NCBI GenBank assembly: GCA_018302805.1
Contig: JAGVZD010000003.1
Location: 6,538 to 70,537, forward strand
DNA length: 64,000 bases
Source of the DNA: Candidatus Woesearchaeota archaeon
GTDB taxonomy: Archaea; Nanobdellota; Nanobdellia; SCGC-AAA011-G17; JAGVZF01
Direction: 5' to 3'
The notes under the pieces: model-generated
Told to the model about the DNA's origin: nothing
What the model saw: only the letters and a program-made list of their open reading frames with translations
Databases searched by the model: none
Made by a program: the position numbers and the translations under genes
Part shown: in pieces, positions 1 to 64,000 of the stretch
Position numbering within the stretch: the first letter of the stretch is position 1
Layout: each line of letters begins with the position of its first letter

Positions 1-733
1 TATCTTTATCATCCCATATTTTTATTACAATTTTGAAATCTTTTTTTGTTATCTTCTTAATCCTTCGTTTTGCTGTAATTATAGATTGTGATGGTACTTT
101 GCCCAAAATCCTTTTACTTATTTTTAATCCTAATACTTGAGCAATTACTTCTTCTTCATTTTCAGAATACATATTCATAAGATTATAATGGACCAATTCA
201 TGTATTAATGTAGAATAAAACAAATTGATTGGTCTGCGTGGCAATCCCAAATATATTCCTTCTTTAGTTGTAGTTCCTTCAATATTCTTTTCCTTAACAA
301 GATAGTATATGTCTACAAGCCAAACATAAATGATTTTCGTTTTAAATAACTTTTTAGTTTCATCTTCAATCATTTTTAGTATTTGCTTTATTATTTTACC
401 ATTTAGCTTGGACACTATTCTTTTTGCTCTATTGTTGAATAATAATCTATTTTTAGTATAATAATTTTTATAACTCGAATAGATTTGTTCGAATAATTCT
501 ACAGATATCTTTTTCTTTAATGCAAATGGATTTTTTGATAATTCTTTTAAGAAATTTTCATCATCTTCAAGAGTTTCTTTCCTTTTAATTTTGTCAATCT
601 CTTTTTTAATTCTCAGTTTGTTTATTTTGGATAAAGCATCTTCTGTGCATCCAGGAAACTCTTCGAATAAGTATATAATGAAAGCTGAAAAATTAGTTTT
701 AAAATCGATTTTGAATTGGATTTTAGGCAACAT
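1..733 (-). CDS. Hypothetical protein with an HExxH motif (IHELVHYNL); the C-terminus lies beyond the window start
   Basis: Reverse-strand reading frame is open from the ATG at 733 (reverse complement of CAT at 731-733) to the window edge. My own translation gives MLPKIQFKIDF...STLIHELVHYNLMN. It is paralogous to ORF 1736..2428, which carries IIHELVHIGIED. Confidence 0.5.
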   Translation of the reverse strand, partial: MLPKIQFKIDFKTNFSAFIIYLFEEFPGCTEDALSKINKLRIKKEIDKIKRKETLEDDENFLKELSKNPFALKKKISVELFEQIYSSYKNYYTKNRLLFNNRAKRIVSKLNGKIIKQILKMIEDETKKLFKTKIIYVWLVDIYYLVKEKNIEGTTTKEGIYLGLPRRPINLFYSTLIHELVHYNLMNMYSENEEEVIAQVLGLKISKRILGKVPSQSIITAKRRIKKITKKDFKIVIKIWDDKD

Positions 734-783
734 GATATTTTGATACTTTCTTTAATATATAAATTTTATCGCAACTTTCCTAG

Positions 784-839
784 CCCGCCAACTCTTCGCC
801 AATTTTTGCTTCGCAAAAACCTTTGCACTTTGGCTCGGG
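784..839. ncRNA. GC-rich nested-hairpin element (candidate small structured RNA or terminator)
   Basis: Outer stem CCCGCCAA (784-791) pairs with TTGGC(T)CGGG (830-839). Inner perfect hairpin TTTTTGC-TTC-GCAAAAA (803-819). About 47% GC locally in a roughly 28% GC genome. Confidence 0.25.
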
Positions 840-936
840 TTTCTTTCAGAAAACCGCAACTAACAGGAATTATATTCAATTATTTTTTAGCCCCTGGAAA
901 GAAAACTTAATAAACTTTAATCCATAATCATATAAT

Positions 937-1197
937 ATGAGTGATGTTGAAAAAAGGCTTAATGCAATTGAGCAAAGAAATAGGAAAGTTGAAGTAGACA
1001 AAGCTTGGGAAACAAGTTTGTCAAGAAAAATAATAATCGCTGTTTTAACTTACGCTATAATAGTATTATTTTTCCTCGTTGCTCAATTGCCAAAACCATT
1101 CATTAATTCTATTGTTCCAACAGCAGGTTTTGTACTTTCTACATTATCTTTGCCTTTTTTGAAAAAGTTATGGATTAAGTACGGGGCTAAAAAATAA
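937..1197 (+). CDS. Small membrane protein (two hydrophobic segments)
   Basis: 86-aa ORF with hydrophobic stretches IIIAVLTYAIIVLFFLVAQL and VPTAGFVLSTLSLPF. No recognisable homology. Confidence 0.4.
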   Translation: MSDVEKRLNAIEQRNRKVEVDKAWETSLSRKIIIAVLTYAIIVLFFLVAQLPKPFINSIVPTAGFVLSTLSLPFLKKLWIKYGAKK

Positions 1198-1321
1198 CTC
1201 TGAAATTTCCCTTCGGGACGTTGCACTAAGATTCAATCTCTAACAAGAGGACCCAGCAACCATTTCGATTAGCCTAGTATTTCAAAGAAATATTTAAATA
1301 GAATTCTTCACTTGAATAATT

Positions 1322-1699
1322 ATGAAATTAAATAAACTAACTCCAGAAGAAGCAAGAGTTATCATAGAAAAAGGCACAGAACTTCCATTCACAGGCATTT
1401 ACAATGATTATAAAGAAAAGGGAACTTATTTGTGTAAGCAATGCAATACGCCTTTATTCAAATCAGAAGATAAATTTGATTCTGGTTGTGGCTGGCCAAG
1501 TTTTGATGACGAAATTAAAGGAGCAATAAAAAGAATTAGAGATAAAGACGGATCAAGATTGGAAATTCAATGTGCTAAATGTGGTGCTCATCTTGGTCAC
1601 ATATTTGAAGGAGAAAATTTCACCAAGAAGAATGTGAGGCACTGTGTTAATTCAATATCCTTAAATTTTATTAAAAATGAAAAACAAAAGTCCTCATAA
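1322..1699 (+). CDS. msrB: Peptide methionine sulfoxide reductase MsrB
   Basis: Carries the SelR/MsrB hallmarks CGWPSF and RHCVNS, plus a CxxC pair (CKQC...CAKC) for the zinc site. Length 125 aa. Confidence 0.9.
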   Translation: MKLNKLTPEEARVIIEKGTELPFTGIYNDYKEKGTYLCKQCNTPLFKSEDKFDSGCGWPSFDDEIKGAIKRIRDKDGSRLEIQCAKCGAHLGHIFEGENFTKKNVRHCVNSISLNFIKNEKQKSS

Positions 1700-1735
1700 A
1701 TAAATTTAAATACATCCAAATTACAGTTCTTAAAT

Positions 1736-2428
1736 ATGAAAAAAGAAATAAAGTTTCTTTTTAGAGCTTCTACTGTTGGCGAAGAAGTTGAAGAAGTTTG
1801 GCAAATTCTAAACAATTACTCATGGTACAAAACTAATGGTTATTCCCTAAATATTCCTAAAGATAAGAAAATAGACAATTTAATACAAATTTCTTTAAAG
1901 GAAAAAGGTTTACAAAGAAAAAATAGAAATCAGATTAAACAGATAATACAAGATACCTATGATGAAAAATATTTTAAAAATGGCCTTAATGTTCTGAATT
2001 CTTTGCGCCAGGATATTCACAGATGCTTTCCTAAATTTGTGGAGTATGAAAAATTGTGGAAATTTGGAATTCATAAGACATACGAAGTAATAATAACTTT
2101 ATATGGTACTGAAGGTTCTTATGATGTACAAACCAGAAGAATTTATATTTTAATTAAGAAAGGCGATCAACCAAAAAGGAATTATTTTTTCCAAACCATC
2201 ATTCATGAATTAGTTCATATTGGAATTGAAGATTTTATTAAAAAATTCAAGATAACACATAATGAAAAGGAAAGAATTGTAGATTTATTTTGCTCAAGAG
2301 AATTTAAAATAAAAAAATACATATTACAAAATATTGGGGATATTAGAATTGATAATTATATTGTGTCTGGTGGATTTAGGAATTTACCTTTAGCACTTAA
2401 GAAATATGTAAGAGATTTTCCTCGTTAG
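1736..2428 (+). CDS. Hypothetical protein with an HExxH motif (possible metallopeptidase-like DUF)
   Basis: 230 aa. Carries TIIHELVHIGIEDF. Paralogous to the partial ORF at 1..733. Confidence 0.45.
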   Translation: MKKEIKFLFRASTVGEEVEEVWQILNNYSWYKTNGYSLNIPKDKKIDNLIQISLKEKGLQRKNRNQIKQIIQDTYDEKYFKNGLNVLNSLRQDIHRCFPKFVEYEKLWKFGIHKTYEVIITLYGTEGSYDVQTRRIYILIKKGDQPKRNYFFQTIIHELVHIGIEDFIKKFKITHNEKERIVDLFCSREFKIKKYILQNIGDIRIDNYIVSGGFRNLPLALKKYVRDFPR

Positions 2429-2438
2429 AATATAAGAA

Positions 2439-2990
2439 ATGAAAAGCAAAAATGAAATAATTGTATTAGGTGGTGGATGCTTTTGGTGTACTGAAGCTGT
2501 TTTTTCAATGCTAAATGGCGTAATAATAGTAACTCCAGGATATTCGGGAGGTGTTACAAAAAATCCATCTTATAAGGAAGTTAGTTCAGGAGAAACAGGC
2601 CATGCAGAAGTTATAAAAGTGGAATTTGATCCATCTAAGATAAAATTATCCAAATTACTTAAAGTATTCTTCACATCTCATGATCCAACAACTCCAAATA
2701 AACAAGGAAACGATATGGGACCACAATATAGATCAATAATTCTATATTCTAATGAAAAACAAAAAGAAGAAATTGAAAAATATATACAAAAAATAAAGAA
2801 AAATTTTACAAACCCTATGGTAACACAAATACAAAAATTAGAAGAGTTTTTTTCTGCAGAAGCTTATCATAAGGATTATTTTAAAAATAATAAACTAAAT
2901 CCTTATTGCATTCTTGTTATAAATCCAAAACTTAAAAAATTAAAGAAAGAATATTCAGATCTCTTAGAGAAAAGTAAACTAAAACAATAA
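2439..2990 (+). CDS. msrA: Peptide methionine sulfoxide reductase MsrA
   Basis: N-terminal GGGCFWCTEAVF is the canonical MsrA active-site motif. Length 183 aa. Confidence 0.9.
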   Translation: MKSKNEIIVLGGGCFWCTEAVFSMLNGVIIVTPGYSGGVTKNPSYKEVSSGETGHAEVIKVEFDPSKIKLSKLLKVFFTSHDPTTPNKQGNDMGPQYRSIILYSNEKQKEEIEKYIQKIKKNFTNPMVTQIQKLEEFFSAEAYHKDYFKNNKLNPYCILVINPKLKKLKKEYSDLLEKSKLKQ

Positions 2991-3020
2991 TTTTATAAAT
3001 AACTAAAAAAATAAGTAATT

Positions 3021-3980
3021 ATGAATATCCTACAAAGAATATTACTAGTATTAGCACTAGGATTTATTTTATATTTTTTCTCTGAAAGGGTATTTTGGTC
3101 ATTTTGGAAACCAGATGAAACTTTTGGAGGGACTATTTTAGGCGTTATATTCTATTCATTAGTAGCTTATGCAATAATCTTAATAATCAGCTATTTTAAA
3201 GTTAATAATATTTATTCCATTTTTATTACTGGAGCTATATTTGGTTGGTTAGATGAAGGTCTACTTACAACAACACTCTATGGAATAGAAGGAAGCCCTT
3301 TTCCTGCATCGATATCATGGACTGGACTGGCATGGCATGCATTAATTAGTTTTACAATAGGATTTTATTTGATAAAATTATATATTAATAAAAATCAGAA
3401 AACTAAATTAGTATTATTATCAATTTTTATAGGTTTATTTTGGGCTTTGTGGTCAATATTTTGGAAATCTGAAGATCCAAGTTTAAATATACCTTTTGAT
3501 GGCTTTTTAATTCATGCTTTTGTTAGTTCACTCTTATTAATAATAAGCTTTATTTATTTTAATAAATCTATAAAGGAATTTAATCCAAGATTAGCAGAAA
3601 AAATTATTATTCCATTATTATTAGTTATATATTTCATAACTGTGACATATCCTACCAATCCAACATCCATAGTAATACTGCCAATATTACTTGTATTAGC
3701 ATTCTTAATATTGTATAAAAATAAAAAAATGGAATCAGATAATATATTTGCAAATAAAACTAGTAATAATTATTTTAATTATATAATATTAATAATAATT
3801 CCAATAGTAGCATCCGCATCTTATTATTTGATTTACAATTTGAAAATTGTTTTTCAATCAAATTTAATTGTATATTATGTTACAATGCCATTAGGATTTA
3901 TTGCTTTTATTTATAGCACAATTAAAATATTCAATAAAAGCACATATGAAAACAAGAAAATTATTAAGAGCAGAAATTAA
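3021..3980 (+). CDS. Polytopic integral membrane protein
   Basis: 319 aa with at least eight hydrophobic helices, rich in I, L and F. No catalytic motif recognised. Confidence 0.55.
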   Translation: MNILQRILLVLALGFILYFFSERVFWSFWKPDETFGGTILGVIFYSLVAYAIILIISYFKVNNIYSIFITGAIFGWLDEGLLTTTLYGIEGSPFPASISWTGLAWHALISFTIGFYLIKLYINKNQKTKLVLLSIFIGLFWALWSIFWKSEDPSLNIPFDGFLIHAFVSSLLLIISFIYFNKSIKEFNPRLAEKIIIPLLLVIYFITVTYPTNPTSIVILPILLVLAFLILYKNKKMESDNIFANKTSNNYFNYIILIIIPIVASASYYLIYNLKIVFQSNLIVYYVTMPLGFIAFIYSTIKIFNKSTYENKKIIKSRN

Positions 3981-4025
3981 CGGTGCAAACTATCTAAGCT
4001 TTAAAAACTTAGTGAATTATTTTTC

Positions 4026-4934
4026 CTAGTTTTTTATAAGATACCCACTTTCATAATAATCTTCAATACCACTAACAATATCAAAATTAGGTGTAAAATC
4101 AATTTTTTCTTTAGCTAATTTCATATCACATTCAGTGTAACTTTGATATCTTTCAGAAAATGGATTTTTAATATAAATAGGTTTTCTATCTAACTTTAAA
4201 GTAGAATTTAAAATTTTAATAATTTCATTAAAACTAATAGCTTTTCCAGTGCCACAATTAACAATACAGCTTTCTTTTGCATTAGAAGCAAACTTATTTG
4301 CCTTAACAACATCTTTAACATAAATATAATCTCTTTTTTGTTCACCATCAAAAAATATCTTAGGATCTCCATGAAGCATTTGTTGTGCTAATTGATATAT
4401 CATTGTTGCTCTTTTTCCCTTATGGCTTTCTCCAGGACCAAATATGTTACAATATCTCAATCCAACAAAAACAACATCTGAATATTTATCTGCAAGATCA
4501 TTTACTAATTCTTCAAGAACAACTTTAGATTCAGCATAAGGATTTAGTGGATTAAGTTTGGTTTTTCCTTCAACATATGGGGCAGGTTCATTTCCATATA
4601 CTGCAGTAGATGATGCATAGACAATTCTCTTGCATCCATTTTTTATAACATTATTAAATAATGTAACACTTGAAATCACATTAGCTCTGAACATTTCTCT
4701 CCTGTCCATAAAAGTAGTATCATTAATTGCCGCTTGATGAAAAACAACATCAACTTTTCCGATTCTACCCCAATCTAAACCAATAAAACTTGGCTGTAAA
4801 TAGACCCCTCTAAAATTAATTAATTTTGTTTCAGCATCATGTCCAGTAATAACTAAATCATGTCCTTCATTATATAAATAAGAAGTTAAATTAAATCCAA
4901 CTAATCCAGTTCCGCCAGTAACTAAAATTCTCAT
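4026..4934 (-). CDS. NAD-dependent epimerase/dehydratase (SDR extended family, HldD/RfaD-like)
   Basis: N-terminal Rossmann motif VTGGTGLVGFNL. Active-site YAESK (YxxxK). Also YASSTAVYG. Length 302 aa. Confidence 0.8.
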   Translation of the reverse strand: MRILVTGGTGLVGFNLTSYLYNEGHDLVITGHDAETKLINFRGVYLQPSFIGLDWGRIGKVDVVFHQAAINDTTFMDRREMFRANVISSVTLFNNVIKNGCKRIVYASSTAVYGNEPAPYVEGKTKLNPLNPYAESKVVLEELVNDLADKYSDVVFVGLRYCNIFGPGESHKGKRATMIYQLAQQMLHGDPKIFFDGEQKRDYIYVKDVVKANKFASNAKESCIVNCGTGKAISFNEIIKILNSTLKLDRKPIYIKNPFSERYQSYTECDMKLAKEKIDFTPNFDIVSGIEDYYESGYLIKN

Positions 4935-4935
4935 G

Positions 4936-5331
4936 TCAAATAACTTTAAGTTCCTGTATCTTACAAAAATCTTTTTTATTATTAGTTTTTATATTAAAAT
5001 TTTCAAACATTGCTGTGCTTCCAATTAATATATCCCTAAAGTCAATTTGTTCTCCTGATTTTTCTAAATCAGCTTTAATTTTTCCTGCTTTTTTGACTAT
5101 AATTGTATTAAGATTAAGGATTTTAAGTCTAGCAGTAAGTTTATCAACAGCCTCAACATTTTTTTCAATATTATTTGATAAATAGGCACCATAATAAAGT
5201 TCAAAAACATTAATTGTTGTAGATGCAAGAACAGAATCTTTTTCTCTATCCTTTATCCATTTTGATATCTCTTGTTTATTTCTTAAGAAATCAACCAAAA
5301 TATCTGTATCTAAACATATGAGATTTTCCAT
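4936..5331 (-). CDS. vapC: PIN-domain ribonuclease, VapC-like toxin
   Basis: Acidic PIN residues are present (LDTDILVDF, FELYYG, FRDIL). Length 131 aa. Its start overlaps the upstream small ORF. Confidence 0.75.
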   Translation of the reverse strand: MENLICLDTDILVDFLRNKQEISKWIKDREKDSVLASTTINVFELYYGAYLSNNIEKNVEAVDKLTARLKILNLNTIIVKKAGKIKADLEKSGEQIDFRDILIGSTAMFENFNIKTNNKKDFCKIQELKVI

Positions 5332-5558
5332 TTACTCCATCCCTTTTTGGTTTTTTCTTTAATTTCTTTCCATTCAGAATCACTCATTTTCCAACTTCCA
5401 GCTAAGTCACTTATCATAGTTTTTGGTTTTGATATTCTAATTTCGTTTAAAGCCTCATCAAATGATATTGGCTTTCCGCTTTTCTTCTGTAAATTAGCAG
5501 CTTTTTTCAATAGCCATTCATAATTCTCTTTATTTATTTTAATAGTTTTAGATTCCAT
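5310..5558 (-). CDS. Putative antitoxin partner of the PIN toxin
   Basis: 82-aa ORF that overlaps the PIN gene by 22 nt in the usual toxin-antitoxin arrangement. N-terminus KTIKINKENYEWLLKKA. Confidence 0.5.
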   Translation of the reverse strand: MESKTIKINKENYEWLLKKAANLQKKSGKPISFDEALNEIRISKPKTMISDLAGSWKMSDSEWKEIKEKTKKGWSKWKISYV

Positions 5559-5661
5559 TTTACACTTAGTAACTAAGTAACTTTTTATATTTAAATCTTT
5601 CTATTCGAGAATAATTATGTTAACAAATATTTTTTCTAAATTAGGTTAAATTATATAAAGA

Positions 5662-6423
5662 TTACTTTAATTGATTTCTTTTAGAAGCTAGTTTCCATAA
5701 ATGCTCAAAATGATCTTTGTAAGTTGTAGCGATATTTTTATTTTTAATCATTACAGCTGTAACAGGAGATCCCCAGGTAACTATAACAACTTTATCTCCA
5801 TAAACAAATGTATTAGTGGGATTAAATTCAGTTGCCTCTAAAAACCTGTATCTTGTTGTTGGGGCTGAAGCTTTATCAAATAAGAAAACTCCCTTACGTT
5901 TAGTAGTAATTACTCTTTCTATAATTTTATTTGCTTTTAAATCTCTAAAATATTGCTTCATGAAAATAGGCAATGCTTCTTGATATTTGCGATCATCAAT
6001 ACCTGTGATTAAAACTTCATTTCCTGTTTTTATTATATCTTTTAAAAAGTATTTTAGGCCTTCATTTCCTCTAAAAACTTCAACAAATGTATCTTGCCTA
6101 GGAAGTTTTGTCATAGCCTCTAATTCTGGTAAAATAGCATTGACAGAATTTTCTTGTGATTTCAATTCTCTCATTTTATCTTCTAAATATTGCTTGATTT
6201 TAGAAGGATTTGTTGCTTGAAAAAATTTCTTCGATCCCATATAAACATGTGTTACAAGTCCTTTATTCATTAACTGCTCTAGTTTATCATATACATGAAC
6301 TCGATAAATATCTGTTCTTTTTCCTATATCATAAGCTGTACTTGCTCCAGACTTAAGCAAATCAAGATATATCTTAATTTCGTTTTCTGTTAATCCAATA
6401 TTTCTGAGTGCTTCTGTATTCAT
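5662..6423 (-). CDS. TrmB-family transcriptional regulator
   Basis: N-terminal winged HTH, LGLTENEIKIYLDLLKSGASTAYDIGKRTDIYRVHVYDKLEQLMNKGLV, is typical of TrmB. Length 253 aa. Divergently oriented relative to the six-gene island. Confidence 0.8.
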   Translation of the reverse strand: MNTEALRNIGLTENEIKIYLDLLKSGASTAYDIGKRTDIYRVHVYDKLEQLMNKGLVTHVYMGSKKFFQATNPSKIKQYLEDKMRELKSQENSVNAILPELEAMTKLPRQDTFVEVFRGNEGLKYFLKDIIKTGNEVLITGIDDRKYQEALPIFMKQYFRDLKANKIIERVITTKRKGVFLFDKASAPTTRYRFLEATEFNPTNTFVYGDKVVIVTWGSPVTAVMIKNKNIATTYKDHFEHLWKLASKRNQLK

Positions 6424-6536
6424 ATATTTCTGAAAATCAAACAGGTATTTAATTTTTTCGTACTATTATAGAACGACATAATTTTATAAACTTAATATAT
6501 CGTCTCTAATAAGTAATAATTTAGAGGTAAATAAAA

Positions 6537-6935
6537 ATGGCAGAATATGAAGAAATAAGAAAATTGTACGAAACATTGAAACCTGATTGCTTTTATTGGG
6601 ATATTCCAGCAGATGACTTGTTGCAGCATAAGAGTTATCCTCTTAGTGTCCAACTACCAAGAGTATTAGAGAAGGGAGCGACTGCCCGTGTTGATTTGAC
6701 CGTATCTTTTTCTGGCGCAGAAACCCTAGAGCAGCGTATAGATAAAATTAGATCTCTAGATGTACTTCGTGACTATTTAAAAGAATGTGGGTATGGACCT
6801 TCTGGGTCTTCTGGACTCTTTGGAAGCCTTTATGAATATACAATCTTATTCCACATTCCAATAGAGTCACGAGAGGATGTGGCTGGCATGTTCAAAAATT
6901 TGAGTTTTGAAAGAAACATGAAGGAAGGTAAATAA
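6537..6935 (+). CDS. Island protein 1, unknown function
   Basis: 132 aa. Preceded by AGAGGT, an SD-like site. No TM segments and no known motif. Confidence 0.6.
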   Translation: MAEYEEIRKLYETLKPDCFYWDIPADDLLQHKSYPLSVQLPRVLEKGATARVDLTVSFSGAETLEQRIDKIRSLDVLRDYLKECGYGPSGSSGLFGSLYEYTILFHIPIESREDVAGMFKNLSFERNMKEGK

Positions 6936-6937
6936 AA

Positions 6938-7273
6938 ATGGCAAAATTAACATTAAGTCATAAATTAGGATATAAATTATCAAGAGCAGTAGATTGCGAT
7001 CTTACAGAATTAGAAAGCGCATTAGATTATTGTGCCCCACCTAGTGAAAGAAAAGGATATTGGCCTCATAACCCAGAAGTACCAGATCCAGTCGAAGCTT
7101 ACATAGCATGTTATGAAACTTTACGTGGGATAGATCCTGATACTGAAAAGACTATAGCCCAATATGTTGAAAGGGCTTTAGCAGATGAAGAAGACTCTTC
7201 AGAAATATTTGGACTAGTAAAAACATTAGCAAAATATTTACTTGAACATAAAAGTGAGGAAAAGCAAAAATGA
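6938..7273 (+). CDS. Island protein 2, unknown function
   Basis: 111 aa, acidic. Its start sits inside GGTAAATAAAAATGG, which also contains the stop codon of gene 1. Confidence 0.6.
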   Translation: MAKLTLSHKLGYKLSRAVDCDLTELESALDYCAPPSERKGYWPHNPEVPDPVEAYIACYETLRGIDPDTEKTIAQYVERALADEEDSSEIFGLVKTLAKYLLEHKSEEKQK

Positions 7274-7836
7274 AAATGGGACTTAGTTTACATCCGAGCC
7301 TTAAAATTGATTTACCAAGCTTTAGGCCATTATGTCATATAGTGAATTTGCTGGGCGGGCAAGGGAATATTGAGGCAGAAGACGTGAAATTGGCTATCGC
7401 TGATTACAAGGCCAAGCATCCTGAAGGAGGACTTGCCTATAGAGTTGAAGGTCTATTCCAACCAGACTTACAAACACCTAGTCAGGCAGTGGCGTATTGG
7501 CTTAGAAGTGTAAATCCAAATGCAATCAAGGTTGCTGCTCTATGCCTTGAAGATCAAGTTTCAGAATCTGATCCTGATGTTCTACAAGCTGCATTAACCA
7601 CAATTCTACATACACTAGAATTATACAGAGATAGCAGGTCACTTCTAGTACAGAGACGAGAATCGGTAAGAGGAAAGCGTGCTCTTGAAAAGGCTAATGA
7701 GTTGTACGAACTAATGAAAAAAGCTACAATTACAAGTGATAAAAGTTATCTTGAAAGAACCTTAACTAGTGATGCATATATTGAACCATATATGGAATAT
7801 ATGCAGGAAACACTTAGACAAATAGACAAGGACTAA
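7270..7836 (+). CDS. Island protein 3, unknown function
   Basis: 188 aa. Shares a 4-nt overlap with gene 2. SD-like GAGGA lies upstream. Confidence 0.6.
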   Translation: MKMGLSLHPSLKIDLPSFRPLCHIVNLLGGQGNIEAEDVKLAIADYKAKHPEGGLAYRVEGLFQPDLQTPSQAVAYWLRSVNPNAIKVAALCLEDQVSESDPDVLQAALTTILHTLELYRDSRSLLVQRRESVRGKRALEKANELYELMKKATITSDKSYLERTLTSDAYIEPYMEYMQETLRQIDKD

Positions 7837-7878
7837 CTATTTAGTATCTAAAGGGAAACATTTGGAGGTTTTGCTAAA

Positions 7879-8184
7879 ATGAAACGATATTACATATTTG
7901 GAAAAGATGGAAAGTATAGCTTTGGACTACTAGACTTAACACACTGTGGATTCGATGCTACACACTTTGGAAGTGACCGATACAATTGGATAGTAAGAAA
8001 ATATGATGAAAGCTGTGCACGATCTGGTTCTCTTTTGTACTGTGCGACAACTTCTACTAAATTAGAAATAGGTATGGTAGTAGACGTTATATTAGAAGCA
8101 AATAAAACTGGTACGTTGGACCTCTTGGCTTTGATTAAGAAAATAGATGATATTCATTTAAGTCCTAGAATGGTAAAAAAATGA
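7879..8184 (+). CDS. Island protein 4, unknown function (four Cys)
   Basis: 101 aa. Preceded by GGAGGT. Cysteines at HCG...SCARSGSLLYC. Confidence 0.55.
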   Translation: MKRYYIFGKDGKYSFGLLDLTHCGFDATHFGSDRYNWIVRKYDESCARSGSLLYCATTSTKLEIGMVVDVILEANKTGTLDLLALIKKIDDIHLSPRMVKK

Positions 8185-8687
8185 AAAGAAAAATAATTTT
8201 TTCCGAATACAGCCAGAATAAGCATCTCGAATCTTTTAGAGGAGAGATTGTTAGGGCAGGAGAAGATCTTTTACAAAAGTTAAAACAAATCTGCCAGCGT
8301 AATGATTTTAGATATTATTTTCACACTAATGGGACTGATATGAGCAGGGGGGGTCTTCTCGAACCTTGCTTAGCAACGATAGATGAATGGATTTTGAACG
8401 ACCCAACCGAGATACAAACACTTTCTGTTAAAATTGAGGGAAGAGAATATTCTGAGTTTGGGAATGTAGGTATAAATCTATTAGAAAGAAGTATCTCTCA
8501 TGATGAAAGTAAGTGTTATTTAAATCCTAATAATATTCTTGCTCTTGCTCCAGAATTATACACTGGAAATTGTGACCTATTTACTCTTGCTATTGATATA
8601 GCTGTATATTATAGTGAAAGAGTAAAGAAGTCTATTGAGGGATTCGCAAAACTCGATAAACTTCTCAGAGAAAAACAAAATCCATAA
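8181..8687 (+). CDS. Island protein 5, unknown function
   Basis: 168 aa. Shares a 4-nt overlap with gene 4. Confidence 0.55.
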   Translation: MKRKIIFSEYSQNKHLESFRGEIVRAGEDLLQKLKQICQRNDFRYYFHTNGTDMSRGGLLEPCLATIDEWILNDPTEIQTLSVKIEGREYSEFGNVGINLLERSISHDESKCYLNPNNILALAPELYTGNCDLFTLAIDIAVYYSERVKKSIEGFAKLDKLLREKQNP

Positions 8688-8704
8688 CTTAGAGGTAAAT
8701 AAGA

Positions 8705-9541
8705 ATGACAAAAGCAAAAATAGTTACACTAGATGAATACGTAAATGAACACTGGGGCTTAACTCCAGAACAGATGCAAGGAATAGATATTTGTGGATTT
8801 AACCACGGAGACCGACTACTGCCACGAGATGAAAGTAATACGAAAGAGAGAGTCATTTCCTATGGTGATGGTTCATTTGGTTATCACCCGGAGGGACTAC
8901 CCAGTCGAGGGCCAATAGTAAATTTCAGTACTATGCCTCTAGATTATTATTTAGATGCAATTTCACCATCATACTTTCGGAGGAGAGAAGAACTTATCAT
9001 TGAAAGAAGATACGCTATTAATATATTCATTTCTAAAGAACGTTTTACAGAAGATATTTTTGATGATTTTTGCGATGGTCTTAAAGAGGATCTTCCAGTT
9101 GAGATAAAAATGGATGACCCCACTAAAACAGATAATGATTTGAAGCATTATGGTAGAGGAGGTGGGGATGGTGGCGACTTTAGATTTCGTGACCTTGCTT
9201 CTTCCAAAACTTCGGAAACCAATCAACACCATATACACAAAGGCAAAATTAAGCAATATACCTCAGAATTTGGACATAGACACAGACTTGGTTGGATTTA
9301 CCCAAATCAGATTCAAGTATTGTGGGGTGGAAGCGCAGAATCAACTATTGGACTTATTAAATCAGTAGCAAAATTGATAAAAGAAAGAAGATATGAAGCG
9401 CATTTTGATCTCCCTATAGATCAACATGGACTCATGTATACGGGCTTTGGCATAACGGGAGTTTTTTACAAGCCAAAAGAAATGAGGAACAAATTTAAGA
9501 TCACAGAGCAAATCCAAAGGGAAGAATATTACAACTATTAA
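8705..9541 (+). CDS. Island protein 6, unknown function (Gly/His-rich central loop)
   Basis: 278 aa. Preceded by AGAGGTAAATAAGAATG. Central segment GRGGGDGGDFRFRD...NQHHIHKGK. Confidence 0.6.
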   Translation: MTKAKIVTLDEYVNEHWGLTPEQMQGIDICGFNHGDRLLPRDESNTKERVISYGDGSFGYHPEGLPSRGPIVNFSTMPLDYYLDAISPSYFRRREELIIERRYAINIFISKERFTEDIFDDFCDGLKEDLPVEIKMDDPTKTDNDLKHYGRGGGDGGDFRFRDLASSKTSETNQHHIHKGKIKQYTSEFGHRHRLGWIYPNQIQVLWGGSAESTIGLIKSVAKLIKERRYEAHFDLPIDQHGLMYTGFGITGVFYKPKEMRNKFKITEQIQREEYYNY

Positions 9542-9609
9542 GTGTTTTTGCCCATATTGATTCTTAGTCAATGCAAAATATTTAAATACATAAATACAAA
9601 ATAAAATAT

Positions 9610-11040
9610 ATGAATTATAAAGACTTAGGGTTTAAGTGTGGTATCGAAGTTCATCAACGTTTACAATCACATAAGTTATTTTGTAATTGCCCTTCAATTT
9701 TAAGAGATGATACTCCAGATATTACTATAAAAAGAAAACTAAGAGCTGTTGCAGGAGAAACTGGAAATATAGACATTGCAGCAAAACATGCTATGGAAAA
9801 ATCCCAAGAATTTATTTATGAATTCTACACAGATACCAATTGCCTCGTAGAAATTGACGACGAACCTCCACATAAATTAAACGAGGATGCATTAAACATT
9901 GCATTAGAGATTGCCTTACTTTTGAAATGTGAAATAGTTGAAGATATTAATTTTATGAGAAAAACAATAATTGATGGAAGTAATACAACAGGATTCCAGA
10001 GAACTGCCTTAGTAGCAAGAAATGGCTTTATTGAAACTTCTAGAGGGGATGTAAGAATAGAATCAATTTACCTAGAAGAGGAATCAGCAAAGAATGTAAG
10101 AGAATCTATTGATAACAGGACTTGGAGGTTAGACAGATTAGGAATTCCTTTAGTAGAAATACAAACTTATACAGATATTCTTGATGAAAAACATGCAAAA
10201 GAAACAGCTGAGAAAATTGGCATGATTTTGAGAAGCACAGATAAAGTTATGCGTGGGATAGGTAGTATTAGGCAAGATGTTAATGTTTCTATCACAGGAC
10301 ATCCGAGAGTTGAAATAAAAGGATTTCAAGATATCAGATTAATTGAAATTGTAATTAAAAAAGAAGTGGAAAGACAACTAAATTCAATAAATACAAAAAA
10401 GGATCTGCTGGGCCATGTTAGAAATGTAAAACCAGATGGATCAACTGAATTTTTAAGACCTCTTCCAGGAGCATCGAGAATGTATCCAGAAACAGATGTT
10501 CCAATTTTTCTGATTTCCAAACAAAGAATTAAATCATTAATCCTACCAGAAATTATAACAGAAAAAATCTTGAGGTTTGAAAGTCAGTATAAATTAAGTC
10601 CTGAAATTTCTTCTTTAATTGTTAAGGAGAATCCATCGCTTTTTGAAAATTTTGCTAATAAATTTAGAAATCTTGATCCTTCTCTGATTGCAAAAACAAT
10701 GACTTTAACATTAAGCGATTTAAAATCAAGATACAATTTAGAAATTTCCAAGCTGAATGATGAAGACTTGAAAGAATTATTTTCATTGGTAAATTCTAAG
10801 AAAATATATCAAAGTTTAATTAGTCAATACTTAAAAGATAAAATTGAAGGCAATAAAATAGATTTAAGTAATTATAAGGTTATGGATGATATAGAATTAG
10901 AAAAAATGATAATTGAGATAATTAAACAAAATAAAAATTCATCAATAAATGCTTTAATGGGTATAATCATGGATAAAATAAAAGGCAAAGCCAATGGCAA
11001 AAAGGTTATGGAATTGCTCAGAAAACATTATATAAATTGA
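9610..11040 (+). CDS. GatB/GatE-family tRNA-dependent amidotransferase subunit (GatE-like N-terminus, GatB-like length)
   Basis: N-terminus DLGFKCGIEVHQRLQSHKLFCNCPS matches the GatE-type cradle. C-terminus has a YqeY-like tail (GKANGKKVMELLRKH). Length 476 aa. Confidence 0.7.
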   Translation: MNYKDLGFKCGIEVHQRLQSHKLFCNCPSILRDDTPDITIKRKLRAVAGETGNIDIAAKHAMEKSQEFIYEFYTDTNCLVEIDDEPPHKLNEDALNIALEIALLLKCEIVEDINFMRKTIIDGSNTTGFQRTALVARNGFIETSRGDVRIESIYLEEESAKNVRESIDNRTWRLDRLGIPLVEIQTYTDILDEKHAKETAEKIGMILRSTDKVMRGIGSIRQDVNVSITGHPRVEIKGFQDIRLIEIVIKKEVERQLNSINTKKDLLGHVRNVKPDGSTEFLRPLPGASRMYPETDVPIFLISKQRIKSLILPEIITEKILRFESQYKLSPEISSLIVKENPSLFENFANKFRNLDPSLIAKTMTLTLSDLKSRYNLEISKLNDEDLKELFSLVNSKKIYQSLISQYLKDKIEGNKIDLSNYKVMDDIELEKMIIEIIKQNKNSSINALMGIIMDKIKGKANGKKVMELLRKHYIN

Positions 11041-12500
11041 TGAAATATTTTCGAAAACTATTTAAAATACATAATTACTTAGAAAGCCCGATGGATGATA
11101 TAGTTAGATTTGCTCTTAAACAATTAGAAAAAAGTAATGTTCAATATGCAGAAGTCAGATATGTTCATTCTACTAATAATGGTATTATTATTAAAAATCA
11201 AATTCCACAAATAGGTACATTCGAAGAAAATGAAGGAATTGGAATAAGATATTTATTGAATAATGCCATAGGATTTTTATCAATTAATCAGCTGGATAAA
11301 AATAAGATTAAAGAATTACTTGATAGAAGTGTAAGAAAAATTAATACTAATAAAAAAATCAATGAAAAAATTAGCTTAGCTTCTGATAAAACCTATATAG
11401 AAAATTATGAAGTTAAACAGAAAATAAAAATTGCAAATGTTGACTTTTCTGAAAAAACCAAGCTTCTCTTAGATGCAGAAAAAGAAATGCGATCTCAAAA
11501 TGTCAAGATTTCAGGTAGTTATATTGCCCTGGGAGATTCAGTAACAACTCAGTATTTTGAAAATACAGAAGGAACAAAAATAAAAAGTATTATCCCCAAA
11601 ATTTCATTTTGGTACCAAATTGGAATAATAGAAAATAATGAAATAATGCAAAGATATTGGCCTTGGGGTGCTTCAGGAGGCTTTGAAATAGTAAAGAATT
11701 GGGATATCCCAAATATACTTGTTGAAGAAGTTAAAACTATGTCTTTAAATCTAAAAAAAGGTGTTTCTCCTCCAAAAGGGGAAGTAGATCTAGTTGTAGC
11801 CCCACAAGTCGTAGGTATTATGTGTCATGAAAGCGTTGGGCATCCATATGAAGCCGACCGTATCTTAGGAAGAGAGGCAGCTCAAGCAGGAGAAAGTTTT
11901 GTAACAAAAGAATTGTTAAACACAAGAATTGGAAGCGATGCAGTTACTGTTACAGATGATCCAACAATTGAAAACAGCTTTGGATTCTATAAATATGATG
12001 ACGAAGGAGTCAAAGCTAGAAAAAGAATTCTCATAAAAAATGGATTAATCAATGAATTCTTGCAAAACAGAGAAACAGCTTTTAATTTCAATATTAAAAG
12101 TAATGGCAGTGCAAGGGCAACAGATTTTGATAAAGAACCATTAATTAGAATGGGAAATACCATTCTTGAAAAAGGTGATTATAAAGAAGAAGAATTATTT
12201 GAAGATATCAAAAAAGGAGTTTATATCAAAAATTTCATGGAATGGAATATAGATGATAAAAGATTTAATCAGAAATATGTAGGGGCTGATGCTTTTTTGA
12301 TAGAACATGGTAAAATCACTAATCCGGTTATAAAACCAATAATAGAAATTACAACACCAAAGTTATGGAGTTCAGTAGATGCGGCAGCAAACAATATGGA
12401 ATATCATGCTGGAAGCTGCGGAAAAGGAGAACCTATGCAAGCATGTCCTGTTTGGTTCGGTGGCCCTTCCATGCGGATAAGAAAGATAAGATTAGGTTAA
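11037..12500 (+). CDS. tldD: TldD-family metalloprotease
   Basis: Carries CHESVGHPYEADRILGRE, the HExxxH signature of TldD. Length 487 aa. Shares a 4-nt overlap with the upstream gene. Confidence 0.85.
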   Translation: MMKYFRKLFKIHNYLESPMDDIVRFALKQLEKSNVQYAEVRYVHSTNNGIIIKNQIPQIGTFEENEGIGIRYLLNNAIGFLSINQLDKNKIKELLDRSVRKINTNKKINEKISLASDKTYIENYEVKQKIKIANVDFSEKTKLLLDAEKEMRSQNVKISGSYIALGDSVTTQYFENTEGTKIKSIIPKISFWYQIGIIENNEIMQRYWPWGASGGFEIVKNWDIPNILVEEVKTMSLNLKKGVSPPKGEVDLVVAPQVVGIMCHESVGHPYEADRILGREAAQAGESFVTKELLNTRIGSDAVTVTDDPTIENSFGFYKYDDEGVKARKRILIKNGLINEFLQNRETAFNFNIKSNGSARATDFDKEPLIRMGNTILEKGDYKEEELFEDIKKGVYIKNFMEWNIDDKRFNQKYVGADAFLIEHGKITNPVIKPIIEITTPKLWSSVDAAANNMEYHAGSCGKGEPMQACPVWFGGPSMRIRKIRLG

Positions 12501-12501
12501 A

Positions 12502-13830
12502 ATGATAGAAGAGAAAATTCCAATAAAAATTTTGAAGCAACTGAAGAATCAAGCTGATGATACTATTGTAATCTCTAGGTATACTGACTCAAATCAAATA
12601 AAATTCTCCAATAATAAAGTCAGTACAATCCAAAATTGGGTTAACAATTCAATAACAATTTTCGTTGCAAAAAATAAGAAAGTCCTTGCCACAACAATTT
12701 TAGATTTTAGCGAAGCAAGCATAAAAAAATCCTTGAATCTTATTAGTAAAAATTTAGAACTGATGCACCCAAATGGAGATTATATGGGAATAGCAGAAGG
12801 TCCCTTCAAATATAAAAAAATATCTGATTTATATGATAAAAAAATCCTTGAATTTGACTTTAGCGATAAATTAGAATCCGGAATAAACAAAGCTCTTGAA
12901 ATTGGAGCAAAAAGAAATTCAGGTATCTTAGAAACAGCAGAATCCCAACATTTACTCTTGACTTCAAATAATGTTGAAGCCGAAGAAAAATTATCGCAGG
13001 TTCATTTTTCAGTTAGATCTATGTATGATAAAGAGGCAAGTGGGCACATAACTAATAGCTCAAGGACCTTGAAAAATATATATATTGAAAAAAGTTGTGA
13101 AGAATCTGCAGAAATTGCAATTAAATCAAAAAATCCAAAACAAGGAAAAGAAGGAACTTATGATATAATTTTCAGCCCGCTTGCATTTGCGCCCTTACTA
13201 AATAGAATTGGGGATGCAACATCTTATTTTAATGTAGATGCCCGTTTATCATTCTTAATAAATAAATTAAATAAGAAAGTAAGTCAAAGCAATTTAATAT
13301 TGAGGGATGATGCAACTATTCCTAATTGCATAGGATCAAGTAATTTCGATACTGAAGGTGTCCCAACTAAGGATAATATTCTTATAGATAAAGGGATTTT
13401 AAAAACATATTTACATAATACATCAACTGCAAAAAAAGCTAATACAGAAACAACTGCCAACTCTGGAATCATTGCACCTCAACCTTGGAATTTAATTCTT
13501 GATTCTACCAACCCCTTATCTAAAGATAAGCTTTTTAATGAAGTAAAAAATGGATTATATGTTACAAATATATGGTACACTAGATTTCAAAATCAAGAAA
13601 CAGGAGAATTTTCTACTATTCCAAGAGATGGTATTTTTATCATTAAAAATGGGACTATATCAGGATCAATCAAAGGTATAAGAATTAGTGACCTGATGCC
13701 AAATATTTTATCAAATATTAAATATACTGCAACGGATTCAAAGCAAATTAGAAGCTGGGAGGCTGAAATTCCCTGCATATTGCCTCACATTCTAGTAGAA
13801 AAAGTAAATATAACTAAACCCACTGCTTAA
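12502..13830 (+). CDS. pmbA: PmbA/TldE-family protein (TldD partner)
   Basis: 442 aa, starts immediately after tldD. TldD and TldE are usually co-encoded. Confidence 0.7.
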   Translation: MIEEKIPIKILKQLKNQADDTIVISRYTDSNQIKFSNNKVSTIQNWVNNSITIFVAKNKKVLATTILDFSEASIKKSLNLISKNLELMHPNGDYMGIAEGPFKYKKISDLYDKKILEFDFSDKLESGINKALEIGAKRNSGILETAESQHLLLTSNNVEAEEKLSQVHFSVRSMYDKEASGHITNSSRTLKNIYIEKSCEESAEIAIKSKNPKQGKEGTYDIIFSPLAFAPLLNRIGDATSYFNVDARLSFLINKLNKKVSQSNLILRDDATIPNCIGSSNFDTEGVPTKDNILIDKGILKTYLHNTSTAKKANTETTANSGIIAPQPWNLILDSTNPLSKDKLFNEVKNGLYVTNIWYTRFQNQETGEFSTIPRDGIFIIKNGTISGSIKGIRISDLMPNILSNIKYTATDSKQIRSWEAEIPCILPHILVEKVNITKPTA

Positions 13831-14395
13831 GATTTTTTCCGTTGTACATGCTTATTTCAAGGATTATATCTTCAACTTTTTTCAGATTCCATTTTATGGA
13901 ATCATATTTTTTTCGCATCTCACCATTTCTAAAATCAAATAATAACATTTCTCCATAAATTTCATCTATTAATTCCCTTATTTTCATTACCTCATCAATT
14001 TGTTTTCTAATAGCACAATTTACTGCCATTCTTACTAATTCACCAGTAAGATCACATAATCCAAGTAAATATGGTTCAGTTTCTATTTTTAGTTCTTTTC
14101 TTGTCGGGATGACTTTTTTCTTAACAAAGTCCAAGAAGGTAACTGCTTCTACAAATTCTTGCTGCGCTACAGTAACCATTGCAGTGTCATATGAATTGCT
14201 TGATAGATTAGACATTTTCTTTTTTATTTCTTGAGAAAGTTTTTCAGCTTTGGAAATATCATTTCTATGAATTGAATAAATAATCTGTTTAGATATAGTA
14301 ATAATTTCTCTGGATTTTTGAATTGAATCTTCTCTTTCTTCTTCAAATTTCTTTAACTCTTTTCCTATCTCTTTGAACTCTTGTTTATTAATCAC
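13814..14395 (-). CDS. Translin-family protein
   Basis: Carries EPYLLGLCDLTGELVRMAV, which matches the translin/TRAX EYLxGxADLTGELMR motif. Length 193 aa, helical. Confidence 0.6.
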   Translation of the reverse strand: MINKQEFKEIGKELKKFEEEREDSIQKSREIITISKQIIYSIHRNDISKAEKLSQEIKKKMSNLSSNSYDTAMVTVAQQEFVEAVTFLDFVKKKVIPTRKELKIETEPYLLGLCDLTGELVRMAVNCAIRKQIDEVMKIRELIDEIYGEMLLFDFRNGEMRKKYDSIKWNLKKVEDIILEISMYNGKNLKQWV

Positions 14396-14482
14396 AAAGT
14401 TGATATAACTATTACATTTATATTATTTTCTAATACCTAATAGAAAAGAAATCCTAATAAAAATCAAAGACTTATTATAAGA

Positions 14483-15304
14483 ATGCAAAAATTCCAATTA
14501 CGGGAAATAGAAGTAAAATCAATTCTAACAAAAAGTAAACTCCCTGAGACAGATTACGTTATTAATCCTTATATTGGATGTATGCATTCATGTGTTTATT
14601 GCTATGCTGTTTTCATGAAGAGATTTACAAATCACAAAGAACCATGGGGTAGGTTTGTAGATGTTAAAATTAATTCAGTAAAAGTTCTAGAAAAAGAGAT
14701 TAAAACTGCAAAGAAAGGTGTAGTTTTATTGAGTAGTGTCACTGATGCTTATCATCCTATTGAAATAAAATATGAACTTACTAGAGAAATTCTAAAAATA
14801 TTGCTAAAATATCAATTTCCGATAAGTATTTTAACAAAATCTGACTTAGTAACTAGAGATTTGGATATCCTGACACAATTTAAAAACTGTAATGTTGGAT
14901 TTTCTTTTCTGAGCTTTGATAATAGACATAGAAAAGATTTTGAGCCAGTTGCCACTCCTCCACAAAAAAGATTAGAGGCTATGAAGAGATTAAAGGAAAA
15001 TGGAATACAAACATATGCTTTCATCGGACCAATTTTTCCTTTTCTTACAGACCTAACTGCAATGTTTAAAAAGTTTAAGGAACTAAAAACAGATTTTATA
15101 TTTTGTGAAAATTTGAACCATAAAGCCGGAACCTGGCAAGAAATTTCTAAAACTATTAAAACAAAATATCCTGAATTGTCAAAGAAATATGAGGGCATAT
15201 TTTTTGCAAATAACGAATACTGGATTGATGTTGAAAATCAAATTATTAAACTTGCAAATGAGTTTGATATAAAAACAAAAGTTTTCTTTCATCACAATAA
15301 TTAA
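14483..15304 (+). CDS. Radical SAM protein, spore-photoproduct-lyase/DNA-photolyase-like (COG1533-type)
   Basis: Carries the CMHSCVYC CxxxCxxC radical SAM cluster motif near the N-terminus. Length 273 aa. Confidence 0.7.
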   Translation: MQKFQLREIEVKSILTKSKLPETDYVINPYIGCMHSCVYCYAVFMKRFTNHKEPWGRFVDVKINSVKVLEKEIKTAKKGVVLLSSVTDAYHPIEIKYELTREILKILLKYQFPISILTKSDLVTRDLDILTQFKNCNVGFSFLSFDNRHRKDFEPVATPPQKRLEAMKRLKENGIQTYAFIGPIFPFLTDLTAMFKKFKELKTDFIFCENLNHKAGTWQEISKTIKTKYPELSKKYEGIFFANNEYWIDVENQIIKLANEFDIKTKVFFHHNN

Positions 15305-15340
15305 AAAACTTTATAAATAGTAATTTCAAAAATTCTTAGC

Positions 15341-16627
15341 GTGAAAAACAAGACTGGACATTTTAAATTAAAAAAAGAGTTGAATTTGTTTAGTATGACT
15401 CTATACGGAGTTGGTATAATCCTAGGTGCAGGTATATATGCTTTAATCGGTGTTGGTGCAGGAATTGCTGGGAATATGCTTTGGTTCTCATTTATTTTAG
15501 CTGCATTCCTAGCAATATTTTCTGGATTAAGTTATGCCGAGTTATCAGGCATGTTTCCAAAAGAGGCAGCAGAATATAATTACACAAAAAAAGCATTTAA
15601 CAAAGAAACATTAAGTTTTATTGTAGGTTGGATTCTAGTTATAGCCAGTATAATTGCTGCAGCCACAGTGTCCCTTGGATTTGCCGGATACTTCTCTCAT
15701 ATTTTTGGGGGTGGAATAAAATTAATTGCGATTGGCTTAATTATAATTTTATCTTTAATCAATTACATAGGAATTAAGAGCTCAGCAAAATTCAACAATA
15801 TTGCTTCTTTAATTGAGGTATCTGGATTATTACTAGTAGTAGTTATTGGAATATTTTTCTTTAATGATATTGATGTAAATTTCTTTGAAATGCCTCCTGG
15901 TGGGATCCCCGCAATTATAACAACAGTTGCATTAATATTTTTTGCATACATTGGTTTTGAAGACATTGTAAATGTTTCAGAAGAAGTGAAAAATGCAAAG
16001 AAAGTAGTTCCTAAAGCCCTAGTGTATTCCCTTATAATATCAACTGTCTTATACATTCTGGTTTCAACAATCGCTATTGGGGTTGTAGGCTGGGAGAAAT
16101 TAGCTTCTTCCAAGGCTCCATTAACAGAAGTTGTTTCAATGAAAATTCCTCAGGCAGGTGTCCTTATGAGCATCATTGCACTGTTTGCCACTTCTAATAC
16201 AGTATTAATCTTACTTATTGTTGGTTCAAGAGTTTTATATGGGATGTCGAAACAAAAAACCCTTCCTAAATCCTTTGCAAAAATTGGAAGAACTGGAACT
16301 CCTTATATAGGAGTTATTTTAGTTGCCCTAACTACTATTATAGCAGCTTCTTTTGGTAATTTAGGATTTGTGGCTTCTTTAACAGATCTAGGAATATTTA
16401 TTGCATATTTCTTTGTTAATATGTCATTACTAAAGTTAAGATACTCTAAAACAAAATATAAAAGAACATTTAAAAGTCCAAGCATTGGAAATTTCCCAAT
16501 ATTAGCAGTTTTAGGAGCAATTACATGTGTAATTATGTTCTTCTATTTTGAATTAAAAGTTTGGCTAGTTGAAATTGGAGCTCTGTTAGTTGGATTTTTA
16601 ATCTACAAATTCTATAATAAAAAGTAA
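15341..16627 (+). CDS. APC-family amino acid/polyamine permease
   Basis: 428 aa with about 12 TM helices and glycine-rich N-terminal helices (GVGIILGAGIYALIGVGAG). GTG start. Confidence 0.75.
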   Translation: MKNKTGHFKLKKELNLFSMTLYGVGIILGAGIYALIGVGAGIAGNMLWFSFILAAFLAIFSGLSYAELSGMFPKEAAEYNYTKKAFNKETLSFIVGWILVIASIIAAATVSLGFAGYFSHIFGGGIKLIAIGLIIILSLINYIGIKSSAKFNNIASLIEVSGLLLVVVIGIFFFNDIDVNFFEMPPGGIPAIITTVALIFFAYIGFEDIVNVSEEVKNAKKVVPKALVYSLIISTVLYILVSTIAIGVVGWEKLASSKAPLTEVVSMKIPQAGVLMSIIALFATSNTVLILLIVGSRVLYGMSKQKTLPKSFAKIGRTGTPYIGVILVALTTIIAASFGNLGFVASLTDLGIFIAYFFVNMSLLKLRYSKTKYKRTFKSPSIGNFPILAVLGAITCVIMFFYFELKVWLVEIGALLVGFLIYKFYNKK

Positions 16628-17242
16628 TTATTTCTTTTTTCTTTTGTATCTGCCTCTTAAAGAAACTATTCCTAGTCTCTCAACAACCATTTCATAGGTT
16701 TTAGACTTGCTGTAACCAATTAAAACTTCATTGAAAGCTAATTCTGAAATTTTAGAATGCTTACTTTCTAGAGCTTGCTTTAGTACTCGTAAATCTACTG
16801 CCTTGTTTTCAACTTTTTCACTAGTAAATCCTAAACCAAAATCAATTATGAATATTTTGTTATCCCTTAGAATAAAATTAGCAGTTGTTAAGTCACCATG
16901 AATTATATTTCCATCATGTAATTTTGCAATTTCATTTCCAATTTCATTAAATATTTTTTTAATATCTTGCTCATTCAAATTATCAACATAATCTCTAACA
17001 ATTTTTCCATTAATATATTCTAAAACTAACTTAAAATCCTTTTCATCAACTTTATTTACAGATGGAACATTAACACCTAAGCTTATAGCTTTTTGAAGTA
17101 ATTTTGCTTCAATTCTTGTAGGATATTTTCTTTTTTTAATATCAATTTCATTAATTCTATAATTTTTCTTAATTCTATGCTTAATTATTTCATTATTTTC
17201 TAAATAAATTATTGCTTCTGCTCCTTGCTTCAGAATTTTCAT
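16628..17242 (-). CDS. bud32: Bud32/PRPK-type atypical protein kinase (KEOPS subunit)
   Basis: 204 aa. Carries the kinase motifs GAEAIIY, HGDLTTANFIL and IDFGLG. Confidence 0.8.
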   Translation of the reverse strand: MKILKQGAEAIIYLENNEIIKHRIKKNYRINEIDIKKRKYPTRIEAKLLQKAISLGVNVPSVNKVDEKDFKLVLEYINGKIVRDYVDNLNEQDIKKIFNEIGNEIAKLHDGNIIHGDLTTANFILRDNKIFIIDFGLGFTSEKVENKAVDLRVLKQALESKHSKISELAFNEVLIGYSKSKTYEMVVERLGIVSLRGRYKRKKK

Positions 17243-17245
17243 TTT

Positions 17246-17563
17246 TTATATCTGCCCACTATGAATTCTATCTTTAGTATTTTCTACTATATTTTTCAAA
17301 ACTTCTTCACTATTTACATCGAGCATTTCACAAAGACCTAAACAATACACCATTATATCACCAACAGCATCTATAATATCTTCCTTATTATTAATATTTT
17401 TTGCATCTTTCTTATCACTTTTCTTATAGGCTTTTGCTAATTCTCCTAATTCTTCTGTCATTAATATTATTTCCTTGCCAACATCAGTAGTATTAAAATT
17501 CCTATTTACTTTATTTTGGTAAATTTCTTTTTGTAAATTTATTAATTGCATTTTAACCTCCAA
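17246..17563 (-). CDS. MazG-like nucleotide pyrophosphohydrolase domain protein
   Basis: 105 aa. Carries the EELGELAKAY...DAVGDIMVY pattern typical of MazG/NTP-PPase. Confidence 0.6.
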   Translation of the reverse strand: MEVKMQLINLQKEIYQNKVNRNFNTTDVGKEIILMTEELGELAKAYKKSDKKDAKNINNKEDIIDAVGDIMVYCLGLCEMLDVNSEEVLKNIVENTKDRIHSGQI

Positions 17564-17570
17564 GGTTTAA

Positions 17571-18599
17571 TTAAATTATCAAAGATACTTCCTTTCGTTT
17601 TCCTAATAAATTTAGATATAATTTATATTCTTTTTTCTTTAAATCTAGTGCAAGTGACCATAAAGTCTTTATCTTTGGATTATTCTGGCAAACAAATGAT
17701 TTTACATTTCCCAGAATTTTAATTGTATCATCCAATTTAAAATTACTTTTTCTTTTATTTATTTTTTGTAGAGTTTCATAATATCTAAGAAAAGTACTAT
17801 GAGTAGGTATTTCATCTAAAACCAAGTCTTCCTTTGCTAGCTCAAGATCCGTATAATGATTTGTCAGAATTAAAACATCCCTATTTGGATAAACAACTTT
17901 AAATTTTTTTGAAGTATGTTCAATAACTGCCATCTCCCCATCCTTATCAGCGATAAAGAAATTTTTTGGGCAACATAATGGAACCTTTTTAAAAACTTTT
18001 ATTGCTTCATGGGTTGTTGAACAAGTTTCAGCTATAAGCTTAGTCATATGTATGCAAGACAAACCATATGTCCATTTATTATTATAAGCAAATGTTAGGC
18101 CAATAAATAAGCCTTTGTCATTAATCGCGTCATCAACATTATAGAAAGCAAATTGTGGCTTGGCGCCAGCTTCACTACCAATTCCCATATCTGATATGGC
18201 GATAAAGGAGTTTCTTTGGGGATTTGCAAATTTGTAAGCTTCAACAAAATTTTCTGCCTTTGGGATCCAATCATAGTTCCTACCTATAAATATCCCATTT
18301 TTATTTTTTACCCCAAATATTGTGCAAGCTTTATTTAATCTCAGTTTTCTTTTAAACCAAAGAATTTCCCCACAAATAGAATTATATATTAACCTTTCTT
18401 TATCAAAATTACCTCCTTGGGCCATCCCTTCAAGTTCTTCAAGTAATTCTGGATAAAACCTCTTATAAGTTCTTAATTGATTTTGATTAAGCACTTTGTC
18501 AATTTTTGCATTATTAAAGACCATACCATTTCTATAATATATTTGACCTTGTTGCTTTCCAAGTTCAAAAAAATTACCATTAAAAGTTTTAATCTTCAT
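17571..18599 (-). CDS. Peptidase C45 / acyl-CoA:6-APA acyltransferase-like Ntn hydrolase
   Basis: 342 aa. Internal KACTIFG followed by GRNYDW resembles the autoprocessing Gly-Cys site of the C45 family. Confidence 0.5.
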   Translation of the reverse strand: MKIKTFNGNFFELGKQQGQIYYRNGMVFNNAKIDKVLNQNQLRTYKRFYPELLEELEGMAQGGNFDKERLIYNSICGEILWFKRKLRLNKACTIFGVKNKNGIFIGRNYDWIPKAENFVEAYKFANPQRNSFIAISDMGIGSEAGAKPQFAFYNVDDAINDKGLFIGLTFAYNNKWTYGLSCIHMTKLIAETCSTTHEAIKVFKKVPLCCPKNFFIADKDGEMAVIEHTSKKFKVVYPNRDVLILTNHYTDLELAKEDLVLDEIPTHSTFLRYYETLQKINKRKSNFKLDDTIKILGNVKSFVCQNNPKIKTLWSLALDLKKKEYKLYLNLLGKRKEVSLII

Positions 18600-18731
18600 A
18601 TTAAATAATTCATATCCAATCTATATAAAGTTAATGTGAAACTAAACCGCAAAGTAAATATCACCTCAAATTATAAAACAGGATTAACAGCAGATAGAAA
18701 TTATTATAAACATTATTTTTAGTTTATTATT

Positions 18732-19256
18732 ATGACAGTAATTAAGACTAAAGATTTTAAACTTCGACATGTAAAACTTTCAGATGCAAGGGTCTTTTTT
18801 GAAGCAGAACAAGACAAGGAAGCTAGACGGAATTTTATGACAACTCCTAAAAGTGTCAAAGAAGTAGAAGAAGATATAAAAAATGAGATTTCACAATATG
18901 AAAAAGAGAAACCCACATCAGAAAGGTTTACTATTGAATTAAATGGAAAATGTGCTGGATGGATTTCGATTAATCAATTAAATACCCCCTTCTTTGAGCA
19001 TAAAGCAAAAATTGACTTTTGTCTTCATCCAGAATATAGAGGTAAAGATATTATGACAAAAATTGTTAAGAAAGTTATTGATTATGCCTTTAAGAAATAT
19101 AAGTTAAAAAGACTTGAAGCGTGGACGAGGACATTCAATAGAACTGTTGCAAGATTAAATGTAAAGGCAGGTTTCAAACTTGAAGGGATATTAAGAAAAA
19201 ACAAATGCAAAAATGGAGAATATCTTGATGACATGGTTTGGGCGATTATCAGGTAA
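18732..19256 (+). CDS. GNAT-family N-acetyltransferase (RimJ/RimL-like)
   Basis: 174 aa with an acetyl-CoA-binding region (RGKDIMTKIVKKVIDYAF). Confidence 0.7.
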   Translation: MTVIKTKDFKLRHVKLSDARVFFEAEQDKEARRNFMTTPKSVKEVEEDIKNEISQYEKEKPTSERFTIELNGKCAGWISINQLNTPFFEHKAKIDFCLHPEYRGKDIMTKIVKKVIDYAFKKYKLKRLEAWTRTFNRTVARLNVKAGFKLEGILRKNKCKNGEYLDDMVWAIIR

Positions 19257-19290
19257 TTTTATCTCTAATATTAAATAACAAAATTCTCAA

Positions 19291-20652
19291 TTAATATGCC
19301 ATCCTAATTCCTTTGCCTTTAAACTTCTTCATCAATTTATTTAAATCAGTATCTTTAGAACTTCCTTTAAACATCTTCATCATTTTCTTACTTTGTTTAT
19401 ACTGCTTTAATAATTCTCTAACTTCTCTTGCAGTTGTTCCACTTCCAAGAGCAATTCTATCTATTCTAGTTCTGGAAATTATTTCAGGATCTTCTAATTC
19501 TTTCTTAGTGCAAGAATCCATTATAAATTTCCACTTTTTTAATTTTTCTTCTTGGACATTTAACATTTCTTTAGGTATATTCATATTTCCCATTCCCGGG
19601 ATTAATTCAACAATCTTATTCAGTGGGCCCATTTTTTTCATGGCTTCCATCTGCTGATATAAATCAACAAAATTAAATTCCCCGCCAAGCATCCTCTTCC
19701 CTAATTTATCTGCTTGTTCTTCGTCAATAGCTTCTCTAGTTTTTTCTAATAAAGCTTTGAGATCACCCATCCCTAATAATCTTGATACAAAACCTTCTGG
19801 ATTAAATTCTTCTAAATCTTCAATTTTTTCGCCTACACCAATAAACTTTACAGGGGCTTGTGTAACAGCACACGCGCTCAAAGCCCCTCCTGCTCGAGCA
19901 GTGCCATCCATCTTAGTGATTAAAATACCAGTAATATTACATGTCTCATGAAATTTGGTTGCCTGCTCTTCAGCAGTCTGCCCGATATCCGCACTAATCA
20001 CTAGAATTCTTTCATCAGGTTTAATTTCCTTATTAATATCATTAATTTCTTGAATAAGATCATCACTTAATGCATCCCTACCAGCAGTATCAATTATAAT
20101 AATATCAAATTTATTCAGCTCAACTTTAAATCTCTTATAAATATTAAGAGCATTTTTTTCTTTTTTATCAATAAACGTAGAAATATTTATTTGATTTCCA
20201 ATCTGTTCAATTTGATCCATAGCAGCAGGTCTATGAATATCTAGTCCTAATATACCTACTTTGTATCCTCTTTTACTATAATACTTTGCAAGCTTTCCTG
20301 CACTTGTAGATTTACCACTTCCAAATAAACCCACTAATAGAATTTGAAATGGTTTTTTTTCAGATATATTTATCCCTTTCTGTTCACTTCCTAAGAAATT
20401 AACAAGTTCTTCAAATACAATTTTAACCAGATGCTCTTTTTGATTTATAGAACTTGGCGCTTTTTCTTCTGTTGCTCTTTTCTTAATTTTATTTGTCAAG
20501 TCTAATACTAATTTAACATTTACATCACTTCGTAATAGGGCTTTCTGAATATCCTTAACAAGTTCATTAATCAGAGTTTCATCTACAAAAATAGCCCTAG
20601 TTATCTTCTTTAAGGTTTCCTTTAATGAATTACTTAAGCCTTCTAAAACCAT
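19291..20652 (-). CDS. srp54: Signal recognition particle protein SRP54
   Basis: GTPase motifs GLFGSGKSTSAGKLA and DTAGR, with a Met-rich C-terminal M domain. Length 453 aa. Confidence 0.9.
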   Translation of the reverse strand: MVLEGLSNSLKETLKKITRAIFVDETLINELVKDIQKALLRSDVNVKLVLDLTNKIKKRATEEKAPSSINQKEHLVKIVFEELVNFLGSEQKGINISEKKPFQILLVGLFGSGKSTSAGKLAKYYSKRGYKVGILGLDIHRPAAMDQIEQIGNQINISTFIDKKEKNALNIYKRFKVELNKFDIIIIDTAGRDALSDDLIQEINDINKEIKPDERILVISADIGQTAEEQATKFHETCNITGILITKMDGTARAGGALSACAVTQAPVKFIGVGEKIEDLEEFNPEGFVSRLLGMGDLKALLEKTREAIDEEQADKLGKRMLGGEFNFVDLYQQMEAMKKMGPLNKIVELIPGMGNMNIPKEMLNVQEEKLKKWKFIMDSCTKKELEDPEIISRTRIDRIALGSGTTAREVRELLKQYKQSKKMMKMFKGSSKDTDLNKLMKKFKGKGIRMAY

Positions 20653-20701
20653 GATTACCTCAAAAACAAAGTAATTTAAAAACCTTTATATTTCTAAATT
20701 T

Positions 20702-21928
20702 ATGGGTATTTTTAAGGATCTTAAAAGAAAAGAAGTTATTGCTTGGGCGTTTTATGATTTTGCAAATTCTTCATTTGCTTTATTAATACTAAGTTTTGTT
20801 TATCCAATATTTTTTAAAGAAGTAATAGCGGGAAGTAATGGTGATTTTTGGTGGGGTTTAAACGTAAGTATTTCAGTTTTATTAGCGGGATTATTATCTC
20901 CTATAATTGGAGCAATTGCAGACTATGACTCAAGAAAGAAAATTAGATTTATCACATTTGCAGTTTTAGCTGCAGTAGGGACAGCACTATTATACTTTAC
21001 AGGTTCAGGTTTACTATTATTTTCTTCTATTTTATTCATAATAACTAGTATGTGTTTTGAAATTGCTCAAACACTTTACGATTCTTTTTTAATTAATATT
21101 TCTACAAAAGAAAATGCAGGAAAAATATCTGGATTCGGATGGGGTTTTGGATATTTAGGTGGAATTGCAGCTATGCTGCTTCTAAGGCCATTTTATATAA
21201 ATGGGTTTGAGCAAAATTTAAATTTTTATAAGCTTACTTTCCCATTAACTGCATTATTTTTCTTTGTATTCTCAATTCCAATTTTTATTTTTATAAAAGA
21301 AAATAAATCCAATATAAAAAATAAATTTAGTGATTTAGTGAAAATAGGTTTTTCTAGAGTAAAAAATACTTTAGAAGAGGTAAAAACACATAAAAATATT
21401 GGTCTATTTTTAATTGCATTTTATTTAATGAGTGATGCTTTAGTAACTCTATTTGCATTTATACCAATATATGCAAGAACAACACTTCAATTAACAGTTT
21501 CTGAGATTGCGGTTATATTTTTAATTATACAGCTTATTGCATTTCCTACGACTCTTATTTTTGGCATTATAAGTGACAAAATAAGCTCAAAGAAAATGCT
21601 ATTAACAACATTATGTTTATGGATTATAATTGTTATTCTATTAGCCACTGCAAATTCAAAACAAATGTTTTACGTAATTGCTTTCCTAACTGCTTTAGTT
21701 GTCGGCTCTAGTCAAAGTATAGCTAGAGCTTGGTTAAGTAAAATCATACCTGAAAATAAAAAAACAGAGTTCTTTGGTTTTAATGGATTTGCCAATAAAG
21801 TGTCCGCTACTACAGGCCCGTTAATATTTGGGATCTTTTCAGTTTTATTTAATCAAAGAATTGCAATGATACCTATAGCTTTATTCTTTTTAGCTTCATT
21901 TGTAATATTCTTAAAAGTTAAAGAATAA
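20702..21928 (+). CDS. MFS-type transporter
   Basis: 408 aa with about 12 TM helices and the two-times-six topology. Confidence 0.65.
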   Translation: MGIFKDLKRKEVIAWAFYDFANSSFALLILSFVYPIFFKEVIAGSNGDFWWGLNVSISVLLAGLLSPIIGAIADYDSRKKIRFITFAVLAAVGTALLYFTGSGLLLFSSILFIITSMCFEIAQTLYDSFLINISTKENAGKISGFGWGFGYLGGIAAMLLLRPFYINGFEQNLNFYKLTFPLTALFFFVFSIPIFIFIKENKSNIKNKFSDLVKIGFSRVKNTLEEVKTHKNIGLFLIAFYLMSDALVTLFAFIPIYARTTLQLTVSEIAVIFLIIQLIAFPTTLIFGIISDKISSKKMLLTTLCLWIIIVILLATANSKQMFYVIAFLTALVVGSSQSIARAWLSKIIPENKKTEFFGFNGFANKVSATTGPLIFGIFSVLFNQRIAMIPIALFFLASFVIFLKVKE

Positions 21929-21932
21929 TCTT

Positions 21933-22205
21933 TTATTTTATAATAGAAGAATATTTCTCTAAAAATTCCACAATTTCTTTTTTCTTATTATGATTTAAAG
22001 AAATGTGAATTTCTCCTGTTGAACTTTTAGAAATTATAAATTCCAGTCTATAAAGTTCTTTTATAGATTCATTAGTAATTTTTTCTCCCCTTAAATGTTT
22101 GGGCAAGGCCTTTAATAAATTTTTATTTTCAGTATGTTTGCCACCCCACATATTTAAATTAATTAATTTTCTAAGAAGTCTTGTCATAATAATTTCTTTT
22201 TGCAT
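21933..22205 (-). CDS. Hypothetical protein
   Basis: 90-aa ORF. No motif recognised. Confidence 0.3.
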   Translation of the reverse strand: MQKEIIMTRLLRKLINLNMWGGKHTENKNLLKALPKHLRGEKITNESIKELYRLEFIISKSSTGEIHISLNHNKKKEIVEFLEKYSSIIK

Positions 22206-22323
22206 AATTTTGTAATCTATCTTTAATTTTTAAATATATGTTCTAATTATGGTTATATAGTGTTCCAATTTAGAAACATTTATATATAAGTTTATATTAG
22301 AAAATAATAGGAAATAATATAAT

Positions 22324-22632
22324 ATGGAAGAAACAATATTTACAAAGGCTGTTGGAAATACTGCTAAAATAAAAGTATTAGAGTTTTTAATCGAGGGAAG
22401 AGAATTAGATTATTCTTTATCAGATATAGCTGAAGGTTCTGGAATAGGAAGAACAACTTTGTTTAGGATTTGGAATGACTTTGAAAAGCTAAATTTAGTC
22501 ATACAAACAAGAACAATTGGTAATGCTAAATTATTTAAACTAAATAATAAAAACCCATTTGTTAAAAGATTAATTGAATTATTTGATTCATTAATTATTA
22601 ACTCTTTAAAAGAAAAAGAAATAGAAGTCTAA
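22324..22632 (+). CDS. Small winged-helix DNA-binding protein
   Basis: 102 aa. Carries LSDIAEGSGIGRTTLFRIWNDFEKLNLV, an HTH-like segment. Confidence 0.4.
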   Translation: MEETIFTKAVGNTAKIKVLEFLIEGRELDYSLSDIAEGSGIGRTTLFRIWNDFEKLNLVIQTRTIGNAKLFKLNNKNPFVKRLIELFDSLIINSLKEKEIEV

Positions 22633-22694
22633 AACTGTTGAAAATAAAGAACTTAATTTAAATAAGATTATACTTAATCAATTACATAAATTTT

Positions 22695-22934
22695 CTAAAA
22701 CCATTCATTCATTATTGCACTGGCCATTTTCCCTTCACAAATTTTCTCAATTTCAGATTTTCTTAATCCTTGATTACACCATTCATTTTTGAGAATGCGA
22801 CCACTACTTAACTCAAGTATGTCGAGTCTTCTTTGATAATCGGCTCTATCATTAAAAAATTCCAATGATGGACAAGCCTTATAACTCCATGCTATATAAC
22901 CATAATAGACCTTTTCCTCAGCCATAATAAACAA
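22695..22934 (-). CDS. Hypothetical protein
   Basis: 79-aa ORF with four Cys. No motif recognised. Confidence 0.3.
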   Translation of the reverse strand: MFIMAEEKVYYGYIAWSYKACPSLEFFNDRADYQRRLDILELSSGRILKNEWCNQGLRKSEIEKICEGKMASAIMNEWF

Positions 22935-22965
22935 ATTTACAACAAATTTATAAAGCTTATGAATT

Positions 22966-23415
22966 CTAGTCTAAAGTTCTTATAATTTCCTTTGCATCTT
23001 TCTTAACTTGAATAGCAGTTTCTTTAGCTTTTAAATATTCTTTATTATTATAATAATTATATGAAATATTAAAACTATCTTTTATTTTATCAAGTCTTTT
23101 TTGTGCATCTATCATCTTATCTTTGTTAATTCTATTTTTATCTTCTAAATCAATTAATAGTTCTTGAATTTCTGCAATTTTGTTTTCAGTAGAAAAAATA
23201 TTTTTTCTTGCTTGATATTCTTCCAAAACTAAAATTTCATTATCTTCAACTTTAGTATTATTCTCAACTGATTTAGTATCATTTTTTACGACTTTAACTT
23301 CTTCTTTAGGTTCTATGACAATTTTCCCAGTAATTTCCTCTTTTGAAACTTCTTTTTGTATATTACAAGAACTTATTATTAATGCAAAGATAAAAATTAA
23401 TAATATTTTCTTCAT
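22966..23415 (-). CDS. Putative lipoprotein or secreted coiled-coil protein
   Basis: N-terminal signal peptide with a lipobox-like ISSC. The remainder is charged and helical. Length 149 aa. Confidence 0.4.
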   Translation of the reverse strand: MKKILLIFIFALIISSCNIQKEVSKEEITGKIVIEPKEEVKVVKNDTKSVENNTKVEDNEILVLEEYQARKNIFSTENKIAEIQELLIDLEDKNRINKDKMIDAQKRLDKIKDSFNISYNYYNNKEYLKAKETAIQVKKDAKEIIRTLD

Positions 23416-23463
23416 AGAATATTAAAGTTATAAAGAATTAATAAGCATTTATTTAGTTTAAAA

Positions 23464-24554
23464 TTACAATCCCAAACTATTTATTATTTCCTCTTTTTTA
23501 AATTCTTTTAGGTCTTCTACTTTTTGTCCCATCCCTAAATAAATGATTGGTTTATCAATTACATAACTAATAGAAATTGCAGCTCCACCTCTTTCATCAA
23601 TATCCGCTTTACTTAAAATTATAGCATCTATGTTTTAGCTTGTTCAATGCAATCATTTCCAGTAGTACTCTCTCCAACAAAGACTTTTAAATTAGGTTTG
23701 ATTACCCTCACAATTTTTTCCATTTGCTGAGTTAAATTTAAATTGTTGTGTTGCCTTCCAGCAGTATCTATTAAAACACAGGCTATGTTATGTGCTTTAG
23801 CAAAGGCTACACCGTCATAAGCTACTGCAGTTGGATCGCTCCCATATTGGTGTTTTATTACTTTAATCCCGATCTTATTTCCCTGGGCTTCAAGTTGCTC
23901 AATTGCTGCACTTCTCCACGTATCTGCAGCCACCATTATACTGCTTATATTATTATTTTTTAATTTTGATGCTAATTTAGAGATTGTTGTTGTTTTTCCA
24001 GCTCCATTAATGCCAAAGAACACAATTACAAATGGTTTATGTTTAGAATTTTTAATGGTTGTAGCTAAATCATATTTAGTTTGCTTGAACAATTTTTCAA
24101 TGCTTTTTTTAAGATTTAATTGGATAATTTCCTGCACCTTACCTCTTTCTATAGTATTTTGGGTTAGCTGCTTTTTTAAGTCCTCTTTTATTTTTTCTAT
24201 GACCTCTACAGCAACATTATTTTCCATCAGTACAAGCTCTAAATCCCAAAATAGATTCTCAAATTCTTCCTGGCTTAAGACCTTAGAAGTTACTTTCTGC
24301 TTTATTTTTGAGAAAATATTTTTGCTCGATTTTATGACCTCTTCTTTTACTTCTTGTTTTTGTTCAAGTACCTGAACATTATGATCCTCAAACTTGTCTG
24401 TAGGTTTTTCATATTTTCTAACTTCAATTTGTTTTGTTTGTCCTTTCTTTTCAGTTTCAACGCCAGAACCTTCAATAGGTGTCTGTTTATCCTCGATTTT
24501 TTTTGATATTCGATTAACTGCACTTTTGAGTTTCTCTTTTAAGAATTTAAACAT
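23464..24554 (-). pseudogene. ftsY: SRP receptor FtsY with a frameshift at an A4 run (23631-23636)
   Basis: The main ORF, 24554 to 23628, ends ...DCIEQAKT*. The conserved FtsY C-terminus NIDAIILSKADIDERGGAAISISYVIDKPIIYLGMGQKVEDL reads in a different frame, from 23634 down to the stop at 23464-23466. One extra A would restore ...QAKNIDAIIL.... GTPase motifs GINGAGKTTT and DTAGR are present. Confidence 0.8.
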
Positions 24555-24603
24555 ATACTTTGGAATATAAATAAACTTTTAAACATTTTGCTTTATATCT
24601 AAT

Positions 24604-25440
24604 CTATTTTATCCGAGACAATAGATTCTCAGCCTCATCTAAATTACCTTGGTTTATGAGATCCCTAGCATTTTTAAATGGATTATTACTTACTTCAACT
24701 TCCCTGATAATTTTATTTTTTTTCGGTATTACAATCCTTTCGGGTTTAGCCTTTTTTATGATTTGAATAGGTTTTGATATTTTTTCATCGCCTTTGACTA
24801 TTTTACCCTTTAATTTACCCTCATGTAACCTCTCTAGTTCAATTCTTTTTTGAATATCTGAGTAGGCTCTATTTAGCAACTTGAACATCTCAGTTCTTTG
24901 TGCATAAGTGGCATATCTACTAAGAATATTATGTATCGGAATTAGTTCATAATATTTATCTATAGCAGTTTCAACCATTCCTAATTCAATAAAATAATAA
25001 ATTTCTAATAACCTTTTACCAAAAATATCCTTATGCTTTAAAGCATTATAAGCTTCAGACAGTCTTAAAAAATTCTTTTGGACATATTCATGTAGCGCTT
25101 GATGGCTTATATTTTCTAATTTTCCATGAATTGCTTCTAATTTTTCTTTAACTAATTCTATGTCTGCTTGCTGATCAAATAATATCATTGCTTCCTTGAT
25201 TTTATAATAAGCAAGGATATCATGATTATAAGAATTAACCCTATCAGCGAATTCATCTTGGTCTTCTAATTTCATATTTCTAAAAATATTATTAATTCTC
25301 CTATAGAAACTTAACGCATCATCAAATTTATTTTGATCCATCAATAGTTCAATAGTATTTAAGAGCGCCTTCAATTTGTTCTTGAGAAACATAGTTTTTA
25401 GTATATCTTTTAATATATAAATTTTATCAAACTTATTCAT
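24604..25440 (-). CDS. Hypothetical helical protein
   Basis: 278 aa. Shares an 8-nt overlap with the upstream gene (25433). Confidence 0.35.
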   Translation of the reverse strand: MNKFDKIYILKDILKTMFLKNKLKALLNTIELLMDQNKFDDALSFYRRINNIFRNMKLEDQDEFADRVNSYNHDILAYYKIKEAMILFDQQADIELVKEKLEAIHGKLENISHQALHEYVQKNFLRLSEAYNALKHKDIFGKRLLEIYYFIELGMVETAIDKYYELIPIHNILSRYATYAQRTEMFKLLNRAYSDIQKRIELERLHEGKLKGKIVKGDEKISKPIQIIKKAKPERIVIPKKNKIIREVEVSNNPFKNARDLINQGNLDEAENLLSRIK

Positions 25441-27358
25441 TTATTGAGATTTGATAGACTAATCCTAAAGAAATATCGCATAAATATAAATAACCATTTT
25501 GATATGTCATTCCACCAATTGTACTTGATGGTGAATCAAATTCTTTAATATGCCTACCATTGTTCATATCCAGCCTAATAATTTTATCCTTCTGAGGTTC
25601 GTTATGGTCATCCATTACATAAGCATAATTAGGGGAAAGCGCTAATGGTCCTACAAAATTAATATCTAAGTCTAACCTTCCAATTTCGCTGAAATCATTT
25701 TTGTTTAACTTATAAAGCCTATCAGTATGGTCAGAAACGCACCAAAGCTCATTGTCCTTAAATGCAATTCCTTTAATTTGAGTACATCTACCATTACTTA
25801 TATCTTCAGAATCTGGAGCAATCCCAGAATCAACTGTCAATAAAGTTTCATGATTTAGTTTTACCAAATAATCTAGCCCTCTCGAACCACATGCAGCAAC
25901 CCATAAATTTTGGCCATCATATGATAGTGCTCTATGGTGATTAAAAACCTGGATTGGTCTATGGGGAGGCAATTCTCCATTTAAATCAACATCAGAAAAA
26001 AGTATTCCATTATAGGCTAATAATTCAACTAAATTTTCACGAAAAGCGATTCCATTAAAATTAAACCCAAAGTTCCAAGAATTAACTAAAAAACCATCAG
26101 TTGATTCAATATGGGCATTAATATCATTAAATATATTATTTCTATTTTCTATTAATTGCCAATGATTTACTCCATTGTATATATTAGTAATAGTACTTAA
26201 TGTTCTTTCAAATTCTGGAAAATTATTATGTAAAGGATTACTGCTCTCGTCTCCAACCAAATTATCATCATCTCCAGGTATAAGCGCACTAAAGATTCCA
26301 TTGTAATTACCTAAAATTATGTAGTATCTAACAAATCTTGTTGTAATCAAAGGGGTATTTAATCTTGAAAACAAATCAGAACCTCTAACCAAAGATTGTG
26401 CACCTAGTGAGGTATATGGATTAAAAATTTGAAGATTTTCTGGATTTTCATTGTTTATTAAATACTCAACAACATTATTTATTAAATCAATAGAATATAC
26501 ACCATTATTTGGAGCTCCGAATTGATAAAAATCATTATATCTTTCTGGATTCATTCTAATTGCTAATCTTCCAACTACCCCTCCCATTGAATGTCCATAA
26601 GAATCAATATTATCAAGTTGATTATTATTTAATAAATCCTCTAAGGCTCTTGCATTATTTTCTGGTAAATCACTAGTAGGATAAGTAAAACTAGCAATAT
26701 TTCCATGATATTTATTAAATAAAAAGTTAAATAATGTAGGTTGCGGATCATTTGGATCATTAAATGTTCTTGAATTGCTACCTAGTCCATGAAGAATTAA
26801 AGCATACCTAGCCCCAGATGAAGGATCCCCATATATTTCAAGAGTTGGACTTGGTTCATTAACATTATTAACCCAAAAATCAACATTTGACAAATTCTTT
26901 CTTTGTTCATTATTAGGCATATAAGGAATTACTAAAGTACTATCAATCGTAAAATCATGAATTTGAAATCTACCTTCACTTCTAGAAATTACTATGTCAG
27001 AATTACTAAATCTTTCATTTTTTGGTTTGAATTCTAAATAAAGGCTGTCTTCAATAGATGCAGTAGTTCTTAAACCTAGTAAAGCTGTTTTATTGCTTAC
27101 ATTACTTGCTACACTTATATTTTCACCACTACTTCTAATTTCAACTTCAGCATCATCTTCTAAGGAATTTGCAGGAATATTAACAATAAAATTTCTAGTT
27201 TCAATTCTGGCTCCAATGTCATTATCAACATTTACAGTAGTTATTTCTTCTTGAGGTTCTGGTTCATCTGGCTTAGTGGGTTTGGAACCACATGCTAAGT
27301 TAATACTTAATAGAATTGGAATTGAATATTTAAAAAATCTATTAGTCATTGTAACCAT
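25433..27358 (-). CDS. Secreted alpha/beta-hydrolase (lipase/esterase GHSMG) fused to a beta-propeller (NHL/SMP-30-like) domain
   Basis: N-terminal signal with a lipobox-like LACGS. Carries the GHSMGG nucleophile elbow. C-terminal repeats (LYLCDISLGLVYQI, YAYVMDD). Length 641 aa. Confidence 0.55.
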   Translation of the reverse strand: MVTMTNRFFKYSIPILLSINLACGSKPTKPDEPEPQEEITTVNVDNDIGARIETRNFIVNIPANSLEDDAEVEIRSSGENISVASNVSNKTALLGLRTTASIEDSLYLEFKPKNERFSNSDIVISRSEGRFQIHDFTIDSTLVIPYMPNNEQRKNLSNVDFWVNNVNEPSPTLEIYGDPSSGARYALILHGLGSNSRTFNDPNDPQPTLFNFLFNKYHGNIASFTYPTSDLPENNARALEDLLNNNQLDNIDSYGHSMGGVVGRLAIRMNPERYNDFYQFGAPNNGVYSIDLINNVVEYLINNENPENLQIFNPYTSLGAQSLVRGSDLFSRLNTPLITTRFVRYYIILGNYNGIFSALIPGDDDNLVGDESSNPLHNNFPEFERTLSTITNIYNGVNHWQLIENRNNIFNDINAHIESTDGFLVNSWNFGFNFNGIAFRENLVELLAYNGILFSDVDLNGELPPHRPIQVFNHHRALSYDGQNLWVAACGSRGLDYLVKLNHETLLTVDSGIAPDSEDISNGRCTQIKGIAFKDNELWCVSDHTDRLYKLNKNDFSEIGRLDLDINFVGPLALSPNYAYVMDDHNEPQKDKIIRLDMNNGRHIKEFDSPSSTIGGMTYQNGYLYLCDISLGLVYQISINE

Positions 27359-27413
27359 TATATAATGGTCACTATAAATACATATTTACATTACAAAGTA
27401 TATATTGGAATAA

Positions 27414-27812
27414 TTATTTTAATTCTTGAACTTTAACTTCTATTGTTTCTTTCTGTCCAGAGACTTTGAAATTACTGGTTCTCAGAGTATCCGCAAGCGG
27501 ATATTTTGCAATGTAAAAATAAGCCTTTCGCTCAAGCAATCTATAATGGTCTCTACCAGTAATACTATTTAATCCAAAAAAATCAATTCCATGATAAGCC
27601 CCTACAACTTCGTTATCATTCAAAAATTCTGACCTAGCGCTATCTGACATGTCCAATATTAACCTTGGATATAATGGGTCTATATTAGCCTCTTGAACCT
27701 CTTCAGCAGTTTTTCTTTCAACCAAAATATGTTTTGGAACACAATTAGTGTTTAGATTTATTAATAGTAGACTTGATAGACCTAAAAAAATATCTTTCTT
27801 TACATTTCCCAT
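27414..27812 (-). CDS. Putative lipoprotein
   Basis: 132 aa with a signal peptide (LSSLLLINLNTNC). Confidence 0.4.
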   Translation of the reverse strand: MGNVKKDIFLGLSSLLLINLNTNCVPKHILVERKTAEEVQEANIDPLYPRLILDMSDSARSEFLNDNEVVGAYHGIDFFGLNSITGRDHYRLLERKAYFYIAKYPLADTLRTSNFKVSGQKETIEVKVQELK

Positions 27813-27862
27813 TTTTCAACCTCCGAGAGTTCTGCCAATTAAATCAGAAAAATATTAAAAAC

Positions 27863-29593
27863 CTATCTTTGCCTTTTTTGGTTAATATACCCTTCAAATT
27901 CCTTTAACCCCATTGTATTGATAATGTCATTCTTAGCGGCCCATCCTCTTCTCGCTTGTGCGATTCCGAATTTTAGGAAATCAAAATGTTTTATATTATG
28001 AGCATCACTATCAATGCTTAATTTTGCTCCCATTTTAATTGCCTTTTTAATATATTCATCATTTAGATCTAACCTATCAGGATAAGCATCAATTTCTAAT
28101 ATTGTATTAGTTTCAATTGCCATTTTAATTATTTTATCCATATCAACTTGAAAAGGTTCTCTTTTATGAATAATTCTGCCAGTTGGGTGAAATAAAATAT
28201 CAGCATGTTTATTTTTCATTGCTTTAATAATTCTATTTGTCATATCTTCTTTGCTCATATTGAAATTAGAATGAACCGCTATTCCAACTACATCCAATTG
28301 TTCTAAGGTCTCATCATTAATATCTAGGCTTCCATCTTTAAGAATATTAACTTCTGCACCCTTAAAAATCCTGATTCCATTTAATTCCTTATTAATTCTT
28401 GCAATTTCTTTTCCTTGTTGTATTAGATCTTTTTCTTTAAGACCTCCAGTCATTGCTAATGTTTTAGTGTGATCTGTAATAACAATATATTGCAAGCCAT
28501 ATTTTTTTGCTTCTAAAGCCATCTCCTTAATAGAATTACTACCATCAGTCCAATTAGTTTGTACCTGTAAATCTCCCTTTAATTCATCATAATTTATTAA
28601 CCGAGGTAATTTATTTTCTTTTGCTGCTTTAATCTCATCCCCATGGCTTTCTCTTAACTCCGGTTCAATATATCTTAACCCTAAGGTTTTATACAATTCT
28701 TCTTCTGTTCTTCCAGCAATAAACTTATTCCCTTTAAATAAGCCATATTCACTTAACTTCAATCCTTTATCTTTGGCAATTTGTCTTAATGCAACATTAT
28801 GTTCTTTACTTCCTGTAAAGTAATTCAAAGCAGCCCCATAACTCTTCTCTTCAACAACTCTTATATCAATGTCCATGCCATTCATTAATTTTACAGTACT
28901 TTTAGTTTCGCCCTTTCCATAAATTTTCCCAACTTCCGGCATCTTTGTAAAGAACTCCATAATGGGTTTTGGATTATCACTTATAACTAAAATATCTACA
29001 TCTCCAATTGTTTCCTTCCATCTTCTAACAGAACCAGCAATAATTACTTTTTTTACTTCTTTTAATGATCCAATTCTATCTCTGATTTCGTTAATTAAAG
29101 GAAAAACTTGACCTAATGGAAATCTACCAGTACCTTTCTTAATAAATTCAATTCCTTTTAAGATATTATCTTCTTTTTTTTGTCCCCAACCCTCAAAATT
29201 TCTGAGTTTATTTTCTTTTGCTGCTCTTTCTAATTCTTCTATATTTTTAATCTTTAATTTTTTGTAAAGAAACTTAATACCTTTTGGACCTAAACCTTCA
29301 ACTCTTTTTAATTCATCAATATCAACCGGAAATTTTTCCTTTAGTTCTTCATATTCTTTTATTTTTCCATTTTTGATAAATTCTTCAATTTTTCTTGAAA
29401 TACCTTCGCCAATACTTGGAATTTCTTTTATAGCTTTGATACCACCCTTTTTGTAAATCACTTCAAGGTCTTCATTCAGATCCTGAATTGTTAAAGAAGC
29501 TTTTTCATATGCTCTAGGCTTAAATTGAATATCATCCATATCTAATAAAATGGAAATCTCATAAAGAATTTTAGCAATCTTCTGATTGATCAT
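27863..29593 (-). CDS. polX: DNA polymerase X family protein with a C-terminal PHP domain
   Basis: N-terminal HhH regions, a Pol-beta nucleotidyltransferase motif (GSVRRWKETIGDVDILV) and a C-terminal PHP histidine/aspartate region (ITDHTKT...HSNFN). Length 576 aa. Confidence 0.85.
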   Translation of the reverse strand: MINQKIAKILYEISILLDMDDIQFKPRAYEKASLTIQDLNEDLEVIYKKGGIKAIKEIPSIGEGISRKIEEFIKNGKIKEYEELKEKFPVDIDELKRVEGLGPKGIKFLYKKLKIKNIEELERAAKENKLRNFEGWGQKKEDNILKGIEFIKKGTGRFPLGQVFPLINEIRDRIGSLKEVKKVIIAGSVRRWKETIGDVDILVISDNPKPIMEFFTKMPEVGKIYGKGETKSTVKLMNGMDIDIRVVEEKSYGAALNYFTGSKEHNVALRQIAKDKGLKLSEYGLFKGNKFIAGRTEEELYKTLGLRYIEPELRESHGDEIKAAKENKLPRLINYDELKGDLQVQTNWTDGSNSIKEMALEAKKYGLQYIVITDHTKTLAMTGGLKEKDLIQQGKEIARINKELNGIRIFKGAEVNILKDGSLDINDETLEQLDVVGIAVHSNFNMSKEDMTNRIIKAMKNKHADILFHPTGRIIHKREPFQVDMDKIIKMAIETNTILEIDAYPDRLDLNDEYIKKAIKMGAKLSIDSDAHNIKHFDFLKFGIAQARRGWAAKNDIINTMGLKEFEGYINQKRQR

Positions 29594-29698
29594 AATTAGA
29601 ATATTAAATTACAAATTAATAAAAGTTACTAATAGGCTATTCAGAATCTAAAATCCCTAATTGATATTAATCTTGATTAATTACCATTAATTTTGACA

Positions 29699-30634
29699 TT
29701 ATATTGTTATTATTTTATGAGAAAATTTAGATTTTATCTTGATTTTATTATTTCCCTTTACAACCTGTCCTATGATATCAGACTTATAATCTTTAATAGA
29801 ATTTAAGCAACTTTGAACGTTACTTTCAGGAATACTAAATAAAAAACCAATCCCGCAATTAAAGGTCTTATACATTTCTTCATCGCTTACACCTTTATCA
29901 TGGATTTCATAGTAAATTCCTTGTGGATTTAACTTATGCCTATTATTGATATAAATGTCTGATTCATGTAAAATATTTTTTAATTTAGTAAAGGCACCTC
30001 CAGTTATATGCATCATCCCATTAATACCAATCTCATTATCTAATTTATAAACTACATCCGAGTAAATATAAGTAGGTTGAACAAAATCTCTTTTCATTTC
30101 ATCCTGAAACAAATCCCTTATTTTTGTAAAACCATTAGAATGTAATCCATTGCTTTCAATCCCTATTAGAAAATCTCCAATTTCACATTTATTAGGTTTG
30201 TCTCTATAATTGAAACCCATCATAGTTATGCTTATTTCCAATCCTTGCATATTATTATGTATAGAAGTTTCTCCATCCAGTATTGCAATATTTCTTTCTA
30301 TGCATTCAATCGAGAGTGCCTGAATAATGTTATGAATTACCCTATGATTATCCTCTGGCAGAAAAATATGATCATTGATTGCATATGGAATAGATCTACG
30401 AAAAGCTATATCATTTAAATTCATTGCTAAGGCGTCTATTACAGCTTCTCGAAAAGTAGATGCTTGATAATGATATATCCCTTTGGTGCCAATTCCATCA
30501 GTATGTGGTTTACATTCTAAATTATTAAATTTTTTTATGACACAATCGTTGATAACTGATATATAAGGAGTTTCCCAGGTTTTATGTATTAATTCTATAA
30601 TTTCTTTGTTATAAGGCTTCGTAGTATCATACAT
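29699..30634 (-). CDS. PurM-superfamily protein (AIR synthase-like)
   Basis: Carries HTDGIGTK and AMNLNDIAF (PurM N-domain) and GLHSNGFTKIRDL. Length 311 aa. Confidence 0.6.
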   Translation of the reverse strand: MYDTTKPYNKEIIELIHKTWETPYISVINDCVIKKFNNLECKPHTDGIGTKGIYHYQASTFREAVIDALAMNLNDIAFRRSIPYAINDHIFLPEDNHRVIHNIIQALSIECIERNIAILDGETSIHNNMQGLEISITMMGFNYRDKPNKCEIGDFLIGIESNGLHSNGFTKIRDLFQDEMKRDFVQPTYIYSDVVYKLDNEIGINGMMHITGGAFTKLKNILHESDIYINNRHKLNPQGIYYEIHDKGVSDEEMYKTFNCGIGFLFSIPESNVQSCLNSIKDYKSDIIGQVVKGNNKIKIKSKFSHKIITI

Positions 30635-30827
30635 ATTTTCTCAAAAGGTAGATAATAATTTAAATTTATCATAAAAATCCATTAATCTTGGCCATAAATT
30701 TTTTATTCAATTCCCTAAAAATATTTGATTAATCCTTTTTTCGCCTGAAATTTCAATATACGATATATAACTCACTAATATTATATAGTTCAATAATTTA
30801 TAAAAACACGTAAGTTCTATTTCTAGT

Positions 30828-32111
30828 ATGGCGAAAATAGGAATTATTGGTGGTTCTGGCCTGGACAACCCAGAAATTCTAAGTGATCCTTATGACAAAG
30901 ATGTTTCAACTCCCTATGGCAATCCTTCTGCTCCTTTAAAAATAGGTAAAATAAATAATATCGAAGTAATATTACTTGCAAGGCATGGAAGAAAGCATGA
31001 AATTCCACCATCACAGGTAAATTATAGAGCAAATATTTTTGCATTAAAACAAGAAAATTGCACACATATAATCTCAACTACTGCAGTAGGCTCTTTAAAG
31101 GAAGGAATTAAAAGGGGGGATTTAGTAATCCTTGACCAATTTATTGACTTTACAAAACAAAGAAAACTTACATTTCACGAAACTTTCAATGATGGTCCAA
31201 AACATACATCCATGGCAAACCCTTTTGACGAAAATTTAAGAAAGATTTTAGTTCAAACTTCAAAGGAACTTGGATTTAATACACATGAGAAAGGTACGGT
31301 AATAACAATTGAAGGTCCTAGGTTTTCTACAAAAGCAGAATCACATATGTTTAGATTATGGGGTGCTGATGTAATAAACATGTCAATAACTCCAGAAGTT
31401 ATCCTAGCAAATGAACTAAAAATCCCATATGCTGCTATTGCAATGTCAACAGATTATGATTGTTGGAAAGATGATGAAGAGCCAGTATCATGGGAATCTA
31501 TACAAGAAATTTTTATTAAAAATTCAGACAATGTTAAAGCTTTGCTTATTAATATATTATCAAAATTAGCAGAATTTAAACGAGATAATTTGAAGTCTAA
31601 GATAAGAACCATCGCAAACTTCCCAAAACAGGGAGTTGTGTTTAGAGATATAACAACTTTATTAAAAGATCCAGAAGGACTTAGAGATGTGGTTTCTGAG
31701 TTTAAAAATAGGTATAAAAACACAAAAATTGATAAAATTGCAGGTATTGAAAGTAGAGGTTTTATTCTAGCATCCATATTGGCTCATGAATTCAATGTTG
31801 GATTTATACCAATAAGGAAGAAAGGAAAACTACCTTATGAAGTAGAATCTCATGAATATGAATTAGAATATGGTAAAGATACAATAGAAATTCATAGAGA
31901 TGCCATAGATAAGGGAGATCATATTTTACTGACCGATGATCTGATTGCTACCGGAGGTACAAGTTTGGCTGCCTGTAAATTAATAGAAAAATTAGGAGGT
32001 AACATTGTCGAAGTAGCAGTTATTATAGATTTACCTGATTTAAATGGTAGGAAGAAATTACAAGAAAATGGTTACAAAACCTTTGCATTAGTTGAATTCA
32101 TGGGCCATTAA
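30828..32111 (+). CDS. Fusion of 5'-methylthioadenosine phosphorylase (N-terminal) and adenine phosphoribosyltransferase (C-terminal)
   Basis: N-terminal half carries [38 protein letters not shown] and TDYDCW (MTAP/PNP fold). C-terminal half carries [21 protein letters not shown] and [12 protein letters not shown] (the APRT PRPP-binding loop). Confidence 0.8.
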
Positions 32112-32746
32112 TTAAATTTTTCAATAACAATTTTTGGGCATAATTTATTGAGAAAACACTTAGAACAAATAGGGACTGGAGGTTTACAAATTGCCCTACC
32201 ATGATTTTTAAGTAAATGAGGTAATATTTTCCATTTATCTTTTGGAAATAAATTCATTAAATCATTTTCAATTTTCTCAGGATTTTTGTTTTTTGTCCAA
32301 CCTAATCTTTGAGTTACTCTAATAACATGGGAATCTACAACAATTCCGTCTATAATATTAAATGCATTTTGTTGTATGACATTTGCAGTCTTTCTAGAAA
32401 TTCCAGGTAGTTCAATTAATTTGTTCATAGAACTTGGAATTTTTCCTTGATATTTTTCTTCTAATATCTGACAAGCTTTTATGATATTCTCAGCTTTTTT
32501 TCTAAAAAAATTTACAGATTTAATATTCAACTCTAATTCCTTTACATCAGCTGTGGCATAGTCTTTAGCAGTTTTATATTTCTTAAAAAGTTTTAAAGTT
32601 GTTACATTAACAACTTGATCAGTACATTGCGCACTTAAAATAGAAGCCACTAATAATTCTAAGGGATTAGAGAAATTTAAGTAGAATTTCACATTTGGAT
32701 AGTTCTTTTCTAAAAGTTTAATTTGCTTAGATATTTTTGAATCCAT
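32108..32746 (-). CDS. nth: Endonuclease III (HhH-GPD DNA glycosylase with a 4Fe-4S cluster)
   Basis: HhH motif [13 protein letters not shown]-terminal cluster motif [17 protein letters not shown] (C-x6-C-x2-C-x5-C). Length 212 aa. Confidence 0.8.
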
Positions 32747-32760
32747 ATTTTTTCAATGCT

Positions 32761-33180
32761 TTACTTTGATTTTTTAACATGATCTTCATATAATTTTAAG
32801 TTAAACTCTTCATCTTCTATTAATTTAAGCTTAGAAGCGTCAGCATAACTAAACAATCCGAATTTATTATATTCCTTGGAAAGTGTTATATCATTTGAAG
32901 GATCATTAAGGAATTTATATTTAAATAAATAGTAAGCTACATTTTCATCACCATACCTATGATAAGAAACTGTAAAATACTCAGGAATAATAATTAAGCC
33001 AAGTTTTTCTCTAATTTCTCTTTTAATTGCCATATTAATCGATTCATCATCTTGGACATCTCCTCTTAGAGAACTCCAGGTACTTTTTAAGGTACTTTGG
33101 AACAAAAGAAAATTTTCAGAATATGTCATAATACAACCTACCATAATCTTATTAACTGAATTCGGTGGCTCTATTATCAT
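32761..33180 (-). CDS. NUDIX hydrolase
   Basis: Near-consensus Nudix box GDVQDDESINMAIKREIREKLGL. Length 139 aa. Confidence 0.55.
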   Translation of the reverse strand: MIIEPPNSVNKIMVGCIMTYSENFLLFQSTLKSTWSSLRGDVQDDESINMAIKREIREKLGLIIIPEYFTVSYHRYGDENVAYYLFKYKFLNDPSNDITLSKEYNKFGLFSYADASKLKLIEDEEFNLKLYEDHVKKSK

Positions 33181-33291
33181 AATTCCTTTAATTAATTCAC
33201 CTTTTTAATATTTATTTTTCTCCAAGCAGAAATAAATTCATAAATCAATAACCAAAATCAATATAAAGGATTAAAAAAATTCAATGTAAGC

Positions 33292-34539
33292 ATGGTTGAG
33301 ATCTTGACTATTTTTACAATAGTTAGTGTCATTTTGTTCTTTGGGTTACTTGCAGAATTTATTTATAAGAGATTTAATATTCCAGATATCCTTCTCTTAG
33401 TCTTAATGGGTTTATTTTTAGGTCCTTTTGGATTCAAACTTATATCATTAAACAATATTTCTGAATTTGCACCTATATTTACAACATTTGCCTTGCTTTT
33501 TATTATGTTTGATGGCGCTTTTGACATTAATTTATCCTCTTTTGCCAAAGGTCTTGTAAATAGTTTAAATATAACCGTTTTTAATTTCTTAATTTCTTAT
33601 TTTACAATTAGTATTTTACTCATCTTGTTTGGTTATGATTTCTCTACATCTGTTATCTTGGGTGGCGTTCTTGGAGGTATTTCATCGGCATTTGTAATAC
33701 CTATTCTAAATAAAATTAAGGTCACAAAAGAAACATATACAACATTAATATTTGAATCTGCTTTCACAGATATCTTATGTATAGTATTTGCTCTTACCGC
33801 ACTGGAAATATTCACTTTAGATACTTTTAATTTGAGAGTAATTGCTTCTAAAGTCTTCACTACCTTTGCGGTTGCTGGTATTATTGGCGTCTTAGCTGGT
33901 ATTATTTGGATCGCTTTAGTTTTAAAAATTTTCAGAGAACAAAAATCATATATGATAACAATTGCCTATTTACTTTTAATCTATGTTCTTACTGAATATC
34001 TAAATGGTAATGGTGCAATTGCTGCCTTATTCTTTGGGATAATGCTTAAAAATTCCAAAGAATTAAGAGAACTATATCAATCAATAATATCAAAAGACGA
34101 TGATACTTTCTACACAAAAGGTACAAATTTTACATCAGCAACAACACCAACAGAAGAATTTTTCTATCATCAAATTTCCTTTTTTCTAAAGACTTTCTTT
34201 TTTGTATATATAGGATTATTACTAGATATTTCCAATATTAAGCTTCTAATAGTGGGTGCTGTAATTGCAGCGGCCATAGTTTTGGTTAGAAAAAGTTGTT
34301 CTATTCTAACTAAGAAATTACCCAAATTCGACAGAAACATTATAAATTCTACTTTTGGAAGAGGATTAGCTGCCGCAGTCCTAGCCCAATATGTAAGTCA
34401 GTTCAATATTCCTGGTGCAGAACAAGTTCCTCAACTTGCTACCACAATCATAGTCTTCAGTATTCTCTTTAGTTCTATTATGGTATTCATTGCAATCGGG
34501 AATGTGAGAAATACTAACCTAGCTGATAAAAATGTTTAA
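33292..34539 (+). CDS. Cation:proton antiporter (CPA1/NhaP-like)
   Basis: 415 aa with 10 to 12 TM helices and the helix pattern of a Na+/H+ exchanger. Confidence 0.65.
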   Translation: MVEILTIFTIVSVILFFGLLAEFIYKRFNIPDILLLVLMGLFLGPFGFKLISLNNISEFAPIFTTFALLFIMFDGAFDINLSSFAKGLVNSLNITVFNFLISYFTISILLILFGYDFSTSVILGGVLGGISSAFVIPILNKIKVTKETYTTLIFESAFTDILCIVFALTALEIFTLDTFNLRVIASKVFTTFAVAGIIGVLAGIIWIALVLKIFREQKSYMITIAYLLLIYVLTEYLNGNGAIAALFFGIMLKNSKELRELYQSIISKDDDTFYTKGTNFTSATTPTEEFFYHQISFFLKTFFFVYIGLLLDISNIKLLIVGAVIAAAIVLVRKSCSILTKKLPKFDRNIINSTFGRGLAAAVLAQYVSQFNIPGAEQVPQLATTIIVFSILFSSIMVFIAIGNVRNTNLADKNV

Positions 34540-34613
34540 TTACTACTAACGTATTACTATCAACTAACAATAGAAAAGTTTAAAAACAACAATTTTTTGC
34601 AGTAAGAACTAAG

Positions 34614-34892
34614 TTGATAGAACTTGGGGGCAACATTACGCTTGAAGGTTTCGAGAATCTTGAACCGGGGGCGTTGATAATTGTAAAAAAAGTGGTGGGA
34701 AATTATACTAAAAAGATCTCTAATAACATAAGCAATTTTGAAAAGATTTTGATATGTTTAAATAAGTTGGATTTCAATCACCATGTTCAAGTTAAATTGC
34801 AGAGTAATGGTGAAATTGATATTCAAGAGGCAGCAGACTCAAACCTTTTCTTCGCTTTGGATAAAGCTTTAAGCAAATTTAATAGCTATTAA
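34614..34892 (+). CDS. Hypothetical small protein
   Basis: 92-aa ORF. The start is uncertain. Confidence 0.3.
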   Translation: MIELGGNITLEGFENLEPGALIIVKKVVGNYTKKISNNISNFEKILICLNKLDFNHHVQVKLQSNGEIDIQEAADSNLFFALDKALSKFNSY

Positions 34893-34923
34893 ATTATTAA
34901 AAAATAGTTGATCAATTTATATA

Positions 34924-35232
34924 TTGAAAATGAACAATTTTGATTTTTTTATTCAAGAAGAATATAGAGGGAAAAAAATAAATTTACTAAAAGGGATGTC
35001 TGACTGGTCCACCGAAAATATTTACTTGTTAATCCCTAGGCAAGCATATTATCTAGATATTAATCCTTTAGAAACTGAAGAAGAATTTCTAGGTAATCAA
35101 GATGATTCAGACAAACAACAATTAAACTATTATAAGGAAAATGGTAAATACATAATTACTCAAGATCTTGAACATCAAATAATTACCTGTGAACTAATGA
35201 GGAAACTAGAACGCCTATTTCAAGTGCAGTAG
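34924..35232 (+). CDS. Hypothetical small protein
   Basis: 102-aa ORF, acidic. Confidence 0.3.
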   Translation: MKMNNFDFFIQEEYRGKKINLLKGMSDWSTENIYLLIPRQAYYLDINPLETEEEFLGNQDDSDKQQLNYYKENGKYIITQDLEHQIITCELMRKLERLFQVQ

Positions 35233-35266
35233 TAAAGTTTATAAAGAATCTCTATTAAAGGATATT

Positions 35267-35557
35267 ATGGTAACTAGAATAGGTGGACTTAGAAGAAAGA
35301 CTAGGTCTAAATTAAGGAAAAATGTAAAACAGAAGGGAAAATTATCTGTTACAAAATATCTTCAAGAATTCAATATAGGAGATAAAGTCTATTTAAAAGC
35401 TGAACCGTCAATTCATAAAGGAATGTACAGTCTTAGATATCATGGCAGTTCTGGGTTTATAAAAGGTAAACAAGGTAAATGCTACATAGTCCAATTAAAA
35501 CATGATTCAAAAATTAAAAAATTCATTGTAAACCCAGTACATTTAAGGAAGGCATAG
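35267..35557 (+). CDS. rpl21e: Ribosomal protein L21e
   Basis: MVTRIGGLRRKTRSKLRKN...GDKVYLK is typical of L21e. It is followed by rpoF and DUF655, as in the conserved archaeal cluster. Confidence 0.85.
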   Translation: MVTRIGGLRRKTRSKLRKNVKQKGKLSVTKYLQEFNIGDKVYLKAEPSIHKGMYSLRYHGSSGFIKGKQGKCYIVQLKHDSKIKKFIVNPVHLRKA

Positions 35558-35558
35558 A

Positions 35559-35903
35559 ATGAGCGAAATTTCAATACTTAACGAAAGACCAGTATCAATT
35601 TATGAAGTTCGTGAAAAATTAAATGAGATTAAAAAAAGAGATAAAGAACTCAGTTTCAGAGCTAAAAAAACAGAAGAATTTGTTAATAATGTTCAACTAT
35701 TGAAAGAAAAAAAAGCCAAAGAGCTCTATGATGACCTAATTAATTTAAATATTGAAAAATTAAAACCGAGGCAAATAGTTAAAATCATTGATGTTATTCC
35801 AAAGGATTCAGATAGCCTAAAAACAATTTTCACTAATGAACCAATCGCATTATCTATAGAAGAATTTGAGAAGGTAATTGAAGTTGTCAAAAAATATGCA
35901 TAG
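35559..35903 (+). CDS. rpoF: RNA polymerase subunit Rpo4 (RpoF)
   Basis: Position in the L21e-RpoF-DUF655 cluster. Helical 114-aa protein. Confidence 0.55.
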   Translation: MSEISILNERPVSIYEVREKLNEIKKRDKELSFRAKKTEEFVNNVQLLKEKKAKELYDDLINLNIEKLKPRQIVKIIDVIPKDSDSLKTIFTNEPIALSIEEFEKVIEVVKKYA

Positions 35904-35914
35904 GATTATTAAAA

Positions 35915-36475
35915 ATGAAAACAGAATTAAAAGAAGAACATGCAATAGTACTAGACTTTTTACCAAATGGATATCCCTTCGATGCAAGGCCTATGCATAT
36001 GAAAACACCAATTGCTCAAGCAATTGGTAAGGAACATTTTATTCTACTTGAATTAGTGCCAAAAAAAGGTCAATTCTTGCAACCCTACCAAGAAGTATAT
36101 ATGGGTATTGGTAAAAGAGATCATATTCATCATATCATAGGAAAGATTGCAATAGACAAACTTACGCAAACAGCTAAGTTAGAACTGGAAATAGTAGTAA
36201 AGGACATAGTAATAAAAAATGAACAAAGATTTGTTCATTTTTTCAATAATGCTGGTCCTATTAACACTAGAAGGCATCAGCTTGAACTTCTTCCAGGTAT
36301 TGGAAAAAAACATATGTGGGAAATTCTTGAAAAAAGAAAAGAAAAACCATTTGAAAACTTTGATGACATAAAAACTAGGGTAAAACTAATGCCAAATCCA
36401 GAAACTACCATAATCAAGAGAATAATGGCAGAATTAGAAGAACAAGACAGATACAGATTATTTGTGGGAACTTAA
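35915..36475 (+). CDS. DUF655-family protein (archaeal OB/HhH protein)
   Basis: Carries AIVLDFLPNGYP...PIAQAIGKEHFILLELVPKKG, characteristic of DUF655. Length 186 aa. Confidence 0.6.
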   Translation: MKTELKEEHAIVLDFLPNGYPFDARPMHMKTPIAQAIGKEHFILLELVPKKGQFLQPYQEVYMGIGKRDHIHHIIGKIAIDKLTQTAKLELEIVVKDIVIKNEQRFVHFFNNAGPINTRRHQLELLPGIGKKHMWEILEKRKEKPFENFDDIKTRVKLMPNPETTIIKRIMAELEEQDRYRLFVGT

Positions 36476-36583
36476 AAATATATTTTATTAATTTCAGGAT
36501 TTATTATACGCCCAGTTGTTTCTAGGGTCTTAATCAAGGGAGGTACCAAAACCTTTTTAAATACTCCTCATAAATAAAAAACT

Positions 36584-37102
36584 ATGATTGAAGATGCCAA
36601 TTACAAGCATATTGTAAGAGTTGTCAATACAGATATTAAAGGTGAAGTTAAATTAGCTAGTGCTTTACGAAGAATTCAAGGAGTTGGTTTCACTTATTCT
36701 AATGCAGTTATCAAAACCCTTAATATGGAAGAAAATATCAAGATAGGTAATGTAAGCGATTCAGATCTTAAGAAAATAGAAGATGTAATAATTAATCCCG
36801 CTAAATATAACTTGCCATCATGGCTATTCAATAGAAGAAAGAATTTTGATTCAGGTTCAGATATTCATTTATTAACCTCAGACTTAAAACTCCAAAAGGA
36901 TAATGATATTAAAAGAATGAAAAAAATTAGATCCTACAAGGGTGTCAGACATTCTATCGGTCAACCAGTTAGAGGTCAAAGAACTAGGAGTAACTTTAGA
37001 AAAGGTTCTGCAATAGGAGTAAATAAGAAGAAATCAAAAATAGCATCTGCCAAACCAGCAATTGGACCTAAAGAAAAAACAAAGGACAAAGGTAAGAAGT
37101 AA
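36584..37102 (+). CDS. rps13: Ribosomal protein uS13
   Basis: N-terminus IVRVVNTDIKGEVKLASALRRIQGVG. Basic C-terminal tail. Confidence 0.85.
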   Translation: MIEDANYKHIVRVVNTDIKGEVKLASALRRIQGVGFTYSNAVIKTLNMEENIKIGNVSDSDLKKIEDVIINPAKYNLPSWLFNRRKNFDSGSDIHLLTSDLKLQKDNDIKRMKKIRSYKGVRHSIGQPVRGQRTRSNFRKGSAIGVNKKKSKIASAKPAIGPKEKTKDKGKK

Positions 37103-37104
37103 AA

Positions 37105-37668
37105 ATGGGAGACCCAAGAAGACTAAAAAAAACTTATGAGACGCCAGCGCATCCTTGGCAAAAAGAGAGATTAGAAACAGAAAGAATACTTTTTGAAGAA
37201 TATGGTTTAAAAAACAAAAGAGAAGTGTGGAAAGCGGGTTCTATTCTTAGAAGATACACAAGTCAAGCCAAAAAATTAATTTTGGCAACTTCAGAACAAT
37301 CCAAAATAGAAGAGAAAAAACTATTAGAAAAATTATATCGATATAATTTAACAAAAAAGGATGCAAAAATTGACGATGTCCTATCACTTAATATCAAAAA
37401 TATCTTAGACAGGAGATTGCAATCAATTATTTACAAAAAAAATCTGGCATTAACAATATATCAATCTAGACAATTTATTACACATGGTCATGTTTTAGTT
37501 AATGATCAAAAAGTAGATGTTCCATCATATTCAGTTAGTAGAGAAGAGGAAGCAAAAATCACAATAGATAAAAATTCCAAAGTTTATCAGAATATAATTA
37601 TGAAACAAAAGAAAGAACAAAAAGAAATAAAAGAAGAAAAAGAAGTTGTCCCAGAGGTACAACAATAA
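37105..37668 (+). CDS. rps4: Ribosomal protein uS4
   Basis: S4 RNA-binding domain ([18 protein letters not shown]). Length 187 aa. Confidence 0.85.
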
Positions 37669-38071
37669 AATGGATAGAAAGGAAAATATGAAGTGGGGTA
37701 TTGCATACATATATTCAAGCTATAATAATACAATTATTCATATTACCGATATTACAGGATCTGAAACTATTTCTCAGGCTTCTGGTGGCATGGTAGTTAA
37801 AGCACACAGATTAGAAGGAAGTCCGACAGCAGCTATGAGTGCAGCAAAAATTGCTGCTGAAAAAGCCTTAGAAAAAGGTATTAATGCCATTCATATCAAG
37901 ATCAGAGCACCTGGAGGCCATAATGGTCCAGTAAATACAGGTCCTGGGGCTCAAGCTGCAATTAGAGCTTTAACCAGAAGCGGATTAAGAATAGGAAACA
38001 TAGAAGAAGTTACTCCAATACCTCATGACGGATGTAGGAAAAGCCATGGAAAAAGGGGTCGTAGGGTGTAA
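37646..38071 (+). CDS. rps11: Ribosomal protein uS11
   Basis: Carries [23 protein letters not shown] and the C-terminal GxRxGN pattern of S11. Confidence 0.9.
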
Positions 38072-38093
38072 AATATACTTTAGATTATATATT

Positions 38094-39377
38094 TTATATT
38101 ATATATTCTTTAGCTTTATCCTCATCTTTTATTCCATACACATTTTCTTTAGCATAGCCTCCTTTCTTCAAAAGTCTTTCACCAATTACTGTAACTATAC
38201 CATTATCAATTAACGACTGTGAATAAGTGGGAGCTCCATTCAAATGCGATGTGATTGCTTTTCTCCCTACGTTTAACTCTATACAAAGTCCCAATATACT
38301 CTTTGGTTTTTCCAATAATGATTTTATGATAAGTTTCTTAGTTTCTTTTGCATTTCTCTTAAACCACATCCTAGACTTTCTTCTATATAATGCCTCAAAA
38401 CTTATTTGTTTGTAAGAAATCGGCAACGAGCTTATACTCTCATATAATAATTTAAAACTGGAGGTACTAAATTCTATATTCCAAAATTTTTTGAAATAAC
38501 TCCAACTACTATTACCTTCTGTAAAGTTTGTGGCTCTCTGTCTATGAGATATTTTATTTAGTTTATAACAATAACAAACTATTTCCCGTATGTCCATAAC
38601 AAATCGTTCATTATCTCCTAACTCTATCCTGATTGCATCATTCACAGTTGCTTCATCAATAATCATTGCTTTAATAAACTCATCCAATAAGACTTTATTA
38701 TCTCTTGCAAGTCTCTTAAATTTAGGAGACAAATAAACCTTCAAAGATCTAAAGTCCTCAATATCTAAAATATTTGAGGCAATATATCCAATTGTATTAG
38801 AAAAATAAAGCTGATTTTCCTTTGATATGAAATTCAAGGGTACATCTCCAAAATTCTTTAATCTGTTCTTGTGATACTCTAGTAAATCTTCTGAATATGT
38901 GTAGAAATAGCCACCTTTTTTATTTCTAAATGAACCATCAAACATTAAGTGACTGGCAACGTAGAACAAGTCTTTCATATTGAAAGGTAGCCTAGGATTT
39001 CTAATTTTTGTTCCATCTTCCTTATTACCTAAGGTTTCTATGTTAGTTTCAATTTCCTTATTTGATATGCCAACAAAACTACTTATGATTCTTAGTTCTT
39101 TAATCGTAAATCTAATTTTTCTGGTAAATAATCTAGAAGAATGTAGCTGATTGCAATCCAGAAAAATACAAAAACAATCACTTTTGTCGTAATTTACTTT
39201 TTCTAAAATCTTTTTTATAAGAATTGAATGATATTCTTCATTTAAACTTACATAAAGATCTTGAGGAAGCTGCCAGTAATGAATATCTAAGTCACCCATA
39301 TAATTTAAGCAAAAAACGCTTTTAAATATCTTACGCGCATAGATGTCCAGTGTGTCGTGTGAAATAGAGAGATTCAA
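38094..39377 (-). CDS. Putative LAGLIDADG-type homing-endonuclease-like protein
   Basis: VASHLMFDGSFRNKKGGYFYTY resembles the LAGLIDGDGSF motif followed by a beta-hairpin. A second degenerate motif is possible (KAMIIDEAT). Length 427 aa. Confidence 0.35.
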   Translation of the reverse strand: MNLSISHDTLDIYARKIFKSVFCLNYMGDLDIHYWQLPQDLYVSLNEEYHSILIKKILEKVNYDKSDCFCIFLDCNQLHSSRLFTRKIRFTIKELRIISSFVGISNKEIETNIETLGNKEDGTKIRNPRLPFNMKDLFYVASHLMFDGSFRNKKGGYFYTYSEDLLEYHKNRLKNFGDVPLNFISKENQLYFSNTIGYIASNILDIEDFRSLKVYLSPKFKRLARDNKVLLDEFIKAMIIDEATVNDAIRIELGDNERFVMDIREIVCYCYKLNKISHRQRATNFTEGNSSWSYFKKFWNIEFSTSSFKLLYESISSLPISYKQISFEALYRRKSRMWFKRNAKETKKLIIKSLLEKPKSILGLCIELNVGRKAITSHLNGAPTYSQSLIDNGIVTVIGERLLKKGGYAKENVYGIKDEDKAKEYII

Positions 39378-39423
39378 AAATATTAAAGCATAAGGAATAA
39401 ATTAAATTAATTAATTCATGTAA

Positions 39424-39795
39424 TTAGCTATTTATGCTTTTAGAAAACGCAATGCATCTTTCCCCAAGAGAATGCCAATTTAACTTTTCACTTATTACAT
39501 CTAAATCTTTTAAATCATCTATTATGAATTTTTTTTGAATAATTTGAAGTTCTAATCTTGCAAAATTTATAAAATTTCTCTTGCCTTCAGGAGCAAGTAA
39601 TAATACTTCCTCAATTCTGCCTAAACCATTATTGTATTGTGCAAGACTAAAATAACCATAAGCTATTCCTAAATAAACTTGAAGCAAATCTTTGTCCATA
39701 GAAGTTGGTTCCCGACTATTAAACCATTTCAAATATTCATCAATATGATAACTACCTATTAGGATTTTTAAGTTTCTCAATTGGTCTTCATTCAT
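39424..39795 (-). CDS. Hypothetical protein
   Basis: 123-aa ORF inside the insertion. Confidence 0.3.
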   Translation of the reverse strand: MNEDQLRNLKILIGSYHIDEYLKWFNSREPTSMDKDLLQVYLGIAYGYFSLAQYNNGLGRIEEVLLLAPEGKRNFINFARLELQIIQKKFIIDDLKDLDVISEKLNWHSLGERCIAFSKSINS

Positions 39796-39866
39796 GTTTT
39801 AGAGAAATTATCCAAATCTATTTAAAATTTACTGAATACAAATTTTATGATTATAAAAGATCAAAA

Positions 39867-40127
39867 TTGAGATTTTTGACTATGTTTAAAAAAACTTCAA
39901 TAGACTTAAAAATTATTAAAGAAAAATTAGATAGAGATTTAGTTGCTCTAATCCAATTTCCCGACAGTGAAGAAACAATTAAAGCATTGAGAATTCTTAC
40001 AAATTATAATAGGTTTGTATCAGCATATAATGATGATTGTTTTGGTCTGCAGAGCATTGAAGATTTGGAGTTGCTCTTTACTAAGAAAGTCATATACCGA
40101 ATCACTGATATTAAAAATAAATATTAA
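39867..40127 (+). CDS. Hypothetical protein
   Basis: 86-aa ORF inside the insertion. Confidence 0.3.
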   Translation: MRFLTMFKKTSIDLKIIKEKLDRDLVALIQFPDSEETIKALRILTNYNRFVSAYNDDCFGLQSIEDLELLFTKKVIYRITDIKNKY

Positions 40128-40224
40128 GATGTTTCAAGTCAAAATGAATTATTCCAAATTGTTCCAAAGACAGACTTTGTTCAATTAAGTTTATTAATTT
40201 TTCTGATTACTTTTATTTATTAAC

Positions 40225-40809
40225 ATGAAACAAACTATTAGACATATTCCTATGTATGCAGCTGCTTTACTAATACATTCATCTTTATTATTTTCATATC
40301 CAAATTCACATTCATCAGAAATCCAATTTAGTAAATTGAATACTGATTCTATTTCTGATATTGTTACCAGATATAAGAACTACCAACCTAGTCCGCACAC
40401 AAGTCCAAAAAGGCTGTATAAAGAATCAGAAAATTTCTTTCAGTGGGATTCTCCAAAAATGAATTTATCTGCATGGATGGCATCAGAAGGCAATAAATTT
40501 TTATTTAATATTTGGAGATTTAACTTCTTAGATTCAGATTCTTGTCAAAGTATATCCCAAAGAAATACATACATTACTGCTGTACCTTTAGCAGATTCAT
40601 TGGTTGTTGCCAAAATTGAGGAATATTACTGGGAGCATGATTGCGTAAGTCATTCAATAAGAAAAAATTTAGCAACAATTGGATTAACAGATCAAGGTCT
40701 TTACTTAGCTTCAGATAGTATTTATTTCCAAATTCCAAGTTCAAAATTCCCTGCAATTTACAGTGAATTTGTAAATCTAGTTTATGAAGACTATAAGAAA
40801 ATCAAGTAA
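40225..40809 (+). CDS. Hypothetical secreted protein
   Basis: N-terminal hydrophobic signal (MYAAALLIHSSLLFS). Length 194 aa. Confidence 0.35.
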   Translation: MKQTIRHIPMYAAALLIHSSLLFSYPNSHSSEIQFSKLNTDSISDIVTRYKNYQPSPHTSPKRLYKESENFFQWDSPKMNLSAWMASEGNKFLFNIWRFNFLDSDSCQSISQRNTYITAVPLADSLVVAKIEEYYWEHDCVSHSIRKNLATIGLTDQGLYLASDSIYFQIPSSKFPAIYSEFVNLVYEDYKKIK

Positions 40810-40859
40810 AAACCACACCACAACCTTTTTAAATCCTAGCCTTTACTATAAATTTCTAC

Positions 40860-41714
40860 TTGAAAATGGATATTCAAATACTTAAAGAAGAAGAGCTCTA
40901 TTTGAGATTTATAATTAAGGATGTTACTAGTTCTTACATTAATACACTTAGAAGAATGATGAATACAGAAGTACCAATTATGGCAATTGATGAAGTAAAC
41001 TTCATTGTAAATGATTCGGCTTTATATGATGAAATGATAGCTCATCGTTTAGCTCTAACACCTTTAAAAACAGACCTTCAAAGTTATGAATTAAAGGAAA
41101 AATGTACTTGCAAAGGTGTTGGATGTGCCAAATGTCAATTAGTTTTTTCACTTAAAGTTAAAGGACCAAATACTGTTTATGCATCTGATTTAAAGTCCCA
41201 GGATCCAAAAGTAATTCCAGTTCATGCAAGAATGCCTATTACAAAATTAAGTGATAATCAAGTTCTTGAAATTGAAGCAACTGCAAAACTTGGTATAGGA
41301 AAAGAACATATAAAATTCTCTCCTGGATTAATTTATTATCAAGCATATCCTGAAATAAAGTTAAAAGGTGAAATTCCAAATCCTGAAAAATATAAAGACA
41401 TTTGTCCAACCCATGTATTTGAAGTTGAAAATAATAAACTTGTGATTAAAAATTTGTTAAATTGCGATATGTGTATGGCTTGTGTAGAAGCAAATCCTGA
41501 TGATAGCATTGAAGTTAGACCAAGTAAAACAGATTTTATTTTGACTATTGAAGCCTATGGTCAATTATCAGCAAGACAAATTTTTGAAGAAGCAATTCAT
41601 ATTTTTGATGAAAAATTAGATTCTTTTAACAAAAAAATTAAAGAAGGGGAAGAAAGTAAGATTTCTAAGATTACAGAAAGGATAAAAATTAAGAAAAAAG
41701 CCCAACCTATTTAA
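40860..41714 (+). CDS. rpoD: RNA polymerase subunit Rpo3 (RpoD)
   Basis: Carries RRMMNTEVPIMAIDEV and HRLALTPL. Cys clusters CTCKGVGCAKC and CPTH...CDMCMAC (the ferredoxin-like domain of archaeal subunit D). Confidence 0.85.
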   Translation: MKMDIQILKEEELYLRFIIKDVTSSYINTLRRMMNTEVPIMAIDEVNFIVNDSALYDEMIAHRLALTPLKTDLQSYELKEKCTCKGVGCAKCQLVFSLKVKGPNTVYASDLKSQDPKVIPVHARMPITKLSDNQVLEIEATAKLGIGKEHIKFSPGLIYYQAYPEIKLKGEIPNPEKYKDICPTHVFEVENNKLVIKNLLNCDMCMACVEANPDDSIEVRPSKTDFILTIEAYGQLSARQIFEEAIHIFDEKLDSFNKKIKEGEESKISKITERIKIKKKAQPI

Positions 41715-41796
41715 CTTTTATTAATTATTGGCTATAAACGATAAAAAGAATATTGCAGTTAAATTTATAAGTTCTGAACTAGAAAATTTATTAATT

Positions 41797-41827
41797 AGAG
41801 TCACTTTTAGGCTTCAAAGTGTCCTCT
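41797..41827. terminator. Imperfect inverted repeat downstream of rpoD
   Basis: AGAGTCACTTT-TAGGCTTC-AAAGTGTCCTCT, about 80 nt after the rpoD stop. Confidence 0.2.
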
Positions 41828-41875
41828 AAGTACAATAATATTTATATATTACAAATTCCACACTTTTATTCTTAA

Positions 41876-42505
41876 GTGGGGGTAATTATGAAAAAAAGGT
41901 GGATAATAATCTTAGCTATAGGTATAACATTAAGTCTCACACTGATATTTTCCAAGTTTATTAATTCTCCAACAGAAGAAATCCATTATAATGGAAAGGA
42001 TATAGAAGTTAATTCTGAGACAATTGCTTCAGATGATATTGAAAAGGAATATCAACAATCAAAAAATCTTGGGTTTAGTAATTTAGAAGTATCAAAAGAT
42101 GATATAGCAAACTCCCTCATAAATGAAAAATTACTTCTTCAAAGAGCAGATAAAATCGGAATAATAGTATCTGATGAAGAGCAGGAAAATACTTTTAATA
42201 ATTTTTTAACAAATTCTAAATTATCTGAAGAAGAACTTAATACACAGCTTGAATCAACAGGATCCAATTTGGAAGAATTTAAACTTGAATTAAAAAATTA
42301 TTTAATAATATCAAAATTGATTGATAAAGAAGTTAAACCAAATGAAATTACATTAAGTGATAAAGAATTTAATGAGCTGACGCAAGATGACCTAGATCTT
42401 CAAAATGTTAAATTCCTAATTGAAGATGAACTAATAATCCAGAAAAAACAAGAAGCTATTGATAATTATATTGAAAAATTAAGAAACGGAGCTGATATTA
42501 ATTAA
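41876..42505 (+). CDS. Secreted or membrane-anchored protein (SurA-N-like helical region)
   Basis: N-terminal TM (WIIILAIGITLSLTLIF). Length 209 aa. Acidic. Confidence 0.35.
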   Translation: MGVIMKKRWIIILAIGITLSLTLIFSKFINSPTEEIHYNGKDIEVNSETIASDDIEKEYQQSKNLGFSNLEVSKDDIANSLINEKLLLQRADKIGIIVSDEEQENTFNNFLTNSKLSEEELNTQLESTGSNLEEFKLELKNYLIISKLIDKEVKPNEITLSDKEFNELTQDDLDLQNVKFLIEDELIIQKKQEAIDNYIEKLRNGADIN

Positions 42506-42743
42506 ACTTTTACCTATTAAAAGAGTTGAATTTATACTTATCTTGATATTACTATTTCTCAACTTTGCTGTTTCTTTTATTCCGCTACAAAAACATTTCG
42601 TTAAGCATTGCATGCATAGAAAACCAGCCACTCGAAGGGCCAAAAATGGTCGGAGAGACAGGCTTCTAAGTTATGAACGTCACAAACATTATAGGAAATC
42701 TAACCACGTCACGACTGGTATCGGTATTAGTGGGGCCGGCCTG

Positions 42744-45700
42744 ATGAATAGGAGAAATGGGATGAGGAATATTTGGATGTTGGGAGTGATATTTGTAGCT
42801 TTATTAGGGTTTTCCCAAGTTGTATGGGCATTAGAACCTTGGGAAATGAAAAAAGAACATATTGGGGTTATTATAGATTCAGGACATGCATTATATGGAA
42901 CCAATGATCCAGATAGTGCTAATGCTAATAGTCAAAACTTTCTTAGATATGATACAAAGAACGCAAAAGGAAAAACTAGAGGAAGATCTTGTATTGATCC
43001 TTCATTAATACCGTCTAATGACATTGATGACACTTGCGGTAAATACCTAAGATTTAATAATTTAAATAGGGTTGTAACTAGAATACAAAATGACTATGTG
43101 GAACCAGAAGGAATGGTTTTTTTTAGCCGTGGTTTACAAGACATACTAAAAACCAATAATATTGCATCTGAAAATACCAGAGATCTTTCTACCCCATTAG
43201 ATGTAATGTTGGGAAATCCTTTCAGAATAGATGCTGTAACATTTAAATTCACTACTAATGAAGATGATGAAACAATCGTTCCGCTATTTATCTATAATCC
43301 CAATACAGTCCTTAGTATTCCACAAATAAATTTACAAGTAACTGTTACTATTACACCAAGTAGAGATGCAATGTCGATTACAGTTTCTCAGCAGAATTCA
43401 GGTGTTATTTATCAGCAAAATATTAATCAAAATACTCCTCAAAACGAGTTTAATAGAGTATTAGCAATCTCAGTCCCTAACCTTCCCTTTCTAAATATTC
43501 AAAGTCCCCCTGGAGTTGAGATCGATAGATTAGAGTCAATAGTAGAACCGATTAATAATATTCACATAAACTATGAAATAGAAACTGATGATTACTGGTT
43601 AGGCGTCAGACGTTCGAATATCGAAAATGATTGGAGACACGGAGCAGTAACATATTTATGTGAAATGCGGGATCCTTCGTTCTGCCCTTTATCGTCATCG
43701 AACCCAACAGACCCCAGTGATGAAAATTTAATAAGAGAATTATTTGGTGAGGAGGTACAGGACAATGATAGAGAAAAGGATTGGATATTGATAAGTTACC
43801 ATTCGAATTCGGGGGGGAATTCTGATACAAGAGGTTTATTTTCATCACGCCCTAATTTTAAGAGAGATGTTCAAATTGGTTCAAGTGATCAAGTCATAAG
43901 TTGTCATAATTTTTTAGAACCTCAAAATAATATCAACGGTGACCCAAGTCGTAAAAATGATCTATTAACACTTTCAAAAGCACGTTTTACCCAATTTTTA
44001 GCTGATGCCATTGTATCAGAAATCCAGAGAAATAACATAAATTGGCCACAACGTGGAAGAATTATTGATGAAGCTGTCTGCGATAAGGAAGGAGCAGTCA
44101 TCTTATCAGGTAGTATACCTTCTTCAATTATTGAACTTACTTTTCATGATAACATCAATAGCCTTAACACGTTACTAGCATATAATAAAATTAATGAAAA
44201 GAATATTGTAGCTCAAGGAACATTCGAAGGCATCAAAAAATTCTTCAATGCTAATGTGGAAAGTACTGATGATCAAGGTCAAAATTGGGATGTTTTCAAT
44301 ATGATCTCTGATTACCCTAATATTGATGATGTTTGGGCTAAAGGTACCGGGTTTCCAAAAAATCATAATATCAGACTTAATGTTGTGCGACACAAGAATT
44401 ATAATACCGATTATACAAGGGGGGAAGATATAAAAAAAATAGCAGTTAATTCTCAAGAAAATGCTGCTAAAATAGGAATTATAACTGACAATTTTGGGAA
44501 TTTCGGTCCTGTAAAAGTCTGGACTCCAACAATGGAAGGTGAATTTGATATCGTTGCTAAAATATATGATTATGAAAAATTTCAGTGGGTTGATGCTGTA
44601 GACAGTATGGAACTAGGTTCGGACGGCAAAAGCAAACCGGGTTTTGAAGTTATGAAATGCGGTAGTATTTGCAGTTATATCTATAGTTCTGATGAATCAA
44701 GTGCTCTAAAAACAAACTTTTTCACAAATGAAAAAGTTTATGCTGCATTCGCACTTGAGAATGATGGCAATGAAGAAGTCCAAGCAAAAATATTTGTTAT
44801 AAAAAATGAAGTAGCTGAGGCTGGTCCTTCATGGCAAAATTTAGCAGACCAAAGTTCTGACGGTCCTGAAGAAATAACAATACCCGCAGGTGTTGGACAA
44901 GTTGAAAGCGGTAAACAGGTTGTATGGTTACCCCCTCTAACTGAAGGCGTGTACAGACTCGTTGTTGACTTAAATAACAACGGATTGTTTGATTCTGCTG
45001 ACAGAATGGCTGCTGATCCTTTTACAGTACGTAATATAATTACACAGCTTGATGCGGATGTAGATCCAGAAGGCAATGTTCATGTTATTGGAATTGCAGA
45101 AAACACAAATTCCAACCCACCACCAATAATTGCAACAAGATTAATGTATGCAAGAATTCCTCATGACTCTAATTATAAGATAGATCTCGAACATCCAGAA
45201 TTATTTGATTGGAGTGTAGCAAAAGAAGTAAAATTTACAGAAATCCCAAGAACACCCGCAAGAATTTCAAATCCTAAGATTGCTGTTGATATGAATGGCG
45301 AACCGTATATTATTTGGGAAAGGCAAACTGCAGATAATAAATGGCTTCAATGGACAAAGTTAACTAAGGATGGTTTAATAGATACCCAATTCTTTTTTGT
45401 TATCAAAAAACAGCAATCTGAAGGTACTCTGGGAGAACCACACCAACTTTTTGAAAATGTTTTCCTTGCTGAAGGTGGATTACTTAATATATCTTCATTT
45501 AGGAGTTCAATAAACGTAAGTGAATCAGTAGCTGTTGCTCCAATAATATTTTATAGATCCCAACCATTTGTGGAATATGATCTAAGAGAGCCAGATATTG
45601 CAATAGATCCACAAGATAATAGGCCAATTATAACAGCTATCATAAATGCAAAAGCTCCATCAACTTTATTTATGCAAAAGATTCTTCCAATTCTATCACT

Positions 45701-48700
45701 AGGTATTAATCCAAACTTTTTCATATACCCATCAGGCACATTTTCTCAAGGTTTTAACCTAATTAATGAAGCAATAATCCCACCTCTATATTTTGCTGAA
45801 AGTGTACAGGTAGCAAAACTTATTGGAACTGAACTTGGTGTTTTTTCATTTGGTTGGCCAAGTGATTATACTCCTGGTGGTGTGAGATATGGACAAGATG
45901 TAGCAGTATTTACCGATACCATGAATGATATTGCAGACCTTGTTAATGATATGGCAATTCCTAGTGAACGTTCCGATCACTGGAAGTGGAGACATTTGGA
46001 TAGTGCAAGTTTACGTACTAATTTTGATATGTTTTCAAATCCACAAATAGAAGTGGATACTCTTAGTAATCTACATGTTATTTATCACAAAGGTTCATCG
46101 ATATTTGTAGGTGCTACAGGAGATGTTTGGGATCCTGATAATCCAAACCACCTCAACTTTGCACCAATTTTAAGAGAAATGGATGTCTTTGTCAATAATT
46201 CTTTTAGCGTAGTCATGTATAAAAAAGTTCCAATTACATCACAGGATCTACCATCAAATTTTAACATGATTAAAATTCCTCAAGCAGGATCAGATCCAAT
46301 TCAAGTGTCCCTAGAAGCATCTCAGGTTAAACCAAATTCTATTGACTTGGCAATTGATTCTGATGGAGAAAGCCACATTGTTTGGCAATCAAATAATAAA
46401 TTGAAATATACAAAGAGTCCAGATTTTGAAGATAATAATGTATCCCAAATTTTGTCTGCAGAATTAGGAATTTCAAAAATTATTATAGATACAAAAAATA
46501 ATCCAATAGTTTTATGGAATGATAAATTAGGTCTTGAAGAGAAATTATTATTAAAAAAAGTTCTAACCATCAATAGAACTGCAAGTTTTAGTCATACAGA
46601 AGAGATTGCAAGTTCTACTAATATCAGAAATCCCCTGTTAGCTATAAATTCTATTTCCAATAATAACACTGGGGCTAATAGAATATATTCTCTTTGGATA
46701 AATTCAAATGATGTTGGTTCTAGAGTATTACTCAAAAGGACAATGCCACATACAACTATTTTACTCATTTTAGATGGTTTTAATAGCTCTGTATTCTATG
46801 ATAATCTAAATTCTATGGATATTTTGAAAGATCTCATCGAAAATAATCCAACAGTTAATGGATCTGCTGTTATTCCAAGTCCTTTCCAAACATTTTCATC
46901 ACAAGCTTCTCTTATAACAGCATTGCAACCTGAAAATCATGGTATTCTGGGGGATAATTTCACAAGAGGCGATGGTCAGAATATATCATATATTCCTGAT
47001 AACTCACATGATGTTAATCAAGATCTCAATGTAAGTACAATATATGATTTTCTCAGCACGCACAATAGGAGTAAAGCAGTAATCGCAAGTATAATTACAA
47101 AAGGGGTGGGAGGTCAATTAAACGATAAAATCATACCTCCAACGACAATAGATTGGAATTCCGGTTCAAATAATGCAGAAGATTCTATTAATTCTTATTT
47201 TAATATTTTGAATACCAATGATCAAAATACCTCAAATGATCCAGCAGAATTAATAACTGTTTATGTGTTGAAAAATACACACAATCAGATATCTGATTAT
47301 GCTTCTTATGCAGCAAATGTCGATGATACTATAGGCCTTCTAATAGATAAACTCCAAAACATGAAGATGTTTAACGATACTGTTTTGATTATTACCTCAG
47401 ACCACGGTGAAAGTGGCAATATAAACGATACATTAGTACCTATTATAATTACTGGTCCTGGACTTAATTATTTCAGTGCGCAAGGACAAAGTTTTGAAAT
47501 AGAAGAAAATATCGATATAACAGATATCGGAACAACAACAACATTTTTCGTAGCTGGTAAAAGTTTAGTTGATTCAATGGTTGGCGTTGACGGTCAAAAC
47601 TTATTTGATCCTCAACTCTCCTTTACTGCTGAATCTCCTGTTAGATTGCACTTATACGATGAAGAAGGTAATCATGTAGGCCCCAAAGCAAATAATATCG
47701 AGACTGAAATCCCTCTTTCCTATTACACAGAAGATCCAGAAACTGATGCCAAGGAAATTATTTTACTTCAAGCTCCAGAAAAATATAGATTCGAACTGGA
47801 ATCATATGCTGAAGGGCCAGTTCATTTATCATTAAGGCATTCTAAATTAGGACAAAAAATTTTAATAGAATATCCTGAATTTATTATTGTTAATCATTCA
47901 AGAGGTAAAATCGATGCCATAAATGATGATTTTATCTTGGTATTAGACAAAGATAATAACGGTATTTTTGAAGAGACAATTGAACCTTCAACATCATTAC
48001 AAATTAATCAGAGGAACAATTCAGCAACAATAGATATTCTTAATCTCGAATTAAGAGAACCTATTGAAGTTGATGTTGTAGATAATACTAACGCAAAAAT
48101 AATTTTAGAAGCCTATGAAGAAATTTCCAATGAAAATATACAGATTGAAAAATTAAACTTCATAGAATCAAATGGTTTAATTACTGACAATGTGTTTGGA
48201 GTAGATTTTGCAATTAACATTTCTATGAGTTCTAATATATTAGCTAATACTAGTAGTGAATTAGCAATAGTAATACCAGAAGATATAATTAAAAATAAAG
48301 GTATAGCTAAATATTCTTTGTCCATATTTGAACTTGTCTCAAATGAAAGTATTAATCTTAATTTTAGCGAAGAATCTGAGGCAATAATAATTGTAGATGG
48401 AAATGATGTTTATGTTGATACTTTTGCATTTTTTGATGACAAAACAAACATTTTAACTACAGGAATTTCCGGTCCAGGAACTTTCGTAATACTTGCAACA
48501 GATAAAATACCATCAATTACTGACATTATTATAAATCCAGCAAAAACTTCAATTAGCACTTCAAATATTTCTGTTACATCTTCTGTAATAGACAATCAAG
48601 CTGTATCAAATGTTAGTATAATGTTCAATGGCAATACAATTGAAATGCAACATCTTGGTGGCTCCCAGTATACAGCAACACTTATTGGTCCAACCCAATC

Positions 48701-51173
48701 AGGAAAATATCCTATTTTAATTAGTGCCGTAGATAATAATGGTAACCTTGCTGAAAAAACAATTTTCTATGAACTTGATGATGTAGCACCAAATATAACA
48801 ATAAAATATCCTGGGGATAATAGCTTCTTAATAAGAAATACCTTTGACTTTACATATTTTGTTGATGAATTATCAAATCAAACATTTATATTAGATGGAT
48901 TAGAAACAAATACAAATATTACATCACCTTATAGAACAACTAAAATTAGACTAAATAATTTGTCAGCAGGTCCGCATGAGTTGTCAATAAGAGCAATTGA
49001 TGATGTAGCTAACGAAGCTCTTAAAACTATAAATATTAATGTAGACAGCCATAATACACTAGTTTCAAATCTTCAACTACCTCTCGCATCAAAACCAGGT
49101 TTAGTTATTCCGATTAGTTTCAAAGTGGAAAATACATTATCTTTTGATGAGTCAGAAGTCTTAGCAGAATTGGTTGTAGATAATACAGTAGTTTCTACTC
49201 AAAACCTCTCTTTAGGAGGAAATGAAATAAAGCAATTAAGCTTTGAATATATCTCAATTGCTGGCAGGCATAATATAACAATAAGAACAGTTCCAATTGT
49301 AGGAGAAAGATTCTTAGATGATAATCGTTTAAGTGCAGAATTACTTGTCACAAATAAAATACCTTTACTTCTTGTTGAAGATGATGGTATACAAGAAACT
49401 AATGCATTCATAAATGCAATAGCCACAGCAAATGTTGGTGGCATGCCTGGATTTGATTATGTTCTATGGGATATTGAAGAAAAAGGAATTCCTTCTACAA
49501 ATATACTACAGCAATTAAGGGGGGTTATTTGGTACACAGGAACTTCTGAAGAAACATTAAGTGCTCAAGAAAGGAAGAATATTGAAGAATATGTTGAAAG
49601 TGGTGGTAACTTGTTCATCTCAGGAAGTAAAATTGGTAGTGATATTGGATCAACAGATATCTATAATAATGTATTTAAATCGAAATTTGTAAGTCAATCT
49701 ACTCAAAATATTGTAGAAGGTAAACTATTTACAATTGGTCAAGGCTTCTTATTTGAACTAAATCAGGCAGGAGAAGTTATAACTCCAAGCAGTGGAACAA
49801 AAACAGCATTTGTATATACAGGAGACGGAGCTGCAGGTCTCACATATAATGATGAGATCAAACATATTACTTATTTATCATTTGCATTTGAAAGTATGCC
49901 TACTTTTGATGAGCAAAGAAATTTAATGAGTAAAGTACTTGATTTCTTTGAAATTGATGTAGCTGCCCCAATAATTTCAGATATAAAACCATTATCAGGA
50001 ACAAAATACCCAATTAACACATCAAACATATCAGTAAGCATTAAAACAGATGAAATCGCAAATTGTAGACAAAGCATTACACCAGTATTATTTGAATCAA
50101 TGAATCCATTTGATGTTACAAACTCAAAAACACATTCCACTTCAGTTCAAGATATACAAAATGGTGTTAATACAACCATTAGAATTGCTTGTAAGGACTC
50201 TGATGGAAATATTGGTATTGCTGAATCTCAAATCTTTATATGGAATAGAACATTTAATGCGCCTGTAATTCAACCTATTGATGATTTAACAATTCTTGAA
50301 AATGGGACATTACAACTTCAAGTCCAAGTTTCAGATCCTGAAAATGATGATTTTCAAGTTATACTTGAAGACTTTGAAAGATTAGGAATAACTAGAATTG
50401 CAAACCACTTCACATTTGATAATACAAGTACTTTTAATTTAGAATCAAATTTCGAAGATGCAGGACAGTATTTCTTAAGAATTAAAGTTATAGATTTATA
50501 TAATATAAGCTCAGAAGAATTTAAATTGACAATTGAAAATGTAGATAGACCTCCAATAATAGAGCAAATAAATCCTCAATTCCTAATGGAAGGTAATTAT
50601 TATAATCTAACAGTTATTGCATCTGATCCTGATAATGATCAAATAACATTCTTTGACAGTACTGAATTATTCAATATTAATCAATATCTTGGAAAGATTG
50701 CATTTACACCAAAGCAAAGTCAAATTGGTATTTATACTGTAAACATTACTGCACGAAGTTTACTTTATGAAATTGTGCAGGAGGTTCAATTCATTGTAGT
50801 AGATAATGAAAATAGATCAGCTCTTCCAGTAATAGAATTTATCCCCCCAAAAACAGCTTTTGTAGATCATCCTTTTGAACTTCAAGTAATTGCAAATGAT
50901 TCAGATAGTAGTCAACTTATCTATTTTGATAACTCAGATTTCTTTGATATAACTCCAACAGGATTCATAAATTTCACCCCAACAGAATCACAACTAGGTA
51001 GTCATGTATTTACAATTCAAGTTACAGATGGCACATCATTAGTACATAGACAAATTAACATTTTAATCACTAGACCTCCCTTTGTTAGATTATTACCCAT
51101 TGGAAATATAACTGCTATTGCAGGAGAATTAATTACAATCAGACCAAATATAACATTTGTAAACGGAACATAA
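42744..51173 (+). CDS. Giant surface protein 1, multidomain (2,810 aa from this ATG)
   Basis: The ORF is uninterrupted to 51173. The ORF-track TTG start at 42543 is unlikely, and the ATG at 42744 yields MNRRNG...LGVIFVALLGFSQVVWA, a signal anchor. Domains seen: an alkaline-phosphatase-superfamily core (LILDGFNSS...ITSDHGESGN), Ig/CARDB-like domains, a GATase1/ThuA-like domain (LLLVEDDG...GGNLFISGS) and three cadherin-like repeats at the C-terminus. Confidence 0.8.
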   Translation: MNRRNGMRNIWMLGVIFVALLGFSQVVWALEPWEMKKEHIGVIIDSGHALYGTNDPDSANANSQNFLRYDTKNAKGKTRGRSCIDPSLIPSNDIDDTCGKYLRFNNLNRVVTRIQNDYVEPEGMVFFSRGLQDILKTNNIASENTRDLSTPLDVMLGNPFRIDAVTFKFTTNEDDETIVPLFIYNPNTVLSIPQINLQVTVTITPSRDAMSITVSQQNSGVIYQQNINQNTPQNEFNRVLAISVPNLPFLNIQSPPGVEIDRLESIVEPINNIHINYEIETDDYWLGVRRSNIENDWRHGAVTYLCEMRDPSFCPLSSSNPTDPSDENLIRELFGEEVQDNDREKDWILISYHSNSGGNSDTRGLFSSRPNFKRDVQIGSSDQVISCHNFLEPQNNINGDPSRKNDLLTLSKARFTQFLADAIVSEIQRNNINWPQRGRIIDEAVCDKEGAVILSGSIPSSIIELTFHDNINSLNTLLAYNKINEKNIVAQGTFEGIKKFFNANVESTDDQGQNWDVFNMISDYPNIDDVWAKGTGFPKNHNIRLNVVRHKNYNTDYTRGEDIKKIAVNSQENAAKIGIITDNFGNFGPVKVWTPTMEGEFDIVAKIYDYEKFQWVDAVDSMELGSDGKSKPGFEVMKCGSICSYIYSSDESSALKTNFFTNEKVYAAFALENDGNEEVQAKIFVIKNEVAEAGPSWQNLADQSSDGPEEITIPAGVGQVESGKQVVWLPPLTEGVYRLVVDLNNNGLFDSADRMAADPFTVRNIITQLDADVDPEGNVHVIGIAENTNSNPPPIIATRLMYARIPHDSNYKIDLEHPELFDWSVAKEVKFTEIPRTPARISNPKIAVDMNGEPYIIWERQTADNKWLQWTKLTKDGLIDTQFFFVIKKQQSEGTLGEPHQLFENVFLAEGGLLNISSFRSSINVSESVAVAPIIFYRSQPFVEYDLREPDIAIDPQDNRPIITAIINAKAPSTLFMQKILPILSLGINPNFFIYPSGTFSQGFNLINEAIIPPLYFAESVQVAKLIGTELGVFSFGWPSDYTPGGVRYGQDVAVFTDTMNDIADLVNDMAIPSERSDHWKWRHLDSASLRTNFDMFSNPQIEVDTLSNLHVIYHKGSSIFVGATGDVWDPDNPNHLNFAPILREMDVFVNNSFSVVMYKKVPITSQDLPSNFNMIKIPQAGSDPIQVSLEASQVKPNSIDLAIDSDGESHIVWQSNNKLKYTKSPDFEDNNVSQILSAELGISKIIIDTKNNPIVLWNDKLGLEEKLLLKKVLTINRTASFSHTEEIASSTNIRNPLLAINSISNNNTGANRIYSLWINSNDVGSRVLLKRTMPHTTILLILDGFNSSVFYDNLNSMDILKDLIENNPTVNGSAVIPSPFQTFSSQASLITALQPENHGILGDNFTRGDGQNISYIPDNSHDVNQDLNVSTIYDFLSTHNRSKAVIASIITKGVGGQLNDKIIPPTTIDWNSGSNNAEDSINSYFNILNTNDQNTSNDPAELITVYVLKNTHNQISDYASYAANVDDTIGLLIDKLQNMKMFNDTVLIITSDHGESGNINDTLVPIIITGPGLNYFSAQGQSFEIEENIDITDIGTTTTFFVAGKSLVDSMVGVDGQNLFDPQLSFTAESPVRLHLYDEEGNHVGPKANNIETEIPLSYYTEDPETDAKEIILLQAPEKYRFELESYAEGPVHLSLRHSKLGQKILIEYPEFIIVNHSRGKIDAINDDFILVLDKDNNGIFEETIEPSTSLQINQRNNSATIDILNLELREPIEVDVVDNTNAKIILEAYEEISNENIQIEKLNFIESNGLITDNVFGVDFAINISMSSNILANTSSELAIVIPEDIIKNKGIAKYSLSIFELVSNESINLNFSEESEAIIIVDGNDVYVDTFAFFDDKTNILTTGISGPGTFVILATDKIPSITDIIINPAKTSISTSNISVTSSVIDNQAVSNVSIMFNGNTIEMQHLGGSQYTATLIGPTQSGKYPILISAVDNNGNLAEKTIFYELDDVAPNITIKYPGDNSFLIRNTFDFTYFVDELSNQTFILDGLETNTNITSPYRTTKIRLNNLSAGPHELSIRAIDDVANEALKTININVDSHNTLVSNLQLPLASKPGLVIPISFKVENTLSFDESEVLAELVVDNTVVSTQNLSLGGNEIKQLSFEYISIAGRHNITIRTVPIVGERFLDDNRLSAELLVTNKIPLLLVEDDGIQETNAFINAIATANVGGMPGFDYVLWDIEEKGIPSTNILQQLRGVIWYTGTSEETLSAQERKNIEEYVESGGNLFISGSKIGSDIGSTDIYNNVFKSKFVSQSTQNIVEGKLFTIGQGFLFELNQAGEVITPSSGTKTAFVYTGDGAAGLTYNDEIKHITYLSFAFESMPTFDEQRNLMSKVLDFFEIDVAAPIISDIKPLSGTKYPINTSNISVSIKTDEIANCRQSITPVLFESMNPFDVTNSKTHSTSVQDIQNGVNTTIRIACKDSDGNIGIAESQIFIWNRTFNAPVIQPIDDLTILENGTLQLQVQVSDPENDDFQVILEDFERLGITRIANHFTFDNTSTFNLESNFEDAGQYFLRIKVIDLYNISSEEFKLTIENVDRPPIIEQINPQFLMEGNYYNLTVIASDPDNDQITFFDSTELFNINQYLGKIAFTPKQSQIGIYTVNITARSLLYEIVQEVQFIVVDNENRSALPVIEFIPPKTAFVDHPFELQVIANDSDSSQLIYFDNSDFFDITPTGFINFTPTESQLGSHVFTIQVTDGTSLVHRQINILITRPPFVRLLPIGNITAIAGELITIRPNITFVNGT

Positions 51174-51178
51174 TTAAA

Positions 51179-54100
51179 ATGAATTTAAAAACATTTTATC
51201 AGGATAAGAAAGGATGGATAAAAAGAAATCCAATATTTTTGTTAATTTCTTTAATAATTGTAATTGTAACTATTATCTTATTTGTAGGTTTTACAAAAGC
51301 AGATGGTACTTGTGTAGCTCCACCAACTGGATTAGTTAGTTGGTGGCCTGCTGATGGAAATACTAATGATATTACTGATGGTAACAACGGAACTCTTAGG
51401 GGTGGAACAACTTTTGCCACAGGTAAAGTAGGTCAAGCATTTACCTTAGATGGCATAGATGATTATGTTGAAGTTGCAGACGCCTCAAACTTAGATATCA
51501 CTAATGCATTAACAATTGACGCTTGGATTTATCCGCAAGCTATCGAAGCATGGGATAGGGTAGTTTATAAAGGAGAAGGCGATTCACTCAATAATGTTGC
51601 TTATGTTCTCGGATTAAGTGCTAATGGTGGAGTTTATTTTGGATTGTTTCAAGGTAATTCACAGTTATATATTAATGGTGGGGCAACAACGATCCTTATA
51701 AACAATTGGACTCATATAGCAGGTACTTGGAATGGATCCTTGATGCAAATTTATGTAAACGGAGTTCAACAGACAGAAACACAAGGACTAACAGGATCGA
51801 TAAATAGTGTTAATGCACCTCTTAAAATAGGTATTGGTGCTTCAGGTGGTTCACCTCATGCATTCTTTGGTCTTATAGATGAACCAGGTGTTTACAATCG
51901 AGCACTTAACCAAACAGAAATCCAATCTATTTATGATGCTGGAACAGCAGGGAAGTGTAAAGTTCAAGATACTACTCCACCTGCAGTTTTAGGCGAACCT
52001 AATTTAACAGTTACATTAAATACTGCAACTGTGAAATTCACTTTAAATGAACCATCAAATACCACAACAATTTATGGTACTATATCAGGTGGACCTTATC
52101 CAAATTCAGTTTCTAACTCTTATTTCAGTACCCAACCATATTATACCCTAACTAATTTGAGTTCTTCTACAACTTATTATTATAAGACAACTTTCTGTGA
52201 TCAGAATGGAAATTGTTTTACTTCTCAAGAGCTTAGTTTTTCAACATCTATACTTAATTGTGCTGCCCCCCCATCTAATTTAGTCTCGTGGTGGCCAGGA
52301 AATGGCATCAGCACAGATATAGTTGATGGTAATCATGGAACATTAATGAATGGGGCAACATATACTACGGGATTAGTTAATCAAGCATTTAGGTTTGATG
52401 GTGTAAACGATTATGTAAATATTAATCCTGATTTTTTGGATGGTGTGTGCCAGGGAACAATTGATTTATGGTTTAAGAGAGGACCATGGACAGAAGGTTA
52501 TACAACTCTATTTACTAAATCAAATGGTGGGAGTTGGGTAAATAACCATATACAAATTTCTAGAGACAGCACAACAGATTACATTGCCCTTACAATATCC
52601 AATAATGCTCAGTCAACACAAAATAATGTGCGAGTTGGTCCAATAAATGAAAACATATGGTATCATATTGCCATGACTTGGAGCGGTTCTAATCTTAAGG
52701 GTTATTTAAATGGAGTAGAGCAATCTTCTGTTGCAACGACAATATGTCTTCCAAGTGATAGTACCTTAGTTGCAATAGGCAAAGGTGCAGCTGGTACAAA
52801 TAGATATTTCAATGGATCAATTGACGAAATAGAAATCTTCAATCGAGCACTTAACCTAACTGAAATTCAATCAATTTATAATTCAGGTTCAAGTGGCATA
52901 TGTTTACCAGATGCGGACAACGACACAATTTATGATTATTCGGACCGCTGTCCTGGGACTAATCAGCAGGATAACACAACTTTTGAAATTGCAACAGGTT
53001 GCAAACAATCGCAAGTGGATTCAAATCTAGATGGCTTTTGTAATCCAGGCATTAATTTTAGCACTGTACTTTGCGTTTTTTCTTGCGCAACACCGCCATC
53101 TAACATAGTTAGCTGGTGGCCAGGAGACGGCAATGCTGATGATATTATTGATAGTAATAGTGGTACGCTTCAAGGTGGAGCTTCCTATTCAACAGGACTA
53201 ATTAACCAAGCATTTAGTTTCAGCACAAATGGCTATGCAATCACGCCTTCTCGTCCTGTTTCGAGTTTAATTGCCAATACTTTTACTATAGAATTCTGGG
53301 CAAATCCTGGATCAGTTTCAGATAGGCCGACATTTGGATTTGCTGGCAGTGGGGTTAGCAATTCAGCAAATCCGGTTGCTTCCTATGACACTGGTCTTAA
53401 CTTTGGTAACGGTGCAGGTTATCAACTTATGCAGGCATTGCCAAATGCTGCCGCAAATGCATGGACTCATTATGTAATTGTTGATGATGGTTCTAATTAT
53501 CGTGTTTATGTAAATGGTGTTCAGCAATATAGCCAAGCAATATCAGTTAATCCTACCTCTTCTTCCAATAGACAATTTTTATTTGGTCAATCCGGCTTTA
53601 GCAGTGGTTATGAACATTATTTTAATGGAAAAATAGATGAATTCATAATCTATAATCGTTCACTTAACCAAACTGAGGTCCAGTCAGTTTATTCTTCTGG
53701 ATTATATGGGAAATGCGCACCAGATGCGGACAACGACACAATTTATGATGTAATAGACAATTGTCCTCTTGTCTCGAATTTCAATCAAAGTAATAGTGAT
53801 TCAATACAGCTAGGAAAATATCCAAATTACTCAGGTTGGTCTGATAGTAGGATATCAACTTGTGGATCACAAGGAATTATGGGTGGCTACAATATTTTTG
53901 GTACTGGAGCAAGTACTTCAAAAATATTTGACTTACCTTCAGGCACGCACACACTGAATTTTACTTTTGTAAAGATTGATTCTTGGGATAGTGAATTTGC
54001 CCGGGCTTATGTAAATGATATTCAAGTTTGGAACAAACAATATACACCCACAGATGGAATTCAGATATGTGGTGGAGGGTTTAATTGGTATGAAATTATT

Positions 54101-57100
54101 GATCCGATTAGCGTCCAATTTAATCATTCTGGTGGACCGCTTGTACTTAGATTTGATTCTACAATTGATGGTGGTCCTACTGATGAAAGCTGGGGTTTAG
54201 ACAATATAAGAATTGTTGGAGATAGTTTTGGTGATGCTTGCGATAATTGTCCAAATGTCGGAAATCAAAACCAGAATTCAAATGTTTGCACAGATTCAGA
54301 TAATGATGCTGTTTTAGATTCTGTGGATTATTGTCCAAGTACAAGCCAATCAGATACCAGTTTATTTGAAATTGCAACAGGTTGCAAACAATCTCAAGTG
54401 GACACAAATTTAGATAATATATGTAATGAAGGGTTAAATTTTGCAACAACACTTTGTACATTTGCATGTTCTCCAATATTAAATGGCCTTGTAACCTTAT
54501 GGCCTGCAGAAGGTACACCAACAGATGTAATAGATTCTAATCATGGAACTATTCAAAATAGTGTTTCTTATGTAACAGGTAAAATAGGCCAGGCTTTTAG
54601 CTTTAGCAATAATGCCTACATAACTACATCCACTTATTTCCCTACACTGTTAAATAATTTTTCATTTACTCTATGGGTAAAACCAGCGTCAACACAAGTT
54701 ACCTATGCTGATATTTTTGGCAATCATGCTGATGGGTATAAAGGTATAGTTTTGCAGCAGGATGTTTCAAATACAAATTCATATAGTTGGGCTTATGGAT
54801 CTGGCTCAGCGTGGCTAGGAGTTCCACCAGTCCCATTCACTGCAAATACTTGGCAACATATAGCTGTTGTTAAGGATACTAATTATTGTTATCTGTATGT
54901 AAATGGTGTTGAAAGAAGCAGAGGAAATTGTCAAGCACCCGTAGTTCCAAATCCAAATTTAAATTTTATGATTGCACGAGGATATACAAGTGATCGTGCG
55001 TTTAATGGTGCTATTGATGATTTCGCAGTTTTTAATAGAACGTTGTCTGTTTCTGAAATACAAACAATTTATAATTCAGGTTCTGGGGGAATTTGCAAGC
55101 CGGACAATGATAATGATACAGTTCCGAATTTTCAAGATAAATGTTCTTCCACCAGCCAATCTGATACTAGTTTATTTGAACTTGCAACAGGCTGTAAACA
55201 AAGCCAAGTCGATTCTGATCTAGATGGAATCTGCAATCATGGTTTATCATTTGCAACATCTCTTTGTACGGCAAGCTGTTCAATTGCTCCCACAGGAATC
55301 GCTAGTTGGTGGCCTGGAGATGGGAATGCTAATGATATTGTTGATAATAATACTGGGATTCTTCAGGGAGGAGCTACATTTGCAACTGGTTTTGTAAATC
55401 AGTCATTTAGTTTTGACGGATCAAATGATTACATTGATACAGGATACGGTAGATTTTCCTCTATAGTTGACACATTTACAATTGAATTCTGGGCTTATCC
55501 TTTGGCAACAAGGACAGCGACTTCTGAGGCAACATCTGGTGCTACTGGAATAAGCGGCCAAAGATACGCAATCTTTCCTGAACATGGTGTGTATTTAGGT
55601 GGTGGATCAAACGCAGGAGCAGGCGTGTCTGTTGGTACCAATGGAATTAGTGTATTTGAACACGCCGCTAATTACATGCCATCATTATTGGTATATAATG
55701 CTCCCATATCAGGCTGGAATCATATAGCTGTAGTATACACAAATAAACAGCCTAAACTTTATTTAAACGGTCAATTAGTCAGAACTGGATTAACAAGTAC
55801 AACGGTTGTGCATCCTGGAAATGATATTGGTGAAACTGGAACAACTTATGGTTATTACAGTGGCTTAATAGATGAAGTAGCAGTTTATAATAGACCGTTA
55901 TCTTCATCTGAAATAGGACAGATTTATGGTGCCCAAGCTGCTGGCAAATGCAAAACACAACTGCCCCCTTCAGCTGTATTCCTAATTCCAAATGCATCTT
56001 CTTCTTTTAATCTTAATTCCACCATTAGATGGTCTATCAGTGATCCTGACAGTGAATTGTTCACTTCAAATGTATTTTACAATAATGGAACTCAAATAGT
56101 ATTTATTGATCAGACTGCAAGTACAAATCTATTCTGGGATACTTCACTTTTAACAGAAGGACTTTATTCGTTATTGTTAAATGTATCAGATGGACAAAAT
56201 TCCATAAGTATTAATTCCGATCAATTCAAAATTGATCACACAAGTCCTACTATAACATTAATAAGCCCCAGAGATAATGATATCAGATATGGAGGATCAT
56301 TGCAATTTTCATTTAATGCATCAGATAATTTTGATATAGTATTATCTTGTTCGTTAGTTATTGATGAGCAAAGAAATTTAGCTATTTCAGCTATTCGTGG
56401 GGTTACAACTACACTTACTGTAGGAAACTTAAGTGAGGGGCTTCATAATTGGAAAGTTGTGTGCACTGATTCTGCAGGGCTTAGAAGTGAAAGTAATTCA
56501 AATACTTTCACCATGGATAACTCAGTTCCCTCAATAGAAGCTGTTAATTTTGCGAACACATTTACAGGAGAACAAGTAATATTAACAGTAAATGTTACTT
56601 CAGTTCGTCAACTTTCATCAGTTCAAGCAACAATTCCAACAGTTGCACAAAATGGTACTCAAATTAATAGTACAATATCACTTTCTTTTGATAATAATAC
56701 TTTATTATTTACTGGAACCTTTGCAGCACCACCTCAACCAGGTACATATATTTCGTCAATTAGTGCCGCAAATATAATAGGTGGTGTAGCAATTCAACAT
56801 GTACCATTTACTATTCTTCTAGGAGTAGATTTAGTTATTGAACCAGAATCTATTTCTATATTACCATTAACACCATTTACCGGTTCTATTACGTCTGTAA
56901 CAGCTCTAGTAAAAAACATTGGTAACAGAGATGCATTTAATGTGAATGTTTCATTAAGTTCTTTAGGTCAAAATCTCTCAAGTGTAAAAATCAATGTCTC
57001 AGCCAATGGAACCACAACAGTTGTACTTCCGTGGGATACGAAGGGTTTTGCAGGTAATGTTCAAATTTCAATAAGAGCTTTAGGAATATTTACTGAATCA

Positions 57101-60100
57101 AATTCATCAAATAACATTGCACTTAAAACATTCTTTGTAGATGGACATGACTTATCTGTAACATCAATTAGTTTCATTCCAGCTTCTCCAGTATTTTCAG
57201 GAGAAACAGTAGGAATAATTGCAACCATCAGAAATAATATTAATGCAACTGCTGATTCTATCCGAGTAAATTTCTACGAAGGAACAGTTGATCTAGATCA
57301 TTTAATTGGATTTAGTGATATAGTATCGATAAACGGTAGCACTCAAAAAACTTCAAGTATAAATTGGCAAACAGCAGGACTACTTGGAAATAGAACTATA
57401 ATTGTTGAAGTAAATCCACAAAATTTCCCTGCAGAAGTTGAAAGAACAAATAATCGTGCCAATACAACATTTGAGCTCACTAGATTTGTTGCAGAACAAA
57501 TTCCAGACTTAATTACTTTTTTGAAAACTCCCCTTTTAAATGAAACAAATCAAAGCATAAGGGGTATAACTTCAAATGATTTCACAGGAGACGGAAAAAT
57601 AGATTTTGCAATTGTAACAAATTCCGGAAATTTAGTATTGTACGAAAATAATATAACTTCAGTATCTGAAATTGGAAATAAAAATATTGTTGTGTTCAAT
57701 CGTAATCAGATTGTAAATCTAGGAGAATTTACTCAAGGATTAGCTTCTGCAGATTTCCAGTTTGATAATTTCCCAGACATTATTGTAGGAACTTTAAGTG
57801 GAAAAGTATATCTCTTTAGAAATACAAATGGCATAATTCCACAAAATGGCGAAGTTATTTTTGATGCAGGTGACGATGTCTATGGTTTAACAATAGGAGA
57901 TGTTGATAATGATAATGATTTTGATATAATTACAGGTAATAGAATTGGTCATGTTGACTTTTTTATAAATAAAGGTCCCAATACATTAATATTTGAATTC
58001 AATAAAACTATCACCACAAGAGATCAACCTTATGGCTTAACAACAGGAGATTATGACCTTGATGGCCATATTGATATGATGATTGGAGATAGACTTGGTC
58101 AATTAGAGAGAATTGTATTTGAATCAAATAATTATAATGGATTCTTATTTGCTGACATTGGCGAATTTGCACACGGTTTAACAACTGCAGATATAGATTA
58201 TAGTGGCAAACTTGACCTATTTGCACTAGGCTTTAATGGAAATATTAATTTGTATTATAGTAGAGAAGGTGGCTTAGTTGCAGAACCATTAATTGTGGGA
58301 AATAAAAGAGAATCTTCTGGACTTTCATCAGGAGATTATGACAGGGACAATGATATAGATTTAATTGTAGGGTCTAATACCGGTGAGATTACTTATTTTG
58401 AAAATTCTCTTAGAATTCAAAAAAGCTTTTCACCTTTAGCAAGCCCTCCGCTTAGACCAATTCAAATATTCACAAACTTCAAAAACCCATATGCAAGACA
58501 AATGATTAATGTAACACTTCAAGAAAAGCTTAGCGAAAATCTGACTTTTGTGCAGGATTCATTCAGAGTTGATGATTTAAATAGTGCTGACCTTCATTTC
58601 TATGACACATCGCTTGATACCCCACAATCAAGATACCATTTCTATTTAAATCTTCCAAGCACAGTATTTGTAAAAAGGTGTTCAGCAACAGGAGAGTGTG
58701 GGGGTGCAGGAAGTTTCATCTATTCAGGAACTGCAGATATAATCGGAAATTCAATTACTATATCAAATGTACTAGATATTTTTAATCACATGCAGTCTAT
58801 ATATTTGCGTGAAGGATTTTCACTTGAATACATTGTCAAGTCCATGACTCCAAGTCCTCAAATATCTGCAAAATCTCAAATTAATTATACCCTACTTGGA
58901 CTGTTTAATACTCAACCTACAAGTTTCTTATTAAGTGATGATGTATCAAATTTAAATGATCAACTAGCAAATTCTAAGAATATAAATCCACTTCCATATA
59001 AAAATGATAAGGCATTTGCAGAAGCACTTATAAGAATCCCAGATTTTACTCCAATAGATATTATTTTCAGGAATCAAGAAACTATAGTACCCGGAGAAAC
59101 AATAATCTATGATGTTGTAGTTCAAAATCTGAATAATATCTCTATAAATAATGTTAATATAACATTTTTTGCAGATGGAAATAGGTCCTTAGGTTCACAA
59201 TTATTTAACATTGGAGCTTACGGAACCTCAATTATTAGGGGTCCTTCATTTACAAGTACATTCAACACACCAAGTATCAAAGTTATTGTAAACCCTGGAA
59301 ATACTGAATTTGAAACAAATAACATAAATAATGAAATTACTGAATATATAGGTACGGCAAATGCCACAGACCTAGCAATTGTTAATATTATATCAGATAA
59401 ATTAATCTATCAAGAAGGAGAACAAATTAGTTTTAATGTTACTGTAAGAAATGTAGGTACCGAACCAAATAGTTTTGGCTCGGTTGAAATAAAAGAACAC
59501 TTTAGGGGTGATTGTGGTGGTGTTCCAGATAATCTTAAACTAAGTTGTATTGTAAGTAACGATACTCAAATACCTCCAGGCGGATTTTGTGATCACGGAA
59601 TGACATCTAGTAATTCAAATACAGGTTCAATAAATCCTGGTGAAGAGAAAAGTTTATTATTTAATTATAGGCTTGGAAACTATAAGGCTAGATCCCAGGG
59701 TAACTATTTCATTAGTGCCATTCTTGGCAACATAAATGGAAGAAGCTCAAATATTGATTCATCTTTAATCAACAATGTTAAATTTACTCAAGAACCAATT
59801 GAAGTACTACCTTCACCAATAGATTTACAATTGGATTATGATTTACCACCTTTTGTATGTGGTCTAGAAAACTTACATCCCCTCTCACTGTCAATATTGA
59901 ACGAGTCCACAGTTCAAATTACTTATGACCAATTTAATAATGGTGGCCAAGATATAAATACACCATTTGATACATTGCTTTACTTAGACAATAATGATTC
60001 CATCCCACTTGCAAGAGTTACAACTAGCTTTATTATGAATCATTCTTCCAAAACTGAGGTTAAACAATTTTATCTAACAAATTTAACACCTGGTGACCAT

Positions 60101-63100
60101 AGAATTTATTTATATCTAGATTATGGCCAAAGCCAAGAACAATCTACTGCTAGGGCAGTTTCTGATCAGGGTTTTGAATTAACTGCTTCAATTCCTGGAA
60201 TAGTGGGGGAGGGAGAAACAACCACTCTTTTAATAGCCCCAATAAATAATGGATCTTCAATTTCCTTGATAAGAAATGAAATTGAGGTAAGATCAGCCGG
60301 ATTTACTCTTCAAGTGATTCCACATTCAATTAATTATGTAATTATAAAGAAGAATAATAATCAACCAATCCTAACAATCGGAGATTTAGTTGAAGTTATT
60401 ACAAATGGTGGATTAAATTCATCAAACGCTCCTATTGATTTGTCTAACTTTATTTCAATAGATGCAACATCTGCAAATTTAACAGATATGTTACATAATA
60501 AATCTTATAAATTATCAATTCCGGGTTCATTAACAGAATCAATAGAATCAATCAGACATAAGAATTATGTTGATTTCAGATGGAAAGAAATAATTGCATC
60601 TGATTTATTAATAAATCCATCTTTTGCTGCTCCAAGAGATTTAGTTACTATTTCAGCCTCTATAAGTAATGACGCTGATTTCCCATCAGGTGAATTTACA
60701 GTTAAACTTGTTATTGATGGAATTGTACAAGATCAAAGACTATTATCTCTAGGGGCAGGCGAATCTCAACCAGTTTCTTTTACTTATATAATACCTACAA
60801 GTGCAGTTTTATCGCATGATATTAAAATAATTGCAGATAGTGAAAATGTTATACTTGGAGAAGATGAATCAAACAATCTTGTAGAATCTTCTATTGCCAT
60901 CTCAGCAGATTATGAGCTCAACATTTTATCACGAGAAAATGGTATTAATAAATTATCCACCTTTGCTTTCGTTGATAATAATTTTGTATCACAACCAATT
61001 GGCTATGAAACGGTGAACATGGAATACGATGCAGCACCTTACTTTTTTGATTATGATTCAGATGGAGATTTGGATTTATTGGTTGGTTCCCTAGATGGAA
61101 AAATATATAGTTATGAAAATAAAGGTGGCAGTATATTTGAGGAAACTACCTGGGAAAATCTTGAAAATGTTCCTCAACAAATAATTATAAACGCTCAAAA
61201 TCAAGGTAATTTAGTTAGTAGAATTTCCACCTTAGATACTGGTGCAAGATCTGTACCAAGATTTATTAATATTAATGGAGATAATTATCCTGAATTAGTT
61301 ATCGGAGATGCACATGGTAGGCTTAGGATGTATCAGAAATTATCATTATTTGTTCCTGGTATTGGGATTAGATCCTTATGGAATTTAACAAATTTAAATA
61401 TCCTTAATAATCATAACCTAAAATTAACAAAGGTAGTCCCAGCATTTGCAGACCTTGATGCTGATGGTGATTCAGATCTTATTTTGGGAGATTCATCTGG
61501 ATTATTAAGAGGTTTCGAAAGAACAAATCAGAACAATACATTATTTTCTCCAATAGATTGGGGGTTGAATGGAATATCAAGTGATGGAAATTCAGCACCA
61601 TTCTTATTTGATCTAAATGGAGATAATGACTATGATTTAATTATTGGCAGTCATTCTGATATTACTATTTATGAAAATATTGGAAATGCTTCACAACCTT
61701 CATGGCAATTATCAGCCACAATTACTAATTTAACATCCAATAATACTGATTTTATACCGGCATTGGCATTTGCTCAAGGAATAAAAATGGTTTTAGGAAG
61801 TAATAATCCTCAACAAATGGATTTAAGAAAAGGATACTTTGAACCTGTTGGTGTTCAAGTAATAAATTATGCGCAAAATGAGATGGAATTAAATAGAATC
61901 TCCTTATTCGCAAAAGACAGAATTTCTGGTGCCTTAATAACATATTTATTCCAAGACGGTCCATTCGAAAAAAGACTGCTTAATCCTAGATCGTTCAATT
62001 GTGCAGATCCAATAGATGTTATATTTAGTGGATATCGTATAAAAGCTGTTGATGCCTTAGAAAAAGAATATAAGATTAATATCCCAAGCGATTTACCATC
62101 CAACGTAGAATTAAGTGCGAGAGCCGATAAGGTTGAAAATGTTAATCCACCATATTTCTATATTTATGGGGAAGGTGGTTGTGGCCCAACAACATATCTC
62201 GGAGGAGTAAAAGGAGCTCCAATTTATACATTAAACCCTCAGTTAAATTTAAACACATTTGATATTTTTGTGAATGAAAATGAAATTTATGAAATGAGTG
62301 GTTCGTACAAAGTTTTCATTAATAATACTCTTGTCCATGAACAAATTTGTGACGCCGATAAATTCTGTCCAATTTTTGGCCTTATTCCTAACCAAATAAA
62401 TACAATCTCTGGAGGTGGAGAAATAATTAGACATTCAATTGAAGAAAAATCTTTATTTGATATTGTTGAAGCAACTCAGCCTCCATTAGAATTGAGGATA
62501 GAAAATGCTTTTGGTTTAGAAATTAAGCCAAGTTACATTGAAGAAATTGTTGTTTCTTTAAAAAACAATAATAGAAGAGATTTTGAAATTGACAGGATTT
62601 CATTGGAACTTATAAATAATGATACTATAGTTGATTTATTTACTGATACAAATGCATTCAGTATTACACCAAATGAAAAGGTATTCAAGTCATATAATGT
62701 TCTTATACCAGTAGGAATCTCTCCTGATTCTACACTAGTTGCAAGAGCAATTGAAAAAAATAGTTTTGCTGATAATCAATATTCAAGGAATTCTATATCA
62801 GAAATACTTCCAGAACCAATTGAAAATGATCCATTAACAATTATCTCTGATCTTTCACCAAATGCTATCTATAATTCAAGTTCAGTCAATCCAATAATAG
62901 ATGAACAAGTTTTAGGTGGATATCAATATCCTTATCTTGTTGATTATTGTAATGTATGTGGTACTCAGCGTCCTTTTGAATGCACCAAGGCAAATAATAA
63001 CTTCTTAAAAAAGCAATCTTGGATATCCCAAACAGTATACAAAGCAGAATATCAGCTCCTAATGAGACAAACATGCGAACCTGGTTGTTTCGATGAGAAA

Positions 63101-64000
63101 TCCCACATAACTTCATGGATCAACGGTAAGAATATTGCAACACGTACTACAAATTGTAATGTGGTTCAAATTGGTTGGACACCTATTGCAGAACAGCTAA
63201 ATTATCAATCAAATAATGAGTTTGCAAACTTTAATTTTGGCCCTCACAGAAAGTTAGATTATTTGTTCTATGAAATAAAAGGTGTTGATTTTGCTGACGA
63301 CACAATATATGAAACAGAGCCTGCAATTCAGGTTAATATTACTTCATTTGGAGAAAACGATCATTTAAGAAGACAATATGAGGAACAAATCAATATAACA
63401 TTCAAAAACAATGATGATAACCCAAGAAGTATTGATGTTCTTACATTTGATTTAATCTCAAATAATAAAGTAATTCATCTTCTTACAGACACTGATAAAA
63501 TTATATTTGCTCCAGGACAAATAACCACTAAATCTTACAAAGTTAGAATTCCAAGTGATGTTCCATTAAACTCTGAATTAAGAGTAACTGTAGAATATTT
63601 ATTTGGATTCCCAGATAAATTATGGCTCAGAAATAAAGAATTGAATAACAATGATTTCTTAAGTGAGAATACTACAGATTATTTCTATGGAGATACACTG
63701 CCAACAACAGAATCTAGCTTATACAGAAAACACTTTTTTGTTCCTCCTGACATTACAAGAGCTGAAATGATACTTGGAGACACATCATTTAATACTGAAG
63801 TATATCTTAATGGAGAATTCCAAGGAAAAGGATTTCCAGGATGGTCCCCAATGACAGTATCTGTTGGATTTAAAGAAAGTCAAAACAATTTGCTTTCTAT
63901 AAGTGGAGCAATTCCAGAGACAGAAACACAATTATACAGTGGAAGGTCTTTCACAGGTGGAAAAGTAACTAATGCTGAAGAAGATGTTTTCTTCACTGTT
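51179..64000 (+). CDS. Giant surface protein 2 (over 4,270 aa, C-terminus beyond the window)
   Basis: Frame 2 is open from 51179 to the window end; no frame-2 ORF terminates in this region. Contains an N-terminal TM, five LamG (ConA-like) repeats each followed by a thrombospondin-type-3-like DxDxD/Cys-rich linker, CARDB-like domains and two blocks of FG-GAP/VCBS repeats. Confidence 0.8.
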   Translation, partial: MNLKTFYQDKKGWIKRNPIFLLISLIIVIVTIILFVGFTKADGTCVAPPTGLVSWWPADGNTNDITDGNNGTLRGGTTFATGKVGQAFTLDGIDDYVEVADASNLDITNALTIDAWIYPQAIEAWDRVVYKGEGDSLNNVAYVLGLSANGGVYFGLFQGNSQLYINGGATTILINNWTHIAGTWNGSLMQIYVNGVQQTETQGLTGSINSVNAPLKIGIGASGGSPHAFFGLIDEPGVYNRALNQTEIQSIYDAGTAGKCKVQDTTPPAVLGEPNLTVTLNTATVKFTLNEPSNTTTIYGTISGGPYPNSVSNSYFSTQPYYTLTNLSSSTTYYYKTTFCDQNGNCFTSQELSFSTSILNCAAPPSNLVSWWPGNGISTDIVDGNHGTLMNGATYTTGLVNQAFRFDGVNDYVNINPDFLDGVCQGTIDLWFKRGPWTEGYTTLFTKSNGGSWVNNHIQISRDSTTDYIALTISNNAQSTQNNVRVGPINENIWYHIAMTWSGSNLKGYLNGVEQSSVATTICLPSDSTLVAIGKGAAGTNRYFNGSIDEIEIFNRALNLTEIQSIYNSGSSGICLPDADNDTIYDYSDRCPGTNQQDNTTFEIATGCKQSQVDSNLDGFCNPGINFSTVLCVFSCATPPSNIVSWWPGDGNADDIIDSNSGTLQGGASYSTGLINQAFSFSTNGYAITPSRPVSSLIANTFTIEFWANPGSVSDRPTFGFAGSGVSNSANPVASYDTGLNFGNGAGYQLMQALPNAAANAWTHYVIVDDGSNYRVYVNGVQQYSQAISVNPTSSSNRQFLFGQSGFSSGYEHYFNGKIDEFIIYNRSLNQTEVQSVYSSGLYGKCAPDADNDTIYDVIDNCPLVSNFNQSNSDSIQLGKYPNYSGWSDSRISTCGSQGIMGGYNIFGTGASTSKIFDLPSGTHTLNFTFVKIDSWDSEFARAYVNDIQVWNKQYTPTDGIQICGGGFNWYEIIDPISVQFNHSGGPLVLRFDSTIDGGPTDESWGLDNIRIVGDSFGDACDNCPNVGNQNQNSNVCTDSDNDAVLDSVDYCPSTSQSDTSLFEIATGCKQSQVDTNLDNICNEGLNFATTLCTFACSPILNGLVTLWPAEGTPTDVIDSNHGTIQNSVSYVTGKIGQAFSFSNNAYITTSTYFPTLLNNFSFTLWVKPASTQVTYADIFGNHADGYKGIVLQQDVSNTNSYSWAYGSGSAWLGVPPVPFTANTWQHIAVVKDTNYCYLYVNGVERSRGNCQAPVVPNPNLNFMIARGYTSDRAFNGAIDDFAVFNRTLSVSEIQTIYNSGSGGICKPDNDNDTVPNFQDKCSSTSQSDTSLFELATGCKQSQVDSDLDGICNHGLSFATSLCTASCSIAPTGIASWWPGDGNANDIVDNNTGILQGGATFATGFVNQSFSFDGSNDYIDTGYGRFSSIVDTFTIEFWAYPLATRTATSEATSGATGISGQRYAIFPEHGVYLGGGSNAGAGVSVGTNGISVFEHAANYMPSLLVYNAPISGWNHIAVVYTNKQPKLYLNGQLVRTGLTSTTVVHPGNDIGETGTTYGYYSGLIDEVAVYNRPLSSSEIGQIYGAQAAGKCKTQLPPSAVFLIPNASSSFNLNSTIRWSISDPDSELFTSNVFYNNGTQIVFIDQTASTNLFWDTSLLTEGLYSLLLNVSDGQNSISINSDQFKIDHTSPTITLISPRDNDIRYGGSLQFSFNASDNFDIVLSCSLVIDEQRNLAISAIRGVTTTLTVGNLSEGLHNWKVVCTDSAGLRSESNSNTFTMDNSVPSIEAVNFANTFTGEQVILTVNVTSVRQLSSVQATIPTVAQNGTQINSTISLSFDNNTLLFTGTFAAPPQPGTYISSISAANIIGGVAIQHVPFTILLGVDLVIEPESISILPLTPFTGSITSVTALVKNIGNRDAFNVNVSLSSLGQNLSSVKINVSANGTTTVVLPWDTKGFAGNVQISIRALGIFTESNSSNNIALKTFFVDGHDLSVTSISFIPASPVFSGETVGIIATIRNNINATADSIRVNFYEGTVDLDHLIGFSDIVSINGSTQKTSSINWQTAGLLGNRTIIVEVNPQNFPAEVERTNNRANTTFELTRFVAEQIPDLITFLKTPLLNETNQSIRGITSNDFTGDGKIDFAIVTNSGNLVLYENNITSVSEIGNKNIVVFNRNQIVNLGEFTQGLASADFQFDNFPDIIVGTLSGKVYLFRNTNGIIPQNGEVIFDAGDDVYGLTIGDVDNDNDFDIITGNRIGHVDFFINKGPNTLIFEFNKTITTRDQPYGLTTGDYDLDGHIDMMIGDRLGQLERIVFESNNYNGFLFADIGEFAHGLTTADIDYSGKLDLFALGFNGNINLYYSREGGLVAEPLIVGNKRESSGLSSGDYDRDNDIDLIVGSNTGEITYFENSLRIQKSFSPLASPPLRPIQIFTNFKNPYARQMINVTLQEKLSENLTFVQDSFRVDDLNSADLHFYDTSLDTPQSRYHFYLNLPSTVFVKRCSATGECGGAGSFIYSGTADIIGNSITISNVLDIFNHMQSIYLREGFSLEYIVKSMTPSPQISAKSQINYTLLGLFNTQPTSFLLSDDVSNLNDQLANSKNINPLPYKNDKAFAEALIRIPDFTPIDIIFRNQETIVPGETIIYDVVVQNLNNISINNVNITFFADGNRSLGSQLFNIGAYGTSIIRGPSFTSTFNTPSIKVIVNPGNTEFETNNINNEITEYIGTANATDLAIVNIISDKLIYQEGEQISFNVTVRNVGTEPNSFGSVEIKEHFRGDCGGVPDNLKLSCIVSNDTQIPPGGFCDHGMTSSNSNTGSINPGEEKSLLFNYRLGNYKARSQGNYFISAILGNINGRSSNIDSSLINNVKFTQEPIEVLPSPIDLQLDYDLPPFVCGLENLHPLSLSILNESTVQITYDQFNNGGQDINTPFDTLLYLDNNDSIPLARVTTSFIMNHSSKTEVKQFYLTNLTPGDHRIYLYLDYGQSQEQSTARAVSDQGFELTASIPGIVGEGETTTLLIAPINNGSSISLIRNEIEVRSAGFTLQVIPHSINYVIIKKNNNQPILTIGDLVEVITNGGLNSSNAPIDLSNFISIDATSANLTDMLHNKSYKLSIPGSLTESIESIRHKNYVDFRWKEIIASDLLINPSFAAPRDLVTISASISNDADFPSGEFTVKLVIDGIVQDQRLLSLGAGESQPVSFTYIIPTSAVLSHDIKIIADSENVILGEDESNNLVESSIAISADYELNILSRENGINKLSTFAFVDNNFVSQPIGYETVNMEYDAAPYFFDYDSDGDLDLLVGSLDGKIYSYENKGGSIFEETTWENLENVPQQIIINAQNQGNLVSRISTLDTGARSVPRFININGDNYPELVIGDAHGRLRMYQKLSLFVPGIGIRSLWNLTNLNILNNHNLKLTKVVPAFADLDADGDSDLILGDSSGLLRGFERTNQNNTLFSPIDWGLNGISSDGNSAPFLFDLNGDNDYDLIIGSHSDITIYENIGNASQPSWQLSATITNLTSNNTDFIPALAFAQGIKMVLGSNNPQQMDLRKGYFEPVGVQVINYAQNEMELNRISLFAKDRISGALITYLFQDGPFEKRLLNPRSFNCADPIDVIFSGYRIKAVDALEKEYKINIPSDLPSNVELSARADKVENVNPPYFYIYGEGGCGPTTYLGGVKGAPIYTLNPQLNLNTFDIFVNENEIYEMSGSYKVFINNTLVHEQICDADKFCPIFGLIPNQINTISGGGEIIRHSIEEKSLFDIVEATQPPLELRIENAFGLEIKPSYIEEIVVSLKNNNRRDFEIDRISLELINNDTIVDLFTDTNAFSITPNEKVFKSYNVLIPVGISPDSTLVARAIEKNSFADNQYSRNSISEILPEPIENDPLTIISDLSPNAIYNSSSVNPIIDEQVLGGYQYPYLVDYCNVCGTQRPFECTKANNNFLKKQSWISQTVYKAEYQLLMRQTCEPGCFDEKSHITSWINGKNIATRTTNCNVVQIGWTPIAEQLNYQSNNEFANFNFGPHRKLDYLFYEIKGVDFADDTIYETEPAIQVNITSFGENDHLRRQYEEQINITFKNNDDNPRSIDVLTFDLISNNKVIHLLTDTDKIIFAPGQITTKSYKVRIPSDVPLNSELRVTVEYLFGFPDKLWLRNKELNNNDFLSENTTDYFYGDTLPTTESSLYRKHFFVPPDITRAEMILGDTSFNTEVYLNGEFQGKGFPGWSPMTVSVGFKESQNNLLSISGAIPETETQLYSGRSFTGGKVTNAEEDVFFTV

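What the first reader, a model, noticed from the sequence alone, without database searches (positions are those of the whole stretch)
6520..9545. Six-gene operon of foreign composition encoding six proteins with no recognisable motifs
The six ORFs are tightly packed and translationally coupled (132, 111, 188, 101, 168 and 278 aa). They overlap or abut at 6935/6938, 7270/7273 and 8181/8184. GC is about 40% against about 28% in the flanking archaeal genes, and codon and amino-acid usage is less K/I/N-rich. All six have bacterial-type Shine-Dalgarno sites, whereas the neighbouring archaeal genes (msrA, msrB, tldD, radical SAM and others) have none. I can find no Walker A, HExxH, nuclease or TM signature in any of them, so this is not a module I recognise. 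It sits directly beside a VapBC toxin-antitoxin pair and is divergent from a TrmB regulator, a typical accessory or defence-island context. Candidate roles are a novel defence or anti-phage system, a virus- or plasmid-derived cassette, or a regulatory module.
Basis: partly seen in the sequence, partly recalled or inferred. Interest (0 to 1): 0.8.

Follow-up and report, generated by a model that had tools for sequence, protein, structure and literature searches.

The report
Orphan operon beside conserved archaeal regulator
Six tightly packed genes of unknown function in a tiny groundwater archaeon (Woesearchaeota) are a mosaic accessory operon, not a foreign bacterial block: it sits in a swappable slot next to a highly conserved TrmBL2-type regulator and its invariant DNA operator, and what the six proteins do remains unknown.

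Summary
The six ORFs (6537-9541, + strand) are real, co-directional and coupled. Every profile library returns nothing for them, and NCBI calls them hypothetical proteins of a Candidatus Woesearchaeota MAG. The compositional claim was overstated. GC is 36.3% against 30.3%, not 40 against 28. Shine-Dalgarno sites precede 5 of 6 genes, and 7 of 47 native genes also have them.

The block is not a conserved six-gene unit. Only g6 (278 aa) recurs, with about 14 relatives among billions of proteins, all apparently Woesearchaeota. It is always the last gene and is paired with either a g1-like or a g2-like partner. g5 recurs without g6. No relatives were found for g3 or g4.

Every g6 locus with enough upstream sequence lies divergent from the same TrmBL2-like regulator. 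That regulator is 70-82% identical across at least 120 clusters. Between two TATA boxes it carries an invariant palindrome, TCGTAC-N7-GTACGA. In other genomes the same regulator and operator face different cargo.

Best reading: a conditionally expressed accessory operon occupying a regulator-anchored cargo slot and exchanged among Woesearchaeota. Its biochemical function is unknown. Known defence systems, a viral or plasmid origin, and a defence-island context are not supported.

The parts
5662..6423 (-). TrmBL2-type transcription regulator (253 aa, pI 9.6). It has a wHTH domain, a long coiled-coil helix and a PLD/Nuc-like C-terminal domain. This gene is the conserved anchor of the locus.
6446..6453 (-). 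TATA-like box of the regulator's own promoter, about 23 nt upstream of its ATG. This spacing predicts a leaderless mRNA.
   Evidence: TATTTAAT/TTTAAAG is nearly invariant at the same position in 12 loci. Function is inferred from archaeal promoter geometry and was not tested.
6458..6476 (.). Palindromic operator TCGTAC-N7-GAACGA (consensus TTTCGTAC-N7-GTACGACA), lying between the two divergent TATA boxes.
   Evidence: Present in 12 of 12 distinct loci. It lies 33-34 nt from the regulator ATG in 11 of them and 43 nt in L010. The block is invariant in alignments A4 and A5, while the rest of the spacer is unconserved. There is a single copy in the 64-kb window and exactly one per locus in 343 kb of fetched DNA, always at this promoter.
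6482..6491 (+). TATA-like box of the cargo operon promoter (TTTTATAAAC). It predicts a short leader of about 20-25 nt that carries the SD.
   Evidence: A TATA-like element at a fixed distance after the palindrome is nearly invariant in all 12 loci, whatever the cargo. The transcription start is inferred.
6537..6935 (+). g1, 132 aa, acidic and soluble. It belongs to a small family that is the upstream partner of g6 in other Woesearchaeota.
   Evidence: 32-34% identity to the gene immediately upstream of, and overlapping, the g6 homologue in L010/L013/L014, L011 and L015. SD GAGGT at 6524-6528. No family or PDB match.
6938..7273 (+). g2, 111 aa, acidic. It is an alternative upstream partner of g6 in other genomes.
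   Evidence: 62-65% identity to the first cargo gene in L008/L009 and L016. No family or PDB match.
7270..7836 (+). g3, 188 aa. No relative found.
   Evidence: ATGA overlap with g2. GC1>GC2>GC3 is typical of coding sequence. No hit in the profile libraries, PDB, viral, phage or plasmid collections, or any fetched locus. The large-database search that covered it failed technically.
7879..8184 (+). g4, 101 aa, the only basic protein of the six (pI 8.8). No relative found.
   Evidence: Strong SD GGAGGT. The only lead is an insignificant alignment to the MNT nucleotidyltransferase core (E 0.26-0.36) in which the catalytic residues are replaced.
8181..8687 (+). g5, 168 aa. It belongs to a family that occupies the same regulator slot in another Woesearchaeote that has no g6.
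   Evidence: 33% identity over 161 aa (E 1e-22) to the first divergent gene next to the orthologous regulator in L022/L023 (alignment). It has no SD and starts by an ATGA overlap with g4.
8705..9541 (+). g6, 278 aa. It is the recurrent terminal gene of this cargo type. It is a novel alpha/beta protein with conserved motifs TLDEY, YGR-G-rich-FRFR, RHRLGWxYPNQIQ, YEAHFD and GVFYKPK.
9545..9549 (+). Oligo-T tract 3 nt after the g6 stop codon, a candidate archaeal transcription termination signal.
   Evidence: Read directly from the sequence. No bacterial-type hairpin terminator is present in 5400-9800. Function is inferred.

Best explanation
**What it is.** The six genes are the cargo operon of a regulator-anchored variable slot in a Candidatus Woesearchaeota (DPANN archaeon) genome.

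The constant part of the slot has four pieces:
- a very conserved TrmBL2-type regulator gene (5662-6423, - strand);
- its TATA box;
- an invariant palindromic operator, TCGTAC-N7-GTACGA (6458-6476);
- a second, outward-facing TATA box (6482-6491).

Downstream of that second promoter, different Woesearchaeota carry different operons.

**The cargo in this genome is a mosaic.** g6 is the recurrent terminal gene of one rare cargo type. g1 and g2 are its two alternative small acidic partners, both present here. g5 is a gene found in another genome's slot without g6. g3 and g4 have no relatives found.

**Proposed mechanism (inferred, not shown).**
1. A dimer of the regulator binds the palindrome.
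2. The palindrome abuts or overlaps the BRE positions of both divergent promoters, so binding represses the regulator's own leaderless transcript and the cargo transcript together.
3. On release, a short-leadered polycistronic mRNA is made.
4. Strong GAGGT-type SD sites and ATGA start/stop overlaps couple translation, giving roughly stoichiometric amounts of six soluble cytoplasmic proteins.
5. g6 probably acts in complex with g1 and/or g2.

The module (cargo alone, or regulator plus cargo) is exchanged among Woesearchaeota. The highly conserved regulator gene may serve as a homology arm for that exchange.

The biochemical activity of g1-g6 is unknown. My ranking is a conditionally expressed accessory function first (conflict or stress type, or small-molecule enzymology), with no known family applicable.
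For: **Shown**
- The ORFs and their coupling.
- The organism, and 'hypothetical' annotation for all seven genes.
- g6 is very rare.
- Cargo architectures:
  - window: g1-g2-g3-g4-g5-g6;
  - L008/L009: g2'-g6';
  - L010/L013/L014, L011, L015: g1'-g6' with ATGA overlap;
  - L016: g2'-244 aa-g6';
  - L017: 112 aa-distant g6.
- g5 matches the L022 179-aa gene, E 1e-22.
- All 7 independent g6 lineages with upstream sequence are divergent from the same regulator, at 70-81% identity.
- The regulator is far more widespread than g6: at least 278 clusters, and the 120 listed are 70-82% identical.
  - rSAM-like + DUF6190 + DHDPS + ELFV dehydrogenase in two genomes;
  - g5' + a 170-aa gene;
  - DUF3865 + HAD + HIT;
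  - a 92-aa gene.
- The operator is invariant in 12 of 12 loci at a fixed distance, with TATA-like boxes on both sides, and conservation stops after the cargo-side TATA.
- There is one operator per locus in 343 kb.
- Regulator fold is TrmBL2-like. Y45-D46 are invariant.
- Family precedent: palindromic operators at BRE/TATA, and repression by blocking recruitment of the transcription machinery (PMC4158304).
- Exchange:
  - regulator and g6 pairwise identities are uncorrelated (r = -0.39);
  - L017's regulator is 81% identical to the window's but its g6 is only 29% identical;
  - in L008 a sharp GC trough (33-41% against 50-55%) covers exactly regulator + cargo;
  - in the window, the cargo is 36.3% GC while the regulator is 29.3%, close to the rest of the window.
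- SD enrichment is 5/6 against 7/47, p = 0.0015. SD sites also sit on homologous operons elsewhere.
- All six proteins are soluble, and five are acidic.
Against: - No expression, binding or interaction data exist. Repression, transcription start sites, co-transcription and complex formation are all inferred.
- The operator could serve only the regulator's autoregulation, with the neighbouring gene being incidental.
- Only five non-g6 regulator loci were sampled, so cargo diversity and frequencies are rough.
- TrmBL2 in Thermococcales binds DNA largely non-specifically as a chromatin protein (PMC4158304). A sequence-specific operator model is therefore an extrapolation from other TrmB members.
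- g3 and g4 could have relatives that I missed, because the only large-database search covering them failed technically.
- The distant g6 relative in L018 is not next to this regulator. The linkage is therefore not absolute.
- No recombination junctions or mobile-element borders were found.
Confidence: 0.6

Rival explanations
1. A novel conflict system (toxin-antitoxin-like or anti-virus defence). Its core would be a small acidic partner (g1 or g2, antitoxin- or sensor-like) translationally coupled to a larger effector (g6). g3-g5 would be add-on modules.
For: - The two-gene cores g1'+g6' overlap by ATGA.
- Unrelated partner families (g1, g2, the L017 112-aa gene) pair with the same downstream family. 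This mix-and-match pattern is familiar from TA systems (general knowledge).
- The distribution is extremely patchy.
- g6 diverges fast relative to the neighbouring regulator.
- There are signs of lateral transfer.
- A VapBC-like pair is adjacent in the window.
Against: - No PADLOC hit for any of the six genes or for the neighbours.
- No nuclease, NTPase, HEPN or TM signature was found.
- g6 is acidic.
- The context is housekeeping.
- Other cargo in the same slot looks enzymatic.
- The g4/MNT and g5/HEPN leads failed.
Confidence: 0.2
2. A small-molecule metabolic or biosynthetic operon. g6 would be an enzyme built on an AdoMetDC-like alpha/beta sandwich, possibly pyruvoyl-dependent through the conserved GDG-S57-FG motif. 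g1-g5 would be accessory subunits. The regulator would respond to a metabolite.
For: - Recognisable cargo in other copies of the slot are enzymes: radical-SAM-like, DHDPS, amino-acid dehydrogenase, DUF3865 di-iron/haem-oxygenase-like, HAD, HIT.
- TrmB-family regulators classically control metabolism (PMC4158304).
- g6 has several invariant polar residues: D10, E11, C123, N201, E227, E231, plus H233 and K256.
Against: - The fold similarity is domain-level, weak and shared with many unrelated ferredoxin-like domains.
- The Ser57 motif lies in a low-confidence region and is absent from the distant branch P0012-P0014.
- No cofactor or substrate-binding motif was found.
- The regulator lacks the sugar-binding subdomain.
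- The partners g1 and g2 are interchangeable and unrelated, which is unusual for enzyme subunits.
Confidence: 0.15
3. A recently acquired foreign cassette, derived from bacteria, a virus or a plasmid, inserted as one block next to an unrelated regulator.
For: - GC is 6 points above background at all three codon positions in most of the genes.
- Amino-acid usage is atypical.
- SD sites are enriched.
Against: - All identified homologues of g1, g2, g5 and g6 lie in Woesearchaeota-type contigs and in the same regulator slot.
- tblastn against 50,697 phage and 72,556 plasmid records found nothing. The four genes scanned against IMG/VR (g3-g6) also found nothing.
- There is no integrase, tRNA or flanking repeat.
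- The region is not the most GC-deviant part of the window.
- SD sites occur on homologous operons in other Woesearchaeota and on native genes.
Confidence: 0.05
4. Adjacency without regulation. The palindrome serves only autoregulation of a conserved chromatin-type regulator. The flank next to it is merely a recombination hotspot where unrelated genes accumulate, so the six genes have their own independent expression logic.
For: - The operator sits at a fixed distance from the regulator's ATG in all loci.
- TrmBL2 proteins are general chromatin proteins and global repressors (PMC4158304).
- The cargo is functionally heterogeneous.
- In L026 the divergent flank quickly runs into core genes.
Against: - A TATA-like box facing the cargo is conserved at a fixed distance on the far side of the palindrome in all 12 loci.
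- There is no alternative promoter-sized spacer upstream of g1.
- The g6 family lies next to this regulator in 7 of 7 lineages, even though every other neighbour differs.
Confidence: 0.15

Closest known systems
TrmBL2 (PF0496 / TK0471), the chromatin protein and global repressor of Thermococcales, TrmB family
   Same: - Same architecture and similar length: 253 aa against 264 aa.
- It has an N-terminal wHTH with the recognition-helix Tyr-Asp, a long coiled-coil helix, and a C-terminal PLD-like domain without the sugar-binding subdomain.
- Like TrmBL2, it is the most conserved member of its family within its lineage (PMC4158304).
- It is basic, with pI 9.6.
   Different: - Only 19% identity to TrmBL2 in the structural alignment.
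- There is no sequence-level PDB hit to TrmBL2. The only hit is to the N-terminus of TrmB 3qph.
- It is associated with a specific, invariant palindromic operator at its own bidirectional promoter. TrmBL2 is described as binding coding and intergenic DNA broadly (PMC4158304).
- The lineage is DPANN, not Thermococcales.
P. furiosus / T. litoralis TrmB with the trehalose/maltose (TM) gene cluster
   Same: - A TrmB-family regulator encoded beside the operon it controls.
- A palindromic operator at the BRE/TATA of the first cargo gene, with repression by blocking recruitment of the transcription machinery.
- The regulator and its cargo are reported to have spread by horizontal transfer (PMC4158304).
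   Different: - The operator sequence differs: TACT-N3-AGTA against TCGTAC-N7-GTACGA.
- Canonical TrmB has a sugar-binding effector domain, which is absent here.
- The cargo here is not a transporter or sugar-enzyme set but unknown soluble proteins.
- Here the cargo varies between genomes while the regulator and operator stay constant.
Type II toxin-antitoxin modules with mix-and-match partners (for example HEPN-MNT, VapBC)
   Same: - Small upstream gene overlapping a larger downstream gene.
- Unrelated upstream partner families pair with one downstream family.
- Patchy distribution and lateral mobility.
   Different: - No recognisable toxin or antitoxin fold or motif.
- No DNA-binding domain in the small partners.
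- Regulation appears to come from a separate, highly conserved regulator rather than from an antitoxin.
S-adenosylmethionine decarboxylase-like alpha-beta-beta-alpha sandwich (AdoMetDC; N-domain of spermine synthase)
   Different: - Only about 100 residues align, at 5-13% identity, with TM 0.27.
- Many unrelated ferredoxin-like domains score similarly.
- The processing-site serine is not conserved across the g6 superfamily.

Membership tests
TrmB family of archaeal transcription regulators (for the gene at 5662-6423) | N-terminal winged helix-turn-helix DNA-binding domain of the TrmB type (PF01978) | tested here: met
   Pfam PF01978, E 6.3e-17, 61.6 bits against a cut-off of 25.6. phmmer hit to TrmB 3qph, residues 4-119, E 2.6e-7.
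TrmB family of archaeal transcription regulators (for the gene at 5662-6423) | Conserved Tyr-Asp in the recognition helix (Y50/D51 of P. furiosus TrmB; PMC4158304) | tested here: met
   Y45 and D46 are invariant in 40 orthologues. The positional equivalence to Y50/D51 was judged by eye from the motif VYDxL, not from a structure superposition.
TrmB family of archaeal transcription regulators (for the gene at 5662-6423) | Amphipathic coiled-coil dimerisation helix after the wHTH | tested here: met
   The AF2 model has a continuous helix at residues 75-104 with pLDDT above 90.
TrmB family of archaeal transcription regulators (for the gene at 5662-6423) | Complete C-terminal sugar-binding effector domain (both subdomains, as in TrmB and TrmBL1) | tested here: not met
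TrmB family of archaeal transcription regulators (for the gene at 5662-6423) | Binds a palindromic inverted repeat at or near the BRE/TATA of target promoters | not testable with these tools
   A candidate site is conserved in 12 of 12 loci between two TATA-like boxes. Binding itself needs EMSA or footprinting.
Known anti-phage defence systems (PADLOC-DB v2) | At least one protein matching a model of a known or candidate defence system | tested here: not met
   No hit at E<=1 for g1-g6. The neighbours give only generic wHTH and radical-SAM matches.
HEPN-MNT toxin-antitoxin (considered for g4-g5) | MNT: nucleotidyltransferase motif G-S ... D-x-D | tested here: not met
   In the only alignment (8xeo, E 0.26-0.36), g4 has C-A in place of G-S and V-x-D in place of D-x-D.
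HEPN-MNT toxin-antitoxin (considered for g4-g5) | HEPN: Rx4-6H motif in an all-helical domain | tested here: not met
   g5 has no Rx4-6H. Its conserved R103...H107 is Rx3H. The g5 profile finds no HEPN protein in the PDB. The g4-g5 pairing is not conserved, because L022 has g5' without g4.
Pyruvoyl-dependent AdoMetDC-like enzymes (considered for g6) | AdoMetDC alpha-beta-beta-alpha sandwich fold | tested here: inconclusive
Pyruvoyl-dependent AdoMetDC-like enzymes (considered for g6) | Conserved self-processing serine that generates the pyruvoyl group | tested here: not met
   S57 (GDGSFG) is invariant only in the close branch. The motif is absent in P0012 and P0013 and differs in P0014.
Integron-like gene cassette array (considered for the variable slot) | Site-specific recombinase and attC-like repeats at cassette boundaries | tested here: not met
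   The anchor gene is a regulator, not a recombinase. Intergenic gaps are 0-42 nt with no inverted-repeat sites. The only repeated element is the translation-initiation region.
Horizontally acquired genomic island | Deviant composition together with island borders (tRNA, integrase, direct repeats) | tested here: inconclusive
   Composition is modestly deviant in the window and strongly deviant for regulator + cargo in L008. There is no tRNA, integrase or flanking repeat.

The most novel reading that the evidence does not exclude
Woesearchaeota use the bidirectional promoter of a near-invariant TrmBL2-like regulator as a docking site for expression. Accessory operons are swapped into it by homologous recombination, with the conserved regulator gene as the homology arm. 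The g6-centred cassettes (g6 plus interchangeable g1- or g2-type partners, with add-ons g3-g5) would be a previously unknown conflict or host-interaction system of these episymbiotic archaea, built on a protein fold with no solved relative.
Probability: 0.2. Interest if true: 0.75.

Novelty: new variant of a known kind. Interest (0 to 1): 0.5.

Why it matters
DPANN archaea such as Woesearchaeota have tiny genomes. Most of their lineage-specific genes are uncharacterised, and almost nothing is known about how they regulate or exchange accessory functions.

This locus gives a concrete, testable handle:
- a regulator that is 70-82% identical across the lineage;
- an invariant 19-bp operator;
- a neighbouring position where cargo differs from genome to genome.

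If the regulator really controls whatever sits in that slot, it would define a lineage-wide conditional-expression site. It would also give a simple way to find the accessory gene pool of these organisms: look next to the operator.

The g6 family and its interchangeable partners are protein families without any annotated or structural relative. They are candidates for new biology, but at present nothing indicates what they do.

For the scan itself, the lesson is that compositional oddity and SD sites were over-read. The informative signal was the conserved regulator and operator next door.

Tried and rejected
1. **Concatenated g1-g5 query.** I put g1-g5 into one query for the 5.8e9-protein search. 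The result is uninformative and one capped search was wasted. 'No relatives' for g3 and g4 therefore rests on weaker searches.
2. **g2/g3 paralogy.** Similar N-termini suggested this. hhalign gave probability 0.7%.
3. **L017 112-aa gene as a divergent g2.** hhalign gave probability 0.1%.
4. **g1 related to the C-terminal half of g6.** Weak BLAST hits suggested this. hhalign gave probability 0.2%.
5. **HEPN-MNT reading of g4-g5.** The catalytic motifs are absent and no HEPN protein was hit.
6. **Rx4-6H motifs.**
   - In g6 the arginine is not conserved in the family.
   - In g2, R38...H44 is invariant, but in only three sequences and within a proline-rich loop. I did not pursue it.
7. **Pyruvoyl enzyme via Ser57.** The serine is not conserved in the distant branch.
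8. **Viral or plasmid origin.** No matches.
9. **Mobile-element borders or integron-like repeats.** None found.
10. **Bacterial sigma-70 promoters and hairpin terminators.** Not above chance: 15 against 18.6 expected for promoters, and 0 terminators.
11. **Population dN/dS.** The Rifle population is clonal at this locus, with one synonymous SNP in 3.9 kb over seven samples.
12. **Foldseek against AFDB50.** The library was unavailable.
13. **Structure prediction of g1 with its homologue alignment.** g1-g5 therefore have no structural models.
14. **Rfam and tRNA scans of the window.** Nothing found.
15. **Literature.** No paper on this regulator or these proteins in Woesearchaeota or DPANN.

Full report
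**1. What is in the sequence**

The six + strand ORFs exist exactly as described: g1 6537-6935 (132 aa), g2 6938-7273 (111), g3 7270-7836 (188), g4 7879-8184 (101), g5 8181-8687 (168) and g6 8705-9541 (278). The g1/g2 junction has a 2-nt gap. The g2/g3 and g4/g5 junctions are ATGA overlaps. The other two gaps are 42 and 17 nt. An oligo-T tract follows the g6 stop codon.

None of the six matches any model at a meaningful level in Pfam, NCBIfam, PADLOC or PHROGs. None has a TM segment, a Walker A motif or an HExxH motif. Five are acidic and g4 is basic.

Exact-sequence look-ups place the window in a Candidatus Woesearchaeota MAG (locus tags J4471_00730 to J4471_00760), and NCBI labels all seven genes hypothetical. 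The identical locus occurs in at least 24 contigs from Rifle aquifer metagenomes. That population is clonal here, with one synonymous SNP in 3.9 kb across seven samples.

**2. The compositional and SD claims**

GC is 36.3% for 6537-9541 against 30.3% for the rest of the window. The region ranks 24th of 610 overlapping 3-kb windows, and the GC-richest stretch is at about 53 kb, inside a giant ORF.

Across 38 other genes, GC1/GC2/GC3 average 0.39/0.29/0.19, with a GC3 standard deviation of 0.033. The six genes have GC3 values of 0.30, 0.13, 0.27, 0.25, 0.24 and 0.27, together with higher GC1 and GC2. They use fewer I, N, K and F residues and more R, E, D, Y and H. The deviation is therefore real but modest, and much of it reflects amino-acid composition.

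SD-like motifs (GAGGT, GGAAGGT, GTGAGG, GGAGGT, GAGGT) precede five of the six genes; g5 has none. That compares with 7 of 47 other genes (Fisher p = 0.0015). Native genes thus use SD sites too. The homologous operons in other Woesearchaeota also carry them. GAGGT pairs with the archaeal 16S 3' end as well (general knowledge), so the sites are not evidence of a bacterial origin.

The surrounding genes are housekeeping: msrB, msrA, an epimerase, a GatB/E-type amidotransferase, TldD/PmbA, translin, SRP54 and RIO kinase. There is one PIN/VapC gene with a small upstream partner and no PADLOC defence component.

**3. The block is a mosaic, not a conserved six-gene system**

g6 has 11 homologues (45-75% identity) among 5.8e9 proteins. 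A full HMMER profile search of 1.8e9 representatives added only three distant full-length relatives. One GTDB species representative carries it, a Candidatus Woesearchaeota MAG. Four further metagenome loci were found, and none in IMG/VR.

Reading the contexts gives these arrangements:
- L008/L009: regulator | g2' g6'.
- L010/L013/L014, L011 and L015: regulator | g1' g6'. The small gene overlaps g6' by ATGA.
- L016: regulator | g2', an unrelated 244-aa gene, g6'.
- L017: regulator | an unrelated 112-aa gene and a distant g6 (29-36% identity).

g1 and g2 are unrelated to each other and to g6. In the minimal loci they are mutually exclusive, whereas the window has both.

g5 has a homologue (33% identity over 161 aa, E 1e-22). 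It is the first gene divergent from the orthologous regulator in L022/L023, a different Rifle Woesearchaeote that has no g6.

g3 and g4 matched nothing in any fetched locus, in the PDB, or in the phage, plasmid and viral collections. The one large-database search that covered them failed technically, so their orphan status is provisional.

**4. The constant feature is next door**

Every g6 locus with enough upstream sequence lies divergent from the same TrmB-family gene. That covers seven independent lineages, on contigs ranging from 33% to 51% GC. The regulators are 70-81% identical to the window's 5662-6423. Identity of this gene between loci is uncorrelated with g6 identity (r = -0.39). L017 has the closest regulator (81%) and the most distant g6 (29%).

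The regulator is far more widespread than g6. At least 278 clusters pass E<=1e-40, and all 120 listed are 70-82% identical and, where named, come from Woesearchaeota/Nanoarchaeota.

The divergent neighbour differs:
- in two genomes (L020, L027), a radical-SAM-like protein, DUF6190, DHDPS and an ELFV-type dehydrogenase;
- in L022, g5' and a 170-aa gene;
- in L024, a DUF3865/haem-oxygenase-like protein with HAD and HIT proteins;
- in L026, a 92-aa protein.

The gene on the other side of the regulator is also different in every locus.

**5. A conserved operator and bidirectional promoter**

In all 12 distinct loci the spacer contains TTTCGTAC-N7-G(T/A)(A/G)CGACA. In the window this is TCGTACTATTATAGAACGA at 6458-6476. 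It lies 33-34 nt from the regulator's ATG in 11 loci and 43 nt in L010, which has a 9-nt insertion.

On the regulator side there is a near-invariant TTTAAA-type box about 23 nt from the ATG, which predicts a leaderless mRNA. On the cargo side a TATA-like box sits at a fixed distance (6482-6491 in the window). Beyond that box the sequences are unrelated.

The motif occurs once in the 64-kb window (by chance, 23 of 100 shuffles give at least one match at two mismatches). It occurs exactly once per locus in 343 kb of fetched DNA, always at this promoter. The significance comes from its cross-locus invariance and fixed position, not from the single-window count.

**6. What the regulator is**

Pfam TrmB matches residues 6-73. 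Residues 4-119 match P. furiosus TrmB 3qph. An AF2 model from 40 orthologues has pLDDT 88.4.

According to that review:
- TrmB-family proteins bind palindromic inverted repeats at BRE/TATA or at the transcription start;
- they repress by blocking recruitment of the transcription machinery;
- TrmBL2 lacks the sugar-binding part;
- TrmBL2 is the most conserved family member in Thermococcales and acts as a chromosomal protein and global repressor.

The Woesearchaeota protein therefore has TrmBL2 architecture and TrmBL2-like conservation. Unlike what is described for TrmBL2, it also carries a specific conserved operator at its own promoter.

**7. Evidence of exchange**

In L008, a GC trough of 33-41% against 50-55% flanks covers exactly regulator + g2' + g6' (8750-10850), between rpoH and rpS11. 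In the window the cargo is GC-richer than the genome, while the regulator is close to the rest of the window (29.3%, GC3 0.17). In L013, L016 and L017 both match their flanks.

Together with the incongruent identities, this indicates that the cargo, and sometimes regulator plus cargo, has moved between Woesearchaeota. No tRNA, integrase or flanking repeats mark the borders.

The only notable repeat is the translation-initiation region shared by g1, g2 and g6 (6516-6545, 6926-6955 and 8684-8713; 77-87% identity over 30 nt). These three are the genes with g6-linked homologues elsewhere. Whether this reflects selection for one ribosome-binding site or a scar of assembly is open.

**8. What g6 might be**

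The AF2 model (12 sequences, pLDDT 75.8, pTM 0.78) is an alpha/beta protein.

Residues invariant across the whole superfamily include D10, E11, T76, C123, N201, E227 and E231, with H233 and K256 nearly invariant. I recognise no known catalytic signature in this set. The candidate processing serine (S57) is not conserved in the distant branch.

**9. Interpretation**

*Shown.* A real, coupled operon. A mosaic gene content. Strict linkage of the g6 family to one highly conserved TrmBL2-type regulator. An invariant operator flanked by two TATA-like boxes. Different cargo at the same position in other genomes. Compositional and phylogenetic signs of exchange.

*Inferred.* The regulator binds the palindrome and co-represses itself and the cargo. 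The cargo is transcribed as one short-leadered mRNA and translated in coupled fashion. g6 works with g1 and/or g2.

*Unknown.* The biochemical role.

Rival readings:
- A conflict-type role (TA-like or defence) fits the patchiness, partner swapping and fast divergence. It has no positive molecular evidence.
- A small-molecule enzyme role fits the weak fold hit and the enzymatic cargo elsewhere, and is equally unproven.
- A bacterial, viral or plasmid origin is not supported.

**10. Novelty and score**

The regulatory architecture, a TrmB-family regulator divergent from the operon it probably controls, is a known kind. What appears undescribed is:
- the near-invariance of the regulator and operator across a DPANN lineage, combined with variable cargo;
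- the g1, g2, g5 and g6 protein families themselves.

I rate it a new variant of a known kind, with interest 0.5. It is a solid lead for archaeal and DPANN specialists, and it has a clear experimental handle.

Noticed in passing
window 42483-51173 and 51089-64000 (+ strand): Two tandem giant ORFs. One is 2876-2896 aa. The other is open-ended and at least 4304 aa, running off the window; it starts with a hydrophobic segment followed by LamG/concanavalin-like-looking sequence. Together they exceed 7000 aa and are the GC-richest part of the window (up to 38-39%). They are probably giant surface proteins of the DPANN cell.
   Followed up: no
window 4936-5331 and 5310-5558 (- strand): A PIN-domain (VapC-like) gene with an overlapping upstream 82-aa partner that has no Pfam match, lying immediately downstream of the regulator gene. 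This is the only toxin-antitoxin-like element near the operon. No PADLOC hit.
   Followed up: partly
L008 8750-10850: A sharp GC trough (33-41% against 50-55% flanks) covers exactly the regulator + g2' + g6' module, which is inserted between rpoH and rpS11 in a roughly 50% GC Woesearchaeota MAG. A second low-GC patch lies at about 11300-11900, around a MazE-like gene.
   Followed up: partly
L020 1536-4901 and L027 1583-4901 (- strand): A four-gene set recurs divergent from the same regulator and operator in two different Woesearchaeota: a radical-SAM-like protein with a Cx8CxxC motif (328-340 aa), DUF6190, DHDPS and an ELFV-type amino-acid dehydrogenase. The radical-SAM-like proteins are 40% identical. 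It may be the commonest cargo of the slot and looks like a small biosynthetic pathway.
   Followed up: partly
window 6516-6545, 6926-6955, 8684-8713: g1, g2 and g6 share a nearly identical translation-initiation region, (ATAAyT)TAGAGGTAAATAArAATGrCAnAA, including the first codons. g3, g4 and g5 have different initiation regions.
   Followed up: partly
L013 11252-12010 and L027 8671-9384: Second, distant TrmB-family paralogues lie a few kb from the conserved regulator in other Woesearchaeota. The L013 paralogue is about 27% identical to the window's regulator. In L027 the paralogue is identified only by its Pfam TrmB annotation.
   Followed up: no
L008 1-1351; L020 5799-8765; L022 785-3415: Intein-containing core genes in the related contigs: an RNA polymerase subunit A'' fragment with an intein/LAGLIDADG domain, RtcB with an intein, and an 876-aa intein/LAGLIDADG protein.
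   Followed up: no
window 1-64000: No tRNA gene and no Rfam family at gathering threshold anywhere in the 64 kb.
   Followed up: yes
window 7879-8184 (g4 residues 49-94): A weak, statistically insignificant alignment to the core of an MNT minimal nucleotidyltransferase (PDB 8xeo, E 0.26-0.36). The strand-loop-strand pattern is preserved but the catalytic residues are replaced. This could be a degenerate NTase-like fold or chance.
   Followed up: partly

What the first reader, a model, noticed from the sequence alone, without database searches (positions are those of the whole stretch)
38072..40850. About 2.8-kb insertion splitting the conserved rps13-rps4-rps11-rpoD operon, carrying a LAGLIDADG-like ORF
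In archaea, rpoD (Rpo3) normally follows rps11 directly. Here four ORFs intervene (427 and 123 aa on the reverse strand, 86 and 194 aa on the forward strand). The 427-aa protein has VASHLMFDGSFRNKKGGYFYTY, which resembles a LAGLIDADG motif with its following beta-hairpin. It also has a possible second degenerate motif and a basic C-terminus. This looks like a selfish-element insertion, a homing-endonuclease-like gene plus cargo, into a core operon. rpoD has presumably acquired its own promoter (TATA-like TTTAAATCC...CTATAAATTTC at about 40825-40855).
Basis: partly seen in the sequence, partly recalled or inferred. Interest (0 to 1): 0.55.

Follow-up and report, generated by a model that had tools for sequence, protein, structure and literature searches.

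The report
Homing-endonuclease gene splitting rps11–rpoD operon
A stand-alone LAGLIDADG homing-endonuclease-like gene sits backwards between the ribosomal protein S11 gene and the RNA polymerase subunit D gene of a Woesearchaeota genome, at a site that two unrelated nuclease gene families occupy patchily across DPANN archaea, which points to selfish DNA spreading between these tiny archaea.

Summary
rps13-rps4-rps11 and rpoD are separated by 2.8 kb carrying four ORFs.

**What ORF X is.** The 427-aa ORF really starts at M27, giving 401 aa at 38094-39299 on the minus strand. I call it X. Its AlphaFold model is confident (pLDDT 92.8). It shows a double-motif LAGLIDADG core, with both catalytic acidic residues conserved, plus a C-terminal ArsR-type winged helix. 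No Pfam LAGLIDADG model detects it.

**Where X occurs.** X homologues (30-61% identity) always lie at this same spot in Woese-, Pace-, Nano- and Aenigmarchaeota. They are antisense and convergent with rps11. Occupancy is patchy:
- Most loci chosen by S11 similarity have rpoD abutting rps11.
- The window's closest relatives lack X.
- At least 7-10 gains or losses are needed on the host tree.
- One near-identical genome pair carries X in one member and an unrelated HTH plus restriction-endonuclease-fold gene (Y) in the other.
- Frameshifted and remnant X copies exist.

**Recoding of rps11.** In X or Y loci the last six rps11 codons use CGN arginine codons 65% of the time, against a 16% background.

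**Best reading (about 0.6).** X is a free-standing homing endonuclease gene that targets the rps11/rpoD junction. The other three ORFs are lineage-specific filler, not conserved cargo. Cleavage itself is untested.

The parts
37670..38071 (+). rps11 (ribosomal protein S11), last gene of the rps13-rps4-rps11 block. X or Y genes insert directly after its stop codon.
   Evidence: Pfam Ribosomal_S11, E 4e-42. The start at ATG 37670 is inferred from the length match with L024/L025.
38051..38071 (+). Last six codons plus stop of rps11 (AAA AGG GGT CGT AGG GTG TAA). This is the tract that is recoded in loci carrying X or Y, and the proposed half of the homing or immunity site.
   Evidence: CGN Arg codons are 65% here in X/Y loci, against 16% in the rest of the same genes and 17% in X-less loci (Fisher p = 9e-15 and 6e-21). 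Identity between the window and L024/L025 falls to 63% in the last 30 nt, against 82-83% upstream.
38072..38093 (.). A 22-nt AT-rich spacer between the convergent stop codons of rps11 and X.
   Evidence: Sequence read directly. A similar AT-rich spacer occurs in L001, L014 and L020.
38094..39299 (-). Gene X, 401 aa. Layout: N-terminal helical domain (about aa 1-105), double-motif LAGLIDADG core (about aa 106-290; motif 1 ends at D121-G122, motif 2 at D215-E216), linker helix, and C-terminal ArsR-type winged HTH (about aa 317-400).
   Evidence: AF2 model with pLDDT 92.8 and pTM 0.89. Foldseek top hits are LAGLIDADG endonucleases: TliVMA intein, PI-SceI, I-Tsp061I, and 62 viral LAGLIDADG hits. 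D121, G122 and D215 are invariant and E216 is always acidic across 38 homologues. HTH_5 is hit in 30 of 38 members.
39318..39332 (-). Putative X promoter. The TATA-like ATATTTAAAA lies about 20-30 nt upstream of the X ATG on the minus strand.
   Evidence: Read from the sequence. This is inference from the archaeal TATA consensus and is not tested.
39424..39795 (-). 123-aa ORF, lineage-specific, function unknown.
   Evidence: No Pfam, PHROG, NCBIfam or PADLOC hit. No tblastn match in the X-, Y- or S11-selected loci searched.
39867..40127 (+). 86-aa ORF (TTG start; alternative ATG at 39882), lineage-specific, possibly not a gene.
   Evidence: No significant family hit. No match in related loci.
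40225..40809 (+). 194-aa ORF with a hydrophobic N-terminus. It is a real but rare orphan gene.
   Evidence: It is identical to 'hypothetical protein J4471_00955 [Candidatus Woesearchaeota archaeon]'. Only one other homologue was found, at 57% identity. It is absent from all other X loci.
40817..40865 (+). rpoD promoter region (BRE/TATA, AACCTTTTTAAAT, at about 40822-40834) and short leader. It is conserved with the X-less sister loci.
   Evidence: 91% identity to L024 over 44 nt and 78% to L025. Comparable (A)AAGSTTTAAAAAC boxes precede rpoD in other split loci.
40866..41714 (+). rpoD (RNA polymerase subunit D/Rpo3), separated from rps11 by the insertion.
   Evidence: Pfam RNA_pol_A_bac (E 3.6e-19) and RNA_pol_L (E 7.7e-12). 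The start is fixed by alignment with L024/L025.

Best explanation
Gene X (38094-39299, minus strand) is a free-standing, site-specific LAGLIDADG homing endonuclease gene. Its home is the junction between rps11 and rpoD in DPANN archaea.

**Proposed mechanism.**
1. X is transcribed from its own TATA promoter, antisense to the ribosomal-protein operon.
2. The protein uses its LAGLIDADG saddle plus the extra N-terminal and winged-helix domains to recognise the uninterrupted junction. That junction is the purine-rich end of rps11 abutting the rpoD start, consensus AGAGGnAGGAGAGTATAA(A)ATGGAA.
3. X cuts an X-less allele that enters the cell.
4. Double-strand-break repair from the X-bearing allele copies X into the junction, together with the last 30-60 nt of rps11 and whatever lies between X and rpoD.
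5. X-bearing alleles are immune because the site is split and the last six rps11 codons are synonymously recoded from AGR to CGN.
6. rpoD is then expressed from its own promoter.

An unrelated gene family, Y (HTH repeats plus a restriction-endonuclease-like domain), uses the same site and can be exchanged with X. The 123-, 86- and 194-aa ORFs are lineage-specific DNA that accumulated in the X-to-rpoD gap.

**Shown:** the fold, the conserved catalytic residues, strict site and orientation specificity, patchy distribution, X/Y replacement, decayed copies, and recoding of the rps11 tail.

**Inferred:** endonuclease activity, the identity of the target, and homing itself.
For: **Fold and active site.**
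- High-confidence AF2 model.
- The best PDB matches are LAGLIDADG enzymes: 7qss, 1dfa, 2dch, 1lws.
- There are 62 viral LAGLIDADG matches.
- The two LAGLIDADG helices end at D121-G122 and D215-E216. These acidic residues are invariant or always acidic in 38 homologues.

**Site specificity.** In all 21 loci found through X, X is antisense, with its stop within tens of nt of the rps11 stop. This holds from Woesearchaeota to Aenigmarchaeota.

**Patchiness.**
- Of 80 loci chosen only by S11 similarity, nearly all have rpoD directly after rps11. Only 3 carry X or an X relic.
- The closest relatives, L024 and L025 (S11 89%, RpoD 76-77% identity), lack X.
- At least 9 gain or loss events are needed on a 74-locus host tree, 7-10 in bootstraps.
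- X identity (49-69%) is nearly uncorrelated with host-marker identity (39-83%) within Woese- and Pace-type loci, rho 0.23. For example, L010/L017 have 83% host identity but 61% X identity.

**Replacement.** L001 and L057 are about 91% identical in flanking DNA, yet carry X and the unrelated Y respectively at the same position. They share only the promoter and the first 16 codons, and that N-terminal motif belongs to the Y family. Y has a restriction-endonuclease-like fold and is also always antisense next to rps11.

**Decay.** L028 has an X remnant of about 42 aa. L020/L088 carry a frameshifted X that is seen on 13 contigs.

**Target recoding.**
- CGN Arg codons make up 65% in the last six rps11 codons of X/Y loci, against 16% elsewhere in the same loci and 17% in X-less loci.
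- The tails stay AGR in X-less loci where rpoD is not adjacent.
- Divergence spikes in the last 30-60 nt of rps11 in both natural plus/minus pairs.

**Not a transposon.** There are no terminal or direct repeats.

**Precedent.** Free-standing phage endonucleases sit between conserved genes, co-convert flanks, and are replaced by unrelated endonuclease genes at the same locus (PMC2988022).
Against: - No cleavage activity or target site has been demonstrated.
- X copies are mostly intact and well conserved (26 invariant columns). They carry two extra DNA-binding domains, which would also fit a host-beneficial regulator.
- Broad clades of the X tree roughly match host clades, for example Aenigmarchaeota X against the rest, and a shared Woese subclade. 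Much inheritance is therefore vertical.
- The trees are neighbour-joining on about 780 residues. X-bearing loci were partly ascertained through X itself.
- No case of near-identical X in clearly different hosts was found.
- X is absent from viral contigs. How DNA would move between DPANN cells is unknown.
- The window's own rps11 tail is only weakly recoded: 1 CGN among its 3 Arg codons.
- The rps11-tail recoding could reflect a constraint of convergent transcription rather than immunity.
- No Pfam LAGLIDADG model matches X.
Confidence: 0.6

Rival explanations
1. X is a domesticated LAGLIDADG-derived DNA-binding regulator, analogous to bacterial WhiA. It binds the rps11/X/rpoD intergenic DNA through its winged helix and degenerate endonuclease saddle, and controls its own promoter, the divergent rpoD promoter, or both. 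Its patchy distribution reflects repeated loss in reduced genomes. Y is a non-homologous functional replacement.
For: - The architecture is LAGLIDADG core plus C-terminal HTH.
- Position and orientation are strictly conserved next to rpoD. In minimal loci a 200-380-nt divergent intergenic region lies between X and rpoD.
- The ORFs are intact at about 50% identity with many invariant residues.
- Distant homologues sit beside other housekeeping genes, rtcB and cdc6.
Against: - Both catalytic acidic residues are retained in every member. By my recollection of the WhiA structure paper, WhiA has lost them.
- A useful regulator of an essential polymerase subunit would not be expected to be absent from most close relatives.
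- Nor would it be expected to decay to a 42-aa stub, or to be swapped for a restriction-endonuclease-fold protein.
- In many loci 1-6.5 kb of unrelated genes separate X from rpoD.
- Localised recoding of the rps11 tail is not predicted by this reading.
Confidence: 0.2
2. X is an ancient insertion that was fixed once in an early DPANN ancestor and has since been inherited only vertically and lost many times. It is now a non-mobile relic, active or not. The window simply retains it while its sisters deleted it.
For: - The deepest split in the X tree (Aenigmarchaeota against the rest) mirrors the host split, and a Woese subclade is shared by both trees.
- The window and the X-less L024/L025 share the same separate rpoD promoter. 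This suggests the operon was already split in their common ancestor.
- Remnant and frameshifted copies document loss.
Against: - It requires at least 7-10 independent clean losses. Most of these would have to restore a 0-5-nt rps11-rpoD junction with translational coupling, which is implausible by deletion.
- X divergence does not scale with host divergence.
- The L001 X carries a Y-derived N-terminus, showing that X entered a site already occupied by Y.
- In L001/L057 the exchanged segment includes the rps11 tail.
Confidence: 0.12
3. The whole 2.8 kb is one composite mobile element (integrative element or transposon) that brought X plus three cargo genes.
For: All four ORFs are absent from the closest relatives, L024 and L025. 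Other mobile DNA does land in the X-to-rpoD gap in another lineage, namely an IS transposase.
Against: - There are no terminal inverted or flanking direct repeats, no integrase or transposase, and no tRNA nearby.
- The three small ORFs never co-occur with X elsewhere.
- In L004, L007, L011, L018 and L019, X is alone between rps11 and rpoD.
- There is no compositional break.
Confidence: 0.05

Closest known systems
Free-standing homing endonuclease genes of T-even phages (seg and mob genes; 'intronless homing'; SegH/Hef replacing mobC/mobE)
   Same: - It is a stand-alone endonuclease gene in the gap between conserved genes.
- Presence or absence varies among close relatives.
- Divergence or co-conversion is concentrated in the flanking gene next to the insertion.
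- Unrelated endonuclease families alternate at one locus.
- Neighbouring genes need their own promoters.

Sources: PMC2988022, compared.
   Different: - The host is a cellular archaeal chromosome, not a phage.
- The nuclease is LAGLIDADG, or PD-(D/E)xK for Y, rather than GIY-YIG or HNH.
- It is always antisense with its own promoter.
- It splits a core ribosomal-protein/RNA-polymerase operon.
- Cleavage and homing are not demonstrated.
Archaeal intron- and intein-encoded LAGLIDADG endonucleases (I-Tsp061I, I-DmoI, PI-SceI, TliVMA intein endonuclease domain)
   Same: It has the double-motif monomeric LAGLIDADG fold, with acidic residues at the ends of both LAGLIDADG helices. These enzymes are the best structural matches.
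   Different: - Sequence identity is only 10-15%.
- No Pfam model recognises X.
- It is not inside an intron or an intein, and there is no Hint domain.
- It has an extra N-terminal helical domain and a C-terminal winged HTH.
WhiA (DUF199), the bacterial LAGLIDADG-derived regulator with a C-terminal HTH
   Same: The domain logic is the same: a LAGLIDADG scaffold followed by a C-terminal helix-turn-helix. Both are chromosomal, stand-alone genes.
   Different: - No WhiA Pfam domain is hit, and WhiA is not among the top 50 PDB fold matches.
- Catalytic acidic residues are conserved in X. By my recollection, WhiA lacks them.
- The HTH is ArsR-type and winged.
- X is patchily distributed rather than universally conserved in its clade.
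Yeast HO endonuclease (F-SceII)
   Same: It is a free-standing LAGLIDADG enzyme with an added C-terminal DNA-binding domain that acts on one chromosomal site. This comparison rests on my own knowledge.
   Different: HO derives from an intein, retains Hint remnants and uses zinc fingers. It is domesticated for mating-type switching. Nothing suggests such a host function here.

Membership tests
LAGLIDADG homing endonuclease superfamily | Alpha-beta-beta-alpha-beta-beta-alpha core, duplicated in a monomer (pseudo-dimer). | tested here: met
   The DSSP pattern is H108-120/E122-125/E129-133/H137-150/E155-158/E163-166/H168-177, repeated from H202-216. Foldseek top hits are all LAGLIDADG enzymes.
LAGLIDADG homing endonuclease superfamily | Two LAGLIDADG helices, each ending in a conserved acidic residue followed by a small residue (metal-binding D/E-G). 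| tested here: met
   Motif 1 is ...SHLMFD121G122. Motif 2 is ...IID215E216(G/A). D121, G122 and D215 are invariant and position 216 is always D or E in 38 sequences. Placement at the helix C-termini comes from the model. No superposition on a solved active site was possible.
LAGLIDADG homing endonuclease superfamily | Match to a curated sequence model (Pfam LAGLIDADG_1, _2, _3 or _WhiA). | tested here: not met
   None of the 38 X members hits any LAGLIDADG model at E <= 0.01. Only the distant homologue P0057 reaches LAGLIDADG_3 at 22.2 bits, against a cut-off of 22.5. A profile search of PDB sequences finds only the HTH.
LAGLIDADG homing endonuclease superfamily | Site-specific cleavage of a long (about 18-22 bp) target. 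| not testable with these tools
   This needs biochemistry. The predicted substrate is the uninterrupted rps11-stop/rpoD-start junction.
Free-standing homing endonuclease gene (intronless homing) | Located between conserved genes at one fixed site, with presence or absence varying among close relatives. | tested here: met
   The site and orientation are the same in 21 X loci. X is absent in the closest relatives and in most of 80 S11-selected loci. At least 7-10 events are needed on the host tree.
Free-standing homing endonuclease gene (intronless homing) | Sequence differences or co-conversion in the flanking target gene that distinguish endonuclease-plus from endonuclease-minus alleles. | tested here: met
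   CGN recoding is confined to the last six rps11 codons in X/Y loci. Divergence spikes in the last 30-60 nt in the WIN/L024/L025 and L001/L057 comparisons. Reading this as immunity is an inference.
Free-standing homing endonuclease gene (intronless homing) | Super-Mendelian transfer into endonuclease-less alleles after cleavage. | not testable with these tools
   No culture or genetic system exists. The indirect support is the X/Y exchange between genomes that are about 91% identical.
WhiA-like domesticated LAGLIDADG regulators | WhiA-specific domains (WhiA_N, LAGLIDADG_WhiA, HTH_WhiA) and loss of the catalytic acidic residues. | tested here: not met
   There are no WhiA Pfam hits. The acidic residues are conserved.
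Intein | Endonuclease embedded in-frame in a host protein between Hint splicing blocks. | tested here: not met
   X is a separate antisense ORF with its own start and stop, lying between two genes. No Hint or intein Pfam hit was found.
IS element / transposon / integrative element | Terminal inverted repeats, target-site duplication, and a transposase or integrase. | tested here: not met
   No flanking repeats were found at 38072 or 40816-40850. No transposase or integrase domains were found. The window has no tRNA.
PD-(D/E)xK (restriction-endonuclease-like) nucleases, for the competing gene Y only | Restriction-endonuclease-like alpha/beta core with conserved D ... E-x-K-type residues. | tested here: inconclusive
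   The AF2 model has pLDDT 88. The best PDB matches are BstEII, Can2/Card1, BsoBI, XisH and Mus81, but with marginal E-values of 1e-3 to 0.3. D284, E298 and T300 are invariant in 'DF...IEVTK'. No Pfam hit was found.

The most novel reading that the evidence does not exclude
The rps11/rpoD junction of DPANN archaea is a chromosomal homing site contested by two unrelated endonuclease gene families: LAGLIDADG-wHTH (X) and HTH plus restriction-endonuclease-fold (Y). Occupied alleles are protected by synonymous recoding of the last six codons of rps11.

This would be the first free-standing homing system described in an archaeal chromosome that splits a core ribosomal-protein/RNA-polymerase operon. 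It would imply frequent homologous DNA exchange between cells of these episymbiotic archaea across Woese-, Pace- and Aenigmarchaeota.
Probability: 0.4. Interest if true: 0.75.

Novelty: new variant of a known kind. Interest (0 to 1): 0.62.

Why it matters
- **Unusual location.** Homing endonucleases in archaea are known mainly from rRNA introns and inteins. A stand-alone one that lives antisense inside one of the most conserved archaeal operons would be a new setting for them. That the site is shared with an unrelated nuclease family, and carries a recoded target in an essential ribosomal protein gene, adds to this.
- **Marker for DNA exchange.** It would give a sequence-level marker for DNA exchange and recombination among uncultured DPANN archaea, which is otherwise hard to observe.
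- **New enzyme family.** It identifies an unannotated protein family of roughly 50 clusters, all labelled 'hypothetical'. Pfam does not detect its LAGLIDADG core. It may supply new long-target endonucleases with an accessory winged-helix domain.
- **Promoter evolution.** It shows how rpoD acquires an independent promoter once the operon is broken.

Tried and rejected
- **Sequence-model searches.** Pfam, PHROGs, NCBIfam and PADLOC searches of X and the three small ORFs found nothing beyond a weak HTH_5 match.
- **PDB sequence search.** A profile search of PDB sequences found only the HTH.
- **Spurious hit.** The 8-stretch hit to the 2955-aa protein P0069 turned out to be PARP14 RRM repeats. I dismissed it as spurious.
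- **My first reading.** After five look-ups I read X as a conserved, vertically inherited syntenic gene. I abandoned this once an unbiased S11-based scan showed that most relatives, including the closest ones, lack it.
- **Viral origin.** No X relatives were found in viral contigs.
- **Transposon-type insertion.** No boundary repeats were found.
- **Homology between X and Y.** None exists beyond the recombinant first 16 residues.
- **X relics in the sisters.** None were found in the L024/L025 spacers, and there is no second X copy in the window.
- **Identical X in different hosts.** A search through P0027 found only one population, which carries an IS between X and rpoD.
- **SD-relaxation explanation.** I considered that the rps11-tail recoding reflects relaxed Shine-Dalgarno or coupling constraint once rpoD is moved away. 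I judged this unlikely for two reasons: X-less loci with no adjacent rpoD keep AGR codons, and relaxation would give the 16% background rather than 65%.


Full report
**1. The observation**

ORF listing and Pfam confirm rps13 (36584-37102), rps4 (37105-37668), rps11 (to 38071) and rpoD (to 41714). Four ORFs lie between them:
- 427 aa, minus strand, 38094-39377;
- 123 aa, minus strand, 39424-39795;
- 86 aa, plus strand, 39867-40127;
- 194 aa, plus strand, 40225-40809.

All homologues of the large ORF, and a 100%-identical database protein, start at its M27. The gene, which I call X, is therefore 38094-39299, 401 aa. The rpoD start is ATG 40866 by alignment with relatives. The genome is a low-GC Woesearchaeota MAG: the 194-aa ORF is identical to NCBI 'hypothetical protein J4471_00955 [Candidatus Woesearchaeota archaeon]'. 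There is no compositional break across the region.

**2. What X is**

Sequence libraries say almost nothing. There is only a weak ArsR-type HTH_5 match at the C-terminus. That match is significant in 30 of 38 homologues. No LAGLIDADG model matches any of the 38.

An alignment of 38 homologues has 26 invariant columns (A1). They include H117, F120, D121 and G122 in 'YVASHLMFDGS'. They also include E207 and D215, with an always-acidic 216, in 'DEIIKALIIDEG', about 95 residues later.

AlphaFold2 on this alignment gives pLDDT 92.8 and pTM 0.89. Helix 108-120 ends at D121-G122 and is followed by a beta-hairpin. Helix 202-216 ends at D215-E216 and is followed by another. The alpha-beta-beta-alpha-beta-beta-alpha unit occurs twice.

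Foldseek against the PDB returns LAGLIDADG enzymes as its best hits: the TliVMA intein endonuclease domain, PI-SceI, and the archaeal intron enzyme I-Tsp061I (TM 0.57 on the target). ArsR/SmtB/MarR winged helices match the C-terminal domain. The viral structure library gives 62 LAGLIDADG or intein matches at E <= 1e-3.

X consists of an N-terminal helical domain, a double-motif LAGLIDADG core with both catalytic acidic residues retained, and a winged HTH.

**3. Where X occurs**

X has about 50 database clusters of roughly 400 aa, at 30-61% identity. In every locus recovered, X sits in the same place. These loci are five look-ups plus 13 genome contigs from Woesearchaeota, Nanoarchaeota, Pacearchaeota and Aenigmatarchaeota MAGs. 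X is antisense and convergent with rps11, with the stops tens of nt apart, and rpoD lies upstream of X on the other strand.

In L004, L007, L011, L018 and L019, X is the only gene between rps11 and rpoD. Elsewhere 1-6.5 kb of unrelated genes lie between X and rpoD, including an IS transposase in one lineage. The window's 123-, 86- and 194-aa ORFs have no counterpart in any of these loci. The 194-aa ORF has one 57% homologue on a 1-kb contig.

At this stage X looked like an old syntenic gene. More distant homologues (25-30% identity) sit elsewhere, next to rtcB or cdc6.

**4. The unbiased test**

I scanned metagenome contigs with the window's S11 protein alone. This returned 80 loci with S11 64-89% identical. 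Nearly all have rpoD directly after rps11. In 46 of 59 X-less loci the rpoD ATG is within -4 to +3 nt of the rps11 stop.

Only three carry X or a piece of it. The two closest relatives of the window are L024 and L025, with S11 at 89% and RpoD at 76-77% identity. The best X-bearing locus has RpoD at only 56%. L024 and L025 have no X; their spacers are 428 and 170 nt.

DNA homology between the window and these sisters stops at the rps11 stop. It resumes 44-50 nt before the rpoD ATG, at a shared TATA box, AACCTTTTTAAAT. The window-specific DNA is therefore 38072-40816.

On a neighbour-joining tree of S13+S4+S11+RpoD for 74 loci, X-bearing loci are scattered among X-less ones. Fitch parsimony needs at least 9 changes, 7-10 over 50 bootstraps. 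Nine X-bearing Woese-type loci need 7.

Within Woese- plus Pace-type loci, X identity (49-69%) is almost independent of host-marker identity (39-83%), with Spearman rho 0.23. L010/L017 are 83% identical in host markers but 61% in X. L011/L012 are 43% and 64%. The deepest X split (Aenigmarchaeota against the rest) does follow the hosts, so inheritance is partly vertical.

**5. Replacement and decay**

L001 carries X. L057 does not. They are about 91% identical in flanking DNA. Between the rps11 stop and rpoD, L057 carries an unrelated 385-aa ORF, Y, in exactly X's position and orientation. The two loci share only 115 nt (94% identical), covering the promoter and the first 16 codons.

That N-terminal peptide (…DLRTINE…) matches the consensus N-terminus of the Y family. 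X therefore entered a site that Y had occupied. X and Y are not homologous.

Y forms its own family of 9 clusters. It is again always antisense and abuts rps11. It has two HTH-like repeats and a C-terminal alpha/beta domain. The best PDB matches for that domain are restriction-endonuclease-fold nucleases: BstEII, BsoBI, Can2/Card1, XisH and Mus81. The E-values are marginal.

X also decays:
- L028 (S11 88% identical to the window) keeps only the last 42 or so residues of X, next to rps11.
- L020/L088 carry a frameshift before the winged helix, and this form is seen on 13 contigs.

**6. A signature in rps11**

Listing the junctions showed that X- or Y-bearing loci spell the terminal ...[KR]RGRRV* of S11 with CGN arginine codons, while X-less loci use AGR. 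The counts are:

| Loci | Last six rps11 codons | Rest of S11/S4/S13/RpoD |
|---|---|---|
| X/Y-bearing | 54/83 CGN (65%) | 16% CGN |
| X-less | 17% CGN | 17% CGN |

Fisher p is 9e-15 between the two groups, and 6e-21 for tail against body within X/Y loci.

The effect is confined to codons -6 to -2; arginines further upstream show none. X-less loci in which rpoD is not adjacent (L030, L053, L054, L086) keep AGR. The effect is therefore tied to X or Y, not to loss of coupling with rpoD.

Divergence is concentrated at the 3' end of rps11 in both natural plus/minus pairs:
- Window against L024/L025: 63% identity in the last 30 nt, 82-83% upstream.
- L001 against L057: 57-73% identity in the last 60 nt, about 93% upstream.

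This is what target-site immunity or co-conversion by a homing endonuclease would produce. A constraint from convergent transcription cannot be excluded. These statistics treat loci as independent, but the 7-10 separate events make lineage effects an unlikely sole cause.

**7. Interpretation**

The anatomy and distribution match free-standing homing endonuclease genes as known from T-even phages. Those are intergenic between conserved genes, vary among relatives, co-convert flanks, and are replaced by unrelated endonuclease genes at the same locus (PMC2988022).

I therefore read X as a free-standing LAGLIDADG homing endonuclease gene whose home is the rps11/rpoD junction. Y is a competitor for the same site. 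The three small ORFs are lineage-specific filler in a gap that tolerates insertions.

The absence of terminal repeats, transposase and tRNA argues against a transposon or integrative element. PADLOC finds no defence-system link. The main rival is a WhiA-like domesticated regulator of rpoD. Four things count against it: retention of the catalytic residues, absence of X from most relatives, decay, and replacement by a nuclease-fold protein. It is not excluded. Endonuclease activity, the target, and the route of DNA transfer between DPANN cells remain untested.

**8. Novelty**

The kind of element, a free-standing homing endonuclease gene, is known. The following appear undescribed in the literature I could search:
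- this family, which Pfam does not recognise as LAGLIDADG and databases label 'hypothetical';
- its LAGLIDADG plus winged-helix architecture;
- its home inside the archaeal rps13-rps4-rps11-rpoD operon;
- the second nuclease family at the same site;
- the recoded rps11 tail.

I rate it a new variant of a known kind, of moderate to high interest.

Noticed in passing
Spacer after the rps11 stop in L002, L006, L007, L010, L017 (X loci) and L046, L048, L104 (Y loci). Absent from the window (38072-38093).: A short motif, (T/A)AGTAGT(A/T)A(C), lies between the convergent stop codons in 8 of 22 X/Y loci and in 0 of 70 other loci. The background expectation is about 0.004 per window. It is shared by both unrelated gene families and by distant lineages. 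Its function is unknown; it could be a terminator, a processing signal, or part of the element end.
   Followed up: partly
L057:2680-3837(-); also L046, L048, L104-L107; proteins P0125-P0133: A second, unrelated gene family (Y, about 380 aa) occupies exactly the same antisense position after rps11. It has two HTH-like repeats plus a restriction-endonuclease-like C-terminal domain with invariant D284, E298 and T300.
   Followed up: partly
L111-L118 (P0027 lineage): An IS-type DDE transposase gene (DDE_Tnp_1/DDE_5, 400 aa) lies between X and rpoD. The X-to-rpoD gap therefore also collects other mobile DNA.
   Followed up: no
L022:1638-4311 and L109:1292-4957: Distant X homologues (25-30% identity, LAGLIDADG_3 borderline plus HTH_5) sit next to other housekeeping genes. 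P0057 lies directly upstream of an rtcB that is split into 119- and 357-aa ORFs. P0064 lies between a YchF-like GTPase and cdc6/orc1. The wider family may have diversified onto other conserved sites.
   Followed up: no
window 41876-51173 and beyond: rpoD is not followed by the usual L18e-L13-S9-rpoN genes. It is followed by a SurA-like 209-aa ORF and a 2876-aa ORF. No ORF of 120 aa or more that lies wholly inside the window is listed beyond 51173, so a further long ORF may run off its end. The operon is broken on this side as well.
   Followed up: no
window 39385-39440: A 28-nt imperfect palindrome (75% complementary, adjacent arms) overlaps the stop of the 123-aa ORF, just upstream of the putative X promoter. 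It could be a terminator or an operator.
   Followed up: no
L025:2830-3255(-): The X-less sister locus carries a 141-aa ORF with an HNH-like 'HHVDGNKQNN' motif about 1 kb downstream of rpoD. It may be another small endonuclease gene.
   Followed up: no
L020/L088 (protein P0043): X is frameshifted at about residue 345, so the winged-helix part is in another frame. This truncated form is recorded on 13 contigs, so it is unlikely to be an assembly error.
   Followed up: partly
window 1-64000: ARAGORN finds no tRNA gene in the whole 64-kb window.
   Followed up: no
L024:2602-2940(+), L033:6397-6609(+), L054:5415-5753(+), L086:6454-6780(+): Several X-less relatives have different small orphan ORFs (70-112 aa) inserted between rps11 and the next gene. 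The junction is a general hotspot for small insertions in these lineages.
   Followed up: no

Follow-up and report, generated by a model that had tools for sequence, protein, structure and literature searches.

In a 64,000-nucleotide window from a Candidatus Woesearchaeota archaeon (the whole stretch of DNA analysed here), we identify a three-gene cassette that, on balance, we read as an attach-and-lyse apparatus, assisted by a chaperone and directed against bacteria with a peptidoglycan wall, a function deduced from sequence. As defined here, the cassette consists of a SurA_N-like gene, a giant hydrolase on an NPP scaffold (gene 1) and an FG-GAP/CARDB giant (gene 2). The peptidoglycan amidase predicted at the head of gene 1 points to bacteria, rather than archaea, as the target.

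All three genes lie on the forward strand. The first (41876..42505) encodes a membrane-anchored, chaperone-type protein of 209 aa (205 aa in the JGI and ENA calls) that matches SurA_N_3 (E 1.9e-11), SurA_N_2 (E 1.9e-10) and SurA_N (E 1e-9), all above the gathering cut-offs. Gene 1 (42744..51173) extends from an ATG at 42744 to a TAA at 51171-51173, giving 2,809 codons, and encodes a secreted or anchored multidomain protein of hydrolase type. Other gene callers place its start at 42762 or 42777 and PGAP at 42612, and the reading frame is open from a TTG at 42543. A spacer of 5 nt (51174-51178) separates gene 1 from the ATG of gene 2 at 51179, which is followed by 4,274 stop-free codons and is still open at the window end (51179..64000); its products in other assemblies, likewise open, measure 4,281-4,352 aa. 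This spacing, together with 4-nt overlaps in homologous loci, suggests that the cassette genes are co-transcribed. The initial annotation had proposed two tandem giant genes 5 nt apart, each with a signal anchor and together encoding more than 7,000 aa. That layout holds, with 7,083 aa within the window, no overlooked in-frame stop in either gene, and a gene 1 one codon shorter than the 2,810 given. Each protein has a single hydrophobic segment at its N-terminus (gene 1, aa 9-31; gene 2, aa 14-44, 51218..51310, with a Kyte-Doolittle maximum of 3.3). Codon usage of the giants looks native, with a GC3 of 0.18 versus 0.19 in housekeeping genes.

Immediately upstream of gene 1 is an in-frame ORF (42543..42743, forward strand) that starts with TTG, reads LILLFLNFAVS... 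and continues into a G+C-rich leader (42-47% versus about 25-30% nearby). We considered a small RNA or tRNA remnant within this leader (42576-42745) and rejected it on the basis of no notable Rfam match and a folding z-score of +0.8.

A mis-assembly of repeats had been named as a way in which the region could be spurious. At least five contigs, obtained from separate samples with different assemblers, agree with the window at 100% identity from 41534 or 42565 to 61173, where the comparable flank ends. We saw no tandem repeats and no near-identical repeats in the window; the internal LamG repeats of gene 2 are 60-77% identical in DNA and 24-53% in protein. Every contig does break at about 42.0-42.6 kb and 64.0-64.2 kb, and some end or show a gap within the LamG array, as might be expected if the giant ORFs were an artefact or a pseudogene built from collapsed or chimeric repeats. 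Against this stand the agreement of five assemblies over 19 kb, the collinear homologues in other genomes, and a second haplotype that explains the contig breaks at both ends. We give the artefact reading next to no credence, and for 42744-61173 it is already effectively refuted.

The second haplotype is seen in L002, from a co-occurring strain. It is the same as the window from 26584 to 42376, then shows 36 differences in 200 nt (42377..42575, the left boundary zone of the strain-variable island) and departs after 42575; its last 53 nt begin with window positions 63971-64000. In this strain the signal-peptide-like start of the upstream ORF (its first 11 codons) serves as the gene start and continues in frame directly into the window's final 10 codons (63971..64000, forward strand, NAEEDVFFTV...), without the intervening 21.4 kb. 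Long-form contigs run past this right junction by 53 nt (three ENA scaffolds) or 139 nt (MEGAHIT k141), and all contigs recovered by exact-protein match end 53-266 nt past the 63970/63971 junction, that is, 23-236 nt past the window end. A Q383* nonsense allele also coexists in the population. The nonsense allele and the haplotype without the genes show that the system is dispensable in some cells, and the presence of the block in some strains and its absence from another fit a host- or prey-range determinant under fluctuating selection. A diversity-generating retroelement or a repeat-driven break at the window end was considered and set aside, as the end region has no repeat counterpart in the window and a reverse transcriptase was not seen among the annotated genes.

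The head of gene 1 is, by sequence comparison, a divergent Amidase_3 N-acetylmuramoyl-L-alanine amidase domain (aa 36-505, 42849..44258). It follows a predicted signal peptide or anchor (aa 1-29, 42744..42830, ending ...VVWA/LEPWE) and an A-x-[ED]-PWE motif that is kept in homologues. Native gene 1 gives no match to Pfam Amidase_3 (PF01520) at E <= 1. Its head contains a lineage-specific insertion of ~130 aa at roughly aa 160-290, and once insertions are cut out by hand the domain scores 21.1 bits (E 3.4e-4, cut-off 27) over profile positions 1-173 of 174. As the native sequence stays below threshold, we base the assignment on its homologues, on a profile of the family and on residue conservation. 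The homologues P0018/P0045 (46-47 bits), P0016, P0017 (53.5 bits) and P0021 pass the Amidase_3 gathering cut-off. A profile of gene 1 and four homologues retrieves nine PDB chains, all Amidase_3 enzymes, with CwlV (1jwq, E 4.7e-8) and AmiC (4bin, E 4.4e-7) as the best matches. The His-Glu-His zinc ligands and the catalytic Glu are present in gene 1 as H48 (GVIIDSGH), E120/E122 (YVEPEG), H353 (ISYHSN) and E464 (IIELTF), and our alignment A1 shows no variation at the His and Glu of the final two motifs. These motifs align with DAGHG, SIHAN and LLEVGY of CwlV. Gene 1 resembles bacterial Amidase_3 autolysins and endolysins (CwlV 1jwq, AmiC 4bin, LytH) in fold family and in the positions of the zinc ligands and catalytic Glu, but differs in its very low pairwise similarity to them, its 130-aa insertion and its setting within a giant multidomain archaeal protein. 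Profile searches found no recognised peptidoglycan-binding domain in gene 1. A phage-endolysin origin of the amidase was also considered, and tblastn gave no match in 50,697 phage records.

Behind the amidase lies a long scaffold. Its first part (aa 521-770, 44304..45053) is predicted to consist of beta-sandwich domains in tandem, of fn3- or macroglobulin-like type, and contains a Cys pair that is conserved. It is common to P0018-P0026 at 25-31% identity, and seven giants fall in this identity range over the core. An AF2 model from an 8-sequence alignment is all-beta (pLDDT 70), and Foldseek places it near tandem beta-sandwich proteins (CD109, RbmA, alpha-2-macroglobulin and C3) at TM-scores of only about 0.2, which are generic; a profile search of the PDB with the conserved core found nothing. 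The second part (aa 771-1330, 45054..46733) contains repeated 'PDIAV'-type motifs and is probably a beta-propeller. It is collinear with P0018 and has weak matches below cut-off only, to BNR_4 (E 0.0035) and NCBIfam PDIAV_lipo (E 4e-6).

Next comes a domain of the NPP-type phosphodiesterase/alkaline-phosphatase superfamily (aa 1338-1600, 46755..47543), with a match to Pfam Phosphodiest (PF01663) at E 4e-20 and 73.1 bits versus a cut-off of 23, restricted to profile positions 1-221 of 342. The NCBI member of gene 1's 90% cluster, MBS3146247.1, is labelled 'alkaline phosphatase family protein'. The domain keeps D1344, T1383, N1405, D1553 and H1554. The Asp of the 'DHG' motif, kept in all six aligned homologues, is a Thr in gene 1 (NTHNQ); a stretch of ~130-170 aa between SDHG and VPIIITG that is found in all homologues is missing; and gene 1 has no match to the last third of the profile, the C-terminal part that holds the final His ligand of NPPs. 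Gene 1 lacks the complete NPP catalytic set of nucleophile Thr and both metal sites, and the domain is probably degenerate and no longer a standard phosphodiesterase. Further along are Ig-like domains (Big_7, Big_13 and CARDB-like; aa 1929-2180, 48528..49283), of which aa 2113-2180 resemble the CARDB of gene 2 at aa 3147-3217. The C-terminal tail (50121..51170) consists of three Big_9/cadherin-like Ig repeats (Big_9 E 2.7e-13 in three stretches, He_PIG 1.4e-4, Cadherin_4 3.3e-4), and the same tail is also present in P0020, P0026 and P0045. A weak ThuA/DUF4159-like signal at aa ~2250-2295 (E 0.02-0.05) did not hold up on re-scan.

By similarity, gene 1 is a member of a rare family that, among its named members, is almost wholly DPANN. 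A search of 1.84 billion cluster representatives, which did not return the window's own clusters, gave 21 matches at E <= 0.001, about 11 of them from this family. Of its nine named clusters, eight are Woese-, Aenigm-, Nano- or Micrarchaeota, and the ninth is an 802-aa partial protein on a 2.4-kb contig of a Candidatus Desantisbacteria bin. Gene 1 has the features by which we recognise the scaffold, namely the beta-sandwich core, the PDIAV region, Phosphodiest and the Big_9 tail, and aligns with P0018 at 28% identity over 1,087 aa and 33% over 411 aa with the same Pfam order. The closest full-length relative, P0045, combines Amidase_3 (E 6e-12), a weak PG_binding_1 match (E 1.4e-3), Phosphodiest and the Big_9 tail. 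P0017 has the same amidase with a weak Glyco_hydro_19 (lysozyme/chitinase-like) match. Across these relatives the lytic head varies between Amidase_3 and subtilase (Peptidase_S8), and the scaffold is kept.

The gene neighbourhood is conserved as well. A SurA_N-like gene is found directly upstream of the giant hydrolase in all four homologous loci (L032, L034, L035 and L036), and an FG-GAP/CARDB protein directly downstream in L032, L034 and L035; in L036 the downstream gene is cut at 75 codons by the contig end. The window matches this gene order and strand, in full for three of the loci and for the first two genes in L036, and the same order in four other genomes indicates that the unit starts at 41876. 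The window's SurA_N-like protein is homologous to its counterparts in L034 (E 4.6e-12) and L035 (E 9e-18); that of L032 gives no BLASTP match to it and is sub-threshold for SurA_N_3 (E 4.8e-5, 23.7 bits versus 27.2). The third genes resemble each other between genomes only at the level of FG-GAP/CARDB domains, and none of the other cassettes examined contains a LamG array. In L035 the cassette adjoins a giant bearing NLPC_P60. The cassette recurs in both DPANN lineages examined, Woesearchaeota and Aenigmarchaeota, and we found no description of it or of the gene 1 family in the literature searched.

Gene 2 is, from its predicted domains, an adhesin-like protein built of lectin, Ig and propeller modules. 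Its signal anchor is followed by a five-LamG array with TSP type-3 linkers (51311..55951): Laminin_G_3 (PF13385) matches at 374 bits (E 5.3e-113) in five copies, each near full profile, the Cys-rich linkers match TSP_3 (E 7e-7 in a segment search), and an unassigned insert that resembles a jelly roll lies at about aa 880-1020. In the PDB, the LamG domains match the LamG domain of an arabinanase (5hon) and an S-layer domain protein (4qvs). Ig-like domains (Big_7, Big_3_3 and Big_13) and CARDB occupy aa 1650-2094 (56126..57460), and CARDB and DUF11-like beta-sandwich domains occupy aa 2621-3235 (59039..60883); CARDB reaches E 3e-29 in a segment search, and the latter region matches a cell surface protein, 2l0d (E 1.7e-5). 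FG-GAP_3 (PF13517; 86 bits, E 2e-24, six stretches) and FG-GAP (PF01839) fall into two propeller-sized blocks that we predict to be propellers. Propeller 1, of FG-GAP/VCBS type (aa 2127-2411, 57557..58411; FG-GAP_3 E 7.7e-15 and 2.1e-11), resembles the downstream giants of L032, L034 and L035. Propeller 2 (aa 3252-3530, 60932..61768; FG-GAP_3 E 2.8e-12, FG-GAP 6e-8) is 29% identical to the FG-GAP protein of L034 (E 2e-16). The last part within the window, aa 3560-4274 (61856..64000), has no Pfam match and contains an internal repeat (aa 3761-3871 and 4041-4152); a single-sequence AF2 model of it reached a pLDDT of 29.6 and was discarded. No homologue of aa 3550-4274 was found among 5.8 billion proteins, in a search that missed the window's own clusters and is therefore silent on its own alleles, and neither peptide patterns nor exact junction DNA matched a continuation of gene 2 in genome or metagenome contigs. 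With the middle 2,001 aa as query, we matched nine big proteins through Ig-type domains covering 5-14% of the query (both of the two named ones are archaeal) and found no orthologue in the sources searched. Two NCBIfam names were rejected. TafC, a fimbrial protein of haloarchaeal Tat-fimbriae (PMC11821415), scores 152 bits versus a cut-off of 410 (NF052521), with only its LamG part (positions 187-367) matching, five times, and the MtsC cohesion name is a domain-level match far below cut-off. The LamG, thrombospondin type-3, CARDB/Ig, cadherin-like and FG-GAP modules listed by the initial annotation are all present by Pfam profile search; that list omitted the two enzyme-type domains of gene 1, the upstream SurA_N-like gene and the strain polymorphism.

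In the mechanism that we favour, the SurA_N-like protein would keep very long nascent chains folding-competent outside the membrane. Gene 1, exported through its N-terminal signal, would display a zinc amidase on a long stalk of beta-sandwich domains, a probable propeller, the NPP-like domain and cadherin-like repeats, and would cleave the MurNAc-L-Ala bond of bacterial peptidoglycan. Gene 2, anchored by its N-terminal helix, would display five LamG lectin modules, CARDB/Ig spacers and two integrin-like FG-GAP propellers, and could bind glycans or proteins on another cell. Acting together, the two giants may provide attachment to peptidoglycan-bearing bacteria and access to their contents or wall fragments.

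The same domains admit other readings. The proposal that these are giant adhesins for attachment suits gene 2, with its LamG, Ig and propeller modules, but does not suit gene 1, given its Amidase_3 head, its NPP domain and its relatives with subtilase heads. We find it rather doubtful that both giants only attach to a host, probably an archaeon, with their enzyme-like domains serving as inactive binding modules. In favour of that view, lectin, Ig, cadherin-like and propeller modules account for the bulk of the 7,000 aa, the NPP-like domain seems degenerate, and DPANN that live with archaeal hosts are known to have giant proteins of adhesin type (PMC10266531). Against it, gene 1 and all its homologues keep the four metal and catalytic residues of Amidase_3, and related giants or their neighbours carry other hydrolase heads (Peptidase_S8, NLPC_P60 in a neighbour gene, a weak GH19-like match in P0017), which argues that catalysis is under selection.

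Alternatively, the proteins might be tethered at the surface for scavenging, digesting free bacterial wall debris and other polymers in groundwater for nutrition with no specific partner cell involved and with LamG as a carbohydrate-binding module. The hydrolase heads and the LamG matches to modules of carbohydrate-active enzymes, such as the arabinanase 5hon, would fit wall-debris degradation too. Genes for an amino-acid permease and for a nucleoside phosphorylase fused to a phosphoribosyltransferase, also found in the window, agree with a lifestyle based on salvage. We nevertheless hold scavenging to be unlikely, since contact between cells is the more usual setting of integrin-like propellers and cadherin-like repeats, and genes for interaction with a specific partner typically show presence/absence and head swapping among close relatives, although neither argument settles the matter. 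Both giants are also large, acidic and N-terminally anchored, with many N-X-S/T sequons, and one LamG match is to the S-layer domain protein 4qvs, features that would suit structural proteins of the archaeon's own envelope or S-layer. This is very improbable: the population includes both a strain that lacks the 21.4-kb block and a nonsense allele, the sequon counts are near expectation (44 versus 37 expected and 75 versus 68 expected), and the amidase substrate, peptidoglycan, is not made by archaea (PMC12352652).

As for the domain combination, which the initial annotation did not recognise as described, its gene 1 family and cassette do appear new against the literature searched, but the general kind of system is already known: Woesearchaeota and Pacearchaeota have been described as having large extracellular proteins that are lytic or adhesive (PMC8204110, PMC9723730, PMC10266531). 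Among the closest are the large extracellular murein-degrading proteins of these lineages, lytic-transglycosylase 'fam00969' of up to about 3,000 aa. Binding and degradation of bacterial walls has been proposed for them, which would make bacteria their hosts or prey (PMC8204110, PMC9723730). Gene 1 shares with them lineage, giant size, secretion and a bacterial-wall hydrolase domain. Its catalytic domain is Amidase_3, however, whereas that of fam00969 is an SLT/GH23 transglycosylase; neither gene 1 nor gene 2 has a Pfam or NCBIfam match to an SLT-type domain at E <= 0.01-1. Its scaffold also differs, and the texts on fam00969 consulted do not report a conserved SurA_N-like partner or a downstream FG-GAP giant.

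Among archaea, peptidoglycan hydrolases stand out in Nanoarchaeota in particular, and for one from a haloarchaeon the killing of bacteria has been shown by experiment (PMC12352652). Like gene 1, these modular enzymes are archaeal proteins with a bacterial-type peptidoglycan-cleaving domain; they differ in being of ordinary size and in pairing the catalytic domain with a recognised wall-binding domain. As gene 1 has no such domain and is sub-threshold in its native form, that screen would have missed it. Host contact in DPANN has also been linked to LamG and giant surface proteins (PMC10266531). The SPEARE proteins of nanohaloarchaea, as outlined in that source, which cites Hamm et al. 2019, are 8,880-9,409 aa long; they have a membrane segment at the C-terminus and a VirB4/TraG-like ATPase domain in the cytoplasm, and a secretion ATPase is encoded next to them. 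They resemble the present giants in being giant, Ig-rich DPANN proteins with a signal peptide, encoded in strain-specific genome regions, and are thought to mediate host interaction, but they are single genes with archaeal hosts rather than two tandem giants. We found no ATPase domain in the 7,083 aa of the giants, which cover gene 2 only to 64000, and no ATPase gene near them in the window.

To our knowledge, the hosts of most Woesearchaeota are not known, and whether any DPANN live on bacteria is an open question. The locus offers a concrete handle on it: an expressible amidase head with aligned catalytic residues, a lectin/propeller protein with searchable ligands, and a small chaperone-like partner. 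Routine domain screens miss an amidase as divergent as this one, and the number of such enzymes is probably underestimated in surveys of archaeal peptidoglycan hydrolases. Swapped lytic heads on a recurring cassette suggest a modular plan of general use in attacking or attaching to partners. The in-frame presence/absence shows that such giant genes turn over within one population, and the polymorphism accounts for short-read assemblies breaking around them. A bolder version, which we regard as a long shot, is that the cassette is a dedicated, chaperone-assisted 'attack organelle' for DPANN life on bacteria, as cross-domain episymbiosis or predation, in which an interchangeable lytic head (amidase or subtilase) and adhesin gene set the host range. 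Entire cassettes would then be exchanged or lost through recombination between a conserved signal-peptide start and a conserved C-terminal module. If true, the in-frame 21.4-kb presence/absence would be a natural host-range switch.

The window is A+T-rich (~30% G+C) and ends in two giant open reading frames. Gene 1 comprises 2,809 codons from an ATG at 42744 to a TAA at 51171-51173, and its frame stays open upstream as far as a TTG at 42543. Gene 2 begins with an ATG at 51179, 5 bases after the gene 1 stop, and runs for 4,274 stop-free codons to the window end. Each product has one hydrophobic segment, N-terminal in both. The reading frames, the 5-base gap and the single N-terminal segments thus bear out the coordinates, spacing and sizes given for both genes in the initial annotation, which had also considered that the region might be a mis-assembly of repeats. 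As far as could be tested, it is not an artefact: five samples, assembled with several programs, yielded contigs 100% identical to the window from ~41.5-42.6 kb up to 61173, where the retrievable flank ended, and tandem repeats are absent. The LamG copies of gene 2 share just 60-77% DNA identity.

Both genes had initially been read as adhesins, which fits gene 2 but is incomplete for gene 1, with its Amidase_3 and NPP-type domains. The native gene 1 N-terminus had no match in Pfam. Amidase_3 (peptidoglycan amidase) motifs can be seen in it by eye, broken up by insertions, and with these spliced out by hand it matched Amidase_3 from end to end (E 3.4e-4). A profile of gene 1 and four relatives matched nine PDB chains, all of them Amidase_3 enzymes (CwlV, E 4.7e-8), and the zinc and catalytic positions are kept (H48, E120/122, H353 and E464). 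Further along, at residues 1338-1600, gene 1 has a phosphodiesterase domain of NPP type, from the alkaline phosphatase superfamily (E 4e-20); the NCBI name of the product is 'alkaline phosphatase family protein' (MBS3146247.1). This second domain retains the nucleophile Thr and several ligands, and is probably degenerate, since it has lost one family-conserved Asp and ~130-170 aa found in every homologue. Some assemblies (L025, another contig of the region) carry a Q383* change in the amidase domain (CAA>TAA, window 43890, gene 1 codon 383) that splits gene 1 into calls of 376 aa and 2,305 aa (P0010 and P0008); A574S and D1095Y are further variants.

Among 1.84 billion representatives, searched exhaustively with HMMER, just 21 relatives of gene 1 were found. 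The closest (P0018/P0045) is collinear over ~1,500 aa, with Amidase_3 (above threshold), Phosphodiest and a Big_9 tail in that order. The same scaffold underlies the other relatives, giants of 2,545-4,035 aa, and its core is predicted to consist of tandem beta-sandwich domains (AF2 model, pLDDT 70, and fold search); a 'PDIAV' repeat region, Phosphodiest and the Big_9 tail follow it in the family. Their N-terminal heads differ from that of gene 1 and include beta-helix, discoidin and Peptidase_S8 types. Eight of the nine named members belong to Woesearchaeota, Aenigmarchaeota, Nanoarchaeota or Micrarchaeota; the exception, binned to the bacterium Candidatus Desantisbacteria, is short and partial.

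For gene 2, all the modules behind its adhesin-type description (LamG, thrombospondin type-3, CARDB/Ig and FG-GAP) were found. Five Laminin_G_3 domains (Pfam, E 5e-113) are linked by thrombospondin type-3 repeats, and the array is followed by Big_7/Big_13 Ig domains, at least four CARDB domains and two FG-GAP repeat blocks (Pfam). The middle 2,001 aa matched only nine large proteins, with Ig-type modules in common over 5-14% of the query; the two with a named organism come from archaea. The last 715 aa in the window had no family match in Pfam, and no homologue was found for them among 5.8 billion proteins. Because of this orphan C-terminal region and relatives that share Ig modules only, gene 2 is a lineage-specific combination of common adhesin-type modules. 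In one scaffold (L013) a 10-N gap replaces 42 nt of the LamG array (window 54001-54042), and two further contigs stop within the array (~54662 and 55598) although its repeats are not near-identical; LamG copy content may possibly vary by strain.

We compared synteny at four loci with gene 1 homologues in other genomes (L032, L034, L035 and L036). A SurA_N-like gene lies directly 5' of the giant hydrolase in all four, and adjacent genes frequently overlap by 4 nt. Directly 3' is a large FG-GAP/CARDB protein in L034 and L032 (both Woesearchaeota) and in L035 (Aenigmarchaeota); in L036 the contig end cuts the 3' gene after 75 codons. The window matches this order: its SurA_N-like gene (41876-42505; Pfam E 1.9e-11) is homologous to the upstream genes of L034 and L035. 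The upstream gene of L032 is a weaker case, sub-threshold for Pfam SurA_N and without a BLASTP match to the window gene. Since the SurA_N-like gene belongs to the conserved order, the functional unit starts outside the stretch initially annotated, which began at gene 1.

Further giants occur near these cassettes and elsewhere. In Aenigmarchaeota, a 3,359-aa NosD/beta-helix giant adjoins the cassette (L035, 1-9204) and bears a peptidoglycan endopeptidase domain (NLPC_P60), and the cassette neighbourhood of the Woesearchaeota locus L034 (25119-30044) holds a 7,879-aa CARDB/FG-GAP/He_PIG/Big_9 protein. Giant Ig/CARDB/FG-GAP genes also occur in runs in two other DPANN-type loci: L031 (GCA_016192985.1; 4,338 and 2,560 aa) and L030 (JGI 3300075147, a 320 kb contig), where a run of 3,125, 1,904 and 2,446 aa adjoins a 1,350-aa DUF87 (HerA/VirB4-like ATPase) protein, reminiscent of the association with an ATPase reported for nanohaloarchaeal giants (PMC10266531).

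The giants are polymorphic between strains. All contigs carrying both giants begin at 41.5-42.6 kb, and their ends lie beyond 63970, by 53 nt in three ENA scaffolds, 139 nt with MEGAHIT (k=141) and 266 nt in JGI data. A short-form contig, L002, is identical to the window over 15.8 kb and then shows 36 differences across 42377-42575. Past this divergence comes an ORF start (LILLFLSFAVS), which 18 unique bases connect, without a change of frame, to the final ten window codons (NAEEDVFFTV). Its source sample holds the long form too. A co-occurring strain thus lacks a 21.4-kb stretch comprising gene 1 and, except for the final ten, every one of the 4,274 gene 2 codons in the window. The sequence after the junction might also be a multi-copy C-terminal module. 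Strain SNPs cluster just 5' of the giants, in the 3' half of RpoD (41057-41518; 4-10 differences per ~150 nt in contigs L025-L027) and in 42377-42575, and the 15 kb ahead of these clusters are nearly invariant. A ~200-nt leader (in 42576-42800) separates the ATG of gene 1 from a relic signal-peptide ORF; its G+C is 42-47% in a neighbourhood of 25-30%, and neither an Rfam match nor unusual folding was seen in it.

Exact-sequence matches trace the region to aquifer metagenomes from Rifle (Colorado), and NCBI labels the neighbouring proteins 'Candidatus Woesearchaeota archaeon'. Archaeal housekeeping genes lie upstream of the giants, including L21e, Rpo4, S13, S4, S11, RpoD, SRP54, FtsY and GatB. 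GC3 is 0.18 in the giants vs 0.19 in the housekeeping genes, so the giants are not recent imports. The FtsY (SRP receptor) gene seems frameshifted at 23400-23640 on the minus strand: its ORF (24554..23628) ends inside the GTPase domain, covering positions 1-134 of 196 in Pfam SRP54, and the remainder (NIDAIILSKADIDERGGAA...) runs on in a different frame. Sequencing error, a pseudogene or recoding could each account for this. A 52-nt element (ACCA[A/C]AACCTTTTTAAAT...) is common to 36545-36596 and 40817-40868, immediately 5' of the S13 and RpoD starts; its TATA-like box ~25 nt before the start codons suggests leaderless transcripts. A box resembling it (AAACTTTTACCTATTAAAAG) can be made out by eye ~30 nt 5' of TTG 42543. 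An orphan ORF at 38094-39377 (427 aa, shortened to 401 aa by some gene callers; no Pfam match recorded) lies within the otherwise conserved S13-S4-S11 ... RpoD cluster but on the minus strand, opposite to it, and may be a homing-endonuclease-type insertion because of a LAGLIDADG-like 'HLMFDGSF' motif seen by eye. The 427-aa gene at 30828-32111 fuses purine/uridine nucleoside phosphorylase (PNP_UDP_1) and phosphoribosyltransferase domains; it would be a compact nucleobase-salvage enzyme, consistent with a scavenging lifestyle.

Lytic giants and giant surface proteins of DPANN archaea have been described before as a kind (PMC10266531, PMC8204110). Our literature search did not find the gene 1 scaffold family, its swappable heads, its SurA_N-like partner or the in-frame presence/absence polymorphism. 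The observed facts fit a chaperone-assisted surface apparatus, whose activity, expression and target, and the cooperation of the two giants, we infer. The SurA_N-like protein would help in folding and export; the role of gene 2 would be to bind the surface of a partner, and that of gene 1 to cut peptidoglycan. Because peptidoglycan is not made by archaea, bacteria should be the target, as live cells or debris. Such a target would agree with what has been proposed for other large murein-degrading proteins of Woese- and Pacearchaeota (PMC8204110, PMC9723730), and peptidoglycan cleavage by gene 1 would agree with findings on archaeal peptidoglycan hydrolases, which are common in Nanoarchaeota and able to kill bacteria (PMC12352652).
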